Source: an uncultured Verrucomicrobiae bacterium
Lineage (GTDB): Bacteria > Verrucomicrobiota > Verrucomicrobiia > Chthoniobacterales > UBA10450
DNA: 64,000 bases
Direction: 5' to 3'
Assembly (NCBI GenBank): GCA_963726745.1
Contig: CAVSDR010000006.1
Span: forward strand, 832,001-896,000
Position numbers and translations under genes: made by a program. The notes under the pieces are model-generated. The model had not been told where the DNA came from, did no database searches, and saw nothing but the letters and a program-made list of their open reading frames with translations. How positions within the stretch are numbered: the stretch's first letter is position 1; every line of letters begins with the position of its first letter. Shown one piece after another: positions 1 through 64,000 of the stretch.

Positions 1-258
1 CTCGGCCTGCGCTCGCTCTACTTCGTCCTCGCGCACATCATCGATCGCTTCATTTACCTGAAGGTCGGGCTCGCGCTCATCCTCGGTTTCGTCGGCGCGA
101 AGATGATCCTGAGCGACCTCTTCCACGTGCCGAACTGGCTCTCGCTCCTCTTCATCATCTCCATCCTCACGATCACGATCAGCCTCTCGCTCTTCGCCAC
201 CCGTGGCTGGCGCAGCGCGTTAAAAGAGACCTTGCCTCCCGAGGGTAATCTCGATTAG
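1..258 (+). CDS. TerC/Alx family membrane protein, C-terminal part (5' truncated by window edge)
   Basis: Frame 1 translates LGLRSLYFVLAHIIDRFIYLKVGLALILGFVGAKMIL...*, the typical TerC C-terminal motif; TAG at 256-258. Confidence 0.85.
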   Translation, partial: LGLRSLYFVLAHIIDRFIYLKVGLALILGFVGAKMILSDLFHVPNWLSLLFIISILTITISLSLFATRGWRSALKETLPPEGNLD

Positions 259-271
259 CTCAGCACCGCTC

Positions 272-676
272 ATGAAAGCTCCCATCGCGGCTCTCCTTTT
301 CCTCGGCCTCGCCTCGCTCGCGCTCGCGGATATCCACGATCCGCCGTCGAACAGCTACGGCCCCACGCGCAAGCTCGGCCGCGGGATCTCCAACGTCCTT
401 TACGGCTGGTCCGAGCTCCCGACCACGATCGCGAAAGTGAACGCCGTCGAGGGCAACTCCGCCGCCGGCGGCTACGGCGTCGTCCGCGGGCTCGGCCGCA
501 GCGTCCTGCGCGTCCAGGCCGGCGTTTTCGAGATTCTCACCTTCCCCTTCCCGCTCGTGCGCGGCTCCTATTATCCGGTGCTCGAAAGCGACACCCATTG
601 GATTCACGCCGGCTACAAGGAATTCCCGCCCGAGCTCGGCAACGAAGCCAAATACCCCTACGTCCGGCAGTATTAA
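272..676 (+). CDS. exosortase system-associated protein, TIGR04073-like
   Basis: Signal peptide, then RKLGRGISNV..G..ELP...G..G.G....R...GVFEILTFPFP pattern. Confidence 0.75.
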   Translation: MKAPIAALLFLGLASLALADIHDPPSNSYGPTRKLGRGISNVLYGWSELPTTIAKVNAVEGNSAAGGYGVVRGLGRSVLRVQAGVFEILTFPFPLVRGSYYPVLESDTHWIHAGYKEFPPELGNEAKYPYVRQY

Positions 677-1835
677 CCTGCTGATTAACGACATCGCCTT
701 TGGCGGCAAAGGCGTCGGCCGGTTAGACGGCAAGGTCGTGTTCGTGCCCTTCGTCATCGATGGCGAAGAGGTCGAGGTCCGCATCGCGCAGGAGAAAAAG
801 CAGTTTGCCGAGGGCGAACTGGAGCAAGTCGTCGCCAGCTCTCCGCATCGCGTTGCGCCGCCCTGCCCTTACTTTGGGCGCTGCGGCGGCTGCAGCTACC
901 AGCACATCGCCTACGCCCACCAGCTCGAGGTCAAACGCTCCCAGGTCGCGCAGCTCCTCCGGCGCATCGGCCATTTCGCCGAGCTCACGGTCGAGCCCAC
1001 CATCCCCTCGCCCGCGGAATACGGCTACCGCAACCGCATCACCGTCCACGTGGTCGATGGAGTTGTCGGCTATTTCCGGCGCGACGCCCACGAGCTCATC
1101 GATGTCGAGCAATGCCCCATCGCCGAGCCGGGAGTGAACGATGTCCTCCGCGCCCTCCGTGCCCGGAAGCCGCGCGAAGGCCACTACACCCTGCGCGCCC
1201 AGGAAGGCCCGCGCGTCTTCGCGCAGACGAACGACGCCGTCGCCGAGGCGCTGGCAAATTTAGTCAGCGAGATGTTGCCTCGCGGCCAGGCCCTCCTGGT
1301 CGACGCCTACGCCGGAGCCGGCTTTTTCACCAAACGCCTTCACCCCCACTTCGAGCGCGTCGTCGGGATCGAGTGGGACGGTCACGCCGTCACCGCCGCC
1401 CTCGGGAACGCCGCCCCGAACGAGCAATACATCAATGGCGACGTCGAGCAGGAGCTCCGCTGGCAGCTCGAGCGCGCCACCCCCGCGAGCACCAGCGTCA
1501 TCGTCGACCCGCCCGCCACCGGCCTCGGCGCGGAAGCCCGCCGCGCCCTCCTCGCCCATCCGCCCCACACCCTCGTCTACGTCTCCTGCAATCCCTCCAC
1601 CCTCGCCCGCGACCTCCGGGAATTAGCCAGCAAGTTCACCATCGCCCGCGTCGTCCCCCTCGACATGTTCCCCCAGACCGCCGAGATCGAAGTCGCGGTC
1701 CAATGCCGCGGCGCGTATCGAATAGATTCGCAGGCAGTGCTATCGCAGCCAGGCGCGCCGAGCGCGACGCCTTTCGCGCAAATAACCTCGACTCGCTCGG
1801 CCCATCCTCTACCCTCGCTCTACCGCACGAGATGA
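672..1835 (+). CDS. rlmD: 23S rRNA m5U methyltransferase, RlmD/TrmA family, with TRAM domain
   Basis: DIAFGGKGVGR (TRAM), CPYFGRCGGCSYQH Fe-S motif, DAYAGAG, VDPP, YVSCNPSTLARD, DMFPQT. Start uncertain: first canonical start is GTG at 738, but homology begins near 672. Confidence 0.8.
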   Translation: MNLLINDIAFGGKGVGRLDGKVVFVPFVIDGEEVEVRIAQEKKQFAEGELEQVVASSPHRVAPPCPYFGRCGGCSYQHIAYAHQLEVKRSQVAQLLRRIGHFAELTVEPTIPSPAEYGYRNRITVHVVDGVVGYFRRDAHELIDVEQCPIAEPGVNDVLRALRARKPREGHYTLRAQEGPRVFAQTNDAVAEALANLVSEMLPRGQALLVDAYAGAGFFTKRLHPHFERVVGIEWDGHAVTAALGNAAPNEQYINGDVEQELRWQLERATPASTSVIVDPPATGLGAEARRALLAHPPHTLVYVSCNPSTLARDLRELASKFTIARVVPLDMFPQTAEIEVAVQCRGAYRIDSQAVLSQPGAPSATPFAQITSTRSAHPLPSLYRTR

Positions 1836-4800
1836 CCATCCGCCCCCTCGTATTCAGCGTGCTCTTCATCGCCTCCGCGTTCGCGGCTGCGGAAACGCTC
1901 ATCGACCCGGATTTCCGCGCGCCCATTTTCGCGCGCCCGAGCATTCCCCAGCGAGCTCTCCTCCTCTCGGATGGGAAGTATTTTCTCTTTCGCAATCCCG
2001 AGACGCTGGCAATCGGCGCGCCGCGCCTTTGACTCGCTACCTTGGGAACGGCGCGCTTGATTCGTCCTTTCAGTTCACGCGCGATTATCAGGCCGTCGGC
2101 GCGGTGGAGCCGTTGCTCGAATGGCCAGTTCGTCATCGCCGCGACGCATCTATGTTTACAGCGAGAAATTCGGCACGGAGCGAATCCTGCGCATCAACGC
2201 TGATGGCTCGATCGATCCGAGCTTCAACGCAGTCGAGGTCGGCCGGTTCGAAATCGGCTATATCTGGATGCTGACTGCGCAGCCGGACGGCAAAATTTCG
2301 GCAACGGGCTCTTTCCTGAGCTTCGCCGGCAGCTCGCGCCAAAAAATTGTGCGCCTCTGAGCGACGGCAACCTCGACGGCACTTCAATCCGCCGCAGTTC
2401 TCGACCAGCAGCGGGATCTGGGCGCGGCCCATCATTTTGTCGGATGGCAGGATCGTGGTCGCGGGGGATTTCACCACCCTGAATGGAAGCGCGAGCCGGG
2501 GCGTAGCCCGGCTTCTGCCGGACGGGGTGCTGGACTCCTCGTTCACGCCTAGCGGATTTACTCGCGCCGCCGTCATCCGCCGGATCCTGCTCCTGCCTGA
2601 CGACAAGCTCCTGCTCGCAGGCCGATTCTTCCCTATCGGCGGATCCCAAAGCTCCCTTATCCGCCTAACGAGTGGCGGCGCGGCCGACCCAGCTTTTTCC
2701 ATGGCGGCGACGAGCGCGGCAGCGCGCGATGTCGTCCAGCAGAGTGATGGCCGCATGGTCGTCGCGGCCGGAAATTCCCTCTATCGTTACAGCACGAACG
2801 GATCGCCGGACGGCACTTTCACTTTTCACTATTTCGTCGACGCAGCCCAGGATAACTGGAGCTTCGGCACGGCCTCGACGCTTTCGCTCCTGCAGGACGG
2901 TCGAATCTTCGTGGGAGGAAACTTCACGGACGTGGATGTGGCCGGCATAGACCACTTCGGAGTGGCATTGTTCGATGCCAACGGCAACATCGACGCCGGT
3001 CTCCGCACCAGCCATCAAACAGCCAGTGAGCTGGCCCCCACGAGTTTTCGGCGAATGTCCGACGGCTCGGTGCTCACCAGCTTTGGTTATTCGCTCGGCT
3101 TTCTCATGCCCGCGGTTCCCTATAATTTCGCCCGCCTGCAGCTGGATGGGACGCTGGTGCAGGGCGCGGTTCTCAGCACGACGGATCCCGGTAGCACCCT
3201 GAACCAGGGCTTCCGCGCGCGGGAATTCGTCGAGTTGGCGGACGGCCGCCTGTTCACATTCGGCTACGGCAGCGCCGCTTTCTTCGCTAACGGCGCAGAG
3301 GATGAAGGCTTCCGGCTGAATACCCTCATCGACCCGATAAAGGCCTTCGCGCTCCCGGACGCCGGCGTCCTTGTGGTAAGTCAGAGTCAGCCTGTCCTTA
3401 CGCGCCTGACGGCCAGCGGAGGCTCAAACGACCGCTTCGCGTGCGATGCCTCTATCTGATCCGGCCACGGTCATAGTCGATCCGAACTTCGGCGTCACGG
3501 AAGCCTGGCTGGGCCGGCGCGTCCTCGCGATTCAGCCCGATGGCAAAATCCTCTTCATCTACTTTGCCTCGGATTATCTCTTCCACTTCGTTCGTCTGAA
3601 CGCCGATGGCTCACTCGATCCGAGCTTCAATGGCACCACGCTGCCGGCCTTCGACCTGAGCTTCGGGAGCACAAACATCTTCGATCCTTACACCTACTCC
3701 TTTCACGTCCCTGCGAATGGCGAATACGTCGCCAACCGCCGCTCTTTGACGCCGAGATTTTGCCGGACGGCAGGATTCTACTCGCGGGGCGATTCACTTC
3801 CTACGGCGGCCTGCCCGCGCGTGGACTGGTGCGCCTGCTGCCGGATGGAACGGTCGACAACAACTTCAGCGCCGGCGGTGGCGCGCAATGGACCTCGACC
3901 ATGGAAACGGCCGCCCTCGTTCCCGCCGTGGAGCAAATCGAAAAGCAGAACGACGGGACTTTCCTCCTTGGCGGCACCTTTGAAAAATTTAACGGAACGC
4001 CCGCACCAGGCCTGGTGCTGATCCACGGCGACGGCTCGGTCGATTCTTCGCTGTCGCCTGTCCCGGAGCGGAAAAAATTCCGCCGTGGCGTAACCAGCCT
4101 CGACAGGCAGGCGGACGGTTCGTTTCTATTGAGCGGGCATATGCCTTCCCGGGAGAAACAGAGCCGTCATTCATTCACCTTAAAAGCACTGGCGGCGTGC
4201 CTGTGATTGGCAGCGTGCCGCTCGCCACCGCAATCGTCGGCCGGCCGTTCAACTACCGGGTCGTCGCCAGCGGAGAACCGGCCAGCTACAGCGCGAGCGG
4301 ACTGCCCGGCGGATTTACAAAGATCCGCAAAGCGGCGTGGTTTCAGGCGAGGCAACGGGCGCGAATGTAGGCGTGCATTCCATCGTCCTCACCGCCGCAA
4401 ATGCGGAGGGCACCAGCGCCCCGGTACGTGCTAACGCTGACCGTCCCTCCTCTTCCACAATTGCTCGCCGCGGCCTCACGCAAAACACACGGCAGCGCGA
4501 ACACCGACTTTGACATCGACCTACCTTTAACCGGAGCTCTGGGCATCGAATGCCGCGTGGACAACACAGCGGCTCGCTCTTCCTCGTCCTGACTTTCAAC
4601 AACGATGTCTCGGGCGGGACCGCCTCCGTCATGCCGGCGGAGCCACGCTTGCAGCGCAATTTTCGCCGGATGGCCGCCACGCTTTTGTTTCTCTCGACAA
4701 CGTCGCGAATGCGCAGGTCGTGCGTGTGCAGCTCGGCAATGTGAGGGATCGCTACCTGCAACTCATGCCCAATACAGAAATCAGCCTCGGTGTGCTGCGG

Positions 4801-5016
4801 GGCGATGTGAACGGCGATGGCACGGTGAACGTGAGCGATGCACTGGTGACACGTGGACGCTCAGGGAGCGGACTGGATCCGTTGACCTTCCGCGCGGACG
4901 TCAATCGCGATGGCAGCATCAACTCCGGCGATTCCATCGCTGTCCGAAGCCAGTCCGGCACCGGACTGACCCTCGCTGCAGAGCAGGGTTTCGAGAAATC
5001 CGCGCGCAGCCAATAG
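1832..5016 (+). pseudogene. large secreted protein: delta-60 beta-propeller repeats + putative Ig domain + SRKTHG..GIECR domain + dockerin-like C-terminus; multiply frameshifted
   Basis: Pieces in successive frames: signal peptide (1832), QPDGKI/RLNADGSLDPSF repeats, FNYRVVASGEPASYSASGLP (~4240), SRKTHGSANTDFDIDLPLTGALGIECR (~4480), GDVNGDGTVNVSD...ADVNRDGSINSGD (~4800-4930); about 9 frame switches. Confidence 0.7.
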
Positions 5017-5274
5017 GCGATTCGCGCGAGTTCAAAAGCGTGCGCCTTTTGAGGTGCGCCCCTTCCCCACCGGAAGTGCCCGGGTAGAATTAGATCGTCC
5101 GGCAGGTAAAAACGCACCTGCACGGCGGGATGCGCGCATATAGGGTGGATGCGCGCATGCAGGAATATCGTCATGCGTTAGGGAAGGCCGTGCTGCGGGG
5201 CCGCTAGACGACGGCGCCCGCAGAAAAGCACTTGCCACCGCTTCCCCGCGCCGCCGACAGTCGTCGCCTGAAAG

Positions 5275-7101
5275 ATGGCTGATCTCCCTGCGGCACCTGG
5301 CGTGCATCGCCCGCGCAACGTCGATTGGAAACGCGCTGCGGCGTTGCTCTACGGCGACTGGGGGACGAGCAAGGCTTACGTCATTGGCCTGGCCTTTGTC
5401 GCGGCGGGGTTCGCTTCGCTGCCGATCATCCTCGCGGTCTGCGTGCTCACCGCGGTGGTGGCTTACAACTACATCATCGTCTGCTCGCATTTCCCCGATG
5501 GCGGCGGGGTTTACTCGGCGGCGCGGGAGCAGAGCCGCTTCCTGGCCTCAACCGGCGCGCTCCTCCTGGTGGCGAATTTCATGGTCACGGCTGCGCTCAG
5601 TGGCTGGGCGGCGGTGAGCTACTTCGGCGTGCCGGCGCAATACGCGCCGCATGCGACCATGATCCTGGTCGCGCTCGTGGGGGTGATCAATTACTTCGGG
5701 CCGAAACACAGCGGGAGCGTTTCCCTTTGGCTCGCGCTCCCGGCGGTGGCGGTGGTCCTGGTGATCATTGCGCTGAGCGCGCCGCATTTGACCACGGTGC
5801 ATCTGGAGCCGCGGCATGCCGATCTGGGGCACACCTGGATCGCGTTTGTGGGCGTGATCCTCGCGCTCAGCGGCGTGGAAGCGGTCGCCAATATCACCGG
5901 CGTGATGAAGGCCGACAAAGGCTCGTCGCCGGACCACCCGACGGTGCGCAAGACGGCCACGAAGGCGATCGTGCCGGTGGCTTTCGAGGTCGTGGTGGGG
6001 ACGGCGCTGCTCGGCTGGGCCATGCTCTCGATGCCGAAGGAATTCACCGGCGCCCTCACCGCGCACAAGGAAGACATGCTGCGCTTTCTCGCGGAGCACT
6101 ACAGCGGCTTGGTCGCGGGCGCGGCGGTCAGCCAGGTGCTCGGGATCGTCGTCGGCGTGGTCTTCGGGTTGCTCCTCTTCAGCGCGGTCAACACCGCGGT
6201 GGTCGCGCTCGTGGGCGTGATCTACATGATGGCGCAGGATGGCGAGATGCCGCGCCAGCTCGCGCGGCTCAACCGCCACGGCGTCCCGCTCACGCCCTTG
6301 CTCATCGCCACCGGCATTCCCATTCTCATCCTCGCGGTCACGAAGGAATTCGAAGGCCTCGCCGGGCTTTACGCGATCGGCGTCGTCGGCGCGATCGCGG
6401 TCAATCTCGGCGCCTGCACCTTCAACAAAAAGCTCGCGCTCCGCTGGTATGAGCGCGGCGTCATGGGGCTGACTTTCTTTGTCCTCGCGGCGGTCGAGAT
6501 CACCATCGCCAAGACCAAGCCGGGCGCGCTTTTCTTCGCCGCCTGCGTCCTCGGCGCCGGCTACGCGCTCCGGGCCTACTCGCACAAGCTCTCCGGCCTA
6601 AAGACGGTCACGGTCTCCCGCGGCGTGGCCGCGATGGTGACGCCCGATCTGCACATGGCCATCCAGCCGCGGCTCGAGGAAGGGGCCAAGATCATGGTCG
6701 CGGCCCGCGGGATCACGCCCGTGCTCGGCTTTGCCCTCGAGGAAGCGCAGCTGCGCAAGGCCGTGCTCTGCGTTCTCTTCGTGAAAGAAATTGCCGTCTA
6801 TTTCTCGGCCGCGGCCACGCTCCCGCACCGCACGAAATGGCAGGACGACCCGGAAGCGAACGCGATCATGTCGCTCATGCTCAAGCTCGGCGAGGAACGC
6901 GGCGTCTGCGTGCTCCCGGTTTACGCGGTCAGCGAAAACGCTTCCGCCACCATCCTCGACCTCTCCGCGACCATGGGAGTGGATTACCTCATGATCGGCG
7001 CCTCGCAGCGCACCGCGATGGCGCATCTGCTTCGCGGCAGCGTGGTCACGAACGTGGCCGCGCAACTGCCCGACGAGATCCGGCTGGTTATTTTTGGCTA
7101 A
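5275..7101 (+). CDS. APC family permease with C-terminal universal stress protein (USP) domain
   Basis: About 12 TM helices, GDWGTSKAY, GGGVY, LSGVEAVAN; C-terminal MIGASQR...LRGSVVTNV USP motif. Confidence 0.85.
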   Translation: MADLPAAPGVHRPRNVDWKRAAALLYGDWGTSKAYVIGLAFVAAGFASLPIILAVCVLTAVVAYNYIIVCSHFPDGGGVYSAAREQSRFLASTGALLLVANFMVTAALSGWAAVSYFGVPAQYAPHATMILVALVGVINYFGPKHSGSVSLWLALPAVAVVLVIIALSAPHLTTVHLEPRHADLGHTWIAFVGVILALSGVEAVANITGVMKADKGSSPDHPTVRKTATKAIVPVAFEVVVGTALLGWAMLSMPKEFTGALTAHKEDMLRFLAEHYSGLVAGAAVSQVLGIVVGVVFGLLLFSAVNTAVVALVGVIYMMAQDGEMPRQLARLNRHGVPLTPLLIATGIPILILAVTKEFEGLAGLYAIGVVGAIAVNLGACTFNKKLALRWYERGVMGLTFFVLAAVEITIAKTKPGALFFAACVLGAGYALRAYSHKLSGLKTVTVSRGVAAMVTPDLHMAIQPRLEEGAKIMVAARGITPVLGFALEEAQLRKAVLCVLFVKEIAVYFSAAATLPHRTKWQDDPEANAIMSLMLKLGEERGVCVLPVYAVSENASATILDLSATMGVDYLMIGASQRTAMAHLLRGSVVTNVAAQLPDEIRLVIFG

Positions 7102-7161
7102 GCCCCGCGCGCAGGCTTCGGGTTTGACGCCCGGCGCGTGACCGCGTCTCCTTTTGCTCCC

Positions 7162-8754
7162 ATGACCCCGCCGAAAGTCCTCATCGCTGATCCCGTTTCG
7201 CCCCGCGGTGTGGAAGAACTCTCGCGCGACGGCGCCCTGGAGGTGCTCTTCAAGACCGGCCTCACGGAGGCGGAGTTGATCGAGCTTATCCCAAGTTTCC
7301 AGGCGCTCGTGGTCCGCAGCGAAACCAAGGTGACCAAGGCCGTGCTCGAGGCCGCGCCGCAGCTGCGCGTGGTCGGTCGCGCCGGCGTCGGGGTGGACAA
7401 TGTCGATGTCGACGCGGCCACCCGCCGCGGGGTCATCGTGATGAACGCACCCGGCGGTAATACCGTCTCGACCGCAGAGCACGCTTTCTCGCTCCTCCTC
7501 TGCGTCGCGCGCAAAATCCCGCAGGCCGACGCCATGGTCCGCACCGGGAAGTGGAGCCGGAAGGAATTCCAGGGCGTGGAATTAAACAACAAGTCGTTAG
7601 GCATTATCGGCATGGGCCGGATCGGGAGCGAGCTCAGCCGGCGCGCGATCGCCTTCGGGATGCGCGTGCTTGCCTTCGATCCCTACCTCTCCGCGGCCCG
7701 TGCGCGGGCCTTGCAGGTGGAGTTAATGGACGACCTCGGCGAGCTCCTGGCGCGGGCCGATTTCATCACTTTGCACACTCCGCTCACGCCCGAGACGCAC
7801 CACGTGCTCAACGCCACGCGGCTGGCGCAGACGAAGCGGGGCGTGCGGATCATCAACTGCGCGCGCGGCGGCTTGATCGACGAAGCGGCTTTAGCCGACG
7901 CTTTGCGCAGCGGGCAGGTGGCCGCAGCCGCGCTCGATGTTTTCGAGACCGAGCCGCTGCCTAACGACTCCTTCCTCCGCGAAATCCCGAACCTGGTGCT
8001 GACCCCGCACCTCGGCGCTTCGACCGCAGAAGCGCAGGAAAGTGTGGGGATCGAGATCGCGGAATCGATCCGGGCCGCGCTCCTCGAAGGGACAATCCGC
8101 AACGCGGTCAACATGCCGAATCTGGATGCGAAGACGCTCGCGGTCATCGGGCCGCACCTCGCCTTCGGCGAAAAGCTCGGGCGTTTCCTCTCGCAGCTCG
8201 CGCCCCAGCATGTCGACTATTTAAACATCAACTACAGCGGGAAGGTGAACGAAGTCGATACCACTGCGATCACGCGTTCGGTCTTGAAAGGCTTCCTCCA
8301 AAAAGCCGGCGGGATCGAGGTCAACGAAGTCAACGCGCCGGCCTACGCCGAAAGCCGCGGACTCAAGATCACCGAGACGCGTCTGAGTGCGGTCGGCGAT
8401 TACAGCGACCTGCTCGAGCTCTCCGTCGGGACGACCGGCTCGAGTGTTTCCGTGGCCGGTGCCTTCTTCGGCGCGACGCCGCGGATCGTGAACATCAACG
8501 CCCGCCCGGTGGAAGCCCGGCCGCACGGCGTCGTCCTCGTGCTCGAGAACAGCGATCGCCCCGGCATCGTCGGCCGCATCGGCACGCTCCTCGGCGACCA
8601 CGGGGTCAACATCGCCACCATGTCGCTCAGCCGGAACGAAGCCGGTGGGACCGCACTTACCGTGCTCAACCTCGACACGGTCCCCGACGCCGATTTGCTG
8701 GCCACGATTCGCGGCAGCGAAGACATCCGCTCGGCGCAGGTCATCCAGCTCTAG
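7162..8754 (+). CDS. serA: D-3-phosphoglycerate dehydrogenase (with ASB and ACT domains)
   Basis: VRSETKV, GRAGVGVDNVD, GMGRIG, INCARGG, TPHLGAST, DRPGIVG. Confidence 0.95.
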   Translation: MTPPKVLIADPVSPRGVEELSRDGALEVLFKTGLTEAELIELIPSFQALVVRSETKVTKAVLEAAPQLRVVGRAGVGVDNVDVDAATRRGVIVMNAPGGNTVSTAEHAFSLLLCVARKIPQADAMVRTGKWSRKEFQGVELNNKSLGIIGMGRIGSELSRRAIAFGMRVLAFDPYLSAARARALQVELMDDLGELLARADFITLHTPLTPETHHVLNATRLAQTKRGVRIINCARGGLIDEAALADALRSGQVAAAALDVFETEPLPNDSFLREIPNLVLTPHLGASTAEAQESVGIEIAESIRAALLEGTIRNAVNMPNLDAKTLAVIGPHLAFGEKLGRFLSQLAPQHVDYLNINYSGKVNEVDTTAITRSVLKGFLQKAGGIEVNEVNAPAYAESRGLKITETRLSAVGDYSDLLELSVGTTGSSVSVAGAFFGATPRIVNINARPVEARPHGVVLVLENSDRPGIVGRIGTLLGDHGVNIATMSLSRNEAGGTALTVLNLDTVPDADLLATIRGSEDIRSAQVIQL

Positions 8755-8809
8755 CCGCTTCGCGAAATTCCGCTTCCGCTTCCGGCGACAGTTCGTTAGC
8801 CTGCGCCTC

Positions 8810-9070
8810 ATGAGTCTCTCTGCCATCCTCATCACCTGCGTGATCGGTCTTGTCGTCGGCGCCATCGCCAAGCTTCTGATGCCGGGAAAAGATCCGGGCG
8901 GTTGCATCATTACCATGCTCCTCGGTATCGCCGGCGCCTGGCTGGGAACCTTTGTTGGACGGGCCACTTTCGGGGGCGACAGCTACGCCGCCGGCTGGAT
9001 CATGTCGATCGTGGGCGCGATGATCCTGCTCCTGATCTACCGGATGATTTTCGGCCGGCGCAGCTCCTAG
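8810..9070 (+). CDS. GlsB/YeaQ/YmgE family (transglycosylase-associated) membrane protein
   Basis: IGLVVGAIAKLLMPGKDPGG..TMLLGIAGA...SIVGAMILL. Confidence 0.9.
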   Translation: MSLSAILITCVIGLVVGAIAKLLMPGKDPGGCIITMLLGIAGAWLGTFVGRATFGGDSYAAGWIMSIVGAMILLLIYRMIFGRRSS

Positions 9071-9133
9071 GCGTCCACTCGTTAGGCCAAGGCTGGCGCT
9101 TGCCAAGCGGCGGCCGCGGTGCGCTCGTGGCCG

Positions 9134-10093
9134 ATGCAGCAGCAGCGGCCATCCCGTGCGGCGATCCTCCTGGCGTTCGCCTCGCTTTACGTCATCTGGG
9201 GTTCGACCTACCTCGGCATCTTGCTGGCTATCCGCACGATCCCGCCGCTGCTCATGGCCGGGACGCGCTTCCTTCTCGCGGGCGCGATTCTCTATGCGGC
9301 GGCGCGCTTCACCGGGGCCGCCCGGCCGCGGCTGATCGAGTGGCGCACCGCCTGGATCGTAGGCGCCTGCCTTCTGCTCGGGGGCAACGGCGGGGTCACG
9401 CTCTCCGAGCAATACATTCCCACCGGCCTGGCCGCGCTCCTGGTGGCCACGGTCCCGCTTTACATCGCGCTCTTGAGCTGGGCCTTCGGGCTGACCGCGC
9501 GGCCCGGACGCTGGACGCTTATCGGATTAGCCGGCGGCTTCCTTGGGGTCGGCGTGCTCGTGGGGCCGGCGGTGCACTTTTCCGGCAGCGCGGCGGACAC
9601 GCGCGCCTGGGTCGGGATGGTGATCCTGCTTTGCTCCTCCTTCATCTGGTCGGCCGGCTCGCTCTACTCCCGGCAGGCGCCGAGCGCTTCCTCGCCTTTC
9701 CTCGCCGCCGGCCAGCAGATGCTCTGCGGCGGCGGCTCGCTCATCGCGGTCGCCTTGGTCAAGGGCGAGTGGGCGCAATTCCACCCAGGAGCGATCACCC
9801 TGGTTTCGTTAGGGGCGTTCCTCTACCTGGTCTTCATCGGAGGAATCATCGGTTACGCCTCCTACGCCTGGCTTCTGCGCTACTGCGATCCCGCAAATGT
9901 CTCCACTTACGCCTACGTCAATCCGGTGGTCGCGATCCTGCTCGGCTCGGTTTTCCTCGATGAAAAACTCAGCCTGCGCATCCTCGTGGCCGCCTTCCTG
10001 ATCATCGCCTCGGTCGCGCTCATTATTACTCGCGGCAAAGTGCGCGCAAAACGCGGCCAACTAATCGCCGGCAAACCCGTGCCCGCGGCCTAA
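9134..10093 (+). CDS. EamA/DMT family transporter (YedA-like)
   Basis: YVIWGSTY, RFLLAG, YAYVNPVVA; about 10 TM helices. Confidence 0.9.
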   Translation: MQQQRPSRAAILLAFASLYVIWGSTYLGILLAIRTIPPLLMAGTRFLLAGAILYAAARFTGAARPRLIEWRTAWIVGACLLLGGNGGVTLSEQYIPTGLAALLVATVPLYIALLSWAFGLTARPGRWTLIGLAGGFLGVGVLVGPAVHFSGSAADTRAWVGMVILLCSSFIWSAGSLYSRQAPSASSPFLAAGQQMLCGGGSLIAVALVKGEWAQFHPGAITLVSLGAFLYLVFIGGIIGYASYAWLLRYCDPANVSTYAYVNPVVAILLGSVFLDEKLSLRILVAAFLIIASVALIITRGKVRAKRGQLIAGKPVPAA

Positions 10094-10097
10094 CGAC

Positions 10098-12659
10098 TCA
10101 TTCCGTGCGCAGCGCGGCCATCGGGCTGATCCGCGTGGCCCGGCGCGCCGGGAGCCAGGTGGCGAGCAACGCCGCCGCTGCGAGCACCAGCGGCGCGAGG
10201 GCAAAGGCCAACGGGTCGAACGCGCCCACTTCGTAGAGAATGCCGGCTAATAATTTGCCGGTTGCGGCCGCCAGGAGCAGCCCGAGGACAATTCCGCTCG
10301 CAAGCATCACCAAACCTTCGCGCAGGATCATCCATTGCATGGTCTCGCGCCGCGCGCCCAGCGCCATGCGGATGCCGATCTCGCGCGTGCGCCGCGCGAC
10401 CGAATACGCCTTCACGCCGTAGACGCCGACGACCGCAAGCCCGAGCGCGACCAAACCGAAAACGCTGAAGAGCGTCGCGCCCGCGCGCACCAGCCAAAGC
10501 TCGATGTTCGCCTCGAGGTGTTGCGCGAAAGTTTTGAGCGACAAGATCGGCAGCACGCTGTCGACCTGGCGCACGGCGCGCCGGATCACATCGGCCGTCG
10601 CGGTCACGTCGCCCGCCGCGCCGGGGGCAAAGCGCAGATGAAAAAAGACGTTTCCCTGGTAACCGCCAGCGAAAGGCAGGTAGATCGCGCCCGGCGGATT
10701 TTTCTCGAACAGGCTGTGGCGCGCATAAGGCACGATGCCGACTACCTCGAGCACGCGCGTCGTTTCCACACTCTCGGCCGCCCCAGCTTTAGCCGACACT
10801 TTCTCCTTCTCGGTAGACTGAATTTGCTGCCCGAGCGCGTCACCGTCCGGCCACAATTTCTTTGCAAGGACTTCATCGATGATCGCCACTCGCGGCGTCG
10901 CTTCGTGCATCGCCTCCGCGGCGGAAAAAGCGCGGCCGCGCCGGACGGGTAATCCGACGGTCGCGAAATAATCCGCGCCCACGCTGTTCAAGTTTGCGCT
11001 GAAGGCGAGGCCCTCCGCGGGCGTGGCCGGTTTCGCGTCCGCCGGCGGATGAACACCGCCGCGTTGGATTGATTTTCGGATCGTGACCATGCCGAACGGA
11101 ACCACCCCGGCGATGCTGGCGTGTTCCACACCCGGAAGCGCCGCGAGGCGTTCCTCGAGCTGGCGGTAGAGATCCATCCCGCGTGCTTGATCGTAACCCG
11201 CGAGGCTGGCGTCGACTTCGACCAGGAAATTCTGCTCCGTCTGCAAGCCGGTCTTGACCGAGGCGGCTTTGAAGGCGCCCCGGATGAAGAGCGTGGCCGC
11301 GGTCAGGAGCGCGAGCGAAAAGGCGATTTGCACGACGACCAGCGGGTTGCGCGGAAGAAATTTCCAGCGGCGGCGGACCGCGTCTTCGCCCGGATGTTCC
11401 TTCAGATCGCCCAGGACGGCGCCGCGCGAGATTTTCATCGCCGGGCCGAGCGCAAAACCGAGCGTGCCGAGCACGCAAAAGCCGAGAGTGGCCAGCAGGA
11501 TGGAAGAGTCCAGGCCACCAGCCCAGACGAGGTCGAAGGGCATCATCCGGCCTAACGAGGCCACGAGCAGATCGGACGACCAGAGGCCGAGGAACAAGCC
11601 GCCCGCGCCGCCGGCGAGCGCGAGGACGAAACCTTCCACGAGCAGTTGCCGCACAATTCGCCAGCGGCTCGCGCCGAGCGCAAGGCGGACGGCAATTTCC
11701 TTCCGCCGCGCGGTCCCGCGCGCCAGGAGCATGTTGGCTAAATTCAAACAAGCCACGAGCAGGACGACCGCCGCCATTCCGAAAAGCAGCGGCCCGAGCG
11801 CGCTCACCTCGCTGTCGCTCGAAGGCGCCGTGCTTGTCCCGAGACGCGAGAGCGGCGCGGTCATGAACGTCTGGTCTTTTTGCTCCACCGGAAACGCCTG
11901 CTCGAGATTGGCCGCGAGCGTCTGCAAGGCCGGCGCGGCGGCGGCGGCGGTGACCCCGGCTTTCAGGCGTGCGATCAGGAGCAGCTGCTGGCCCGCGCGA
12001 TCGTCCAAGGTCGTGCGGGTGGAGGATTGGAAATCGCTTTCGAGTTGCTCGTAGACGCCGAGCGGCACCCAGATTTCCGGCGAGAAAAGATTCATCGTGC
12101 CGGTAAAACCGGCCGGCAAAATCCCAATGACCGTGAAGGGCCGGCCGTTGACCTGGATCTCTGAGCCGAGGAGCCCGGGCGAGAGCGCCTGTTTTTGCCA
12201 ATAGCGGTAGCTGACGATCGCGACCGCGGCCTTGCTCCCGGGCTTCTCTTCCTCGTCGGTGAAGGTGCGCCCCTGGATCGGCGCGACTCCGAGAACGCTG
12301 AAGTAATTCGACGAAACGATGTCGGCGAAGGTCCGGCGCGTGTTCCCCTGCTCGCCCACGCCGACCATCGCGAGATTATGCGCGAGCACGCCAGCGAAGA
12401 CGGAGTTTTGCTCGCGCAGATCGCGATAGGTCGGGTAGGAAAAACCGCGAAACTTCTTCGGGTCTTTCCGGTCCTGCGAAAAGATCTGCACGATCTCCTG
12501 CGCCTGCGGATAAGCCGGCGGCCGCAGGAGCAAGGTATCGAGCAGGCTGAAGATGGCTGCGTTCGCCCCGATACCGCAGGCGAGGACAAGAATAGCCGAC
12601 AAGCTGAAGGCCGGCGCCTTCAGCAATTGCCGCACGGCAAAACGCAGGTCGTTGATCAT
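10098..12659 (-). CDS. duplicated MacB/FtsX-type ABC permease (ADOP-like, no adjacent ATPase)
   Basis: DLRFAVRQLLKAP, GIGANAAIFS, ACLNLANMLLAR...EIAVRLALGA, RTREIGIRMALGA, PARRATRISPMAALRTE. Confidence 0.9.
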   Translation of the reverse strand: MINDLRFAVRQLLKAPAFSLSAILVLACGIGANAAIFSLLDTLLLRPPAYPQAQEIVQIFSQDRKDPKKFRGFSYPTYRDLREQNSVFAGVLAHNLAMVGVGEQGNTRRTFADIVSSNYFSVLGVAPIQGRTFTDEEEKPGSKAAVAIVSYRYWQKQALSPGLLGSEIQVNGRPFTVIGILPAGFTGTMNLFSPEIWVPLGVYEQLESDFQSSTRTTLDDRAGQQLLLIARLKAGVTAAAAAPALQTLAANLEQAFPVEQKDQTFMTAPLSRLGTSTAPSSDSEVSALGPLLFGMAAVVLLVACLNLANMLLARGTARRKEIAVRLALGASRWRIVRQLLVEGFVLALAGGAGGLFLGLWSSDLLVASLGRMMPFDLVWAGGLDSSILLATLGFCVLGTLGFALGPAMKISRGAVLGDLKEHPGEDAVRRRWKFLPRNPLVVVQIAFSLALLTAATLFIRGAFKAASVKTGLQTEQNFLVEVDASLAGYDQARGMDLYRQLEERLAALPGVEHASIAGVVPFGMVTIRKSIQRGGVHPPADAKPATPAEGLAFSANLNSVGADYFATVGLPVRRGRAFSAAEAMHEATPRVAIIDEVLAKKLWPDGDALGQQIQSTEKEKVSAKAGAAESVETTRVLEVVGIVPYARHSLFEKNPPGAIYLPFAGGYQGNVFFHLRFAPGAAGDVTATADVIRRAVRQVDSVLPILSLKTFAQHLEANIELWLVRAGATLFSVFGLVALGLAVVGVYGVKAYSVARRTREIGIRMALGARRETMQWMILREGLVMLASGIVLGLLLAAATGKLLAGILYEVGAFDPLAFALAPLVLAAAALLATWLPARRATRISPMAALRTE

Positions 12660-12708
12660 GGTCAACGATCTGATGCGGCTCGCGGGCCCGCTGGATTCAA
12701 CGAACTCG

Positions 12709-15700
12709 TTATTCTCGCGCCGTCGGCAGCGCCTCGCCCTCGCCCAGGAGCTGACGGAACGCGACCGTGGCGCTCGAGGACTCCGGCGCCAAGGCGAGCG
12801 GCGGCTGGCCTTTGGCTTTCAGCGCGTCGTTCAAGGCCGGGAGTTCCTTGGCGTTCAGTTGCTCAAACTCCCGGGTGACGTCGTCGAGCTCTTTCCGGAG
12901 CGCATCGATGTAAGCCAGCTGGTAATCGCCGGGCTTGCCTTCGTAGCTCAGGAGCGCGCCGTAAAGTTGGTCGGTGTGTTCACGCAGGCGTTCTTCGCCG
13001 GTAATCGCACCGCCTTCCGTTGTCGCCACGATCTGCTTCCGGACCTCGTCCAACTTGCTGTCAAAATCAGCCAGCACTTTGTGCAGCGGATCTTCCTGCG
13101 GGACTTCCGCGGAACGCTTCGCCACCGCCGCGCGCAGCGGCAAAATTTTATCCATCAAATCGCTCTCCGCGCCGAAGAGCGCATGCACCCGCATGGCCGC
13201 ATCGTATTGCGCCTTGCGGTCGGCCGCGGTGAACTTTGCGCGCCGATCGAGGGCAACGTTCACCTTGGTTTCAATCACCTGGCCGTTCTTCGTTAGGCGG
13301 ACGGTGTAGGTGCCCGGCAGGACGCGCGGACCGCGCAACCCGGCGCCAGCGATCTGCGCCGCCGGCGGCACCCGTGGCGGCTTTTCGCGCATGCTCCAGG
13401 TCACGCGGTTGAGCCCGGGACGCTTGCTCGCGGGCAGGGTATCGACCACGCGACCGCTCGGATCGAGAACTTCGATTTTCATTTTCCCGAAGAGATGACG
13501 GGAGCGCTGATAGTAGGTGATGACTGCCGCATCCGGCGGATTGTCGCCCGTAAAGACGGCGTCGCCATTGGCCCAGCCGCCGTTGCCCTGGATGCGCTGC
13601 TGCACCGGCTTCGCATCGACGAAGACCGCTTCCTGCGACATCACCTGCGGGGTAAGCGCGCGCAGCGGCGTGATGTCGTCAACAATCCAGATGCCGCGGC
13701 CGTGAGTCGCGAGCACGAGCTCGTTGTCGCGCGGCTGGATCGCGATGTCGCGCACGGAGACGGCCGGGAAGCGGCCGCCCTTGAATTGCGCCCAGGCTTT
13801 GCCGCCATCGATGGAAATGTAGAGGCCGAATTCCGTGCCCAGGAAAAGTAGCTCGGGCTTGACCGTGTCCTCCCGGATCACGTGCGCGTAACCCTGCACG
13901 CCGGAGAGCTCGTCTGGACTAACGAGTGGTTGCCAGGTCTGGCCGAAGTCGGCCGTCTTGTAGAGGTAGGCGGTCATGTCGCCAAAGGTGTGGCGATCGA
14001 AGGTGACGTAGGCCGTGCCCGGCGCGAAATTACTCGCCTGGACCCAGCTCACCCAGGAATTAGGCGGCAAGTTGGGGACGTTCTTGACCACGTTGTTCCA
14101 GGTCTTCCCGCCGTCTTTCGTGAGCTGAAGATTGCCGTCGTCCGTGCCGACCCAGATGACGTTCTTGTCCTTGGGCGACTCGCTGATCGAGTAGATCGTG
14201 GTGTGCGCTTCGGCCGCGGAGTTGTCGATCGTGACGCCGCCGGATTTCTCCTGCTCCTGCTTCTTCGGATCGTTCGTGGTCAGGTCGGGCGAGATGCGAT
14301 CCCAGCTCTGGCCCTGGTTGCGCGAACGGAAGAGAAACTGCGCGCCGAGGTAGATCGTCCCCTTCTCGTTCGGCGAAAGCGCGATCGGCGTGTTCCAATT
14401 CCAGCGCAGCTTCTCCTTGTAGTTCGGCTTCGGCTGAATGTCGCGGCCTTGGAGCGTTTTCCGGTTTACCCGGCCGATCGCGCCGCCCTGCGCTTCGGCG
14501 TAGAGGTAATCGGGATCCGACGGATCGGAGAACATCCAAAAGCCGTCGCCGCCAAACATGTTTTCCCATTGGGCGTTGTTGATCCCGCCAGGGTATTGCG
14601 ATTGGCCGACCCAGGAGCTGTTATCCTGCAAGCCGCCGTAGACGCGATAGGGATCGGCGTCGTCCACGCTCACATGGTAGAACTGCGAGATCGGGAGGTT
14701 GCCCGCCTTCCACCATTTGCTCCCGCCATTAAAGGAATACCAGAGGCCGCCGTCATCGCCCGCGTAGACCGTCTGCGGGTTCGTCGGATCGATCCAGACA
14801 TCGTGCACGTCGCCGTGCGCGCCCTGGAATCCGCCCACGGTGGCGAAACTTTTGCCGGCATCATCACTCACGATGAGCGCGCCATCGGTCTTGAAAACGC
14901 GGTCGGCGTTCTTCGGATCGACGATCAAATTAGCGAAATAAAACGGCCGCCAAACCATCCAGGTGCTCTTGTCGCGCTTATCCCAAGTGCCGCCGCCGTC
15001 GTCGGAAACAAAGAGCGCGCTGTCGGTTGATTCGACGAAGCAATAAACCCGCTGCGGATTAGACGGCGCGATCGCGACCGCGAGGCGTCCATAAGGCTTC
15101 TTGCCGAAACCTTTGTTCGCTTCCGGCGTGACCTCGGCCCAGGTGGCGCCGCCATCGGTCGACTTAAACAAGCCGCTCGCGCTTGGCCGCTTCCGGGCCC
15201 TCGCCGCCCGAGCGGAAGGTCCAGCCTTTGCGGCGGAAGTCCCACATGGTGGCGAAGAGGATATTGGGGTTGGCCGGATCCATCGCGATCCCGGAACAAC
15301 CGGTGGAAAGGTTGCCCCCTTTGAGAATGAGCTTCCAGTTCAGGCCGCCATCGGTCGTCTGGTAAAGCCCGCGCTCGGCGCTATCGCTCCAGAGCGGCCC
15401 GGGGACGGCGACATAAGCGGTCTCGCTGTTTGTCGGGCTGACGATGATCTTCGCGATCCGCTCGGAAGCAGGCAAGCCGATGCGGTTCCAGGTTTCGCCG
15501 CCATCGGTCGAGCGATACATCCCGTTGCCGATGGAGACGCTGTTGCGCGTCCAGGCTTCGCCGGTGCCCACCCAGACGTTCTTCGGGTTCTTCGGATCAA
15601 GCGCGATTGCGCCGATCGATTGCGCCGGCTGTTCGTCGAAGACCGGGCGGAAGATGGTGCCGTTGTCCTCCGATTTCCAAACGCCGCCGCTGGCCGCGCC

Positions 15701-15886
15701 GACGTAGATCGTGGTCTTGCCGTTGTCCTCGCGATGAGCTGCGAGCGCGGAGATGCGTCCGCTCATGGTGGCCGAGCCAATATTGCGCGCGCCCAGGCCG
15801 GAAATGGTCGCGGAGCTGTAAGGCGCCTGCTGGGCCGAGGCCAGGCCGGCGATGCCTAACGAGAGGATGATGGAGAGGTAACGCAT
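12709..15886 (-). CDS. secreted VPS10/BNR (Asp-box) beta-propeller glycosyl hydrolase-like protein; one frameshift near 15180
   Basis: ORFs 15164-15886 and 12709-15171 are continuous in content (SGRISALA, GGVWKS, S.DGG.TW repeats, GGLQDN, ATHGRGIW). Confidence 0.85.
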
Positions 15887-15893
15887 GGGAAAA

Positions 15894-16646
15894 TTACTTG
15901 GAAGGGTTGGCCGCGGGGAATTGGAACGTCTTGCTGTCTATCGGCGCGTTCGCCTCGGCTTTTTCGAGGACGATCTTTTGCTTGTCCTGCGAGCCTTTGC
16001 GGCCGGACTCGACCGAGAAAGGCAGGTAAACGCCGTTCACTTTCTCGTAGTCGCTTAAGTCCGTCTCGGTCTCGACCTGCGCGCCGTGCTCGGTCCGTTG
16101 GGTGAGCACGCGGATCTCGAGGAAATGCTCCGGCTCGAGGTAAACGTAGTTAATGTCGCCGTTCTTGCGCGTCACCTTGAGCTTGTAGGCCTGGGTGCCG
16201 TCGACGTCCTCGGTCCCGAGGTATTCCACCTGGCTGCCCTTAGCTTTCCAGTCGACCAAAGCGCCGTCTATTTCCGCTTCCTCGATCAGCGATTTCTTGT
16301 CGTCCTCGGAAAGTTTCTCGGGATCTTTGCGTCCTTGGAACGGGGAAATCTTCCAGGCGTCCTGCCCGTCGAAAGCCTGCACCATCGTCAGGCCCTGGAG
16401 GGTGTATTCCGTCCGCACCGCGCCGGGACGTTGGCGGGTTTGCGAGTAACCAAATTCCATCTGCCCGCCGTTGACCAGCATCTTGCCGGTAAGGTGGACG
16501 GACTTGAGCGCCTGGAGCGCTTCCGCGCCGCCTTTGGCTTCGACATTTTTCGCGACCAGCTGGTCGACGGTCATTTGCTTCGGTTCCTGCGCGAAGAGCG
16601 AACCGGCAGCAGCGAGGGGAAGGAGGAGAAGGATTCGTGAGATCAT
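15894..16646 (-). CDS. secreted hypothetical protein, outer-membrane lipoprotein-sorting/LolA-like
   Basis: Signal peptide MISRILLLLPLAAAGSLFAQ; KNVEAKGG, FDGQDAW, LGTEDVDG..AYKLKV, SDYEKVNGVYLPF. Confidence 0.65.
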   Translation of the reverse strand: MISRILLLLPLAAAGSLFAQEPKQMTVDQLVAKNVEAKGGAEALQALKSVHLTGKMLVNGGQMEFGYSQTRQRPGAVRTEYTLQGLTMVQAFDGQDAWKISPFQGRKDPEKLSEDDKKSLIEEAEIDGALVDWKAKGSQVEYLGTEDVDGTQAYKLKVTRKNGDINYVYLEPEHFLEIRVLTQRTEHGAQVETETDLSDYEKVNGVYLPFSVESGRKGSQDKQKIVLEKAEANAPIDSKTFQFPAANPSK

Positions 16647-16785
16647 GGGTTGAACCGCAGCGAGGCGGGCAGGGGAAGATAAGCCTTTCCCCGCATTGGC
16701 AAGTCGCAGGCGCTGCCTAACGAGAAATTTCTTGCCAGCGGCGAGACTTTCCCGCCACTCTGCGCGCATCTGCCTTAACCCTACC

Positions 16786-19773
16786 ATGAAAACAACCAAG
16801 CTCCCCTTCTCCCGCATGTTGCCGGCAGCTGCGCTGGCCTTGCTCCTCTCCGCCGGGTCCGCCGCGGCCCAGCTCGCCGTCAGCGCGCCCACCCCGCCGG
16901 CGGCCGATCCCAACGGCAACGCCGTTCCCGTCCAGGAAGCGACCACTGACCGTGTCTTCGTCACCGGCTCGAACATCCCCACGGCAGCGGAAGTCGGGCC
17001 GAACCCGGTGCTGAACGTGAACCGGGACTTGATCAACAAGAGCGGTGAACGCACCGCCGAGGAACTCCTGCGCAATCTCCCGGTGGCGAACGCCAACGGC
17101 GTCCCGGTTTCCAACAACGAGAACGGCTCGAATACCGCGGTCGGCGCAGCGACAATCGCGCTCCGCGGCTTCGACGCGCGCGCTACCCTCATCCTGCTCG
17201 ATGGCCGCCGCGTGGCGCCTTACCCCACGAGCAATGCCGGGATCGTCTTCATCGATCTCAACTCCATCCCGCAATCGTCGATCGAGAGCATCGAGATTCT
17301 GAAGGACGGCGCCTCCACCACCTACGGCGCGGATGCGGTCGCAGGCGTGGTCAACGTCAAGCGCTGGAAAAACTTTAAAGGCGCGCAGGCCACGATCGAA
17401 TATGGGAACACGACCGACAAAGACTCGGGCGAATTCAATAGCTCGCTCCTCTTCGGCGTAGGCAACGGCACGACCACGGTCTCGGGCACGGTGAACTACT
17501 ATCACCGCAACTCGATCTTCAATCGCGACCGCGATTACTCCGCGGTCCCGCCGTTCCTGAGCAGCAATGCGAGCCCGTATAACCTGCAGTTGAGCAAAGC
17601 GGCCGTGGCTGCGGCCGGCGGCACCGTCCTGCCGGGCGCGAGCGCGAATCAATTTGCCACCCCGCCTGATCGGACGAATGGCCTGGCCCCGGCAAATGCC
17701 TACCTCTATGGCAACAGCCGTGTCCGTTCCGGCCCAAACGGTTTTAACTTCAACCAATTCTCCCTCTCCTTCCCGGAATCGGAGCGCTACGGCGGCTACC
17801 TCTCGATGGAGCACAAGGTCTTCGGCGACGCGCTCGTGCTCTACGGCGACTCGATGTATCAAAACGTGAAGACGCACAACGAGCTCGCGCCCCCGGCCAC
17901 GGGCAACTTCCAAACGCCCGGGCAGATCACGATCGCGATTCCTCCGCGCGTCCCGAATCCCGCAGGCACGACACCCTTCGGCGGGCCGACCTATGCGGAG
18001 ACCGGACTCGCGCCCGGCGCCTTCAATCCATTCAACCCCTTCAACCAAATCATTTCCGGCGGTTCGCGCGCGCGCCTCGCAGAATTTGGCAACCGGCTCT
18101 TCGACAACGAAACCGATGCCTTCCTCGCGACCCTCGGCTTCAAAGGCGACAAATTGTTTAACGGCACCTGGGGTTACGATGCCGGCTTCCGTTACAGCCA
18201 GGTGAAGAACACGACCACCGGGACGCAGCTCTCCTCCTCGCGTTTCACCCGCATCCTGAACCAGGCCGACCCGATCTTTAATCCGGCCTCGTCGCAGTAC
18301 ATCGGCACGACGACCGCGTTCAATCCCTTCGGCGATTACCGCAACCCGGTCGCCTCGAACCAGGCCACGGTGGAATACGCGCGCGTCCATCCAGTAGACA
18401 GCGACATCTCGAAGCTGGCCACGCTCGACGCCACGGTCTACACGACCGCGCTCTTCGACCTCCCGGCCGGCGGCGTGGGCTTCGCCTTTGGCGGTCAATT
18501 CCGCCGCGAATCGCTCAGCGAAGATCCAGACCAGCTCAACATCATCGGCGACATCGCGGGCAACTCCGCGATCGCCGCGGCGCGCGGCGGGCGGAAGTCG
18601 TTCGCCTTCTATTCGGAGACGAACGTGCCGATCTTTAGCCAGCAGAATGCGATCGGCGGTTTCCATGCGCTCGACCTGACCGCGGCGGTGCGTTACGAGG
18701 AATTCCGGAACAACAACACCAACGTGGCCGTGCCGAAATTTGGCCTCCGCTGGCAGCCGCTGGACGATTCCCTGACCCTGCGCGCGACCTGGGGCAAAGG
18801 CTTCCGCGAGCCCGCGCTCGAGGAGCTCTACACCGCGCCCATCTCCGATATCCAGCCGTCGCGCGATCCGATGAACGGCGGCGCCTTTGAGCCGGAGACG
18901 CAGACGCTGATCGTCGCGAACCCGAACCTCGCGCCGGAAGATTCCGAGACCGTGGCCTTCGGCGCGGTTTACTCGCCGAAGTATCTCGCCGGCCTCACCC
19001 TTACGCTCGACCTCTGGCAGATCGAGCGCACCGGCGTGGTTGAGACTTCGCCGCTCGACGCCGTCCTCCAGCGCGAACTTGCCGGCACTCTCCTCCCCGG
19101 CGAACGCGTGGAGCGTTTCGCCGATGGCTCGATCGCCCGCGTGGTCGTGCCCTATCGCAACGAAGGCAGCCAAAAAGCCAACGGCGTCGACATGGGGATT
19201 CAATACATTCGCGAAACTTCCTTCGGCACCTTCACCTCGCTCACGCAGGCGACTTACCTGAATTCCTTCGAACGTCAGCGCCTCGCAGGCGGACCGATCG
19301 ATCAACTCGCCGGCCAATCGAGCGAGCTCGGCGCTTCGAACGAGGGCTACTATCGCTGGCGCGCGAACAGCAGCCTCGATTGGGCCTGGAAAGGTTTCGA
19401 CCTCGTCAGCACTGTCCGTTTCATCGATGGCTTCCACGAAGAAGACGCGAACTTGAACCGCCACGATGTCGAGCACCGGTGGCTCTTCGACCTCCAGGCC
19501 TCTTACGATTTCGGCGCGCTCGTCTCGCACGCGCAGGCGACCGCGGGCTACGCGAAGGACAGCAAGGCCGGCCCGGCCACCGTCAGCACTGCGAGCGCGA
19601 GTGCGTGGGATCGGTTGCTCGAAGGCACGCGCCTGACCGTGGGCGTGACCAATCTCTTCGACAAGGATCCGCCGTTTGCGTCCGGCCAGGGCGGCAATGC
19701 GGTCGGCTATCCCGGCTTCACCTACGACTCGACTGGGCGCTTCGTTTATGTGCGCCTGATCAAGAAGTTTTAG
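16786..19773 (+). CDS. TonB-dependent receptor
   Basis: Signal peptide, VFVTGSNIP TonB box, TLILLDGRR, IEILKDGASTTYGADAVAGVVN plug, C-terminal GRFVYVRLIKKF. Confidence 0.95.
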   Translation: MKTTKLPFSRMLPAAALALLLSAGSAAAQLAVSAPTPPAADPNGNAVPVQEATTDRVFVTGSNIPTAAEVGPNPVLNVNRDLINKSGERTAEELLRNLPVANANGVPVSNNENGSNTAVGAATIALRGFDARATLILLDGRRVAPYPTSNAGIVFIDLNSIPQSSIESIEILKDGASTTYGADAVAGVVNVKRWKNFKGAQATIEYGNTTDKDSGEFNSSLLFGVGNGTTTVSGTVNYYHRNSIFNRDRDYSAVPPFLSSNASPYNLQLSKAAVAAAGGTVLPGASANQFATPPDRTNGLAPANAYLYGNSRVRSGPNGFNFNQFSLSFPESERYGGYLSMEHKVFGDALVLYGDSMYQNVKTHNELAPPATGNFQTPGQITIAIPPRVPNPAGTTPFGGPTYAETGLAPGAFNPFNPFNQIISGGSRARLAEFGNRLFDNETDAFLATLGFKGDKLFNGTWGYDAGFRYSQVKNTTTGTQLSSSRFTRILNQADPIFNPASSQYIGTTTAFNPFGDYRNPVASNQATVEYARVHPVDSDISKLATLDATVYTTALFDLPAGGVGFAFGGQFRRESLSEDPDQLNIIGDIAGNSAIAAARGGRKSFAFYSETNVPIFSQQNAIGGFHALDLTAAVRYEEFRNNNTNVAVPKFGLRWQPLDDSLTLRATWGKGFREPALEELYTAPISDIQPSRDPMNGGAFEPETQTLIVANPNLAPEDSETVAFGAVYSPKYLAGLTLTLDLWQIERTGVVETSPLDAVLQRELAGTLLPGERVERFADGSIARVVVPYRNEGSQKANGVDMGIQYIRETSFGTFTSLTQATYLNSFERQRLAGGPIDQLAGQSSELGASNEGYYRWRANSSLDWAWKGFDLVSTVRFIDGFHEEDANLNRHDVEHRWLFDLQASYDFGALVSHAQATAGYAKDSKAGPATVSTASASAWDRLLEGTRLTVGVTNLFDKDPPFASGQGGNAVGYPGFTYDSTGRFVYVRLIKKF

Positions 19774-19812
19774 GCGGCAACTTCAGCGCCCAAAGCGCTG
19801 GCTAAAATTCCC

Positions 19813-19851
19813 CAAACCCTCGCGCTCGTTTGATCCGGGCGCGGGGGTTTG
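19813..19851. terminator. hairpin between convergent genes, probable terminator
   Basis: caaaccctcgcgctcg / cgggcgcgggggtttg 16-bp stem with two G-U pairs. Confidence 0.55.
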
Positions 19852-19857
19852 TGCTTT

Positions 19858-22032
19858 CTACGGGACGAGGCTCGCGAGGAAGGCGCGGAAAGCCGCCGGA
19901 TCCTTCAGCCGATAGCGCGCGCGCGACGGCGCGGAGCCGATTTTAAGCGTGAGAAAATTCGGCAGCTCGAGCTCGAACATGCTCTCGTCCGTCTGGTCGT
20001 CGCCCGCGCAAAAGACGAGGCCGTAGCGATGCTCGTGCAGCAGTCGGCGCATGGCCACGCCCTTGGAAACTTCCGCCGAGGTTACCTCCACGATCTTGCG
20101 GCCCTGGCGAATCTTCACCGGCTCGTTCGCCATCATCGTCCCGAGCTCATGCAGAAGTTGGTTCGCTTTCCAGGTGCCAAACTCCGGATCGGTCTTGCGA
20201 TAATGCCAGACGAGCGAAGTCCGTTTTTCCTCCACGAAACTCCCCGGCGTCGACTGCTCGTAGAGCCGGAGGAGGCCGCGAATCTCTTCCTTCCAGCCGT
20301 AGGTCACGTCGCGATCCCAATGTTCCCAATCGCTCGCGCCTGGACGCCAGATTGCGGCGCCGTGCTCGGCCACAAGCGTGAAGTCCGTCGGATGAAAAAA
20401 GGACTGCAAGTCCTCCCGGCTCCGACCGCTAATGATGATGACGTCTATTTTCGGATGCGCCCCGAGCCGCTCGAGTAACGCGCGGATTTCCTCCGTTGGC
20501 CGCGCGCTCCGCGGATCGGTCACGATCTCCCGCAGCGTCCCGTCGTAATCCAGGAAGAGCGCCAGCCGCTCGCCTTTTTCCAGCGCGCCCTGCATGAGCG
20601 CGAGCGCTTCCGCCGGCTCGCTCGCGCCCACGTTTTCCGCGGGATCGAGCGCGCGCAGCTGCTCGATGAAAGCCCGCGCCCAATGCTGCGCGTCATATTT
20701 CATCACCCGCGCACGCATCGGCTCGTTCGCCGCGCGGCGTTCTTCTTCCGGCAGCGCGAGCGCCTCGGCCAGGCTCTGCGCGACTGCGCGCGGGTCGTAC
20801 GGATTAACCAGCCACGCGTTTGAAAGTTCCTCGGCGGCGCCGGCAAATTCACTCAGGATGAGCACGCCGGGATCGTCCGTCTGGCAGGCGATATACTCCT
20901 TCGCGACCAGGTTCATCCCGTCGATTAACGGCGTCACCAGGCCCACATCCGCGATCGCATAAAGCGCGCAGAGATCGGTGAAATTCACCGAGCCATGGAT
21001 GAAGCGAATCGGGCTGCTGTTGAGCGTGGCGAAGGCGCCGTTGATCCGGCCGACGCGCGCTTCCGTCTCCGCGCGCAGGTCCTTGTATTCCTCCACGCCT
21101 TCGCGCGACGGCACGCTCACAAAGATGAACTTCATCCCGTCGCGTTCTTCCCGTGGGAGGTCGGTGAGGAAATGCTCGATCGCATCCAGCCGATGCAGGA
21201 TGCCCTTGGTGTAATCCATCCGCTCGACCGAAAGGACCACGCGCTTGGAGGCATTCGTCTGGCAGAAATGCTCGCGCCGTTCGGCGAACTCCGTCGAGGC
21301 GAGCTCGCGCTCAAATTTTCCGGCATTGATCCCGATGGGAAAAACGCCCATCGCGGTCACGTGGCCGTCATCGTTCCGGATGCGGGTAATCTCTGATTCC
21401 AACCCGAGCAGACGCAGGACGGTGCTGCGAAAATGCCGCATGTAACCGAAGGTGTGAAAGCCGACCAAGTTCGCGCCCAACATCCCTGCGAGCAGCTCGC
21501 GGCGTTTTGGATGGCACCGGAAAGTTTCGTAGGACGGAAATGGCGTATGGAGGAAGAAGCCGATCCGCAGCCGCGGCGAACGCGCGCGCAGCAGCGCCGG
21601 CAGCAACATGAGTTGGTAATCATGCACCCAAACGAGGTCGTCGGGCTTCGCCAGCTCGAGCACCTTCTCGGCGAAGCGCTCGTTTACCTGCGCATAGGTG
21701 TCCCACCAGGCCGGGTCGTAGCGCATGAAGTTCGGCATGTAATGAAGCAGCGGCCAGATGCTCGAGTTCGAGAAGCCCTCGTAATGCCCCGCGACCTCCC
21801 CTTCCGAGAGGAAAACCGGCAGGCAGCCGTGCTCGCGCTCCAGCACTTCGGCGACGCGCTTTTGCTCCGCCGCTTCCTCGATCGCCTGGCCCGGCCAGCC
21901 GAGCCACTTGAGCGCGTATTCCTCGGTCGAAAGACCCTCGAGCGCTGCCACCAGGCCGCCGGAGGATTTGGTGATCTGGTCGCCTACGGTCACAGGCAGG
22001 CGATTGGAAACGTTGATCAGCGTGGTCGGCAT
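19858..22032 (-). CDS. otsAB: bifunctional trehalose-6-phosphate synthase/phosphatase
   Basis: VSNRLP, SSGGLV, WVHDYQL, FFLHTPFP, DGMNLVAKEY, SEFAGAA; HAD domain DYDGTL and GDDQTDE. Confidence 0.95.
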   Translation of the reverse strand: MPTTLINVSNRLPVTVGDQITKSSGGLVAALEGLSTEEYALKWLGWPGQAIEEAAEQKRVAEVLEREHGCLPVFLSEGEVAGHYEGFSNSSIWPLLHYMPNFMRYDPAWWDTYAQVNERFAEKVLELAKPDDLVWVHDYQLMLLPALLRARSPRLRIGFFLHTPFPSYETFRCHPKRRELLAGMLGANLVGFHTFGYMRHFRSTVLRLLGLESEITRIRNDDGHVTAMGVFPIGINAGKFERELASTEFAERREHFCQTNASKRVVLSVERMDYTKGILHRLDAIEHFLTDLPREERDGMKFIFVSVPSREGVEEYKDLRAETEARVGRINGAFATLNSSPIRFIHGSVNFTDLCALYAIADVGLVTPLIDGMNLVAKEYIACQTDDPGVLILSEFAGAAEELSNAWLVNPYDPRAVAQSLAEALALPEEERRAANEPMRARVMKYDAQHWARAFIEQLRALDPAENVGASEPAEALALMQGALEKGERLALFLDYDGTLREIVTDPRSARPTEEIRALLERLGAHPKIDVIIISGRSREDLQSFFHPTDFTLVAEHGAAIWRPGASDWEHWDRDVTYGWKEEIRGLLRLYEQSTPGSFVEEKRTSLVWHYRKTDPEFGTWKANQLLHELGTMMANEPVKIRQGRKIVEVTSAEVSKGVAMRRLLHEHRYGLVFCAGDDQTDESMFELELPNFLTLKIGSAPSRARYRLKDPAAFRAFLASLVP

Positions 22033-22136
22033 GCGTGCTTTCAGTTGAGGCCAGATTCGCGCGCGAGGCAATGCGCGGCCCGCGCAGCCGGCACCTTGAC
22101 GACGGCACCCTCCTTACGCACCCTCCCAGCCTGAGA

Positions 22137-24113
22137 ATGCGCTCCCATCAACTTGGAAACCGCCTTCCCGCCCTAACGAGTGCATTTGCGGCGTTGCTTC
22201 TCGGCCTCGCCGCGGCGCCGGCGCAGGACGCCTTGCCCACGCGTTTGGGCCAGCCTCCGTCCGCCACTTCGCAGTCCCCGCGGGAGTTGAAAAAGCTCTC
22301 GCTCGAGGAGTTGGTGGATGTGGAGATTACCTCCGCCTCGCGCCGGCCGGGGCTGCTCTCGCAAGCGGCGAGCGCGATCGATGTGGTCACGGCCGAGACC
22401 ATCCGCCGCTCTGGCGTGACCAGCCTGCCGGATGCCCTCCGCCTCGCGGCCGGCGTGCAGGTGGCGCAGATCGACGGCCACAGCTGGGCGATCTCGGCCC
22501 GCGGTTTCAACCTCGGCACCGCGAACAAGCTCCAGGTCTTGATGGATGGCCGGAGCCTCTACACGCCGCTTTACTCCGGCGTTTTCTGGGACGTGCAGCA
22601 GACCTTTCTCCCGGACCTCGAGCAGATCGAAGTGATCCGCGGGCCCGGCGCGACGCTGTGGGGCGCGAATGCAGTCAACGGCGTAATCAACATCCGCTCG
22701 AAGAACGCGAAGGACACGCAAGGCTTCCTGGTCGATACCGCAGGCGGCGAGGAGCTCGGCTACGCCGGCGTCCGCTACGGTGGAAAAATAGGCAGCAACA
22801 CGTTCTACCGCGCCTGGGTGATGCATACGCGGCGCGATGAGCTTTCGCTCGCGGATGGGAGCGGCGCAGGCGATGCGACCGATTTCACCAAAGGTGGCTT
22901 CCGGATCGATTCCACTGTTGGCGTGGACGACGCTCTAACCCTCCAGGGCGATGGCTACGGCGGAAGCTTTGGCCAGCACAACGCGGGCGACATCAGCGTG
23001 GATGGCGGCAACGTCCTGGCCCGTTGGACGCACGAGCTCGCGGCCGATTCCAACCTCACCGTCCAGACCTACTACGACCGGACGCATCGCCTCATCCCGG
23101 CGCTCTTCGAAGAGGAGCGGAACACCTTCGACCTCGAGCTCGAGGGACGCCGCGTCTTTAACCGGCACGACTTTGTCTACGGGGCGAACTACCGCCTCTC
23201 CGCGGACGAGATCGGCAATCTCGGGCCGCAGTTTGCCTTCCTCCCGGACGACCGCACGGTCCACCTCGTCAGCGGCTACCTGCAGGATGAGTGGCACGTA
23301 GTCCCGCGGCGCTTCTCGTTAGGCCTGGGCTCGAAGTTCGAGTGGAATAGCTTTAGCGGCTTCGAGCTGCAGCCGAGCGGGCGCTTCATCTGGACGCCGT
23401 CGAATACGCAAAGCCTCTGGGGCGCGATCTCGCGCGCGGTGCGCACGCCCACGCGGATCGACCAGGATATTTTCGCGCCCAATCCCAGCACGGGCAGCGC
23501 CTTCAGTTTCGTGGGCAACCGCGGTTTCCGTTCGGAAGTGGTCGTGGCCTACGAGCTCGGCTACCGGGTGGAACCGACGCCGCGGCTGGCCTTCGACCTC
23601 GCCACTTATTACAACGAATACGACAACCTCCGCAGCATCGAACCGCGGGGCGGACCGGGGACGCCCCTGCGTTTTGACAACAAGATCGAAGGCAGCTCCT
23701 ACGGCGCGACCTTGAGCACGCACTGGCGCGTAACCGATGGCTGGCGTTTAGACGGCAACTTCAGCGCGCTCCATCTCGATCTCCACGGCGCGCCCGGCTC
23801 GCTCGATCCCGCGAAGGGCCGGGCCAACGGGAACGATCCCGACTTCTTCTTCACCGTGCGCTCGTCGCTCGACCTGCCGTGGCACCTGCAGTTCGACACC
23901 GTGGTGCGCTACGTCAGCGACCTGCCACAGCCGGCGACCCCGGCGTACACCGCGCTCGACCTCCGCCTCGCCTGGAAGCCGCGTCCGAATTTCGAGGTCG
24001 CGCTCGTGGGCCGCAATTTGCTCGATCCACAGCACCCGGAATTTGCCAGCGCCACGGCGGTCACGCGCGAGGTCGACCGGAGCGTCTTTGCCACTCTGAA
24101 ATGGACCTACTAA
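22137..24113 (+). CDS. TonB-dependent receptor (signalling-associated type)
   Basis: LSLEELVDVEITSASR, ISARGFN, LMDGRSLYTP, IEVIRGPGATLWGANAVNGVINI; ends in aromatic WTY. Confidence 0.92.
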   Translation: MRSHQLGNRLPALTSAFAALLLGLAAAPAQDALPTRLGQPPSATSQSPRELKKLSLEELVDVEITSASRRPGLLSQAASAIDVVTAETIRRSGVTSLPDALRLAAGVQVAQIDGHSWAISARGFNLGTANKLQVLMDGRSLYTPLYSGVFWDVQQTFLPDLEQIEVIRGPGATLWGANAVNGVINIRSKNAKDTQGFLVDTAGGEELGYAGVRYGGKIGSNTFYRAWVMHTRRDELSLADGSGAGDATDFTKGGFRIDSTVGVDDALTLQGDGYGGSFGQHNAGDISVDGGNVLARWTHELAADSNLTVQTYYDRTHRLIPALFEEERNTFDLELEGRRVFNRHDFVYGANYRLSADEIGNLGPQFAFLPDDRTVHLVSGYLQDEWHVVPRRFSLGLGSKFEWNSFSGFELQPSGRFIWTPSNTQSLWGAISRAVRTPTRIDQDIFAPNPSTGSAFSFVGNRGFRSEVVVAYELGYRVEPTPRLAFDLATYYNEYDNLRSIEPRGGPGTPLRFDNKIEGSSYGATLSTHWRVTDGWRLDGNFSALHLDLHGAPGSLDPAKGRANGNDPDFFFTVRSSLDLPWHLQFDTVVRYVSDLPQPATPAYTALDLRLAWKPRPNFEVALVGRNLLDPQHPEFASATAVTREVDRSVFATLKWTY

Positions 24114-24646
24114 GGCGGAGCCGGGCGGTCCTGGCGCTGCTGGCCGCGGCGCTCCTTTGCGCGCCCGCGCCGGCCCGCGCGGCCCAGCCTAACGAGTATG
24201 CGCTCAAGGCGGTCTTTCTCTACAATTTCTGCCGCTTCATCGACTGGCCGGACGCGGCTTTCAGCTCTCCGACCGATCCGTTGGTCATCGGCGTGCTCGG
24301 CGAGAATCCCTTCGGCACGCTGCTCGAGGAAGCGGTCAGCGATGAGACTTTTCGCGGCCGCAACATCCGCATCGAGAGCTACCGCAGCGCGCGCGAGATC
24401 GGCCGCTGCCAGTTACTCTTTGTCAGCGCCTCGGAAAGCGCGCGCCTGCCCGAGACCCTGGCCGCGGTCGCCGGGCGGAGCGTGGTGACCGTGGGCGAGA
24501 CGGAAAACTTCGTGGAGCACGGCGGGATGATCGCGCTGGTCGCGGATCGCAATCGCGTGCGGCTCCTGATTAACCCGGGCCTGCTGAGGGCCGCCCGCCT
24601 GGAGGTGAGCTCGAAGCTCCTCCGGGTCGCGGAGATCGTTCGTTAG
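24101..24646 (+). CDS. YfiR family (DUF4154) periplasmic protein
   Basis: EYALKAVFLYNFCRFIDWP, IGVLGENPF, CQLLFV, GGMI, SSKLLRVA. Confidence 0.9.
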   Translation: MDLLRRSRAVLALLAAALLCAPAPARAAQPNEYALKAVFLYNFCRFIDWPDAAFSSPTDPLVIGVLGENPFGTLLEEAVSDETFRGRNIRIESYRSAREIGRCQLLFVSASESARLPETLAAVAGRSVVTVGETENFVEHGGMIALVADRNRVRLLINPGLLRAARLEVSSKLLRVAEIVR

Positions 24647-24649
24647 GCC

Positions 24650-26960
24650 ATGGACCTGCGCCTGCGGAACAAGCCGATCCAGCAAAAGCTCACGCTGGTG
24701 ATTTTGCTCACGAGCAGCTTTGCCCTGCTGCTTATGGGGACGGCTTTGATCACTTATGAGGTGGTCACTTTCCGGCGCTCGCTCACGGTGAACTTGAGCG
24801 TGCTCGCGCAGATCATCGGCTCGAACAGCACCGCGGCGCTCGCCTTTGAAGATCAAAAGAACGCGCGCGAAATCCTGAGCGCGCTGACCGCGGAACGGCA
24901 GGTGAGCGCAGCCGCGATCTACGACCAGCGGGGCCAGATCTTCGCCAGTTTCCCGGAGAACCGCGACCGGGCGGAATTCCCCGCGCGGCCAGAGAATGAC
25001 GGCTATTTTTTCGCGGGCTCGCACTTGAGCATGTTCCAGCCGATCCGGCTGGAACAGCAACGCCTCGGGACGATCTATGTGCGGGCGGAGCTGCGGGAAA
25101 TGTATTCGCGGCTTCTGGTCTACGCTGTTCTCCTTTTATTCGTGGCCGGGTGTTCCTTCCTCGGCGCGCTCCTGCTCTCGCGCGTGCTCCAGCGCCACAT
25201 CTCCGCGCCCATCCTCGCACTCGCGAAAGTGGCGACCGCGGTCTCGGAGCGGCAGGATTATTCCGTGCGTGCCGTCAGCCACGGGACCGATGAGCTGGGG
25301 CAATTAACCACCGCTTTCAATCAAATGCTCACCCGCATCGGCGAGAGCAACGCCGCCCTCACCCGCAGCGAAGAACGCCTGCGGCTCGCGCTCGAAGGTT
25401 CGCAAACCGGCACCTGGGATTGGAACATTCTCACCGGGCGCGTGACCTGGGATGAATTCATGTATCCGCTTTACGGGCGCGGGCCGGAGGAATTTACCGG
25501 CATGGCCGGCAACGCCCTGCGCTATGCGCATCCCGACGATGGCGCGCGCATCGAGCAGGCGACGCGCGTGGCGGTGGAGCAGAAGCTCGACCTCGACATT
25601 GGCTTTCGCATCATCCTGCCGGATGGCTCCATCCGCCACATGGTCTCGCGCGGCCGGCCGTTCTACGACGACGAGGGACGCCCCGTGCGGATGGCCGGGG
25701 TGAGCCTGGACGTGACCCAAAGCAAGGAAGCGGAGGAGGAGTTGAGCCGCGCGAAAGAAGCCGCGGAAGCCGCGAGCAAGGCGAAGGATCACTTCCTCGC
25801 GATCCTGAGCCACGAGCTGCGCACGCCTTTGACGCCGGTGCTGGCCACCGTGGCCGCACTTCAGGATGACGAAAACCTGCCGGAGCCACATCGCGCGCGA
25901 ATTGGAAATGATCCGGCGAAACGTGGAAGTGGAAGCGCGCCTGATCGACGACTTGTTAGACCTGACCGGCGTGGCCCGTGGCAAACTGGAGCTGCATCGC
26001 CGGCCGACTGATGTGCGCCCGCTCCTGGAGCACGCGCTGCAGAACTACTGCGCGGGCGCGGCCCGGACGAAAAACCTCCGCGTTTCGATGGAAGTGACCG
26101 CGGCGGAGACGCACGTGCTCGGCGACAGCTCGCGGCTGACCCAGGTGTTTTGGAACCTGCTGCAAAACGCCTGCAAGTTTACCCCTGCCGGCGGGACGAT
26201 CGACATCCGCGTTTTTAACGAGCCGCAAATCATCGCCGGCACGAGCGAGGACGGGACCGACACCTCGGCGGAAGTGACCGACCTGGTGGTGCTGGTGAGC
26301 GACAGCGGCATCGGCATTGGCGAAGAAGACATGCCGCGCATCTTCAACGCCTTCGAGCAGGGCGAACGTTCGCGCACCCGCATCTTCGGCGGGCTGGGAT
26401 TGGGCCTGGCGATCAGCCGCGCGATCGTGGAATTACACGGCGGGATCATCACCGCGCGGAGCGATGGCCCGGGCAAAGGCACCCAGATTACCATCCGGCT
26501 GGCGACCGTGCCCGAGCGGGCCGAGGCCGCGCCGAGTCCGGACCAAGGCCATGCCGCTGCCGCCCAGGACCGGGCGTTGCGCATTCTCCTGGTGGAGGAT
26601 CATCCGGATACCGCGCAGCAATTGAGCCGGCTCTTGCAGCGCTCCGGTCACACCGTGACCTGCGCCGGGAGCCTGGCGGAAGCGCAAGCGGCGATGGACG
26701 CGGCCGGCAAGGAGCGCGCGGCTTGCCCCTTCGATCTTTTAATCAGCGACCTGGGCCTGCCGGATGGCAATGGCCAGGAGCTGATGCGCGACCTCGGCGC
26801 CTGTCTTGGGCTCCCGGGCATTGCCTTGAGCGGATTTGGAATGAAGGAAGACATCGCCGCCAGTCTCGCGGCCGGCTTCGCCCGGCACCTGACGAAGCCG
26901 GTCGACTGGCAGGAATTAAAGACGGTCATCCGCGAGCTCGCGGCCCGCCTTCCGGCCTAA
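24650..26960 (+). CDS. hybrid sensor histidine kinase (periplasmic sensor, HAMP, PAS, HisKA, HATPase, REC); frameshift near 25885
   Basis: DELGQLTTAFNQM (HAMP), GTWDWNI/HPDD (PAS), SHELRTPLTP, then next frame LIDDLLD, NLLQNACKFT, GLGLGLAI, ILLVEDH, SDLGLPDG. Confidence 0.9.
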
Positions 26961-26989
26961 CGAGTTGACGGCAAAGTTAGAATGCGCGG

Positions 26990-27382
26990 ATGAAGACGCG
27001 CTTTTTTGATCACATCGATCTGCGGGTGAAGGATCGCGCCCGCGCGCAGAAATTCTACGCGCAAGTGCTCCCGGCGCTTGGGTTCACCCGTGACCTGAGC
27101 GACCAGGAGTGGGGCAATTTCACCGTCCCGGGCGAAGGGAAGCACGAGTTCTTCGGCTTCACCGAAGACAGGAGTCACCAGCCCAACGGCACTCGCATTT
27201 CCTTCTGGGCGGACACGCCAGCGGAGGTCGACCAGGTGGCCGAGGTGGTGCGGCAGGCCGGCGGGCGCGCGCTGGAAGGGCCGGAACTTTGCCGGGATTA
27301 CACGCCGAATTACTACGCCTTTTTCTTCGAGGATCCGGATGGCAACAAGCTCGAGGTTTGCTGCCGCACGCCGGCGGATTGA
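26990..27382 (+). CDS. VOC/glyoxalase family protein
   Basis: DHIDLRV..FY...LG, YYAFFFEDPDGNKLEVC. Confidence 0.9.
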   Translation: MKTRFFDHIDLRVKDRARAQKFYAQVLPALGFTRDLSDQEWGNFTVPGEGKHEFFGFTEDRSHQPNGTRISFWADTPAEVDQVAEVVRQAGGRALEGPELCRDYTPNYYAFFFEDPDGNKLEVCCRTPAD

Positions 27383-27957
27383 GGCCCGGCGACGATGCCA
27401 AGGGCGCGCAGCAGCTCGGTCGTCTCGGCCATCGGCAGGCCGATGACGTTGGTCCGCGAACCGGAAATTTCGGCGATGATCTCGCTGCCTGTTTCCTGCG
27501 CGGCGTAAGCCCCGGCCTTGTCCAGCGGCTCCACTTTCTCCAGGTAACGCTCGATCTCCTGCTCGCCCCATGCGTGGAAACGCACCTGCGAAACCACGCC
27601 GCGGCTGTGCCGTGGCCCATTGGTCCCGTGGCAGGCGAAGACCGCAGTGTGGACCTGGTGGGTGCGTCCGCAAAGGCGGCGGAGAATGCGCCGGGCATCG
27701 TCCAGGTCCACCGGCTTGCCGATCACCTCGCCCTCGAGCGAAACCAGGGTATCCGCTCCCAGCACGACGGCTTGCGGTTCCTGCAGGGCAATCTCGAGCG
27801 CCTTGCGGGTGGCATTGAAAAACGTCAATTCGCGCGCACTGAAGTCGCTGCTCTCGATCTCCGGCGCGGCCGGCCGGTGCACGGCGAACCGGAACCCGGC
27901 CGCGGCCAGCAAATCGCGGCGACGCGGCGAACTGGAGGCAAGGATGAGCGAGGCCAT
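27313..27957 (-). CDS. maf: Maf family nucleoside triphosphate pyrophosphatase
   Basis: LILASSSPRRRDLL, GADTLV, GKP, DKAGAY, NVIGLP; 3' end overlaps the convergent VOC gene by about 70 bp. Confidence 0.9.
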   Translation of the reverse strand: MASLILASSSPRRRDLLAAAGFRFAVHRPAAPEIESSDFSARELTFFNATRKALEIALQEPQAVVLGADTLVSLEGEVIGKPVDLDDARRILRRLCGRTHQVHTAVFACHGTNGPRHSRGVVSQVRFHAWGEQEIERYLEKVEPLDKAGAYAAQETGSEIIAEISGSRTNVIGLPMAETTELLRALGIVAGPQSAGVRQQTSSLLPSGSSKKKA

Positions 27958-28031
27958 ACTCTCTCTTCGGATGTCACGGAGAAAAAGAGCTTGGCAGCCT
28001 CTGGAGGGCGCGGCAGCTTTGAGCCCATTCT

Positions 28032-28102
28032 GCGGGTGTAGCTTAATGGTAAAGCTGTAGCCTTCCAAGCTACTGACGAGGGTTCGATTCCCTTCACCCG
28101 CT
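28032..28102 (+). tRNA. tRNA-Gly (anticodon TCC), CCA not encoded
   Basis: gcgggtg/cacccgc acceptor stem, gtagc-cTTCCaa-gctac anticodon arm, GGTTCGATTCC T-arm. Confidence 0.95.
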
Positions 28103-28191
28103 TTCCCCTTTTTCCGAAAATTGTGTTGACCGTGGCAGAGTTACAGCTTTAGAAAGCACGAGTTTCGAAACGCAGCTTCCATCCGCTTCCT

Positions 28192-28887
28192 ATGAAAAAA
28201 TCGCTCTCCGGTTCCCTTCGCCATCACTCCGCCTCCTGGCTGCGGTCCAGCGCTGCGGCCATTTTGGGTCTGGCACTGGGGACATCGCTCTGGATGGCGA
28301 CCGCCCCGGCGGCCCGCGCACAGGGAAATAATCCCAGCGCGCTGATCGAAAAATCGCTCCCGCAAGGCCAGACGCTGGCGAACGCAAGCAAGGCCGATCT
28401 CCTTTCCGCGATCTGCTCGGCGGTGCAAAAAAATCCCAAGGCCGCGCCGCAGATCGTGCGCGTGGCGGTGACCGCCCGTCCTGAACTGGCGAAGGATATT
28501 CTCCGCACCGCGTTCCGTTGTGCCGGCTCGAGCGATTGCTCGCTCCTCGGCCGCATCCTCCGCGGGGCGATTGCCGGCGCGCCGGATCAATCGAGCGCGC
28601 TGACCAGCCTGGCGATTGAGCTTTCGCCGGATTGCTCCGGCTCTTTCCAACCCGGCGGCGGCGGTGGTAGTGGAGACGATGGCGGCAATTACGGCAACGC
28701 TCCCGGGAACCAGAATCCTCCTCCGGGAACGATCGGTGGCGGCGGTGGTGGCCAGGGCACCGTGGTCGCGGTTTGCTTCGCAGGCACCACCCGCTTCCTC
28801 TCGCCGCAGGCGGCCGAGGACTTCCTCCGGAATAACCCCGGCGCCAAGGTGGGGCCTTGCGTGGTTACCCCGGTGACGAACCAGTAA
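28192..28887 (+). CDS. secreted hypothetical protein with helical Cys-containing N-domain, Gly-rich linker and small C-terminal C..GPC domain
   Basis: Signal peptide ending ARA-Q; GC-typical codon usage; followed by terminator. Confidence 0.75.
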   Translation: MKKSLSGSLRHHSASWLRSSAAAILGLALGTSLWMATAPAARAQGNNPSALIEKSLPQGQTLANASKADLLSAICSAVQKNPKAAPQIVRVAVTARPELAKDILRTAFRCAGSSDCSLLGRILRGAIAGAPDQSSALTSLAIELSPDCSGSFQPGGGGGSGDDGGNYGNAPGNQNPPPGTIGGGGGGQGTVVAVCFAGTTRFLSPQAAEDFLRNNPGAKVGPCVVTPVTNQ

Positions 28888-28911
28888 TCGCCTTTAAAGA
28901 GTTTCACGAAG

Positions 28912-28948
28912 AGCCGTTGCGAGATCCTCGCAACGGCTTTTCTTTTTT
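28912..28948 (+). terminator. Rho-independent terminator
   Basis: agccgttgcgag-atc-ctcgcaacggct 12-bp stem followed by tttctttttt. Confidence 0.85.
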
Positions 28949-28992
28949 CCGCACTGGCGGGCGGGCCGGCGCGCGCGTAAATCCATTGCCCG

Positions 28993-30819
28993 ATGCCGTC
29001 CCGTCTGCGACTTCCCAGTCTGCCCGCACTTGCTGAAGGCGGCGCGCTTTTTCTCCTGGTGGCGGCGTTGCTCGCCATCCAGGTGCTCATCGGCGGCACG
29101 CGGATGATCTTTAGCCTGCCGCCTTACCTGCTGGTAAGCGTGGCTGGGTTACTGGCTCTTCTTTCGCTGCGCGCGGCCAAGCCTGCGGCCGATCGCGCCT
29201 GTCTCACAGCGTTCGTTGTTTTCGTGGTCTACGTGCTGGTGCGAGCCGCTTTTTCTCCCGCGCCTTACATTGTTCGCAGTGATGTCTACTCCGCGCTTGC
29301 GGCACTCGTGGTTTACCTCCTGGTCGCACTCGTGCTCACGGGCGCCTCCCAGCGCTTGCTGCTGGTGGGTTGCTTGCTGCTTTTTGCACTCGCGCACGTC
29401 CTCGTTGGCGCCTGGCAGTTCCGGGATGGCAACAATTTCATGCCGATCTCCTGGCTGCAACGCTACGACTACGGAACCCGGGCAAGCGGGTTTTATGTTT
29501 GCCCAAATCACCTCGCGGGCTTGCTGGAGGCGCTCGGGGCGATCGGGCTAAGCATTGTCGCCTGGAGCCGCTGGCCCATCTGGACCAAGTTGCTGGTTGG
29601 TTATGTGGTCGTCTGTTGTTATGCCGGCGTCATCATCACTGGCAGCCGGGGCGGCTACGTGAGCGCGGGGATGGGCCTGCTGGTTTTCGCGCTCCTCAGT
29701 CTGGTGGTCCTGCGCCGGGTCGGCCGGGGATTGTTCTGGAAAATCGGCGGGCTCGGCGCGCTTGCGGCGTTCCTTCTTCTCGCGATTGCGGGCTTTGCGG
29801 TCGCGAAGAACCAATACCTCAGCGGGCGGGCGCAAACCGTGGTGGACACAGAAAATATCCGATTCCAGCTCTGGCAGGCGGCTTTGGAACAATGGCATCT
29901 CCAGCCCCTCGTGGGCACGGGCACCGGGACCTATCTTTACTTTGGCCGGCTCTTCCGCGCTGCGACCATGCAGCGCGACCCGGTTTACGCCCACGGCGAT
30001 TACGTGCATCTGCTCGCAGAGTATGGCGCGCTGGGTGCGGCGGCAGTGGCCGTGGCCCTTTGGCTCCACTTTCGTTCCGGCCTTCGCACCTTCGGAAAAA
30101 TGGGGCCAAAACGCGTCGCCGTCTCGCAGCGTGTGCTGAGCAACGCACTTGCGCTCAACATTGGCGCTCTTGCTGCTTTATCGACCTGTCTGGTGCACTC
30201 GGCTTTAGACTTTAACCTTCACATTCCGGCGAACGCTCTGCTCATGAGCCTGTTCCTCGGCTTGCTCGCGAACGACGGCGTGGTCCGCCTGCGCGAGGAG
30301 GAGAAGCTTCCGCCGCGGGGCACCATCGCCTGGCGTCTCGTCGCTCCGGCCGCGAGCCTCCTCCTGCTGGTGCAAATTGCCCGCCTCCTCCCGGGGGAAT
30401 ATTTCGCAGAGCGCGCGCGTGGAGCCGTGCGCGACCAGCAACCCGCGGTGGCCTTGCATGAAGCCGCCCGCGGCCTGCGATACGATCCGCGAAATCCCGA
30501 CCTCCATTCCTACCTGGGCCAGGCCCGGCTGCAGCTGGGCGATGGGATGGAACATCCGCGGGCCGCGGCTGCGTTTTACCAGGACGCGGTCGAGAATTTT
30601 GCGCGGGCCCATGCGCTGGCCCCGCAAAACGAAGTCTATGGTTTGGAATTAGCCAGCACTTTGGACTCGGTCGGACGGTATCCGGAAGCGGAAGCGATTT
30701 ACCAGCAAACCCTGCAACTCGATCCGCGCTCGGAGAGTTTGCGCCAGGCCTATGAGGGTCACCTTCAGTCCTGGCAGGGCGTTCCCGCCAAGGCGATTGA
30801 AAGCGGGGACAAATCTTGA
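28993..30819 (+). CDS. O-antigen ligase/Wzy-like polymerase with C-terminal TPR
   Basis: RASGFYVCPNHLAG, TGSRGG, R..LW......PLVGTG.G, AHGDYVHLLAEYG, DFNLHIPAN; TPR-like tail. Confidence 0.85.
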   Translation: MPSRLRLPSLPALAEGGALFLLVAALLAIQVLIGGTRMIFSLPPYLLVSVAGLLALLSLRAAKPAADRACLTAFVVFVVYVLVRAAFSPAPYIVRSDVYSALAALVVYLLVALVLTGASQRLLLVGCLLLFALAHVLVGAWQFRDGNNFMPISWLQRYDYGTRASGFYVCPNHLAGLLEALGAIGLSIVAWSRWPIWTKLLVGYVVVCCYAGVIITGSRGGYVSAGMGLLVFALLSLVVLRRVGRGLFWKIGGLGALAAFLLLAIAGFAVAKNQYLSGRAQTVVDTENIRFQLWQAALEQWHLQPLVGTGTGTYLYFGRLFRAATMQRDPVYAHGDYVHLLAEYGALGAAAVAVALWLHFRSGLRTFGKMGPKRVAVSQRVLSNALALNIGALAALSTCLVHSALDFNLHIPANALLMSLFLGLLANDGVVRLREEEKLPPRGTIAWRLVAPAASLLLLVQIARLLPGEYFAERARGAVRDQQPAVALHEAARGLRYDPRNPDLHSYLGQARLQLGDGMEHPRAAAAFYQDAVENFARAHALAPQNEVYGLELASTLDSVGRYPEAEAIYQQTLQLDPRSESLRQAYEGHLQSWQGVPAKAIESGDKS

Positions 30820-30954
30820 AGCGGCCGGCCACTTACGCTGAAAATGCGGGAGAAAAAGATTGCTGCCTATTTTTGACACGTCTACGCTGCGGGCCGCGGG
30901 ACGCTCGCGCCTCTGTAAGGGCGAAGGTTTTGCGCTAAGATTTGACGAGAAACT

Positions 30955-32262
30955 ATGAAACTGATCCACACTTTGAAGCTTGCTCCAGCACTCCTCGTCT
31001 GCGCATTGACCCTCGCCTCGCAGCAGGGTGTCTTCGCCGGCGGCGAAGGCTTTAGCGCCAGCGCTTACGACAGCAAGCAAACCTTCGACACCAAGTCGTC
31101 GGATGTCGGTTTGGGCAAGTTCTCGGCCAATCCTTTCCACGTCACGGTTTCCGTCCGCGGCGGTTACGACGACAACGTCAACCTCTCGACGGTGAACGCG
31201 CACGATTCCTTTTTCACCAACGCTGCCATCGGCCTGACCTACGATTTTGGCAGCCCGCGCACCCGCATCAGCCTGACCACCGGTGCCAGCGGCACGTATT
31301 ACTGGGATAACGGCAACAACGGCTTCGGCACGAACTCCGATGACTTTGTCTTCAACGCCTACCTCGGGTTCAATATCACCCACCGCGCCACTCCGCGCCT
31401 GACCCTCGCGGCCGCGGTGAACGCGGCTTACCTGACACGCCCGGGCTTCGATACCTTCAACAACAACGCCTTCACCGTCGATAGCCGCAGCCAGAATTAC
31501 TTCCAGCTCTCGAGCAAGCATTCCGTCGCTTACGCCTGGACGCCGCGCTTCTCCACCGTCACCAGCTACACCCTCGGCTACGTCAATTACGATGACGACG
31601 TGATCAGCTTCTTCGAGGACCGCTTCGAGCACACCTTCGGCAACGAATTCCGCTTTCTCATCATGCCGACGACGACCATCGTGGCCGAATATCGCTACGG
31701 CATTGTCAATTATGTCGACGACAACAACCGGGATTCCACGTCGCACTTTTTCCTCGCTGGCGTGGACCACAGCTTTAGCCCGCGTTTCAACGTCTCCGCC
31801 CGCGGCGGCGTGGAAGTGCGCGAGTTCAGCGACCCAGGCGTCCGCTTCGGCAATGTCGACACCTCCCGCACCGCTCCTTACGCCGAGGCGACTTTGAATT
31901 ATGCGATCGCGCAAAGCACCTCGCTGACTGCCTTTGCCCGCTACTCGCTCGAGCAGCCGAATGTGCCGGATGCCCTCAGCCGCGAGACCTTCCGCACCTC
32001 GCTCGCGCTGAAGCACAACTTCACCGCGCGCATTAGCACGCAGCTGGCCGTGGCCTACCAGCACGATCAATACGACCAGACGATCAACAACGCGGCCTTC
32101 GACGAAGATGCTTTCGATATCTCGCTCTCCGCGCGTTACGCGATCACCCGGAACTGGACCTTCGACCTGGGCTACACGCACAGCGAAGTCATCTCGCCGG
32201 CGGCCCTTTTCCGCGATTACTCCCGCAATCAGTATTACGCGGGCGTGACCTTCCTCTGGTAG
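30955..32262 (+). CDS. outer membrane beta-barrel protein of an EPS locus (BBP2-like)
   Basis: Signal peptide, GYDDNV, alternating beta-strand pattern, DYSRNQYYAGVTFLW C-terminus; adjacent to wzc/wza. Confidence 0.8.
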   Translation: MKLIHTLKLAPALLVCALTLASQQGVFAGGEGFSASAYDSKQTFDTKSSDVGLGKFSANPFHVTVSVRGGYDDNVNLSTVNAHDSFFTNAAIGLTYDFGSPRTRISLTTGASGTYYWDNGNNGFGTNSDDFVFNAYLGFNITHRATPRLTLAAAVNAAYLTRPGFDTFNNNAFTVDSRSQNYFQLSSKHSVAYAWTPRFSTVTSYTLGYVNYDDDVISFFEDRFEHTFGNEFRFLIMPTTTIVAEYRYGIVNYVDDNNRDSTSHFFLAGVDHSFSPRFNVSARGGVEVREFSDPGVRFGNVDTSRTAPYAEATLNYAIAQSTSLTAFARYSLEQPNVPDALSRETFRTSLALKHNFTARISTQLAVAYQHDQYDQTINNAAFDEDAFDISLSARYAITRNWTFDLGYTHSEVISPAALFRDYSRNQYYAGVTFLW

Positions 32263-32335
32263 GGAGTGTGGCGGCTGCGCCGCTTTGCTTCTGACGGTTT
32301 TCAAGGTAGCATAGCTGCCCCCCACCTCATTTCTT

Positions 32336-34492
32336 ATGGCCCATTCCGAAGAAGCTAAACTGCACTTTCTCGACTACTGGAGAGTCATCCGCGTCCGTTG
32401 GGTGCTCATCCTCCTGGCCTTCTTCCTGGTCCTCCTCACGGCTGCGGTGGTGACCTATTTTCAGCCGCGCGAGTATCAGTCTTCCGTCTTCATCGAGGTC
32501 CGCTCGACCGCGCAGAATCCACGCATTTTCTCGACCGGCGACCCGAACATGCCGATCCACGATCCGCAGCTTGCTCCAACCGTTTTCCAGGTCATCCAGC
32601 GGACGGGCGTGCTTTATCCGGTGATCGAAGACCTCCGCCTGCAGGACAAATGGGCCAAGGGCGGCTTCCGGCCCTCGCGCGAGCAGGCTTACCAGCGCCT
32701 CCGCAGCAAGCTCAACGTCGATGAAGTGCGCAACACCGACCTTCTCCAAATCAGCGTCCTGAGCACCGATCCGCAGGAAGCCGCGGATATAGCCAACAAG
32801 ATCGTGGCCGTCTACCAGGAGACGCGCGTTCAGGAAGAGAAGGAAATCCTTAATCGCGCCCTCGCGAGCATGAATGAGGAAGTCGGGAAGCAGCAGAAAA
32901 AAGTCGACGACTCCGCTACGGAAGTCGCCCGTATCCGCGATCAGGAGGGCATCGTCGACCTGAACCCTGAAGGCACCGAGGACACGCAGACTCCGTTGAA
33001 TACCATCGTGCTCAAGCAAGGGGCGGAAGTGAACGACGCCGAGACCAAGGCCGCCAATCTGGTCAACCAACTCGAGCAAATCAAGAATGTCACCGGCGAC
33101 GACCTCATGCGGATGATGCCGACGTTGAATATCCAGGATCCGACGGTGCTCAAGATTCTCCCGGTCTACCAGGAAGCGGTCGCGCAGGAAGCACTGCTCT
33201 TGAACTCCGGGCTTGGGGAAAATCACCCGAAGGTCAAAGCCTTGCGCGCACAGAAAGACGTCTACACGAAGCAACTCGAAGGGCAGGTCGCGATCATCCG
33301 CAGCGCGCTCGAGAAGAACGTGCAGAGCGCGCAGTCTAATGTCGAAGAGCTTCGCAAGCGCCTGGAGGAAATCAATCAGAAGCAGCTGAGCAGCAAAAAC
33401 CTCAGCGCCACCTACACCCGCGCGAAGAACAATTACATCAAGGAGAAGCTCCTTCTCGATAGCGTCCGCGCCCGCGCACAGACCCAGACGATGGAACTCG
33501 CGATGCCGCGCATGGCCGTGAGCGTGAAGCAGGTCGCCGAGCCGGCGAGCTATCCTTCGCGGCCGCGGGTTTCGCTCAACCTCGCGCTCGGCGCGCTTGT
33601 TGGCCTCGTTGTCGGCCTCGGCCTCGCCTTCTTCATCGAGTATCTCGACACCAGCGTGAAGACGATGGAAGACGTCGAGAGCCTTCTCGGCGTGCCCGTG
33701 CTCGCGATCATTCCGAAGAACATCAAGCTCCTGCACAAAGAGGCGGGCGACACCCCGGATGCCGAGGCCTATCGCATCCTGCGCACGAACATTGAATTCA
33801 ACCGCAAGAACCCCGAGGCCAACGCCATCTCCATGGTCAGCGGCGGCCCGGGCGAAGGGAAATCCACCACGCTGGCTAATTTGGCTTTCACCTCCGCGCA
33901 GGGCGGCTACACCACTTTGATCGTCGACGCCGATCTTCGCCGTCCGGTGCAGCATTCCTTCTGGGATGTGAGCAACAAAGTTGGCCTAACGAACTATCTC
34001 ACCACCGACATCCCGCTGGAGGACGTGATCCTGCCGACGACGGTGGAGAATCTCTCCATCCTCCCCAGCGGCATCCTGCCGGCTGATGCTGTCGGCATCC
34101 TCAATTCTCAGCGCATGTCCGACATGATCGCGGAGTTGAAGACCCGTTACGACATCGTCTTCTTCGATTCCCCACCAATGCTCGGCGTGAGTGATGCCTC
34201 CGTGCTCGCGAGCGAAGTCGACCAGACGATCATGGTGGTGCAACATCGCCGCTTCCCGCGCGCTATGCTCAGCCGGGTGAAGCAAGCCGTGCTCGGCGTC
34301 GGTGGCACCGTTCTCGGTGTCGTCTTGAACAACGTCGACCTGAAGCACGACCAGAACTACTACTACTACACCAACTACTACGGCTACTACACGCCGCGCG
34401 AGGGCGAGAAGAAGGGCGGCCGCGAATCGCGCCGCACCGCTTCGACTACGACCACTGCGAGCAATGGTTACTCCGATGGAGAGGAATACTAA
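32336..34492 (+). CDS. wzc: polysaccharide co-polymerase / tyrosine autokinase (Wzc-like)
   Basis: Two TM helices flanking a coiled coil, EAYRILRTN, GEGKST, VDADLRRP, FDSPP, C-terminal Tyr cluster YYYYTNYYGYY. Confidence 0.92.
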   Translation: MAHSEEAKLHFLDYWRVIRVRWVLILLAFFLVLLTAAVVTYFQPREYQSSVFIEVRSTAQNPRIFSTGDPNMPIHDPQLAPTVFQVIQRTGVLYPVIEDLRLQDKWAKGGFRPSREQAYQRLRSKLNVDEVRNTDLLQISVLSTDPQEAADIANKIVAVYQETRVQEEKEILNRALASMNEEVGKQQKKVDDSATEVARIRDQEGIVDLNPEGTEDTQTPLNTIVLKQGAEVNDAETKAANLVNQLEQIKNVTGDDLMRMMPTLNIQDPTVLKILPVYQEAVAQEALLLNSGLGENHPKVKALRAQKDVYTKQLEGQVAIIRSALEKNVQSAQSNVEELRKRLEEINQKQLSSKNLSATYTRAKNNYIKEKLLLDSVRARAQTQTMELAMPRMAVSVKQVAEPASYPSRPRVSLNLALGALVGLVVGLGLAFFIEYLDTSVKTMEDVESLLGVPVLAIIPKNIKLLHKEAGDTPDAEAYRILRTNIEFNRKNPEANAISMVSGGPGEGKSTTLANLAFTSAQGGYTTLIVDADLRRPVQHSFWDVSNKVGLTNYLTTDIPLEDVILPTTVENLSILPSGILPADAVGILNSQRMSDMIAELKTRYDIVFFDSPPMLGVSDASVLASEVDQTIMVVQHRRFPRAMLSRVKQAVLGVGGTVLGVVLNNVDLKHDQNYYYYTNYYGYYTPREGEKKGGRESRRTASTTTTASNGYSDGEEY

Positions 34493-34493
34493 A

Positions 34494-35045
34494 ATGCGCC
34501 GCCTCGCTTCCGTCTTTTTCCTGCTGCTGGCTTTCGCCTTTACCGCGCGCGGTCAGGCGACTTTGCGCGTCGGCGATCCGATCGACTTGAAGGTGGCCGG
34601 CGTGCCCGCCGAGGAACAGGCCCAGCTAAACAACACCTACACCGTCGACAGCACCGGCTCGGTCAACTTGCCTTACATCAACAAAGTTCGCGCCGAAGGT
34701 CTCACGCCATCGCAGCTCGCCTCCGCGATCGAGCAGACCTATCGCTCGAATAAAATTTACACCAACCCCACGATCACCGCGGTCATGCAGCCAACCGCTC
34801 GTTTCGTGAATGTCGGTGGCGCTGTGCGCAATCCTTCCCGCGTTCCCTTCACCGAAGACATCACCCTTCTTGCCGCGATCAATGCCGCCGGCGGCTTCAA
34901 TGATTTCGCCGATCAGCGGAAAGTCCGCGTCCTGCGCGGGAGCAAAGTGCAGGTCTTCGACGTGCGCGAATCCCGTCGCGATCCGTCCAAGGATCTCAAG
35001 CTCCAGCCGGGCGATCGCGTGGAAGTCCCGCAGAGCTTCTTCTAA
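34494..35045 (+). CDS. polysaccharide export protein (Wza-like, Poly_export + SLBB)
   Basis: LRVGD, VDSTGSVNLPYI, VGGAVRNP, AINAAGGF, LQPGDRVEVP. Confidence 0.88.
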   Translation: MRRLASVFFLLLAFAFTARGQATLRVGDPIDLKVAGVPAEEQAQLNNTYTVDSTGSVNLPYINKVRAEGLTPSQLASAIEQTYRSNKIYTNPTITAVMQPTARFVNVGGAVRNPSRVPFTEDITLLAAINAAGGFNDFADQRKVRVLRGSKVQVFDVRESRRDPSKDLKLQPGDRVEVPQSFF

Positions 35046-35058
35046 ACGAAGTCGCTGT

Positions 35059-35637
35059 CTATTCGTCGGTCGCAATGACCGCGCGGTGCCGCCAGGCGTA
35101 GCCCAGGCCCGAGTAGAGCGTCAGGATCACGGTCACCCACAGCAGCAGCGTGCCGCCGATGTTCCAGGCGCGGCGCCACCAGTCATTCCCGTGGCTGGCT
35201 AATCCCAGCTCGAGCGAGGCCAGGAGCACCAGGAAAAAAATCACCGTGATGATCTGCCAGGACGTCTTGTGTTTCCCCAGTCGCTCCGCGCCGAGCACCT
35301 GGCCCTTCGAGCTCGCGACCAAGCGCAGGCCGGTAATGAGGAACTCGCGCGAAACGATGATTGTCGCCGCCCAAGCCGGGATCGCCTTCAGCGGCACCAG
35401 CGAGATAAACGCCGCCGCGATCATGATCTTGTCGACTAACGGATCCATCAGCTTCCCGAAATTGGTCACGTAGGAATAACGCCGCGCGATCTCGCCATCG
35501 AAGTAATCCGTGATTCCGGCAATCGCGAAGAGCACCAGCGCGATCGTGTGTCCGTAGGGCCAGTCCGAGTTCAGCGCCGCCACGAAGAAAATCGTCAACC
35601 CCAGTCGGCTCAGGGTCAGTCGGTTTGCCCAATTCAT
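35059..35637 (-). CDS. pgsA: CDP-diacylglycerol--glycerol-3-phosphate 3-phosphatidyltransferase
   Basis: NRLTLSR, TDYFDGEIAR, FGKLMDPLVDK, REFLITGLR, GKHKT. Confidence 0.93.
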   Translation of the reverse strand: MNWANRLTLSRLGLTIFFVAALNSDWPYGHTIALVLFAIAGITDYFDGEIARRYSYVTNFGKLMDPLVDKIMIAAAFISLVPLKAIPAWAATIIVSREFLITGLRLVASSKGQVLGAERLGKHKTSWQIITVIFFLVLLASLELGLASHGNDWWRRAWNIGGTLLLWVTVILTLYSGLGYAWRHRAVIATDE

Positions 35638-36056
35638 GCCGCCGAAGAAATCTTCCCCTCAGCCGCGCAGGCCACCCGTGGGTGCTTCCAGATCGGCGCG
35701 CGTTTTTTTAATTCATCCACGATCCAAACGCTCCCGCGAAACGCGGCCGCGCGATGCCGGCTGCCCACCCGCACCAGGAGCGACGCTTCCTCCACCGGCA
35801 CGAAGCCCAGGCGGTGCTGCACCAGCACCAGGCTCAGGTCGAACTGCCGCGCTGCTTCCTCCGCCAAGGCCCGCAGTTGATGCTCCGCCATCGCGCGATG
35901 CGCCTCGTACTCGATTCCGCTCAGCTCCTCCTCGCCCTCGGTCTTGCGAACTACGCCCCAGAAATCCACCAGCGCGCCCGTTTCCGCGGCGAGCGCATTC
36001 TCCGGCAGCGCAAGCGGCTCCTCCGTCAACAAAACGTCGCAGACTTGCGCGGGCAT
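35634..36056 (-). CDS. moaE: molybdopterin synthase catalytic subunit
   Basis: [36 protein letters not shown]. Confidence 0.9.
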
Positions 36057-36114
36057 GCGTGGTAGATACGGGCAGGATTTCCGGTCAAAGCTTGGCCATC
36101 AGGAGAAACGCAAA

Positions 36115-37593
<1,479 letters not shown>

Positions 37594-37597
37594 TCGC

Positions 37598-37822
37598 ATG
37601 ACCTACATCTACGAAACCACCGATCCCTCGAAGCCGATCCGCCGCTTCGAGGTCCAGCAAAGCATGAAGGACGAGCCGCTCCGCGTCGATCCGCAGACCG
37701 GCGAAGCGGTGCGCCGCGTCATTACCGGCGGCTCCGGCGTGCTCGTGCCCGGCGGCTCCGCGGGTCCCTCGGTCGGCTCCGTCGGGTCGCACGGTTGCGG
37801 CTCGGGCTGCGGCTGCGGCTAG
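37598..37822 (+). CDS. small FmdB-like (zinc-ribbon family) protein
   Basis: TYIYE...FEVQQSMKDEPL..P.TG..VRRVITGG and C-terminal GCGSGCGC. Confidence 0.7.
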   Translation: MTYIYETTDPSKPIRRFEVQQSMKDEPLRVDPQTGEAVRRVITGGSGVLVPGGSAGPSVGSVGSHGCGSGCGCG

Positions 37823-37828
37823 CACTCG

Positions 37829-40800
37829 TTAGTGGAAGTCGTGCGACTCGCTCCCGCGGAAGCTGGCCTGCGCCAGCGGCTCGATCGTGCGCGCCTTGAT
37901 CAGGATGACGTTGTCGTTGTTCTGCACCTCGCCGGTGATCCGCAGGAACGGCTCCTCCGTGATTAGCAGCCGCAGCTTCTCGAAGAGGTCGGGCGTCACG
38001 ATCGCATTCGAGACGCCGGTCTCGTCTTCCAGGCTGATGAAGACAAAACCTTTCGCCGTCCCGGGCCGCTGGCGGCAAATAACGTTGCCGGCGATCTCCA
38101 CCGTCGCTCCATGCCGGGCCTGGATCAGATCGCTGGCGCGCCAGGCGTTCGGCAGGTCTGCCCGGAGCAATTTCATCGGGTGCGGACCAGTCGTTAGGCT
38201 CATGGTTTCGTAATCCGCCTGCACCCGTTCCGGCATGGTCATGGGCAGGAGCGGCGATTCTTCCTTCTTTGCGCGGCCGCGCCGGCGCTGGGCGAAGAGC
38301 GGCGCCGGCGGTTGCTCCTCCACTTCCCAGAGCGCGTTCCGGCGATGGTCGCTAAAGCAGTTGAGCGCGCCGACGAGCGCGAGCGTGCGCAAGGTCTCCT
38401 GCGGCAGCGGAAGTCGCTGTCTAAAATCCTCCAGCGACTCAAAGGCCGCGGTTTCCCGTTGCCGCACGAGGGCGACCACGTGCTCCTCTCGCAGGCCGCG
38501 GACCACGCAAAAGCCCAGGCGAATCGTCTCGTGGTCGATCACCTGGCAGCCCCAGCCAGAATCGCGCACGGAAACAGGCAGCACTTTCAACCCGTGCCGG
38601 ACGGCGTCTTTCACGATCGTGGCCGGCGAGTAAAAACCCATCGGCTGGTTGTTGATCAGGCTGGCGTAAAACTCCGCCGCGCGATGCACCTTCAAGTAGG
38701 CGCTGCCGTAGGCGAGGATGGCGAAGCTGATCGCGTGCGACTCCGGGAAGCCGTAAAGCGCAAAGGAGGTGATCGATTGCAGGATGCGCTCGATCGCTTC
38801 CGGCGCGACCTGGTTCCGCTCCATCGCGCGCCGCAGCTTGACGCTGACTTTGTTCATCCGCTCCTGCGAACGGTGGAAGCTGAGCGCGCGCCGCAGCTCC
38901 TCTGCTTCCTCGCCGGAGAAGTTCGCCATGATCATCGCGATCTTAAGCAACTGCTCCTGGAAGAGCGGCACGCCGAGGGTGCGGCCGAGGATCGGCTTGA
39001 GGCGGTCGTCAAAATAAGTCACCGGCTCCTTGCCCGCGCGCCGCGCGAGATACGGATGGACCATGTCGCCCTGGATCGGGCCCGGTCGAATAATCGCGAC
39101 CTCGATCACGACATCGTAGAAACACTTCGGCTTCATCCGCGGGAGCGTGGCCATCTGCGCGCGGCTCTCGATCTGGAAAACGCCGATCGTGTCCGCCTGC
39201 TGCATGATCGCGAACGTCTGCGCGTCATCCTTCGGGATGTGCGCCAGGTCGAGCGGCCGCCCGCGTTCCCGGCAAAGCTCGAAGGCATCCTGCATCACCG
39301 CCATCATCCCCAGGCCTAACAAGTCCACCTTCACGATCCCGAGGTCCTCGCAGTCGTCCTTGTCCCACTGCGCGACCACGCGCCCGGGCATGGAGGCATT
39401 CTCCAGCGGGACGAACGAACTCAGCTTTCCCTGGCAGATGATCATCCCGCCGGAGTGCTGCCCGAGATGGCGCGGCAGGCCGTAGATCGATTCGTAGAGC
39501 CGGACGAACGCCGGCATCCGCGGATGCGCCTTCGGCAAACCGGCCTGCTCGATCTGCGCGGTCAGGTCGAGGGTGTGCGGGAAGTCGCCATTCGCGAAAA
39601 GGTGCGAGAAACGCTCGAGGATGCCGGGCGAAAAATTGAGCGCTTTCCCGATCTCGCGCGCTGCGCTCCGGCCGCGGTAGCTGATCACGTTCGCGGTCAT
39701 GGCCGCGCCGTGTTTCCCATAGCGCCGGTAAACTTCCTGGATCACGCGCTCGCGCCGGTCGCCACTCGGCAGATCGAGATCGATGTCCGGCCAGCCTTTG
39801 CGGCTCTCGTTCAGGAAACGCTCGAAGACGAGGTGATTCGAGACCGGATCGACCGGGGTAATCCCGAGGCAATAGCAGACCGCGCTGTTGGCCGCGCTCC
39901 CGCGCCCCTGGACCATGATCCCCTGCTCGCGACAGAAATTGACGATGTCCCAGACGATCAGGAAATAGCCGGAGAACCCGAGCTTCGCGATCAGCGCGAG
40001 CTCTTCGTTGATCTTCTCCTTCACCGCGCGGCTCATCGCCTCGTAACGCTGCTGCGCGCCGAAAAGCGTGATCGTGCGCAGGAAGGAATCCATGTCGTGC
40101 CCCGCCGGCACGGGGAACTGCGGGAACTCGTAGCCGATGTTCTCGAGCGAGAATTGCAGCCGGTCGGCTAAACGCTCGGTGTTCGTGATCGCCTCCGGCA
40201 AATCGCGAAAGAGCGCACGCATTTCCCGGTCGCTCTTCAGATGGCGCTCGGCATTTTGCGTGAGCAAGGTGCCGGCCGCGTCGAGGTGCGTATGCGCGCG
40301 CATGCAGGTGAAAACATCCAGCGCCTCGCGTCCGCGCGCGGTGGCGTATTGCACGCCATTGGTGGCGAGGAGCGGGAGGCGGAACTGCCCCGCGAGATCG
40401 CGGAGCGCGCGGTTTCTCCGCTCTTCGCCGCGCACGAAATGCCGCTGCAGCTCCACGTAGACATTCTCCTGGCCTAACGAGTCGATGAGCCGCTGGGCGT
40501 AGCCTGCCGAGCGCTTGGGGAGCGCAGGCTGCCAGCCTGCTGGCCGCGGCAGCTTGCCGCGACCGCGGAGTGGTAGCCCCCACCGAGAGCGCTGGTTTAT
40601 CTTCCCGTGTTTCCGGCAGGCTGCCGGAAACGGCAGGCTGGCAGCCTGCGCTCCCCGGATTCCCCAGCAAGGCCACCAATCCGTCGGCAAATTCCCGGAG
40701 CTCGCTCCAGCGCACCGCGCACTCGCCTTTCACCTCGCTCCGAAGATGCGCCTCGGTCAGGAGTGAACAGAGATTCCCGTAGCCGGCCTTGGATTTCACC

Positions 40801-41033
40801 AGCACCGGAAGCACGCTCCCGTCTTCCATGCTCAGCTCCGCGCCGACGATCGCGCGCGTCCCCTGCTCGCGCGCTGCGACCGCTGCGCGCTGCGAACCGT
40901 AAACGCCGTTGCGATCGAGCACGGCCAGCGCCGGCATCTCCAGCTGGGCAGCGGTCTCCGCGAGTTGCTCGGGAAAGGAAGCGCCGCGCAGGAAGCTGAA
41001 GGCGCTGCAGGCGTGGAGTTCGACGTAAGCCAT
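37829..41033 (-). CDS. dnaE2: error-prone DNA polymerase DnaE2/ImuC; contains a palindromic insertion and one frameshift near 40580
   Basis: ELHACSAFSFLRG PHP start, GRGSAANS, PDIDLD, PRHLGQHSGG, FQIESRAQ, YGFPESHA, RQRPGTAKG, C-terminal SHDFH. Confidence 0.93.
40517..40656. repeat. REP/MITE-like palindromic element inside dnaE2
   Basis: Perfect 24-bp terminal inverted repeats ggggagcgcaggctgccagcctgc / gcaggctggcagcctgcgctcccc, plus internal hairpins gcggcagcttgccgc and tttccggcaggctgccggaaa. Confidence 0.85.
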
Positions 41034-41049
41034 GATCTCGCGCCGCTCG

Positions 41050-41970
41050 TTAGTCGTAGATCCCGTCGACTTGCCACTGCCCGGCTTCCTCGTGCACCCG
41101 TGCGAGCGCCCCGCTGGCCAGTTGCACATCCCACTCCGCGCGCGCCCAGGCAGCCGTGTCCCACCATTGACCGGAAGCGTGATATGGCCCCTTCCGCTCG
41201 ACCACTTCGCGCAATGCCGGCGCCGCGCCGTGACGAAAACGCCGGAGCACTGGGCCGCTCCCATCTTGCTGGCTAATTTCCCGCGCCTCCGGCAACTCCC
41301 AGCGAAACGCCTCCATCCGGAAAACATCCGGCCGATGCGTATCCTCCAGCACCGGCGTGCCGACGCGTTCCGCGCCGAGCAATCCGGCGAGCCGCGCGAG
41401 CGTCTCCGAAAGCTGCGCTGGGTCGCGCAGCGCGCTTTCGAAAAGGCTGAACTGCTGCCGCACCGGCCGCGTGGGCTGCGCTTCCAGCGCGACCGCGACG
41501 ATCGCCGACTCCGAGGTGAAACCCTCGAGGTGCGCCTGGAGCATGCGGAAGAGCGACTCCTCATCGTTGCTCGGCTGCGGGATTTTAAACAGCCGCTCGT
41601 AGCTCGTCCGATCGTCAAAAAGGAGCCGCAGTTTCAACTCCGCGACCACGAGATATTGCGCGCCCAGCCGCAGCGCGAATTGCTGCAGGAAACGCCGGAG
41701 CATGAAGAGCAGCGGCTCGCTCGTGGAGACCTCGTGCTCGAACTCGAAGCTCTCCGCGAAGACTTCCGGCGGCTCCACCAGGCGGAGCAAACGCGTCGCC
41801 TGGCCGCGGGCCCGTTCCCACATCCGCACCGCCTCCGCGCCCAGGCGTGCGCTCACCTCGGCCCGCGGCAGCCGGGCAAAATCGCCTAACGAATGGAGGC
41901 CCCACTGGTGCAGGAGCGCGATCACCCGGCGAATTTCCGCCGCCCGTTCCGCCTCCTGCTTCGCCGTCAT
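41050..41970 (-). CDS. imuB: ImuB (Y-family polymerase-like) C-terminal half as a stand-alone ORF
   Basis: LLHQWGLHSLGDFARLP thumb/HhH motif, EPLLFMLRR, QFSLF clamp-binding-like motif, GPYHASGQWW, WQVDGIYD; directly upstream of dnaE2. Confidence 0.85.
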   Translation of the reverse strand: MTAKQEAERAAEIRRVIALLHQWGLHSLGDFARLPRAEVSARLGAEAVRMWERARGQATRLLRLVEPPEVFAESFEFEHEVSTSEPLLFMLRRFLQQFALRLGAQYLVVAELKLRLLFDDRTSYERLFKIPQPSNDEESLFRMLQAHLEGFTSESAIVAVALEAQPTRPVRQQFSLFESALRDPAQLSETLARLAGLLGAERVGTPVLEDTHRPDVFRMEAFRWELPEAREISQQDGSGPVLRRFRHGAAPALREVVERKGPYHASGQWWDTAAWARAEWDVQLASGALARVHEEAGQWQVDGIYD

Positions 41971-43928
41971 TGCTTGCGCGCGGCCAGCAGGCGCGCCTTC
42001 GCTTCCGCGGAAAGCGAGGAGCTGTTGATCCAGGCCGCGGCCCGGTTGGCATCCGTGCGCATCCAGGCCGCGGCCAGCGATTCGATCTGGTTGTTGCGCG
42101 TCCCTTCATTACCGATCGTCTCGGCCCATTGCGTGGCGGTCGCGGGATCGGTCGAGACCACGCGCTGCGTGTAGGCCAGGACCGCAGCGTCGCGCGAGGC
42201 GCCGCCGGGCAGGGTCGCCAACCAGGCGCCGGCAGCGTAGGGATCGCTCTGGGCCCAGCGGCTCATCAAGCTTTCAAAGGCTTTGGTGCGCGCCTTCCCC
42301 TCGGCAAAAGTCGCCGCCCAGCGGCTGGCCGCCTGCGGATCGTCGCCGGCCCACTGCCAGGCGATGGTGCCGCTGGCCGCGGTCTGCGCCTCGGCGCTCA
42401 TTTGTGGGATCAATTTCGCGGCTTCGCGCGGATCGGTTTCGGCCACGGAAGCGATCAAGCTCGGAAGCACGGCTTCGCGCGCGGCGGGATCAGTGAGCGT
42501 GGTGGCCCAGCGCAGCGCGGCCTGCGAATCGCTCCGGGCCCACTGGCGGGCGACGTTTTCGAGCAGGCCGTTGCGGCCCTCGGTTTTGCTCGTGCGGAGC
42601 GCAAAATCCGCCGCCGCCTGCGGGTCGGCATCGCTCCATTGGCTGATGATATTAGACAGCGCATTCTGTCGCGCAGTGCCTGCGGGAAGTTTCTGCGCCC
42701 AGGCGACGGCGCTTTGGATATCGCTGTTGGCCAGTTGCCCGGCGACCGCGGCGGTGGCTTCGTCCTGCGTCTTGCCCGCAGGCAGGCTGGCGACATAATC
42801 CGCCGCCGCGGCCGGCTCCGCCTGCACCCAACTGGTGAGGGCAAAACGGAGCGCATTGCGCTGGCCATCGCCCGCAGGAAGCTGCTCGGCCCAGGCGAGC
42901 GCCGCGCGCGCATCGGTCAAGGCCCATTGACGCGCGATGTTGCCCACGGAGGCGTCGCGCACGCTGCCGCCTGGGAGCTCGTTGACCAGCGCGGCCGCGC
43001 GCTGCGGATCCTTGTTCGCCCAGCTCGAGAGAATATTTTGCAGCGCATTGTTCCGGCCTTGGCCTGGCGGAAGCGTGTTCGCCCAGGCGAAAGCGGCCTC
43101 GGCATCCTGGTTGGCCCAATTCGAACCGACCACCTGGATGGCAGCGTCACGGCTGGAACCGGCCGGCAATTGCGTGGCCCGTTCGGCCGCCACCACCGGA
43201 TCAAGCGAGGTCCACTTGCTGAAGATGGGCCAGTAAAGATTCTGCCGGGTGCGCCCGGCCGGGAGCGTCTGGAGGAAATTGAGCGCGCTTTGCGGATCCT
43301 TATCCGCCAGCGCGGAGACGATGGTTTGCATCGCCTGATCGCGCGCCGGGCCCGGCGGAAGTTGCTGCGCCCAAGTGGTCGCGGCCGCGGGATCGTGCTC
43401 CGACCAACCGGAGACGGCGCTTGTGATCGCCCAATTGCGCGAGGTCCCGGGCGTGAGCCCTTGCGCGTAAGCCACCGCAGCTGCGGGATCGAATTCCGCC
43501 CAGCGACCGATGACGAGCGAAACGAGCATGTTTTTATCCTGCGGTTTCTGGAGGCTTTCCACGAAGCCGAGCACTTCGCGCAAATTCTGCGGGCTGATGC
43601 TGTCGGCTAATTTGCTGAAGGTCGCGAAAGTGCGGCGGCTATTTGGCCGGCCAAGCGCGGTCTTCATGCGCGCGACGATGCTGGCCGCGGAAGGGGCGTC
43701 GCCGCTGGTTTCGGCTTCGGCCGCATCCGGGGTCTCCGGCGCGACTGTCGGCTGCGGCGGGGCCACGGGGTGCGGGGTGGAAGTTTTGCCAGCAGCCACG
43801 CTCGCCGTCTTCGGCCCGGCTGCGACCGAGGGCGAAGGCGCCGCGGTGTAACGGCCAAGGATCAAGCCGAGCACAAGCGCCGGAAGCGCAAAGAGACTCG
43901 GGAGAAGGAAACGCTTCACGTCATTCAT
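41967..43928 (-). CDS. membrane-anchored alpha-solenoid protein with about 16 tandem 32-aa repeats
   Basis: N-terminal TM helix, Pro/Ala linker, repeat consensus W...DP.AA..WA..LP.G..R..A. Confidence 0.88.
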   Translation of the reverse strand: MNDVKRFLLPSLFALPALVLGLILGRYTAAPSPSVAAGPKTASVAAGKTSTPHPVAPPQPTVAPETPDAAEAETSGDAPSAASIVARMKTALGRPNSRRTFATFSKLADSISPQNLREVLGFVESLQKPQDKNMLVSLVIGRWAEFDPAAAVAYAQGLTPGTSRNWAITSAVSGWSEHDPAAATTWAQQLPPGPARDQAMQTIVSALADKDPQSALNFLQTLPAGRTRQNLYWPIFSKWTSLDPVVAAERATQLPAGSSRDAAIQVVGSNWANQDAEAAFAWANTLPPGQGRNNALQNILSSWANKDPQRAAALVNELPGGSVRDASVGNIARQWALTDARAALAWAEQLPAGDGQRNALRFALTSWVQAEPAAAADYVASLPAGKTQDEATAAVAGQLANSDIQSAVAWAQKLPAGTARQNALSNIISQWSDADPQAAADFALRTSKTEGRNGLLENVARQWARSDSQAALRWATTLTDPAAREAVLPSLIASVAETDPREAAKLIPQMSAEAQTAASGTIAWQWAGDDPQAASRWAATFAEGKARTKAFESLMSRWAQSDPYAAGAWLATLPGGASRDAAVLAYTQRVVSTDPATATQWAETIGNEGTRNNQIESLAAAWMRTDANRAAAWINSSSLSAEAKARLLAARKQ

Positions 43929-43947
43929 ATAGGCAGGGGGTTGGATA

Positions 43948-43961
43948 TGTTCAAGTGATCG
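43948..43961. promoter_or_regulatory. putative LexA box (2 mismatches) upstream of the repeat protein-imuB(C)-dnaE2 operon
   Basis: TGTTC-AAGT-GATCG, 20-33 bp upstream of ATG 43928; shares 14 identical bp with the imuA box. Confidence 0.6.
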
Positions 43962-44030
43962 TATGCAAGTCCGACGATCAAAGGACGAAAGTAAGACACC
44001 CTTCCCAAGCCATCGGTTCAGCCGAGGCGC

Positions 44031-46013
44031 CTAGATCACCTTCACTGGACAAGCCGGGAGCGCTTTCAAGAACGCCCGGCCATACGGCTTGGTCACGATC
44101 CGGTTGTCTAAAATAACCACGATGCCCTTGTCGCTCCGCGTGCGAATGAGGCGTCCGACACCTTGCCGCAATTTTAGGATCGCCTCCGGGAGCGAGTATT
44201 CGCTAAAGGCGTCGCCGCCGCGTTCCTGGATCAACTCCAGCTTCGCTTCGATGAGCGGATGATCCGGAACCGCGAAGGGCAGGCGCGTGATGATCACATT
44301 CGAGAGCGCCTCGCCGGGCACATCCACGCCCATCCAAAAACTGTCCGTGCCGAAGAGCACGCTGCGCTCGGTGGTCTTGAAAAGCTCGAGCAATTTCCCC
44401 CGCGGCGCGCCCTGGCCCTGCACGAAAAGATTCATCTTCCGGCTGGCAAAGAAGGGCTGCATCTCGTCGGCTAATTGCTGCATCCCGCGGTAGCTGGTGA
44501 AGAGGACGAAGGCGCGGCCATCGGTTTCCTCGACGAAGCGGCCGACCCATTCCGCGAGCGCGCCGGTGTAAGCGGCGTCGCGCGGATCGGGCATCTTCTG
44601 CACGAGGAAGAGCTTCATCTGCTCCTCGAAATCGAACGGGCTTCCAAGCTGGAGCGCGGTCGCCTCCATCGCGCCCACGCGCCGGCGGAAATAGGCGAGA
44701 TCTTTCTGTCCCACGGCGAGGGTCGCGCTGGTCATGATCGTGCAACACCCATCGCGGAAAAGCATCCGCTGCAGGACTGGCGCGATGTCAATCGGCGCGG
44801 CATTCAGCGAGATGAACTGCGCCGCTTTCCCGGTGCGTTCGACCCAGTAGACGTGGCCGTATTCGCTCTGCTCGAGGAAGGCGGTGATGTCGAGGCGCGC
44901 GCCGCTCACGCGCCGGCCGAGTTCCTGGAGCTCGGCCTTGAGGAACTCGTCCTCGGTTCGCTTGACCACGTCCATGATCCGGACCTGGAGCGCGGCCAGG
45001 CGCGGGCTGATCGTATCCGGGACAAACTCTGGCGCGCGCACGCGCACTTCGCGGCCTTTCCGGAACTCCGCGCGCGTCCCCACGGCCTCGAAGAATTTCT
45101 CCAAGTCGTCGGCTAATTCCGCAGCCAGGGTCACGCCGGCGGCATCGCGCGTGACCGTGAAAAGGCCTTTGCGCGTGCGCGCATTGTAGAGCCGCTGCAC
45201 GGTCGAACGCAGGCCGTATTGCGACACCGAAAGCCCGATCTGGCGCGAGGCAATCTGCTCGACGGTGTGCGCTTCGTCGAAGATCAGGAAATCATTCGGG
45301 AAAAGGTAACCGCTCTCGCGCTCCTCCTGTTCCTCGAGGCTGCCGAGGAGCATGAAGAGGAGCGTGTGATTGACCACGATCACATCCGCGGTCTGGAGGC
45401 GTTTGCGCGCTTGCTGGAAGAAACAGTTCGAGTTGAGGCCGCAAGTTTTGGCGGTGCAGATGTGCGCCTCGCTGCAAACCTGCGCCCAGACTTTCGGGTC
45501 GGGCTCGATCGCGAGATCGCTCAGTGACCCATCGCTGGTGCGCGCGGCCCATTCCGCCAGGCGGACCAATTCCGTTTGCTCGCTCGTGGTGAAAAGCTCG
45601 CCGGCCTGCTGCAGCGCTCGCTCCAGCCGGCGCGGGCAAAGGTAATTTTGCCGGCCCTTCATCAGCGCGGCTTCAAACTCAATCGGCAGGATCTTCTTCA
45701 GGATTGGGATGTCCTTGTAGAGGAGCTGCTCCTGAAGATTGATCGTGTGCGTGGAGATGACGGCTTTCATCGTCTGCTCCTTCGCGTGCAGGATTGCCGG
45801 GACGAGGTAGGCCATCGATTTGCCGACACCGGTGCCGGCCTCGACCACCAGGTGCCGTTCTTCCTCGAGGGCGTGGGCGACGGCCACCGCCATGTCCTGT
45901 TGCTCGGCGCGATATTCGAAATTCTTCGCTTTCGCCAGGAGGCCATCGTGCGCAAAAATACCGCGCACGCGCTCAACGAAGTCGCTCCCGAGATGCTCCC
46001 GGAGGGCGATCAT
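44031..46013 (-). CDS. ATP-dependent DNA helicase, DinG/YoaA family
   Basis: EAGTGVGKS, KGRQNYLC plus Fe-S Cys cluster, VVNH, DEAH, TSATL, LFTSY, FWMGVDVPG, QGVGRLIR. Confidence 0.92.
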   Translation of the reverse strand: MIALREHLGSDFVERVRGIFAHDGLLAKAKNFEYRAEQQDMAVAVAHALEEERHLVVEAGTGVGKSMAYLVPAILHAKEQTMKAVISTHTINLQEQLLYKDIPILKKILPIEFEAALMKGRQNYLCPRRLERALQQAGELFTTSEQTELVRLAEWAARTSDGSLSDLAIEPDPKVWAQVCSEAHICTAKTCGLNSNCFFQQARKRLQTADVIVVNHTLLFMLLGSLEEQEERESGYLFPNDFLIFDEAHTVEQIASRQIGLSVSQYGLRSTVQRLYNARTRKGLFTVTRDAAGVTLAAELADDLEKFFEAVGTRAEFRKGREVRVRAPEFVPDTISPRLAALQVRIMDVVKRTEDEFLKAELQELGRRVSGARLDITAFLEQSEYGHVYWVERTGKAAQFISLNAAPIDIAPVLQRMLFRDGCCTIMTSATLAVGQKDLAYFRRRVGAMEATALQLGSPFDFEEQMKLFLVQKMPDPRDAAYTGALAEWVGRFVEETDGRAFVLFTSYRGMQQLADEMQPFFASRKMNLFVQGQGAPRGKLLELFKTTERSVLFGTDSFWMGVDVPGEALSNVIITRLPFAVPDHPLIEAKLELIQERGGDAFSEYSLPEAILKLRQGVGRLIRTRSDKGIVVILDNRIVTKPYGRAFLKALPACPVKVI

Positions 46014-46091
46014 GAGATTTGCACTTTGCGGTCGACCATGGAGCCGTGATCTTAAGCCGCTTATCGCCTTCCGACATTCGCAATTTCGCCT

Positions 46092-47237
46092 GTGAGACTG
46101 CTCGATTTTTATGTGCTGCGGAATTTTCTCCGGGCGTACTTTTATTGCATCGCAGCCTTTCTCGCGGTCTGGCTGGTCTTCGACATCAGCGACAAGATTT
46201 CCACCTTCCTGGACGAAAGTGTCTCGGTGATCTCGGTGGCGCACTACTACCTCACGCAGGCTCCGGAAATCATTGTCATTGTCCTGCCGATTGCGCTCCT
46301 GCTGGCGCTCCTTTTTTCCCTTAGCCGAATGTCGCGCTCGAATGAGATCGTCTCGATGCTCACCGCCGGGATCAGCATCCCGCGCTTGCTGGTGCCGCTG
46401 TTCGCGGCCGGCCTGGCCACGACTGCGCTCAGTGCCGCGCTAAATTTTGCCCTCTCGCCGCACGCCGAGCAGGCGCGCAAGGCCTACTTCGAGGAGATGC
46501 GCGACGAGTCGCGCGGCGCGATGGCGATGGGCCAGATTTTTCGCAATCGCTCGGGCAATCGCACCTGGTTTATCCAGCGCTTTAACGCGACCACCAACGA
46601 GTTTGTCACCCTGCAAGTCCTGCAGCAGGACGCCAACGACAACATCGTCACAAATTACCTCGCGACCTCGGCGACCTATGAACCGGCCGCCCGCGCCTGG
46701 CAGCTGCGCGGCGTGAAAGTGGTGCACTACGACGCGGAGGGAAACATCGCCGGCGAAGAGAATCGCGCCCAACTGCTGGTGCACGACTGGGACGAAACCC
46801 CTTTCCGGCTCGCCAGCTCGAACATGCGCGCAGAATACCTGAGCGTGCCCGAGCTGCGCGATTACCTGCGCTACAATGCCGACTTCCCGCGCACCCTGCT
46901 CGCGCCCTTCGCCACCCACCTGCACTATCGGCTGGCACTTCCGCTGACCTGTTTGATTGTGGTCCTGATCGCGTCGCCGCTCGCGATCGGCTTCTCACGC
47001 AAGGGCGTCCTCTCGAGCGTGGCTGCGGCCATCGGGCTGATTTTCTTCATGAACTTCCTCACGCATTTCTTTCTCGCGCTGGGCGAAGGCGCGCGTATCG
47101 CCCCGTGGGCCGCCGCTTGGACGCCGAACCTCCTGTTTGCGATCGTTGGCGTGATTTTGCTTTATCTACGCTCGAGTAATCGCGAAGCGCGGGAGCTCTT
47201 CTCCGTGCGCGCATCTCCGCATCCGGCACGCGCATGA
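46092..47237 (+). CDS. LptF/LptG family LPS export permease
   Basis: LDFYVLRNF, LP.ALL...L..MSRSNEI..M..AGIS, AAWTPN; 3+3 TM layout. Confidence 0.9.
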   Translation: MRLLDFYVLRNFLRAYFYCIAAFLAVWLVFDISDKISTFLDESVSVISVAHYYLTQAPEIIVIVLPIALLLALLFSLSRMSRSNEIVSMLTAGISIPRLLVPLFAAGLATTALSAALNFALSPHAEQARKAYFEEMRDESRGAMAMGQIFRNRSGNRTWFIQRFNATTNEFVTLQVLQQDANDNIVTNYLATSATYEPAARAWQLRGVKVVHYDAEGNIAGEENRAQLLVHDWDETPFRLASSNMRAEYLSVPELRDYLRYNADFPRTLLAPFATHLHYRLALPLTCLIVVLIASPLAIGFSRKGVLSSVAAAIGLIFFMNFLTHFFLALGEGARIAPWAAAWTPNLLFAIVGVILLYLRSSNREARELFSVRASPHPARA

Positions 47238-47734
47238 ATCCGCTGGCAAACGACTGGCCGATCAAACACCGCGCAGAAGTTTGCGCAGCCACCGGCCGCC
47301 CGTTCGAGCCGGGCGAACTATTTTACACGCTCCTTTTCCGCGAAGGTGCGGGCTATCGCCGCGAAGACTTGAGCGAGGAAGGCTGGGCCGCGCGCAACGA
47401 AAACATCCGCCCGTTTTCGTTTTGGAAAACCCGCTACGAGCCGCCACCCGCGGTCCCGCCGGAACCGCTGGCCAAAGAGAACGCCGAGGAGCTGCTCCGT
47501 CGCCTCCTGGGCGAGAGCGCGCAGCCGAATGCCTGCTACGTGCTCGCGGCCATGCTCGAGCGGAAACGCATCCTGAAGCCGATCAAGACCGAGCCGGCGG
47601 ACAACGGCCGCCGGGTGCTCATTTACGAACACGCCAAAACCGGCGAAGTCTTCCTGGTCCCGGATGTGGAGCTTAAGCTCGACGAGCTCGAAGCGGTCCA
47701 GAGCGAGGTCGCGCAACTCATGCAGGCGGTCTAA
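47234..47734 (+). CDS. conserved hypothetical protein
   Basis: ATGA overlap with the upstream gene; C..TGRPF, R.D.S.E.W, SFWKT, YVLAAMLERKRILK. Confidence 0.75.
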   Translation: MNPLANDWPIKHRAEVCAATGRPFEPGELFYTLLFREGAGYRREDLSEEGWAARNENIRPFSFWKTRYEPPPAVPPEPLAKENAEELLRRLLGESAQPNACYVLAAMLERKRILKPIKTEPADNGRRVLIYEHAKTGEVFLVPDVELKLDELEAVQSEVAQLMQAV

Positions 47735-47743
47735 CGAATCGAA

Positions 47744-48745
47744 ATGCACTCCTTGCTGCCATGGTTCGCCGGCGGGCACTTCCCGCTTTACCTCGCCCCC
47801 ATGGCCGGGATCTCGGATAAAATTTTCCGCCAGCTTTGCAAGGAATACGGCGCCGACGTTCTTGTGACCGAGTTTGTTTCTTCGGAAGGCGTCTTCCGGC
47901 GGAACGAGCGCACGCGCGAGTATCTCGACTTCGACGAGGTCGAGCGTCCGCTCGGCGTCCAGCTTTTCGGCGCCAATCCCGAGCACATGGCCGAAGCCGC
48001 GCGGCAGGTGATCGACTGGGTGCGGCCCGATTTCATCGACCTGAACTTTGGCTGCCCGGTTAACAAAGTGGTGTCTAAAAATGGCGGGAGCGCGCTGCTC
48101 AAGGATTGCCCCACGCTTGCCGCCGTGGCCAGCGCCGTCGTGCGCGCGGCGGCGCCCATGCCTGTGACCGCGAAGATCCGCATCGGCTGGGACGCGCAAT
48201 CGGTCAACGCCGCAGGCGTCGCGCGCATCCTGGAGGATCTCGGGATTGCCGCGATCGCGGTCCACGGCCGCACGCGCGCGCAGGGTTACTCCGGCGAGGC
48301 GGATTGGAAAGTCATCGGCGAAGTCGCCGAAGCCGTGCGCGTGCCGGTGATCGGCAACGGCGACATCACCTGCGCCGAGGATGTCCTGCGTCGACGCGCA
48401 GAGACGAAAGTAGCCGGCGTGATGATCGGCCGCGCGGCCATGTGTGCGCCGTGGATTTTCCAGCAGATCAAACGCGAATTCGCCGCTGGCGGTCCGCTGC
48501 CCGCGCCCGAGCTGACCGAGCGCTGGGAGGTGATCGCGCGCCATTGCCGTTTGGTGGTCGAGGATTGGCAAAACGAAGACGCCGCCATGCGCTCGATGCG
48601 CGCGCGCTTGATGGCTTATTCAAAGGGCTTTCCCGCGAGCAAAGCGCTGCGCGAGAAATTCCAGCACATCACTCGTCTCGCCGAGCTCGACGCGATCGCA
48701 CAGGAGCACATCGCGACGCACGCTGCGGTGGCCGTCTTGCCCTAG
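47744..48745 (+). CDS. dusB: tRNA-dihydrouridine synthase B
   Basis: LAPMAG, DLNFGCP, KIRIGWD, VHGRT, IGNGDI, GVMIGR. Confidence 0.92.
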   Translation: MHSLLPWFAGGHFPLYLAPMAGISDKIFRQLCKEYGADVLVTEFVSSEGVFRRNERTREYLDFDEVERPLGVQLFGANPEHMAEAARQVIDWVRPDFIDLNFGCPVNKVVSKNGGSALLKDCPTLAAVASAVVRAAAPMPVTAKIRIGWDAQSVNAAGVARILEDLGIAAIAVHGRTRAQGYSGEADWKVIGEVAEAVRVPVIGNGDITCAEDVLRRRAETKVAGVMIGRAAMCAPWIFQQIKREFAAGGPLPAPELTERWEVIARHCRLVVEDWQNEDAAMRSMRARLMAYSKGFPASKALREKFQHITRLAELDAIAQEHIATHAAVAVLP

Positions 48746-48770
48746 GGGCGTGCGCCCGTTACCTTCCCCC

Positions 48771-49151
48771 GTGTCTGCGACTGCGACCCCGCCCACCGGC
48801 CTTAACTACAAGATCGGCAACGAACGCCTGATCAAGGTGACGGAAAACGCTGCCCGGAAACTCCTCGGCCTCCTGCAGAAACAAGGCCGCCCGCAGGGCG
48901 CCCTGCGCGTTGCCGTCATCGGCGGCGGCTGCTCCGGATTGCAATACAAGATGGACCTGGTCGATGGCCCGCTGAATCGCGACATCATGGTCCAATCCGC
49001 CGAGGTGCGCGTGGTGGTCGATCCGAAGAGCGCGCTTTTTGTCAGCGGCTCGCTGCTCGACTTTAGCGACGACCTGCAGAAGGGCGGCTTCAAAGTCACG
49101 AATCCGAACGCGGTCGCGCATTGCTCCTGCGGCGAAAGCTTCGCGGCATGA
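48771..49151 (+). CDS. Fe-S cluster assembly accessory protein (IscA/ErpA/HesB)
   Basis: GGGCSGLQY, NPNA..CSCGESF; start uncertain (GTG 48750 or 48771). Confidence 0.9.
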   Translation: MSATATPPTGLNYKIGNERLIKVTENAARKLLGLLQKQGRPQGALRVAVIGGGCSGLQYKMDLVDGPLNRDIMVQSAEVRVVVDPKSALFVSGSLLDFSDDLQKGGFKVTNPNAVAHCSCGESFAA

Positions 49152-49700
49152 CCGATTACTTCGCGCTGCTCTCGCAGCCGCGCGGCCCGTGGCTCGATCC
49201 GGAGGAATTGAAGGAAGGCTTTCCATGCGCGTAGCCGGCAACTTCATCCCGACGTGAGTGGGAAGGCGGGCGAATTCGCGGAGGTGAACGAAGCCTACCA
49301 GGTGCTGCGCGAACCAAAGCGCCGCTTGCAGCATTTGCTTGCGCTCGAAGATGCCGAGCCGCCGCGCGCTGCCGCGGTCCCGAGGGAAATTGCCGACCTC
49401 TTCCCGCGCGTGGCCACGCTGATGCACGCCGCCGCAGCCGCGCTCGAGCAGCGCGCCCGCGCGGGCAACGCGCTTAACATCTCGCTGGCTAAAACGGCGG
49501 CGCTGCAGACCGGCGGCGAGATTGCCGCGCAACTCGAACAACTCCGCGCGCAGCAAGCCGCCGCGTTGGAGGAGTTGCGCCAGCGAAGCCATGGCTGGGA
49601 GGCACAGCTCCCGGCGTTGCAGCAGCTCTACCTTGCGCTCTCCTACCTCACACGCTGGATCGCGGAGCTGGAGGAAAAAGCGCTCCAACTCGCGAATTAG
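49148..49700 (+). CDS. HscB-like J-domain co-chaperone; frameshift near 49218
   Basis: MTDYFALLSQPR.PWLD.EELKE, then next frame FHARSRQLHPD...VNEAYQVL..P..RL.HLL. Confidence 0.75.
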
Positions 49701-49706
49701 CCAGCA

Positions 49707-49720
49707 CGTTCATTTGAACT
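49707..49720. promoter_or_regulatory. putative LexA box upstream of lexA
   Basis: CGTTC-ATTT-GAACT, 2 mismatches to TGTTC-N4-GAACA. Confidence 0.55.
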
Positions 49721-49753
49721 TGCAGCACTCGTTATTCTCCGCATAATTCCGCC

Positions 49754-50392
49754 GTGCTCACCGAACGCCAGCAAGACGTGCTCGGCTTCATCCAGTCCGA
49801 ACAACGCGAACGCGGTTTCACCCCCAGCACGCGCGAAATCCAGAAGCATTTCGGCTTCGCCAGCCAGACGTCGGTCATGCAATACCTCGACGTCCTGCAG
49901 CGGAAAGGCTTTCTCGATCGCCACGCGCGCAAGGCCCGCGCCTTGATCACGCCGGTCTCGAAGGTGCGCATCACGGACATCCCGATCTACGGCCAGATTC
50001 CCGCGGGCATGGCCACGGCCACGGAGGAGGCGATCGAGGGACACATCTCGCTCGATGCGCGCACGGCCAATACTTCGAAAAACAGCCGCACGTTCGCGCT
50101 CCGCGTGCGCGGCGATTCCATGATCGAGGCGCATATTTTAGACGGCGACTTGGTCATCCTCGAGGACCGGAAGGAAGTGCAGAATGGCGACATCGTGGCG
50201 GCCTTGATCGATGGGGAGACGACCTTGAAGCGCTACGTGGTCGATCACGGCCGCCCGTATTTGAAGGCGGAGAATCCGCTCTACCCGGACCTCGTGCCGG
50301 CGCGGGAGTTGCGCATCCAGGGCGTGATGGTCTCGCTGGTGCGCCAGCAGGCCGCGCCGCAGCGGGCCGCGCGGCGCAAAAGCGCTGGCTAA
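49754..50392 (+). CDS. lexA: SOS repressor LexA
   Basis: LTERQ..VL.FI, P.TREI wHTH, IPAG cleavage site, RVRGDSM and TTLKR catalytic Ser/Lys. Confidence 0.95.
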   Translation: MLTERQQDVLGFIQSEQRERGFTPSTREIQKHFGFASQTSVMQYLDVLQRKGFLDRHARKARALITPVSKVRITDIPIYGQIPAGMATATEEAIEGHISLDARTANTSKNSRTFALRVRGDSMIEAHILDGDLVILEDRKEVQNGDIVAALIDGETTLKRYVVDHGRPYLKAENPLYPDLVPARELRIQGVMVSLVRQQAAPQRAARRKSAG

Positions 50393-50485
50393 TTTTCGCG
50401 GGCCGGCCGTTGGACTGCTGGCGTGCATCCGTGGCGGTTCGCCGCGCTTAATCGAAACGCTTTTATACTCTCCAGCCAGGCGATG

Positions 50486-50499
50486 TGTTCACTTGAACA
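50486..50499. promoter_or_regulatory. LexA box (Verrucomicrobia-type consensus)
   Basis: Perfect TGTTC-ACTT-GAACA upstream of imuA. Confidence 0.85.
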
Positions 50500-50526
50500 T
50501 ATTCGCTCGCAATGCCACGCTGGTTC

Positions 50527-51168
50527 ATGCCGGCGAGCAGCAGCAAAATCATCGACCTGCGGAAGCTGCTCGCGGAGCGCTATCCGCAGACGCAGATCGC
50601 GCCGGCCGCGCGTTTGCTCACTGGCATTCCTCCGCTCGATGAAGCCGGCGGCTTGCCGAAGGGCGCGATTACGGAATTAACCAGCCCGCACGAGAGCGCC
50701 GGGAGCGCGCGTCTCCTGCACACCCTGCTTCGCCGCGCGCAGCGGGAACGCGAGTTCGTGGCCTTGATCGACGGGCGCGATTCCTTCGATCCGCAGCCGC
50801 TGGGAAATGAGTGTCTGCGCCACCTTCTCTGGGTCCGCTGCACCACTGCGCTCGCGGCCGTGAAAGCCGCCGACCTGCTCCTGCGCGACGGCAATTTCCC
50901 GCTCGTGATCCTCGACCTGGTGCTGAACAGCGCCGAGGAGCTGCGCAAGATTCCGCAGACCAGCTGGTATCGGCTGCAACGCCTGGCCGAGCCGCTCTCG
51001 CTCGCTTTTCTCGTGCTCACGCGCCGGAGCGTGATCAGCAGCGCGCAGGTGAAGTTGACCCTCGAGCATCGCTGGCAATTGGCGGACATCGATGAGCCAC
51101 GCGATTTCGCCCGCACAAAAATCGAGGTGCAACGCCTGCACCCGCATCGGCTGGAGGCTGTCGGCTAA
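50527..51168 (+). CDS. imuA: ImuA (RecA-fold mutasome accessory protein)
   Basis: TGIPPLD...GGLPKGAITEL with degenerate Walker A, ALIDGRDSFDP, LLWVRC, ADLLLRDGNF, W.RLQR. Confidence 0.88.
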   Translation: MPASSSKIIDLRKLLAERYPQTQIAPAARLLTGIPPLDEAGGLPKGAITELTSPHESAGSARLLHTLLRRAQREREFVALIDGRDSFDPQPLGNECLRHLLWVRCTTALAAVKAADLLLRDGNFPLVILDLVLNSAEELRKIPQTSWYRLQRLAEPLSLAFLVLTRRSVISSAQVKLTLEHRWQLADIDEPRDFARTKIEVQRLHPHRLEAVG

Positions 51169-51169
51169 A

Positions 51170-51694
51170 ATGCTTTTCGCCACCCTTTATCTCCCGAACT
51201 TTTTCCTCCAGGCCGCGCTCCGCCATCAGCCGGAGCTGGCTGGCCACGCCGTCGCCTTGATCGATGAGCGCGACGCGAAACCCACTTTCTTGCAGGTCAA
51301 CGCGGAGGCGGCCGCGGCCGAGGTGCGCTGCGGGATGACGCCCAGCCAGGGGCTCGCGCGCTACCTGCCGCTGGTGGTAAAAGGGCGCCTGCTCGAGCAG
51401 GAGAAAATGCTGGCTGATTTGCTCCTGCAGTTCGCCTTTACCCTCTCGCCTTTTGTGGAAGCGACTGCGCCCGGCATCTGCACGGTGCAGGCAAACGAGG
51501 GCGCGGCGCTGCGGGAGAAAGTCGAGCGCGTGCTCGCGCAATTGCAGGCCGCCGGGCTAACCGCGCAGGCCGGGATCGCGCCGACGCCCGACACCAGCTT
51601 TCTCGCGGCCCACCTCGCGAATCCACTCTTGCAGGTCGAGGACGTGACCGAATTCCTCGCGCCGCTTCCGATCGAGACCCTGGCCCAGGGCTGA
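51170..51694 (+). CDS. imuB: ImuB N-terminal half (IMS palm/fingers) as a stand-alone ORF
   Basis: LYLPNFFLQA, VN.EA...V..GMT..Q.LA, FTLSPFVE, QAGIAPTP...LAA; ends FLAPLPIETLAQG*. Confidence 0.85.
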   Translation: MLFATLYLPNFFLQAALRHQPELAGHAVALIDERDAKPTFLQVNAEAAAAEVRCGMTPSQGLARYLPLVVKGRLLEQEKMLADLLLQFAFTLSPFVEATAPGICTVQANEGAALREKVERVLAQLQAAGLTAQAGIAPTPDTSFLAAHLANPLLQVEDVTEFLAPLPIETLAQG

Positions 51695-51696
51695 AC

Positions 51697-54220
51697 TTAG
51701 CCAGCGAGATTCGGATATTTCGCGCGCAACTGCTGCGTGGCGCGAGCCGCTTCAGCCTGGTTGCCGGCTTTTTGATACGCGGCCGCGGCTCGCTGCAAGG
51801 CCCTCGGCGTGATCGCCGGGTCGTCGTAAAGCAAGGACACGCTCATGAAAGTTTTCGCCGCCTCCTCGAAAGCCCCGCGTTCAAACTGCACTTCGCCCGC
51901 GAGGAGGCGAGCTTCCGCGTTCACTTTCCCCTCCGGCTGCAGGCTCATGATTTCCTCGGCAATCCGCTGCGCTTCCTCCGGTTTGTGCGCTGCGATCTTG
52001 GCCGCGCCGAGCGCGATCAAGGTCTTGGCGCGCGCCGCCGGATCGCTCGTCGTTTGCAGGTAGCGTTCGTAAGAGCCTTCGGCATCGCTCACCTTGCCGG
52101 TCTTCATCTGCGCATCGGCCAGGTAGAACCAGAAATCCGCGTTCACATTCGAGCCTTCGTTCGCGCCCAGGGCGCTGAGGTATTTCTCGGCCGCGGCGTA
52201 GTTCTTCTCGTTGTAATAATCCAGCCCGAGCCACTGCAGGATTTCGCCAGGAATCGGCGCTTCGCGGCCGCTGGCGAGGTATTTGTCGACTTCGCTCGTG
52301 AGCGCGGCGCGGTTTTTTTGGTAAAAATAAGCAGAGATGATCCGGACCGTCGCGGGGGTGTAATACTGCTCCGCGTTCAATTTCCGCGCAGCCTCGAGCG
52401 CGGCGATCGCCGGCTTGTAGTCCTTCGCCTCGAAGGCCGCCTTCCCGATGTAATACTGCGCCTGTGCCGCGGCCTCGGTCTTCGGATATTCCTTCAGCAG
52501 CTGCGCAAAAGCGGCCGACATCGCCTTGTCGTTTTCCTGCTGGCCGAGGAGGAGCGCCTTTTGTTGCAGCGCGCCTTCGCGCTCGCGCGCTTTTGGGTAG
52601 CTCTTGATCAAGGTATCGAGGTCGGCGATCGCGGCGTCGAAGTTCTTCGTCTCCTGGTAGGCCAGCGCGCGCTGGGTGAGCGCGCTCGGAGCCTGCGGGT
52701 TGTCGGCAAAAGCCTTCAGGAAATAGCTAAAGGCATCGATAATCCGCAGCGGATTCTTGAGCTGCACGTAACACCAGCCAGCTTTGTAAGCCGACTCTGC
52801 GCGCAGCTTGGCCGAAAGCTGGGAAGCGCGCAGCGTCTCATAGAGCGGCGCGGCCTCGGCGAAATTTCCCTGGCGATAAAGCGCCTCGGCTTTCAAGAGC
52901 CGCGCCTGGTCGGCCCGTTCGCCGCTCGAGTTGCTGGCTAAATACTCGTCCACCTGCGCGACCACCGCCGCGGGATCGGCGTTGTAGACATTGATCAAGC
53001 GCTGGTAACGCGCGTCCTTCGCTTCTTCGCGCGCAGGGATATTTCTCGATGATCTGGGCGTAGAGTGCCTCCGCTTCCGGGCCGTGGCCGAGCTGGCGCT
53101 GGCTGTTCGCTGCGTAGAGCATCATCTCCGCGCGGGCGTCGTCTGGCAGGTCGTCGCCCGCGCGTTTCCATTCCGTGAGCACCTGCTGGAATTGCCCGCC
53201 GGAATAGAGCACCCGGAGGAGGCCGGTGGCCGCGAGCCCGCGCCATTTCCCGGCCTCGGCTAACGAGCGGCCTTTTTGCAAGAGCGCGACTGCTTTTTCC
53301 GAGAGCGCTTTGTTGCCCTTCTCGCCTTGCGCGAGGTCGGCCGCAATCAAGCCGGCGCGCACGGTCGCCTCGGCTTTCAAAGCGGCCTTGCCGGTTTCGT
53401 TTGCCAGCGCCTCGTATTGCTTCAGCGCCTCCGCTTTGCGCCCGCGATTGAAAAGGATCGAGGCCGCGGCGGAGCGCGAGTCTTCGCGGAAAGGATTCGG
53501 GTCCTTCGCCTCGATCACCTGCAGGTAAGCGGTCGCGGCTTCATCCTTGCGATCGAGATTTTCCAGCGAACGCGCCTCGAAATAGCGCGCCGACAAGGCC
53601 AGGCCGGGCTCCTTCGTCTTCGCTGCCGAGCGATGAAATTGCGCCAGCGCGCCGGCGTAATCTTTCTGGTTAAAAAGAATCTCGCCCACGCCATAGGCCG
53701 CCGGCCCGGCAAACTCACTCTCGGAAAAATCAGCCAGCACACTCTGGAAAGCAGTCCGCGCCGGCGCGGTGCGGTTCTGCGCGCGGTAGGCTTCGGCGAG
53801 GTAAAAGAACGCGCTCGCGCGGCCGGACGCATTCGGGAATTGGCCGAGGAACTTCTCGTATTCCGGAATTGCGAGATCGTAGAGCTTGCGATTGAAGAGC
53901 GCGTTCGCGTAATCGAGCTGGCGCTGGTCGGCCGCCTCCGGTTCCGGCCCTTCGCTCGCCGCGGGCTCGCTCCGCGGCGTAGCCGGCTCCTCGGGCGCGG
54001 GCACCGGAGTGGAGCGCGGAGTGGGCGCGGGCGTAGCCACCGGCAACGGGGTGGCCGCCTTGCGCGGGGTCGACTCCTCCACCGGAAGCGCGCGGCGCAC
54101 GGGCGGCTCGTTCACCGGCTGGGCCCGGCGAATTTCCGGGGCCGCCTGCGCCTGCCCCCAGGCACTCGTTAGGCAAAACGCCCACGCGAGCACGCCCAGG
54201 GCGCTCGTGCGCCAGTTCAT
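51697..54220 (-). CDS. periplasmic TPR-repeat protein with Pro-rich N-terminal linker; frameshift near 53035
   Basis: Signal peptide, Pro/Thr/Ala-rich segment, many TPR motifs over two consecutive frames. Confidence 0.85.
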
Positions 54221-54624
54221 TTTGCGGTCGCGAAAGCGACGTTGGTCACGCCCGCTTCGCTGCAAATGTTGAGCACGCCGACGACGTTTCGGTAGGCGCC
54301 GGTTTCGTCGCCGCGGATCACGACCGCCTGGTTTGGGTCGAGTTGAACGAGATTGCGCAGGAGTTCGGTCAGCTCGGGGGCGCTCAAGGTGCGCCGGTTT
54401 ACGACCACATTGCCATCCGCTTTCACGTTCACGATCACGTCGCCGATGGGCGCGCTTTTTTCCTTCGCCTCGGTCGCCTTGGGCACTTTTACGTCGAGCT
54501 CGTTCTCGTTCCGCGCCGCGTTCCAGGTGAGGAGAAAGAAAATAAGCAGCAACATGAGCACGTCGACCAGCGGGGCGAGCTGGATGCCGGGATGGTGCGG
54601 GACGGCGTGCTTGCGCAGGTTCAT
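54217..54624 (-). CDS. exbD: biopolymer transporter ExbD/TolR
   Basis: LAPLVDVLMLLLIFF, VVIRGD....Y..VV.VL. Confidence 0.92.
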   Translation of the reverse strand: MNLRKHAVPHHPGIQLAPLVDVLMLLLIFFLLTWNAARNENELDVKVPKATEAKEKSAPIGDVIVNVKADGNVVVNRRTLSAPELTELLRNLVQLDPNQAVVIRGDETGAYRNVVGVLNICSEAGVTNVAFATAK

Positions 54625-54663
54625 TCGAGGCAGGAGAGGATTGGGAGAAGCAGATCAGCGCTT

Positions 54664-55437
54664 CTAAAAATCATCCTCGATCAACGCGGGCGCGCGCTGC
54701 GACGGCTGTGACTTATTGTATTGCAGCGAAAGCAGCGCAAGCACGTGCGTGACCGCGGATTCGAGTTCCGAGATCAAGCGTTGCGCGCGGCCGCGAAAGA
54801 AGGCGTAAAAGATCATCGCCGGGATGCCAATCGCCAGGCCGCCGGCAGTATTGATCAGCGCCTCGCTGACGCCGCGCGAAAGTTGCAGATAACGCGCGGA
54901 ACCGACATCAGCCCCGAGCGCGCTGAAGGAACGAACGATGCCGATGACCGTGCCGAGCAGGCCGATAAGCGGCGCGATCATTCCGATATCCGCAAGGTAA
55001 ATCACGCGATTGTTCAAGCTGGAAGCCACGCGCGTGCCTTCGGTTTCGGCGATGTCGCGCACTTGCGCGAAGTCGGCGCCCGGATTCTTGGTCGTGAACT
55101 CCAGGACCTTCTGGACCACGCGCGCGATCGCTTCGCCATGGCGATTCGAAACCGCAAGCAGGCCGAGGTAATCGCGCTTCCGCAGGAGGGCATCGGCCGT
55201 GGCCATGTAGCCGCTCGAGACCACCGCGCCGCGGCGAATGCTCAGGAAGTAAACGATCACGAGCATAACCGAGAAAACGGACAAAATAACCAGCGGGATG
55301 ATGATGGGTCCCGCATGGATCATGGCGTCGAGAATGGAAGTGGTCTGCGGCAGGTCGGGGCCGGGCGGCACGGGAGTCTGCGCGAAGAGAGGAGTGGCGC
55401 CCGCGAATACGCCGAGGAGCGGAAGGAGGTGTTTCAT
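54664..55437 (-). CDS. exbB: MotA/TolQ/ExbB proton channel protein
   Basis: IAPLIGLLGTVIG, GVSEALINTAGGLAIGIPA. Confidence 0.92.
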   Translation of the reverse strand: MKHLLPLLGVFAGATPLFAQTPVPPGPDLPQTTSILDAMIHAGPIIIPLVILSVFSVMLVIVYFLSIRRGAVVSSGYMATADALLRKRDYLGLLAVSNRHGEAIARVVQKVLEFTTKNPGADFAQVRDIAETEGTRVASSLNNRVIYLADIGMIAPLIGLLGTVIGIVRSFSALGADVGSARYLQLSRGVSEALINTAGGLAIGIPAMIFYAFFRGRAQRLISELESAVTHVLALLSLQYNKSQPSQRAPALIEDDF

Positions 55438-55525
55438 TCCGGAATTTGCAGCCATAGTAAGATGTCGCCGGGAGCGGCGCAACATTCCCAGCAGAGACAG
55501 CGCGCCCCGTGGGAACGTTCAACCA

Positions 55526-57514
55526 CTACGCGAAACGCCCGTCGCCTAACGAGCGCCGCACGCGGAAGACATGCGCCGGGCGCGTGTCTGGATGGAGCTC
55601 GACATAATTCCGGCTGCCCTGCCAGGTGAAGCGCTCATCGGTCAGGAGATCGTGCACCTGATACGGCTCAGTCTCGCTCAGGCCCATCTCCGCCAGCGGG
55701 ACGTGAATGTAGGAATGGTGCGCCATGAAGGCGTCGAGGTTCACGACCACGAGGATGAGGTTGTCTTTCGCCGGTGTCAGCTTGCCGTAAAAGAGGATGT
55801 TCCCATCGTCCGCCTGGTAGAACCGCAGGTTGTCGTAGAGATGCAGCGCGCGATTCTCGCGGCGGATTTGGTTCAGGCGTGCGAGGTAATTCTTGATGTT
55901 GCCGGGCGCATCCCAGTCGCGCTCCTTGAGCTGATATTTCTCGCTATCGAGATACTCTTCGCGTCCAGGAAGAGGGGCATTTTCGCAGAGCTCAAAGCCG
56001 CTGTAGATGCCGTAGACGCTCGAGAGGGTGGCCGCGAGGACGGCGCGAATCATGAAGGCGGGGCGGCCGCCTTCCTGCAGGTGCACCGGCAGAATATCCG
56101 GCGTGTTCGGCCAGAGATTGCCGCGAAAATACTCGCGCATCTCCGTCTGCGTGAGCTCGGTGAAATACTCGATGAACTCCGCCTTGGTGTTCCGCCAGGT
56201 GAAGTAGGTGTAGCTCTGTTGGAAGCCAGCCTTAGCCAGCGCTTTCATCATCTTCGGCTTGGTGAAAGCCTCAGAAAGGAAGATGACGTCGGGAAATTTC
56301 GCGCGCACCTGGCCGATCAGGTATTCCCAAAACGCCACCGGCTTGGTGTGTGGATTATCCACCCGGATGATGCGCACACCCTGCTCTGCCCAGAAGAGGA
56401 TGATGCTGGTCATCTCGTCCCAGAGCTCCTGCCAGTTCGAGCAACGGAAGTTCAGCGGGTAGATGTCCTCGTATTTCTTCGGCGGGTTCTCGGCGTATTT
56501 GATCGTGCCGTCGGGGCGCTTGTAGAACCACTCGGGATGCGCCTCGACATACGGGTGATCGGGCGAGCAATTGATCGCGAAATCGAGCGCCACTTCCATC
56601 CCGCGCGCGTGAATCTCGCGCTGCAGCCAGGCGAAATCCTCCAGCGTGCCTAACGAAGGCTCCACGTCCTTGTGCCCGCCGCCATTGGGCGCACCGACGA
56701 AGCGGTTCCCGATCGCGTAGGGCACGCCCGGTTCGCCCGGCTGGCTGGTCACGGAGTTGTTCGCGCCTTTGCGATTGGTCATCCCAATCGGGTGGATCGG
56801 CGGGAAATAAATCACGTCAAAGCCCAGGGCCTTTGCGTAATCGACCCGCGGGAGGCAATCGCGGAAGGTCGACCCGCGATCCGCGTGGCCCTCGGCCGAG
56901 CGCGGGAAAAATTCATACCAGGCCGCGGTGCGCGCGCGCACCCGGTCGACCGTGACCTGCGGATGCGGCGCGTATTGCGTCGAGGCCGAACGATCCGGGT
57001 AAGTTGCCATCAGGATCTCGAGCTCGCCGGAGTGAGCCAGCTCGTCGATCTGCGCGTTCTCGCTCGTGCGGATGATCTCCGAGAGCTCCCCGAGCCGCCG
57101 CCCATCGGCGGTCTCGCCGGCCCGGAGCGCGGCCGCTTCGATCAAGGCCGCGCCTTCCAGCGCCTCGCTCGTCAGGTTGGCGATGCCGGCCTTGAACTTG
57201 GCACCAAACTCGTGCTGCCAGCCCGCGAACGTGTCCGCCCAGGCTTCCACGGTGTATTCGTAGGTCGCGTTTTCGAAGAGGGAACAGACGCCGCGCCAGC
57301 GATCGTTCCCGAGATGGGTCATCGCGGTTTCGTGCCACTGCGGCTCGCCGAGCTGGCGCCATTTCAGCCGGGCCGCGACCACATCGTGGCCGTCCTTGAA
57401 GATGTCGGCCTCGACCTCGAGATCTTCGCCCACGACCCGCTTGACCGGGTAACGCCCGCCGTCGATCAACGGCTGCAGATTCTCGATAACGGCGGTGGGA
57501 AAGGCCCGGAGCAT
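55526..57514 (-). CDS. glgE: alpha-1,4-glucan:maltose-1-phosphate maltosyltransferase
   Basis: WYEFFPRS, PPIHPIG..NRKG.NN, CSPDHP, YAENPPKKYEDIYP, RVDNPHTKP, FLSEAFT, NTPDIL. Confidence 0.95.
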   Translation of the reverse strand: MLRAFPTAVIENLQPLIDGGRYPVKRVVGEDLEVEADIFKDGHDVVAARLKWRQLGEPQWHETAMTHLGNDRWRGVCSLFENATYEYTVEAWADTFAGWQHEFGAKFKAGIANLTSEALEGAALIEAAALRAGETADGRRLGELSEIIRTSENAQIDELAHSGELEILMATYPDRSASTQYAPHPQVTVDRVRARTAAWYEFFPRSAEGHADRGSTFRDCLPRVDYAKALGFDVIYFPPIHPIGMTNRKGANNSVTSQPGEPGVPYAIGNRFVGAPNGGGHKDVEPSLGTLEDFAWLQREIHARGMEVALDFAINCSPDHPYVEAHPEWFYKRPDGTIKYAENPPKKYEDIYPLNFRCSNWQELWDEMTSIILFWAEQGVRIIRVDNPHTKPVAFWEYLIGQVRAKFPDVIFLSEAFTKPKMMKALAKAGFQQSYTYFTWRNTKAEFIEYFTELTQTEMREYFRGNLWPNTPDILPVHLQEGGRPAFMIRAVLAATLSSVYGIYSGFELCENAPLPGREEYLDSEKYQLKERDWDAPGNIKNYLARLNQIRRENRALHLYDNLRFYQADDGNILFYGKLTPAKDNLILVVVNLDAFMAHHSYIHVPLAEMGLSETEPYQVHDLLTDERFTWQGSRNYVELHPDTRPAHVFRVRRSLGDGRFA

Positions 57515-57571
57515 GGGCCACCAATCAAGCGAACTTGCTCCGATGCGCGAGCAAAAACTCCGCGCGCGCCG

Positions 57572-58213
57572 CTAGACCGCGAAATAGAAGGCGCACTCGT
57601 ATTGCCCCGAGCTGCGGGTCTCCTCGCGGCGCACGGCCGTGCCGAGAATCTTCTCGAACAGGTCCTGCTCCAGCCGCGCGACCAGCGGATACTGGTCGAG
57701 CAAATTCAGGATGGGCGAGTGGCATTCCAGGATCTGCGGGCCGCCCTCCTTCTCGTCGTCCATGAATTCGGCCATGTGGCCATCCTGGTCGCGCAGTTCC
57801 GCCAGGGAACGGGCGCGCTCGGCCACGGTCTCGCCCTTCACCTTCTCCGCGAACTCCCGGGTCTTCCGCTCGTAGACGTTGAAGAGAAGCTTCTCCGCCG
57901 CGTTCGGGCCGTAGATCTCGCTGGCTGCAGCCAGCAAATCCATCGTCATCCGGTTGCTGTCGCAGGGGAAGAGATCGTGCGTCCGCTTGGTCAGGCGATA
58001 GACCATCTCCGGCCGGCCCATTTTCTGGGGGCGACGCCAGGTGTCGAGGTAGCCGCCGCGCTCGAGCGTGAGGCAGTGCTGCTTGATGCCCATGTAGCTC
58101 ATCTTCATTTTGTCGACGAGCTCATTCACGGACATGCCGCGGGTGCGCTTGAGGGTATTGAGAATTTCGAGCCGCTGGGTGCGGCCGATTTCGGAGAGTA
58201 GTTGTTGGTTCAC
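57572..58213 (-). CDS. winged-HTH transcriptional regulator (SufR-like)
   Basis: ILNTLKR..GMSV.EL, IKQH...LE..GY, GRPEMVYRLT. Confidence 0.8.
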   Translation of the reverse strand: MNQQLLSEIGRTQRLEILNTLKRTRGMSVNELVDKMKMSYMGIKQHCLTLERGGYLDTWRRPQKMGRPEMVYRLTKRTHDLFPCDSNRMTMDLLAAASEIYGPNAAEKLLFNVYERKTREFAEKVKGETVAERARSLAELRDQDGHMAEFMDDEKEGGPQILECHSPILNLLDQYPLVARLEQDLFEKILGTAVRREETRSSGQYECAFYFAV

Positions 58214-58324
58214 GGGCTGCGTCTAGGGGAAAGACTTAATCGAGGCGCCGACATTACCCGCAAAGCTCTTTGAAAAACAAGGGGAAACTCCGCCCGCAAG
58301 TTTCGCCGGCAAAACCAATTAGCC

Positions 58325-59452
58325 CTAGACAATGCGCAGGGTCGATTCCGGGTCGAAGAGGTGCGCCTTTGGGAGATTCATCTCGAACTGCATTCGGTGC
58401 CCGGCCTCGCGGTGGTCCAACGCTTTTTGGCTCCGGCAAACGATCGTGTGCGCCCCGGTTTGCAGGTAGAGATTCGTCTCCGCGCCCATCGGTTCCACCA
58501 GATCGATGATCGCCGGGAAGCTGCCGGCTGTTTCCTGGCCCCGGGCAAATTGCGCCACCTCGATGTCCTCCGGGCGGATCCCCAAAAGCATCGATTTGCC
58601 GACAAATTCACGCGCGCCCGGACGCTCGTTCGCGTCCAGCCGCACCTCGATCGTCCCACCTTCCATCTCGGAGAAAACCAGCGCGCCTTTCGTCTCCTTG
58701 AGCGTGCCGTGGATGAAATTCATCGGTGGGCTGCCCAGAAAGCCGGCCACGAAGAGATTCACCGGCTCGTGATAGAGCTTCAAAGGCGCGTCGTTTTGCT
58801 GCACCAGTCCTTTGTCCATAACCACGATCCGGTCGCCCATGGTCATCGCTTCCACTTGATCGTGGGTCACGTAGATCATCGTCGCCTGGAGGCGCTGGTG
58901 CAGCTTGGTAATCTCCGTCCGCATCTGCACCCGCATCTTGGCGTCTAAATTCGAGAGCGGCTCGTCGAAGAGAAAAACCTTCGGCTGGCGCACGATCGCC
59001 CGGCCCACGGCCACGCGTTGGCGTTGCCCGCCGGAGAGCGCCTTCGGTTTGCGCTCCAGCAAATCCTCGATGCCCAGAATCGCCGCTGCGTCCTGCACCC
59101 GCTTCTTGATCTCGGCCTTGGGAAACTTCCGCAGCTTCAAGCCGAAGGCCATGTTCTCGAAGACCGACATGTGCGGGTAGAGCGCGTAATTCTGGAAGAC
59201 CATCGCGATGTCGCGATCCTTCGGCGCGACGTCGTTTACCCGGCGCTCGCCGATGAAAATGTCGCCACGCGAAATCTCCTCCAAGCCGGCGATCATCCGC
59301 AGCGTGGTCGATTTCCCGCAGCCCGATGGCCCCACGAGGACAACAAACTCGCGGTCGGCGATCTCGAGGCTGACGTCGTTCACCGCCGTGACGTCCGCGC
59401 CTTTGTCGCCGGGGTAAATCTTGTAGACGTTCTGGACGGAAACCTTGGCCAT
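58325..59452 (-). CDS. sugar ABC transporter ATP-binding protein (UgpC/MalK/MsmK family)
   Basis: GPSGCGKST, VFQNYALYPHM, LSGGQRQR, DEPLSNLDA, YVTHDQ, GSPPMN. Confidence 0.93.
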   Translation of the reverse strand: MAKVSVQNVYKIYPGDKGADVTAVNDVSLEIADREFVVLVGPSGCGKSTTLRMIAGLEEISRGDIFIGERRVNDVAPKDRDIAMVFQNYALYPHMSVFENMAFGLKLRKFPKAEIKKRVQDAAAILGIEDLLERKPKALSGGQRQRVAVGRAIVRQPKVFLFDEPLSNLDAKMRVQMRTEITKLHQRLQATMIYVTHDQVEAMTMGDRIVVMDKGLVQQNDAPLKLYHEPVNLFVAGFLGSPPMNFIHGTLKETKGALVFSEMEGGTIEVRLDANERPGAREFVGKSMLLGIRPEDIEVAQFARGQETAGSFPAIIDLVEPMGAETNLYLQTGAHTIVCRSQKALDHREAGHRMQFEMNLPKAHLFDPESTLRIV

Positions 59453-59513
59453 AGAGAAAAACGCGCGCACGGTGGCGCAGCCGCGAGAGAGTAAGTCGAC
59501 CCGCGGGAAGCGG

Positions 59514-60395
59514 TCAATCGGCAACCGGCGGGAGCGGCACGATTTCCACCGTGGTCGCAGTCTCGCCGGCGCGCGCTTCCAATCGCGTCCCCGGCTCCCA
59601 GAAACCGCGCTTCACAAAACCGAGCGCACGCCGCTGTCCCGCGCTCGCGCTCGCCGCCACGCTTGTGAGCCATCCGGTTTCCCGCTCGCCGCTCCAGAGC
59701 TTCCAGCCCGCGCCTAACGAGTCCCCGGCCGCGGCCTGCAGGGCGCAGAGGCGCTTGTTCGTCTGGCCGGACATCTTGATCCGCGAGATCACTTCCTGCC
59801 CGATGTAGCAGCCCTTCGCGTAGTCGATCGTGCTCGCCTCGAGGTTCGCCTCGTTCGGGATGATCTCGTCGGTTAATTCCGCGCCCCAGCGCGGCCGCCC
59901 CCGCTCGATTCGCCATTCCTCGGCTGCAGCCTCATCCAAGAGCGGGAAAATGCTGGCTAATTTTTCCACCGCCGCCGCCCGCTCCGCGCGCGGCAGCCAA
60001 AGGTCCAAGCCCGTGGCGCCGAAACGATTTGCCTGCACTTTCAGCGCCGTCGACGGGAGCGTCTCCCCCGGATCGCCTAACAAGTGCAAAAGCGCATAAG
60101 CCTCAGTCACGTCCTCCACCTGCACGTCATCCGCGATGATGTAACGCTCCAGCCGCGCGCTCAGCGCCTCGGCCAGGCCCGGGTCGCTATCGAGCAGAAA
60201 CGATTCGCCCTCGGGCACGATGAAGACCTCCGCGTTGATCTTGCCCTTCGCCGTCAGCACGCAGGCATGGAGCGCGCGCGCGGCGCTCGCTTTGCGCAGG
60301 TCGTTGCTGATCTGGCCGTTTAAATAGCGCACACGATCCACGCCGGAGAGCCGCAGCTTCGTCCGCGCAGAAAGATCGAAGAGCGCCCGCTCCAC
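59514..60395 (-). CDS. ygfZ: YgfZ/GcvT-like folate-binding protein
   Basis: KGCYIGQE signature, G.DR..YLNGQ.SND. Confidence 0.88.
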   Translation of the reverse strand: MERALFDLSARTKLRLSGVDRVRYLNGQISNDLRKASAARALHACVLTAKGKINAEVFIVPEGESFLLDSDPGLAEALSARLERYIIADDVQVEDVTEAYALLHLLGDPGETLPSTALKVQANRFGATGLDLWLPRAERAAAVEKLASIFPLLDEAAAEEWRIERGRPRWGAELTDEIIPNEANLEASTIDYAKGCYIGQEVISRIKMSGQTNKRLCALQAAAGDSLGAGWKLWSGERETGWLTSVAASASAGQRRALGFVKRGFWEPGTRLEARAGETATTVEIVPLPPVAD

Positions 60396-60398
60396 GGC

Positions 60399-61535
60399 CT
60401 AGTAATCCGCTCCGCGGCTGAAGATCCGGCTCAAGAACCCGCGCGGCTCGACTTCCTTTTTCTCTTCCGGTTTGGCTTCTGCAAGGGCGGGCGGCGCTTC
60501 CTCCGTGGCCGCTGCCGTCAGCATCGGCGACTCGTTAGGCAGCAACTCGATCTCCTCCACGTCCGGTTCAGCTTCGGGCTCCGGCGCCGCTTCCGGCTCG
60601 CTTTCCGGATCGGCTTCCACCGGTTCTTCCACCGGCTCGGGGTCCGCGGCTTCCTCTTCCATTAACGGCAGACTCGGCGCCGGTGCCTCGGGAAAATATT
60701 GCCGCATCACCGCGGAGTAATCGGCCTCGCCGCCGCCGTCGTTCAACTCATCGCGCAAGACATCGCGCGCCACCTCGGTCACGCCCAGGCGCAGGCCAAG
60801 ATCGCGCCCCATCCGCGCCGCGAGCGTCGCGTCTTTGAGCATGTGCTTGACCGAAAAATGCGTGTCGAATTCGCGGTCAATCATCTTCGGCAACTTCATC
60901 GTGAGCGTGCCGGAGTTGGACCCGTTCGAGCGCATCGCGGCGGCAAATTTATCCAGCGGCACCTGCGCGCGATCCACCAGCGCGAGCGCCTCCGCGGCCA
61001 CCTGCACCGTGGCCGCGGTGATCATATTCGTGGCCAGCTTGATCGTCGTCGCCTGCCCCACTTCCCCGATCTCGAGGATCTCCTTGCTGCTTGCTTCCAG
61101 CACCGGACGCGCGCGCCGGTAGGCCGCCTCATCGCCACCGATGTAGTAGACTAATTCCCCGCGACCGGCCGCTTCCTTGCTCCCGGTAAAGGGCGCGTCG
61201 AGCAGTTGTCCGCCGCGGCGCGCGACCAAATCGGCAGCCTCGCGCATCGTCTCCGGCGCGACTGTGCAATGCGCCATGACCACGTGGTGCGCGCTCAGCG
61301 AGGGCTTCATCGCGCCGATCATTTGCAGCAGCGCCTCGTCATTGGAAACGAAGATCTGCACGAAGTCGCAGAGCTCGGCCAGCTCCGCCGGCGAGCCGAC
61401 AAAATTTGGGAAAGGCCGCGGCGTGCGGTTCCAGACGAAGACGTGAAAACCGCGCCGGCGCAGGCAATCCGCCACCCGTTGACCGATGATTCCGAGACCG
61501 ATAACTCCGACGTTTTTTTGGGTGCGACGCGACAT
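60399..61535 (-). CDS. NAD(P)-dependent oxidoreductase, 3-hydroxyisobutyrate dehydrogenase family, with acidic C-terminal extension
   Basis: GVIGLGIIG, VWNRT, DAPFTGSK, KLATN, F...HMLKD. Confidence 0.88.
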   Translation of the reverse strand: MSRRTQKNVGVIGLGIIGQRVADCLRRRGFHVFVWNRTPRPFPNFVGSPAELAELCDFVQIFVSNDEALLQMIGAMKPSLSAHHVVMAHCTVAPETMREAADLVARRGGQLLDAPFTGSKEAAGRGELVYYIGGDEAAYRRARPVLEASSKEILEIGEVGQATTIKLATNMITAATVQVAAEALALVDRAQVPLDKFAAAMRSNGSNSGTLTMKLPKMIDREFDTHFSVKHMLKDATLAARMGRDLGLRLGVTEVARDVLRDELNDGGGEADYSAVMRQYFPEAPAPSLPLMEEEAADPEPVEEPVEADPESEPEAAPEPEAEPDVEEIELLPNESPMLTAAATEEAPPALAEAKPEEKKEVEPRGFLSRIFSRGADY

Positions 61536-61595
61536 TTTTTGCTTCTTCTCGCGAAAGTGCGGCCAACGCCTGTGCGGTGCAATCGTGAACTTGGG

Positions 61596-62384
61596 CTACT
61601 TCCGCTCGGGCCCGCGCGCCGCCAGCTCCGCCACCGCCGCGGCCCGTTTGGCATTCGCTAGCTCCGCCGCGAGCTCCGGCCGCGCCTCCGCGAAATCCAC
61701 CTCCCGCGCTGGGCGCACTTCCGCGAGCTGCACGATGTGAAAGCCGAGCGGCGAACGGAAAGGCGACGAGAATTCGCCCGGACGAAGCTTCACGATTTCC
61801 GCGAAAAACTCCGGCGGCAAACGCTCGTCACTGAGCCAGCCCAGATCCCCAGCGCGCGCTTTGCTGGCCGGGTCCTCGGAGTTTTCCGCGATCAATTTGC
61901 TCCAATCCTCGCCAGCCAAACGGCGCACCGAGAGTCCAAGGATTTTGTTCAACTGCGCCGTCACCACCTCCGGCTTCGTGCCAGTGGGGGCGGCCAGGAA
62001 TAGATGCGCCACGCGATATTCCGCCGGGCGCTGGAAACGCTCCCGTTGCGTTTCGTAGGCCGCGCGCAGCTCCGTCTCGTCGACCAGGAGCCGTGGCGCG
62101 ATCTTCTCCTCAATGGAAGCGCGCGCGCTCAAGTTGTCGGCTATTTCTCGTTCGAGCGCTTCCGGCGAAAGGTGCGAGGCCCGCCGCGCCGCCGCCAGGC
62201 CTTCCTCTCCGCCGAAAGCTCCGCGCAACAAATCGAGCTCGCGCTCCACCGCCGCGGGCGCAACCACTTCCGCCGGCCCGCTCCTGGCGTGTGCGCGCCA
62301 AGCTCTCACCAGCACCTCGCCGCTCCCCCAACCCAGCACCGCCGCGAGCACGAGCAGGACAAAAACTTTCCCGCCGCGCCTCAC
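61596..62384 (-). CDS. parvulin/PpiC-type peptidyl-prolyl isomerase
   Basis: HLFL, SED..SK..AGDLG, S.PFRSPLGFHIV; N-terminal TM/signal. Confidence 0.88.
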   Translation of the reverse strand: MRRGGKVFVLLVLAAVLGWGSGEVLVRAWRAHARSGPAEVVAPAAVERELDLLRGAFGGEEGLAAARRASHLSPEALEREIADNLSARASIEEKIAPRLLVDETELRAAYETQRERFQRPAEYRVAHLFLAAPTGTKPEVVTAQLNKILGLSVRRLAGEDWSKLIAENSEDPASKARAGDLGWLSDERLPPEFFAEIVKLRPGEFSSPFRSPLGFHIVQLAEVRPAREVDFAEARPELAAELANAKRAAAVAELAARGPERK

Positions 62385-63286
62385 CGGAAAGCGCTCTCGA
62401 CCAGGAAACGCGCCGCGACTTTGCCGACCGTGGCCAGGCTCTCCGCGCTCAACTTATCCATCGTGTCCGCGGGCGTGTGCCAGGGCGGATACTCAAAATC
62501 GATCAGGTCGATCGTCGGAATGCCGGCCTGGTTGAGCGGCGTGTGATCATCGAGAATGCCGCCGCGCGCATAGGTAAAATGCTGCCGCAAGCCGAGCGCC
62601 TCGGCCGCGTGAAAGATTCCCAGGGTGAGCTGGCTGGGGGAATCCGGTGGCAGCGTGATCCCGAGTGATGCATCGCCCACCATGTCGAAAAGGATGCCGC
62701 CGCGGAATTGTTTTGCCTGCCCCGTCTTCACCAAGTCGCTGGCAAAATACCGGCTGCCGTAGAGCCCATCGGTCTCGGTGAAACTAACGAACGCTTCCTC
62801 ACCATCGAAGAAGACCAATTGGATCTTCCGCGCCAGCTCCGGATGCGGCGCAAGCACCCGCGCCATTTCCAAGAGCACGCCGTTGCTCGAGCCGCCGTCG
62901 TTCGCTCCCACGAAGCGCTCGTGCGCGAAGAACTTCGTGTCGTAGTGCGAGCAAAGCAGAAAGGTGGGCGCGCTCTTCCCGCCGGGGAAGGTGGCGATGA
63001 GGTTGACGAAATTCCGCGGGCCTTGCGGGGTTTCGTCGGTGAACGCCTGCCGTTGCACTTCCCAGCCGGCGGCGACTAGTTGCTCCGTCAGGTAAACGCG
63101 GGCGGCTTCCAGTTCCGCGCTCCCGACCGGGCGCGGGCCGAGGTCGACCAGCCGTTGCACGTCCTGCAGGGCGCGTTCGCCGGAGAATTGTTCCCAGATC
63201 GCCGGCCCGACGGCCTCGGCGTTTTTGCCGTGGCGGTCGCAGGCGGCCAGCGCGAGGGTGAGCGCCAGGAGAACGCGCAGAGTCAT
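62381..63286 (-). CDS. M28 family lipoprotein, glutaminyl-peptide cyclotransferase-like
   Basis: Lipobox LAAC; SHYDTK, GANDGGS, FFDGEEA, LYGSR, DMVG, DDHTP, WHT..D. Confidence 0.85.
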   Translation of the reverse strand: MTLRVLLALTLALAACDRHGKNAEAVGPAIWEQFSGERALQDVQRLVDLGPRPVGSAELEAARVYLTEQLVAAGWEVQRQAFTDETPQGPRNFVNLIATFPGGKSAPTFLLCSHYDTKFFAHERFVGANDGGSSNGVLLEMARVLAPHPELARKIQLVFFDGEEAFVSFTETDGLYGSRYFASDLVKTGQAKQFRGGILFDMVGDASLGITLPPDSPSQLTLGIFHAAEALGLRQHFTYARGGILDDHTPLNQAGIPTIDLIDFEYPPWHTPADTMDKLSAESLATVGKVAARFLVESAFR

Positions 63287-63301
63287 CTCGTTGAGCGCCG
63301 G

Positions 63302-64000
63302 TTAGCTTTCGCTCTTCGGCAAGCCAATCGCATTCAAGACGCGCTCGAGATCGTCGTTTCCGTAGTATTCAATCTCGATCCGGCCGCGCTTCTCGCCATG
63401 CTGCACGACCACGCGGGTGCCGAGGTGAAGTTGCAGTCTATTTTGCAATTCCTCGATCGTCGCCGAGGTCACGCTCGCGGCCGCATGGTCCGCTTGCGCC
63501 GCCGAGTGGTCCCGAGCTGCCGCGCGACCATGCGCTCGGCATCGCGCACCGGACTGCTCCGGCGCAGGATCGTCTCCGCGATCGCCACCTGGTCCTCCTG
63601 CGACTTCAAACCCAGCAGCACTTTGGCGTGGCCCACGGAGAGCAAACCTTGCGTGAGCCACGTCTGCACTTGCAGGTGGAGATCGAGCAGGCGCATCGAG
63701 TTTGCCACCGCCGCGCGACTGCGCCCGACCTTTTGCGCGATGTCTTCCTGGCGCATCCCGAATTCCCCCGCGAGCCGCGCGTAGGCTTGCGCTTCCTCGA
63801 TCGGGTTCAGGTCGGCGCGCTGTAAATTTTCGATCAGCGCCAGCTCGAGCACTTCAAGGTCGGTCGCCTCGCGCACGATCACCGGCGCCTGCGTCAGCCC
63901 GGCCTGCTGCGCCGCGCGCCAGCGGCGCTCGCCCGCGATCAACTCGTGCAGGCCATTGACCAGGCGGACGATCAGCGGCTGGATGATGCCGCGTTGGCGG
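63302..64000 (-). CDS. parB: ParB/Spo0J partition protein (5' end outside window); frameshift near 63485
   Basis: IIQPLIVR, IAGERRWRA, ALIENLQRADLNPIEEA, SR..VAN..RLL, GHAK; tail GRIEIEY...DLER in the next frame. Confidence 0.93.

Follow-up and report, generated by a model that had tools for sequence, protein, structure and literature searches.

The window analysed here, a 64-kb stretch of G000, the metagenome-assembled genome of an uncultured soil bacterium, carries 22 copies of the non-palindromic 9-mer GCCTAACGA, which we refer to as word A herein. Two lie in serA, at 7594..7602 (−), where the word encodes S-L-G and most relatives have T-L-G, and at 7959..7967 (+), where it encodes L-P-N-D and the commonest form is L-P-A-D. 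Others lie in a wzc-like gene (33984..33992, +; G-L-T-N) and in dnaE2 (38191..38199, −), and at 10088..10096 (+) the TAA within the word is the stop codon of a transporter gene ending at 10093. The remaining plus-strand copies are at 2663..2671, 11550..11558, 15854..15862, 16715..16723, 24187..24195, 26955..26963, 40472..40480, 41884..41892, 55544..55552, 56648..56656 and 59712..59720, and those on the minus strand at 9079..9087, 13290..13298, 23316..23324, 24640..24648, 54166..54174 and 60532..60540. An 8-base form, CCTAACGA, is found at 9806..9813 (−) and 22172..22179 (+), and the core CTAACGA at 8793..8799, 37826..37832 and 41047..41053 (all −) and at 13919..13925, 47731..47737, 53260..53266 and 62784..62790 (all +). 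The original prediction had placed 24 sites of CCTAACGA or its complement TCGTTAGG in the window, 15 on the plus and 9 on the minus strand, with 22 of the 24 extending to word A and seven further CTAACGA. All 24 coordinates proved exact, the orientations and extensions were upheld, the seven cores lay where claimed to within 1 base, and the SerA KSLGII (7594) and Wzc GLTNY (33984) sites matched their earlier description. While the over-represented word itself was correctly recognized, its identity with the integron crossover core was overlooked, as was a second word in the window, TTAGMCRRCRMNWTS (word B). This occurs in 16 strict copies, at 1623..1637, 7891..7905, 10789..10803, 15059..15073, 23748..23762, 30649..30663, 42652..42666, 49697..49711, 50138..50152 and 56232..56246 on the plus strand and at 19791..19805, 38410..38424, 41262..41276, 44460..44474, 45102..45116 and 49478..49492 on the minus strand.

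Dinucleotide shuffling of the window (100 shuffles) gave a mean of 0.26 copies of word A and a maximum of 2. Across G000, an assembly that is 94.7% complete and has some frameshifts, we found 1,312 copies (681 +, 631 −), where an order-3 Markov model predicts 19.7. About 74% of copies lie wholly inside genes. Called genes hold 972, compared with a mean of 21.4 after 10 within-gene synonymous codon shuffles, and so the enrichment survives the codon-preserving shuffle under which the original prediction had allowed that it might vanish. Word A is used in four coding frames and both stop frames as well as in spacers, it encodes 449 of the 768 S-L-G tripeptides, and its flanks show no conserved longer unit among the genome-wide copies. 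Its density is 2.5–15 per 100 kb where local (window) GC is below 61% versus 42–63 where GC exceeds 63%, low-GC islands being poor in the word. A list of the genes with the highest counts hinted at enrichment in DNA-repair genes. Short-read contigs from one public run (X1), which contained a fraction of 0.18 of the sampled words, covered the stretch in short pieces and too thinly for single sites to be judged. The frameshifts of a metagenome assembly might suggest an assembly or base-calling artefact. However, word A is not a base-calling artefact, because hundreds of independent assemblies are rich in it, many of them split into hundreds of contigs. Its presence in 348/355 independent assemblies and the codon shuffle refute both an artefact and an origin in codon or peptide bias, to which we assign a negligible probability; the variety of frames used, four coding and both stop, and the copies in spacers also stand against them.

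Base substitutions have introduced word A into genes and spacers alike, and in genes it changes amino acids. SerA reads KTLGI or KTLGV in 64/80 sequences, and all 7 KSLGI variants have word A at this place. At orthologous positions in word-rich relatives the word was identical at 23/47 and 62/150 sites (41–49%) versus ~6% expected, and at 0/46 sites in G116 (unpublished), a relative without word A. Most non-identical orthologous sites differ by at least 3 bases in relatives. The proposal of a selected or driven signal at the level of DNA is supported by these forced amino-acid changes, by the conservation of orthologous sites and by the codon shuffle.

The Chthoniobacterales family to which relatives of Ca. 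Udaeobacter belong has more than 35 copies of word A in 348/355 genomes, with numbers ranging from 13 to 4,633 per genome; among other Verrucomicrobiota, 0/249 genomes were enriched. Ca. Udaeobacter is among the most abundant soil bacteria. The GTTAGGC core is hyper-abundant in contigs of a second phylum too, in the Gemmatimonadaceae. Word B is abundant in only 2/355 genomes of the Chthoniobacterales family, G000 and G116, and arose in two separate lineages, without following the tree. In three related prophages, the density of word A follows that of the host: prophages in hosts at ~44 per 100 kb carry 21 copies in 26 kb and 24 in 40 kb, and one in a host at 3.6 per 100 kb carries 2 in 38 kb. 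Viral matches were mostly isolated pairs. Genome G002 contains TTCATCTGT repeats, which we take to be a clustered repeat.

The consensus of integron core sites is GTTRRRY. Word A matches the crossover core at the attI and attC sites of the family (CTCG|TTAG-GC) in every letter, down to the spacer bases CTCG. G000's own attI and 12/12 attC in its array share CTCG|TTAG as an unvarying crossover, and 10/10 family attI sites examined end in it. Read on the bottom strand, the word comprises the 6-base R-box arm plus three spacer bases past the cut, GCCTAA|CGA. Cassette ends vary in their last two bases (GC, AT, GT, AC), and the last two bases of word A are two of the three positions that tolerate change in the genome. 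Purine changes permitted by GTTRRRY at two other positions were not enriched (0.1x and 0.5x), and the double variant TCGTTAGAT had 0 copies in genes. Word B in turn resembles the integrase-binding arms of attI: its weight matrix picks an attI arm at p<0.035 in 8/12 sites, and two arms of one sister-family attI score no lower than the median B site. Neither a partner L box nor a hairpin accompanies the dispersed copies of word A; an inverse core lay upstream of 3.75% of 400 sites versus 6.25% of controls, and an inverted partner box at 6 bp was found at one site genome-wide, the true attI. An intact intI is absent from the 94.7% complete G000 assembly, which has only a remnant together with XerC and XerD. 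The gene is present in 17/37 family genomes and in 12/24 genomes of sister families, which lack dispersed word A.

With the replichores of G000 set by third-position skew, word A showed no bias of orientation relative to replication (516 versus 466, 52.5% vs 47.5%, p=0.12; this genome alone). Across two large contigs, C3 and C6, it showed neither helical phasing nor 5–150 kb periodicity, and the HIP1-type periodicity of 10–90 kb was likewise absent. Inverted terminator pairs were also absent, with 5 opposite-strand neighbours at most 100 bp apart among 1,312 sites. G000 contains 31 pairs less than 200 bp apart, a third of the 93 expected, in every orientation, and 15 versus 46 under a peptide-preserving null. 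This short-range exclusion was absent in G236, the densest genome tested (234 pairs vs 221 expected); even spacing was seen in G000, weak in G230 and absent in G236. Words A and B did not avoid each other in G000. A polar exclusion zone, in which convergent pairs are avoided further than divergent ones, was seen in G000 and was unreplicated in G236; pooled data at 200–400 bp gave 95 versus 106 (p=0.48), and the idea was dropped. The shortage of close pairs in G000 fits the statement that two DUS lying near each other do not raise transformation (PMC2397512).

G000 encodes ComEC, DprA, PilB/GspE-like, PilC-like and PilT proteins, secretins and 18 prepilin matches, and ComEC is found in 60/63 genomes, with or without word A. 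No match to Pfam ComP above the cut-off was obtained among 23 pilin-like references scanned (two proteins were scanned twice, in part and whole), the best reaching 20.4 bits with a cut-off of 27.3. The stand-alone pilin with a weak ComP match is fast-evolving, but we rejected it as the reader of word A since its predicted fold is GspG-like; its model weakly matched GspG-type pseudopilins, with no ComP among the matches listed. For ComN, whose search relied on the prepilin-family models, only weak N-terminal matches were obtained. A nuclease-HhH gene resembling ComEA is truncated as well as split in G000 and carries a frameshift in G116 (unpublished). It was not found in 20/22 genomes of one genus holding word A and is present in 35/36 genomes of a low-density genus, and with no clean correlation to the word it was set aside; its Atlas neighbours were all Verrucomicrobiota where known. 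Also rejected were a PilX-like gene, for which a search of five word-rich genomes gave no match; pilin P0001, present in 44/63 genomes, word A or not; pilin P0002, in 19/36 family genomes and 14/24 others; and the major pilin, whose homologue list was uninformative. A dif site (one look-alike in G000, 0 in 5 relatives) and IS110 or another IS as reader (none found) fared no better, nor did a REP/MITE or IS target repeat, as there is no multicopy element of at least 400 bp and no conserved flank unit, and the copies are mostly in genes.

In function, word A most likely resembles a DNA uptake sequence, raised by a DUS/USS-like drive through biased uptake, an explanation that we favour while giving it slightly less than half of our belief. 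The cells would be transformable and the bias would act at uptake, where a putative receptor would prefer incoming DNA bearing word A; through recombination of kin DNA carrying it, the word would then become more frequent throughout the chromosome and its prophages. Points in favour of uptake are the excess in genes over codon shuffles, the SerA variants, the conserved orthologous sites, the low density at low GC, the lack of bias by replichore, the shortage of close pairs in G000, the prophages that follow their hosts, and the competence and pilus genes present. The receptor's taste for the integron core may be adaptive, with gene cassettes being fished from soil DNA, and the chromosomal copies may be a by-product of cassette fishing. 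Word B would be a second specificity, gained independently. Its likeness to integrase arms counts against uptake, since a receptor at the cell surface would hardly need to read such arms. Further points against uptake are the lack of ComP and of terminator pairs, the broken ComEA-like gene in G000 and G116 and its scarcity in a genus holding the word, the failure to find the PilX-like gene in five word-rich genomes, the occurrence of ComEC regardless of the word, the lack of short-range spacing in G236, and the lack of mutual avoidance between A and B.

Word A could instead be the binding site of a cytoplasmic protein, such as a nucleoid organiser, an SMC unloader or a guard of self-DNA against a nuclease, with about one site kept per DNA stretch. 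We regard this as possible, if doubtful. Conservation and amino-acid cost show that the word is maintained whatever its reader, an intracellular mark would be consistent with the copies in prophages, a footprint could explain the short-range exclusion, and genomes whose ComEA-like gene is broken or was not found still have word A. A range of 13 to 4,633 copies within one family would, however, be odd for a structural site, helical phasing and 5–150 kb periodicity were absent from the two large contigs, and no candidate protein was found. It is unlikely, though worth weighing, that an integron-integrase-type recombinase reads word A and joins incoming kin DNA to the chromosome there. Exchanges would be initiated more often by donors that have the best arm, which would stay behind afterwards, so that the word would spread half by half. 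Such an enzyme would account for the R-box arm and spacer bases shared with 10 attI and 12 attC, the coincidence of variable cassette-end bases with two of the three tolerant positions, the likeness of word B to attI arms and the abundance of the same core in a second phylum. Integrases are also reported to act on double-stranded genomic attG sites with hotspots of GWT plus CRGM at positions 6–9, a motif that word B's CAGC form fits (10.1101/2022.09.11.507474). Yet G000 has no intact intI, and the gene occurs in half of the sister-family genomes, without the dispersed word, and in only 17/37 within the family; the dispersed sites have neither partner L box nor hairpin, and the permitted purine variants are not enriched. 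Moreover, insertion of cassettes into genes should select against such sites, and no drive of this kind has been described.

Word A might also arise without benefit from a bias in mutation or repair, such as conversion of near-matches directed by methylation, as proposed for HIP1. A converting process would likewise yield stable, conserved sites, the exclusion is absent in G236, and a motif scan saw only type I methyltransferase-like fragments. We nevertheless consider such a bias improbable, since several substitutions, along with amino-acid changes, are required for many gains, with relatives at least 3 bases off at most non-identical sites, the short-range exclusion in G000 cannot come from independent mutation, and the word is not palindromic.

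We tentatively suggest that two unrelated soil lineages may use the integron recombination core as a genome-wide address, either via a cassette-end receptor that catches integron DNA from the soil and drags the word into the chromosome or via an integrase-type enzyme that uses thousands of half-sites as joints for swaps of kin DNA; word B would be the same again, twice, with integrase arm sequence. A self-tag in the Ca. Udaeobacter family, with the same core in Gemmatimonadaceae, would if true revise the view of what limits and steers gene flow in soil. The match to the integron site offers, for the first time, a concrete candidate for where such a word comes from, and it is testable with one oligonucleotide. 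As density ranges more than 100-fold within the family and word B arose twice, there are natural contrasts for finding the reader. Word A also assigns phages to hosts.

Among the comparisons originally raised, DUS is the best fit, whereas HIP1 fails on palindromy and periodicity and Chi/KOPS on replichore bias. Chi and KOPS are short, non-palindromic, over-represented words that likewise occur in temperate phages; word A differs in having no replichore bias. HIP1 of cyanobacteria is likewise hyper-abundant, conserved in and between genes and, as described in PMC5861425, of unsettled function, but word A is not a palindrome and has no long-range periodicity. Sequence-specific uptake is, according to PMC7811141, described for only two proteobacterial families. 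The USS of Pasteurellaceae, with a 9-base core and ComN/PpdA as predicted receptor, resembles word A in being a non-palindromic 9-mer with weak flanking preferences, in numbering hundreds to over 1,000 per Mb on both strands and inside genes, in its scarcity in acquired islands, and in its family-wide range with variants (PMC7811141, PMC12616744, PMC6776037); USS also accumulate in temperate phages (PMC6776037). The two differ in sequence; word A lacks close inverted pairs, the search for its receptor gave none, and it is the integron core and shares that core with an unrelated phylum. The DUS of Neisseriaceae, read by ComP, is likewise conserved at orthologous positions far above background and has few single-mismatch forms, although 35–42% of its copies lie wholly in genes, compared with ~74% for word A, and its dialects differ from word B, which appears off-tree in two separate lineages (PMC2397512, PMC3630211). 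Word A again lacks the terminator pairs and a ComP above cut-off, and Simonsiella offers a precedent for two words in one genome (PMC3630211). Unlike attI and attC, dispersed copies of word A have no hairpin, inverse core or partner box, and G000 no intact intI; attG, as characterized in 10.1101/2022.09.11.507474, has a consensus of only GWT and a short motif and is not described there as enriched. At the crossover, however, the letters of attI and attC are identical to those of word A, word B is like the attI arms, and chromosomal integrons are described as fed by transformation (PMC12614218).

Recounting word A, the dispersed 9-mer GCCTAACGA (spelled TCGTTAGGC on the opposite strand), reproduced both the counts and the coordinates given for the window in the original prediction. 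The assembly holding the window, G000 (3.41 Mb, 7 contigs), groups by its SerA relatives with Chthoniobacterales assemblies including Ca. Udaeobacter, in a family we take to be UBA10450. GCCTAACGA is its most enriched 9-mer, with 1,312 copies versus 19.7 expected. Placed on our own calls of 3,112 genes, 965 copies lay within genes, 182 were intergenic and 165 spanned a gene end, and the TAA or TAG of the word supplied the stop codon of 195 genes. Codon shuffling lowered the coding copies from 972 to 21, and the 7-base core held 313 of 1,353 CTA codons and 673 of 2,907 TTA codons. Density was lower in low-GC windows, the longest word-free stretches were polysaccharide islands, and G000 showed neither replichore bias nor periodicity of the word. 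Pairs closer than 200 bp were depleted threefold in G000 and were not depleted in 600 kb of G236, the densest genome tested.

The window also carries an error-prone polymerase gene dnaE2, lexA and an imuA-like gene (37829-40456 and 49754-51168), with a DinG-family helicase between these segments (44031-46013). A 12.8-kb near-duplicate (97%) at contig ends (C1:1-12,776 and C6:1,022,417-1,035,158) probably reflects either overlap within the assembly or variation between strains.

Across 355 genomes of the family, 11 of them flagged unpublished, word A numbered 13 to 4,633 copies and exceeded 35 in 348. Sister families held 1 to 35 copies (24 genomes, 15 families), and the clusters there were attC ends of cassette arrays. 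GCCTAACG reached at most 72 copies in any of 249 other Verrucomicrobiota genomes versus 1,346 in G000. One tailed-phage contig, carrying 15 copies within 15 kb, proved to be a family prophage, relatives of which occurred in 3 of 211 genomes at word densities tracking the host. When aligned DNA of about 73% identity was compared, with about 6% expected by chance, G000 sites were identical at 23/47 positions in word-rich congeners, 62/150 in another word-rich genus, 12/89 in word-poor congeners and 0/46 in the unpublished family genome G116. In an alignment of 80 SerA proteins, from G000 and from 79 of 80 loci, carriers of word A show residues dictated by the word: 7 of 7 carriers had KSLGI where most others had KTLG, and at further sites carriers had LPND/E versus LPAD and RLTK versus RLAK. 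The population-level signature points to a word that either spread through biased inheritance or was maintained by selection. In the SerA tree, the contig L035, titled Nitrospirota, sits within the Ca. Udaeobacter clade and is therefore probably mis-binned.

A metagenome contig scan covering 1 of 64 parts yielded 119 loci, of which the 39 of at least 4 kb were analysed. Several high-GC contigs unlike the family had 11-18 copies of GTTAGGC per 10 kb, present on both strands and not part of attC sites; two copies per locus were preselected by the query. Two of these (23/29 and 17/22 TTAG words) encoded proteins in 90% clusters named Gemmatimonadaceae; protein clusters gave no taxon name for three more. 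The phage-like viral contigs L360 and L365 had 21 and 25 GTTAGGC in 20 and 19 kb, strongly one-stranded (20:1 and 20:5). Among the matches listed in our literature search, which covered few subscription papers, neither GCCTAACGA nor over-represented GTTAGGC was described, and there was no match for an over-represented DNA uptake sequence in Verrucomicrobia, natural transformation in Udaeobacter or an uptake sequence in a Gemmatimonad; k-mer survey tables in supplements could bear on novelty. The comparison drew on PMC7811141, PMC12616744, PMC6776037, PMC3630211, 10.1101/2022.09.11.507474, PMC2397512, PMC12614218 and PMC5861425.

A second word, word B (TTAGMCRRCRMNWTS), had 635 strict and 2,021 broad copies in G000, with 488 strict copies in genes versus 7-9 after shuffling. 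Only G000 and G116 (= G061) were rich in it among the 355 genomes, all others having at most 18 copies. G116 held 312 copies of a variant spelling and stood near the family's low end for word A; every statement on this second lineage and its frameshifted ComEA-like gene depends on that unpublished genome. Since the two genomes belong to different genera and almost never share sites, word B likely arose twice. G011, G015 and several genus g26 genomes showed a slight excess (10-18 copies versus 2-11 in controls), perhaps a seed state before the two expansions. The few word A copies of G116 were concentrated on a handful of contigs (L305-L309), which may be mis-binned or a recent gain from a word-rich relative. 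G002 (L270-L274) had a further over-represented word, TTCATCTGT/ACACAGATG, with 16 copies in 100 kb, which may be a clustered repeat.

Word A matches the crossover core of integron recombination sites. G000 has its own cassette array (C6:736,300-745,300, - strand), in which an attI is joined by 12 or more attC of 119-127 bp but no integrase gene lies alongside; a degraded piece of an integrase gene is found at C2:58,600-59,200 together with remnants of attC. The sites of the array all end CTCG|TTAG, followed by GC (5), AT (5), GT (1) or AC (1), as do 10/10 family attI found beside an integrase and one of two in sister families. TCGTTAG is the invariant part of these ends and the nearly invariant part of word A, and the preceding C matches the favoured flank in G000 (62% G after GCCTAACGA). 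Single changes were tolerated at the second base (C to T, 26x) and at the final two positions (7-18x), others reaching at most 2x; transition bias could explain the commonest substitute but not which positions tolerate change. In 8 of 12 attI regions the word B matrix picked an arm (p<0.035), usually lying some 50 bases upstream of the crossover; two B-grade arms were present in one attI. The attG motif figure (S8) of 10.1101/2022.09.11.507474 could bear on this match. A direct role of an integrase-type reader is rather unlikely: dispersed word A copies lack a hairpin or partner box, the G000 assembly has no intact intI, and 12 of the 24 sister-family genomes, all without the dispersed word, carry intI. 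That word A is the binding site of a cytoplasmic protein is also rather unlikely, and the chance of a new, integron-derived system is modest.

We tentatively favour accumulation driven by uptake, at a little under an even chance, because biased uptake is the sole proven mechanism with the whole signature, prophage tracking included; we infer each step from signature to uptake. ComEC (60/63 genomes), DprA (5/5), secretins (5/5), PilT and PilB/PilC-like genes were present, and none of them distinguished genomes with the word from those lacking it. A nuclease-HhH fusion was the only ComEA-like gene found; in G000 it is broken up between two contigs (C4:17,230-17,874 and C2:230,178-230,270), leaving a separate nuclease and a truncated HhH remnant; in relatives the secreted fusion gene is intact beside uvrD. 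Two paralogous minor-pilin operons of three genes, with a PilX-like (DUF7305) tip gene, also occur in G000 (C3:584,422-586,936 and C6:623,578-626,133); within the family such operons are unevenly distributed, often in several copies, and in 21 of 24 sister-family genomes none was found. None of the receptor candidates examined survived. Word A is real and not explained. Because neither ComP nor terminator pairs of the word were found here, it does not qualify as a DUS or USS proper, but it behaves as those sequences do and would accumulate, like them, through biased DNA uptake.

Follow-up and report, generated by a model that had tools for sequence, protein, structure and literature searches.

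The window, a stretch of 64,000 nucleotides from an uncultured Verrucomicrobiae bacterium of the Chthoniobacterales, belongs to a genome in which imuA, an imuB homologue and dnaE2 are all present, and its imuB is divided between two genes on opposite strands, here called imuBN and imuBC. The features are listed below in window positions.

37829-41033, minus strand: dnaE2, error-prone C-family polymerase (NF004225, above cut-off)
41050-41970, minus strand: imuB C half (imuBC), 306 amino acids (aa), containing LLHQWGLHSLGDFARLP and QFSLF; directly before dnaE2
41967-43928, minus strand: gene for a 653-aa repeat protein that matches no named family
43948-43961, minus strand: predicted LexA operator heading the repeat gene-imuBC-dnaE2 unit, CGATCACTTGAACA, 10.9 bits
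44031-49700: housekeeping genes inside the presumed inversion, namely a DinG-type helicase (minus) and lptF/G, an unknown ORF, dus, an iscA-type and an hscB-like gene (plus)
49707-49720: predicted LexA operator before lexA, 2 mismatches, at the same place in relatives
49754-50392, plus strand: lexA (TIGR00498, above cut-off)
50486-50499: predicted LexA operator before imuA-imuBN, a perfect TGTTC-N4-GAACA
50512-51168, plus strand: imuA, RecA-like (NF033429, E 4.7e-10, below cut-off)
51170-51694, plus strand: imuB N half (imuBN), 174 aa, ending in FLAPLPIETLAQG and a stop; adjoins the 3' end of imuA

The two separate open reading frames described in the first-pass annotation, 174 aa on the plus strand and 306 aa with QFSLF on the minus strand, were confirmed by their translations. 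Judged by the box-to-start spacing in relatives, the true start of imuA is probably 50527. The ATG of imuBC overlaps the stop codon of the repeat gene (ATGA), and therefore the C-half unit here consists of repeat gene-imuBC-dnaE2; several genera have no such repeat gene at the position upstream of imuBC. In the window's assembly the dnaE2 frame is broken near 40515, beside a palindromic repeat inserted into the PHP domain.

Position of the cut and content of the two halves

Residues 7-146 of the N half align with Pfam IMS (PF00817; E 1.7e-7), no NCBIfam model matches this half, and the match of the C half to IMS_C (PF11799) is weak (E 0.0016, 19.3 bits, under the cut-off of 20.7), which agrees with the assignment of the halves to these two domains in the first-pass annotation. 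On the intact ImuB P0006, the halves cover residues 6-179 and 184-492, without overlap as had been stated, and their identity to intact ImuB is 46-48%. Compared with intact ImuB, the pair lacks part of a Pro-rich turn (about 4 residues), and the C half opens with ~13 residues that have no homology to the intact protein. The profile of the N half aligns to Pol IV residues 17-179, and the cut falls between Pol IV residues 179 and 193, that is, in the thumb, at the turn between two thumb helices.

The N half comprises a catalytically dead Y-family palm and fingers and the first thumb helix (FLAPLPIETL); the acidic catalytic motifs of DinB are absent, and FATIYLPNF and P[FY]VEAT[AG] stand in their place. 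In the C half, a short new helix extension, the remaining thumb and the little finger are followed by the QFSLF clamp-type motif, a putative RecA-NT region and a putative ImuB-C ending in DGIYD, the last two assigned by position from PMC6511836 and PMC12926913. At the extreme end of the N half, F162 and L166 of the thumb helix are invariant among 66 sequences, and L163, P167, E169 and L171 are conserved in at least 90% of them; the partner residues in the C-half thumb are likewise conserved. Q173, F174 and F177 of the C half are invariant in 66 sequences, and the strict pattern Q[FL][GSN]LF occurs after the little finger in 49 of 73 C halves. By alignment, the region after this motif is conserved and collinear with intact ImuB up to the C-terminal DGIYD.

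In a WG-anchored comparison, position -10 was hydrophobic in 79% of 73 C halves versus 0 of the 27 intact ImuBs, 13 of 40 intact rows having missed the anchor pattern. Uniqueness of the new N-terminal helix was considered as well, and is tempered by insertions of 3-17 residues, some helix-like, at the same turn in about 5 of 69 intact ImuBs; these are not sister to the split clade.

Distribution, origin and selection

The family of the window is represented by 355 genomes, and its named relatives include Ca. Udaeobacter, which is among the commonest soil bacteria. A strong match to the N half was found in 142 of 151 family genomes, in frames of at most 352 aa, and the C half in 134 of 151; among near-complete family genomes, the C half was present in 139 of 146, always in frames no longer than 421 aa. 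In the order sample, the family matches listed (31 of 31 genomes) span no more of intact ImuB than residues ~6-180 or ~180-492, and other families give single ImuB matches. The outgroup loci hold one ORF of 478-534 aa (20 of 20), and in the phylum sample all 25 non-family matches fall in frames of 488 aa or more. No single ImuB polypeptide from palm to ImuB-C was found in the window's family. The first-pass annotation had raised the question of whether other Chthoniobacterales share the split point; it occurs throughout this family, and those other families that have imuB retain it as a single gene of ~480-530 aa. Partial or double matches in 10 order-level genomes gave 12 regions as candidate splits beyond the family. 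All of them had another explanation, namely contig edges, a single frame, a second intact copy or, once (G253), an in-place frameshift. Three family genomes (G075, G089, G052) have neither half and no dnaE2, and also no dus, dinG or TPR gene; because these neighbors are missing too, the losses resemble assembly gaps and were rejected as co-loss. The N half is frameshifted in G024, and dnaE2 lies at a contig edge in G087. A plasmid search returned only 11 distant (<60%) records.

One branch separates 26 split from 26 intact sequences (SH-aLRT 99 and 100 for the two halves), and FastTree with all 72 split rows gave weak clade support, 0.82 (N) and 0.31 (C). The trees are consistent with a single origin of the split, which is nested among intact ImuBs and therefore likely derived. 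The gene order of the window is kept in 57 of the 61 genomes with both halves in one retrieved stretch, the genomes for synteny, boxes and dN/dS having been chosen for possessing both halves and related genomes not being independent. In many genomes the N half overlaps imuA (stop/start), and rare in-frame imuA-imuBN fusions exist (G562, a 411-aa frame; P0004; P0005).

Both halves are under purifying selection. In same-genus comparisons, the median dN/dS was 0.145 for the N half (133 pairs, maximum 0.26) and 0.149 for the C half (125 pairs, maximum 0.29), next to 0.18 for imuA and 0.085 for dnaE2. The N/C tree-length ratio was 0.92 in split proteins versus 1.14 in intact ones, indicating no relaxation of the N half.

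These data bear on whether the split could reflect an error of assembly or a pair of pseudogenes in decay. The assembly does have two or more further frame breaks nearby (dnaE2 and the TPR gene), and no junction was spanned by the read-derived contig pieces inspected (24 of 274, 100-250 nucleotides); the three DNA runs contained only 6-9% of the words. Against this, the same cut recurs in about 140 genomes, dN/dS is ~0.15 and the boxes described below are conserved, and we reject this explanation at the family level and rate it as extremely improbable overall. The first-pass annotation had named three outcomes that would speak against a natural split, and none was observed. Mis-assembly is contradicted, indirectly, by dozens of other assemblies that show this cut and gene order too; within the family the split is general, with no unbroken relatives, and neither half evolves neutrally; and tblastn of the genome found no full-length imuB, only weak matches, one of them an intact DinB.

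Reversing approximately 41970-51694 would restore lexA-imuA-imuB-dnaE2 on one strand, and a single ancestral inversion in this Chthoniobacterales family likely split imuB; because no outgroup keeps the pre-inversion neighborhood, the inversion is not shown directly. Since the geometry of most genomes is that of one inversion, and since genus g4 (G038, G074, G088) has a second inversion between the two box regions, so that the region rearranges over evolutionary time, the halves might instead be rejoined to a single-chain ImuB by programmed DNA re-inversion, RNA joining or protein splicing. This is very improbable: among the 25 longest inverted pairs (236 in all), not one places its arms at the two breakpoints as an invertible segment would, no recombinase gene was seen among the intervening ORFs scanned, and the profile scan gave no intein match in either half. 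In addition, some genomes (G012, G026, G003) have the halves on one strand or separated by as much as 1.3 Mb. The new N-terminus of the C half is conserved, and in 72 of 75 genomes this half has a start codon of its own (3 of 75 are without one near the expected place).

Predicted LexA boxes and probable assembly in trans

A LexA-type box precedes the C-half unit in 68 of 72 genomes versus 0 of 357 control regions. Among the 68, it lies directly before imuBC in 38 and before the repeat gene in 30, never both, and the window's position (43948-43961) is shared by all five same-genus relatives with flank. The palindrome, conserved before lexA, imuA and the C-half unit, is taken to be the Verrucomicrobia LexA motif. 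Other strong boxes in the genome precede two repair-linked radical SAM genes, and a sigma-70 scan gave 1 site versus 1.6 expected. On these motifs, imuA-imuBN and the C-half unit are predicted to be two LexA-controlled transcription units, in support of the two units proposed in the first-pass annotation; LexA cleavage would derepress both.

When the N and C halves were folded as a pair, the score was 0.82 and that of the best of 3 controls 0.00, with partner pLDDT of at least 92 and runs agreeing in at least 97% of contacts. Among 157 solved complexes, 116 attain this mark, as do 2 of the 215 mismatched pairs; for the alignments used these counts are only rough, and the pass may stem from likeness to solved single-chain Pol IV. 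The model places the last thumb-helix residues of the N half in the interface: the last helix (residues 163-172) would dock on the C-half thumb (residues 10-32), and the palm on the thumb-to-little-finger linker of the C half. The predicted interface columns showed no extra conservation in either the N half (mean entropy 1.27 vs 1.22, p 0.69) or the C half (1.11 vs 1.13, p 0.58), and this test is weak because the other columns include buried core.

The lack of extra conservation would also fit a C half that serves by itself as a reduced ImuB, partnered by ImuA and DnaE2. The N half would then be kept for something else, perhaps together with ImuA or on DNA, and would not bind the C half stably. 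PMC12926913 describes reduced ImuBs of thumb, little finger and ImuB-C, without much of the core, so the C half could work alone, and every partner-binding element named there sits in the C half; the N half, moreover, stays coupled to imuA through the overlaps and rare fusions. Nevertheless, the first thumb helix is missing from the C half and kept, with invariant hydrophobics, at the end of the N half, and the model interface contains exactly these residues. Patristic distances of the N and C halves also correlate at 0.80, compared with 0.53-0.71 with dnaE2 or dus (50 genomes, pairs not independent). We consider a self-sufficient C half possible but rather unlikely.

Probably, then, one inversion in the family ancestor split imuB and the halves re-form ImuB in trans as part of a four-subunit, damage-induced mutasome of ImuA, ImuB-N, the ImuB C half and DnaE2. 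Assembly in trans, which the first-pass annotation had suggested, gains support from the conservation of both thumb pieces and the structure model; the thumb domain would likely be completed in trans to give one ImuB from two polypeptides. By analogy with other species, the clamp motif, RecA-NT and ImuB-C of the C half would bind the clamp, ImuA and DnaE2, and since these elements all lie in the C half, it would act as the hub, with the N half as a structural partner. That the split now serves as a regulatory device is a speculative and unlikely extension: ImuB-N, expressed from the imuA promoter, would be an activating subunit that can detach, with the C half and DnaE2 made from a separate LexA operator, weaker in some genera, and the mutagenic polymerase would be licensed only on thumb complementation, in a parallel at gene level to the way UmuD' activates Pol V.

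Relation to known ImuB systems and significance

Every component that makes up the ImuA-ImuB-DnaE2 mutasome (DnaE2A type; Mycobacterium, Pseudomonas, Myxococcus) is present here too, with an ImuB core lacking catalytic acids, a clamp-type motif, an ImuB-type C-terminus and LexA-type boxes, and collinear lexA-imuA-imuB-dnaE2 cassettes occur in other Chthoniobacterales. Unlike in the canonical mutasome, ImuB here comes from two genes, the cut falling within the thumb, and these belong to two predicted opposite-strand units, imuA-imuBN and imuBC-dnaE2 with or without the repeat gene. The published systems called split differ. In the mycobacterial 'split cassette', dnaE2 lies apart from an intact imuA'-imuB (PMC6511836). 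The 'split ImuB' of DnaE2X systems (Kyrpidia tusciae type), iPolY plus a stand-alone ImuB-C, likewise divides an ImuB-like function between two polypeptides with DnaE2, but is cut after RecA-NT between whole domains, has no ImuA and is proposed to be ancestral (PMC12926913; PMC6511836). The published 'split ImuB' is thus cut elsewhere than that of this family, where the cut falls inside the polymerase fold, in the thumb and not between RecA-NT and ImuB-C, and imuA is present. The C half has approximately the domain content of the reduced ('decayed') ImuBs, which keep thumb, little finger and ImuB-C (PMC12926913), whereas palm and fingers are here kept as their own gene under equal selection.

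No description of a thumb-cut imuB was found in the literature searched, and later data files of the PMC12926913 supplement may bear on novelty. The survey in that paper dropped fragments of fewer than 200 residues, so a 174-aa N half would be missed, and in its Fig. S22 the T. terrifontis accessions leave a gap of one number from imuA to imuB. Both halves will escape annotation pipelines or be mislabelled by them, the N half having no NCBIfam match.

The split is also an example of a gene that was cut within a domain and became fixed in this form across a large family, with gain of a new start and of a second, predicted SOS-type operator that has moved between two positions. The known jobs of ImuB map to its C-terminal part, and retention of the core as a separate 174-aa gene under the same selection argues that the dead polymerase core has a function, for which the N half is a natural, separable reagent.

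The two open reading frames and the cut between them

The first-pass annotation had proposed, from the DNA alone, that imuB is divided between two genes, and both reading frames were found where it had placed them.

Halves of imuB in the window
51170-51694, + strand: N half (imuBN), 174 aa; Pfam IMS match, E 1.7e-7
41050-41970, - strand: C half (imuBC), 306 aa; weak IMS_C match, E 0.0016, below cut-off

When the halves were aligned with an intact ImuB (P0006), as had also been suggested, the N half covered residues 6-179 and the C half residues 184-492. In tblastn of the 3.4-Mb, 7-contig genome no other imuB was found, and the next-best match was an intact DinB. Among the neighbors, lexA and dnaE2 exceeded the NCBIfam cut-offs, and imuA matched the ImuA model below its cut-off.

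The family profile of the N half aligned to Pol IV residues 17-179 and that of the C half to residues 193-275, and also to residues 189-349 of a second Pol IV; therefore, the cut lies in the thumb. Intact ImuB has the motif LP[LVI]xxL-xP[SP]P-xLLxILxxWGI (27/40 intact rows matching the anchor pattern). The N half terminates with LPIETL and a short tail, F162 and L166 being invariant in 66 aligned sequences, and the C half has a conserved [ED]RAAE[IVTL]xxI extension in place of the proline turn. Because about 5 of 69 intact ImuBs in a wider library have insertions at the cut-site turn, this turn is considered a tolerant surface loop. Added residues at the exact cut turn of the family were seen in the intact ImuBs P0021, P0027, P0035, P0071, P0117 and P0156.

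An ATG start was present in the N half of all 75 genomes, with a length of 172-199 aa in 74, and in 72 of the 75 the C half had a start codon no more than 15 codons from where it was expected. The dN/dS of each half, determined as the annotation had proposed (Nei-Gojobori, pairs within genus, dS 0.05-1.5), was 0.145 for the N half (133/177 pairs) and 0.149 for the C half (125/161 pairs), compared with 0.184 for imuA, 0.085 for dnaE2 and 0.039 for lexA. Compared with the C half, the N half shows no relaxation, the N/C tree-length ratio being 0.92 in split and 1.14 in intact proteins. That the split is an artefact or a product of decay is hardly credible.

At one locus (L125, genome G024) the N half was diverged (37% identity) and frameshifted, possibly by decay or sequencing error, and the C half and dnaE2 looked intact. 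In-frame fusions of imuA and imuBN were rare (L286 of genome G562, with a 411-aa frame, and proteins P0003-P0005) and may represent either genuine loss of the stop codon or errors. Frame breaks were also found in dnaE2 (~40515) and in the TPR gene (~52840-53000), which forms a single frame of 822-924 aa in 7 of the 9 relatives inspected, with the pattern unmatched in two; both breaks are probably sequencing indels of this assembly. A palindromic repeat element with further copies in the genome lies within the coding sequence of the dnaE2 PHP domain (40500-40655), and the in-frame inserts that relatives have at this site differ in sequence and range in length from 0 to about 50 aa, a pattern that suggests a hotspot for protein-coding repeat insertions.

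Distribution and origin of the split

The family of this genome, which includes Ca. Udaeobacter, has 355 genomes. A strong N-half match was obtained in 142 of 151, with no stop-to-stop frame longer than 352 aa (six others gave DinB-level matches only and three none), and the C half was found in 134. Among family genomes with a completeness of 90% or more, the C-half profile matched 139 of 146, and no matching frame exceeded 421 aa, a length that could not hold a full ImuB. The 31 further family members in an order-wide sample of 251 all matched, and the matches listed for them were half-length pieces; in other families, 98 of 219 genomes matched (34 matches lay outside those listed). The family tallies (355, 151, 146 and the order sample) include up to seven unpublished genomes (G002, G007, G014, G136, G150, G430 and G445), on which none of the results for boxes, dN/dS, alignments and trees depends.

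At 20 outgroup loci imuA-imuB(-dnaE2) was collinear and imuB was one ORF of 478-534 aa, and all 25 matching non-family genomes in a phylum sample of 301 had frames of at least 488 aa. Twelve odd regions from 10 outgroup genomes, considered as candidate splits outside the family, were rejected as contig edges, single frames, second copies and one in-place frameshift. Titles of the best 80 N-half loci were mostly Chthoniobacterales, Spartobacteria, Verrucomicrobia and Ca. Udaeobacter, with other names on two. Split and intact proteins fell on opposite sides of one branch in both N and C trees (quick IQ-TREE, 26 + 26 sequences; SH-aLRT 99 and 100), and FastTree, run on 72 split rows with 39 intact ones, recovered this grouping with weak support (0.82 and 0.31).

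Gene order was compared in 61 genomes, chosen because both halves sat on one fetched stretch, and that of the window was kept in 57.

Gene order conserved in 57 of 61 genomes
One strand: dnaE2, imuBC, (repeat gene), dinG
Opposite strand: lptG, ORF, (dus), iscA, lexA, imuA, imuBN
Beyond imuBN, where the stretch extends that far: convergent TPR gene

Since reversal of ~41970-51694 yields the canonical cassette, one old inversion of this segment would be the simplest origin of the split; the ancestral neighbors of the cassette were retained in no outgroup examined. A second inversion, of the block from the repeat gene to lexA, was seen in three genomes of genus g4 (L106 of G038, L172 of G088 and L175 of G074), with breakpoints adjoining the imuBC and imuA boxes, thereby placing lexA upstream of imuBC. 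The order also deviated in genome G030. In 10 further genomes the halves were on separate contigs or separated by 20 kb to 1.3 Mb, so proximity is not needed. Rejoining of the halves at the DNA, RNA or protein level is very improbable.

Predicted LexA boxes and proposed pairing of the halves

Predicted boxes and associated genes
50486: perfect TGTTC-N4-GAACA before imuA
49707: two-mismatch box before lexA
43948: two-mismatch box before the repeat gene
41967-43928: repeat protein gene, 653 aa, N-terminal hydrophobic stretch, no named family; probable true start, GTG at 43919
L305:483-1568 (own genome): LexA-type box before PA0069-family radical SAM gene
L306:327-1586 (own genome): LexA-type box before UDG-linked DNA modification/repair radical SAM gene

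We take the palindrome to be the Verrucomicrobia LexA motif reportedly described by Erill et al. 2016, and LexA binding here is predicted. On their own, two-mismatch matches were at chance level (12 found versus 15 expected). With a matrix built from 129 boxes of imuA and lexA, 68 of the 72 genomes with sufficient flank (3/75 excluded) showed a box of at least 8 bits ahead of the C-half unit, directly before imuBC in 38, before the repeat gene in 30 and at both in none; 62 of the 72 reached 12 bits, and none of 357 control regions reached 8. The box of the window's own C-half unit scored 10.9 bits, at a position common to its genus. The repeat gene is under a predicted box in about 30 genomes and outside it in others. 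Spacing from box to start was 27-28 nt for 49 of 71 imuA and 19 of 37 imuBC boxes, which suggests a common, possibly leaderless promoter design. Two of six further high-scoring sites inspected in the genome precede these radical SAM genes.

A model of the N half with C-half residues 1-180 scored 0.82, and none of three controls scored above 0.00; partner pLDDT was at least 92 and contact agreement at least 97%. Among solved pairs 116 of 157 pass the mark for this score, as do 2 of 215 mismatched ones, a calibration that is roughly applicable here. In the model, residues 163-172 of the N half contact residues 10-32 of the C half, and the palm (74-107) contacts C-half residues 58-105. This pass may reflect homology to solved single-chain Pol IV structures, and the predicted interface columns showed no extra conservation over the remaining columns of the halves.

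The main rival, in which the C half alone serves as a reduced ImuB and a different role falls to the N half, appears rather unlikely. The part of PMC12926913 available to us describes reduced ImuBs, with fragments below 200 aa discarded, and uses 'split ImuB' only for iPolY with stand-alone ImuB-C; Chthoniobacter, Spartobacteria and Udaeobacter have no mention in the supplement text examined. The accessible part of PMC6511836 describes the same ImuA-less variants, with Verrucomicrobia unmentioned there. PMC12926913 was the only paper found on 'split imuB', and none was found on Udaeobacter and imuB (most subscription journals lay outside the search).

We consider it likely that the family has a damage-derepressed system of two units whose halves pair via the thumb. 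DNA damage would release LexA from the imuA-imuBN and C-half units, and the halves would join by the modelled thumb and palm-linker contacts. By analogy with mycobacterial ImuB, for which such engagement is shown or modelled in the accessible parts of PMC11791113 and PMC12926913, the clamp motif, RecA-NT and ImuB-C of the C half would then engage the clamp, ImuA and DnaE2.
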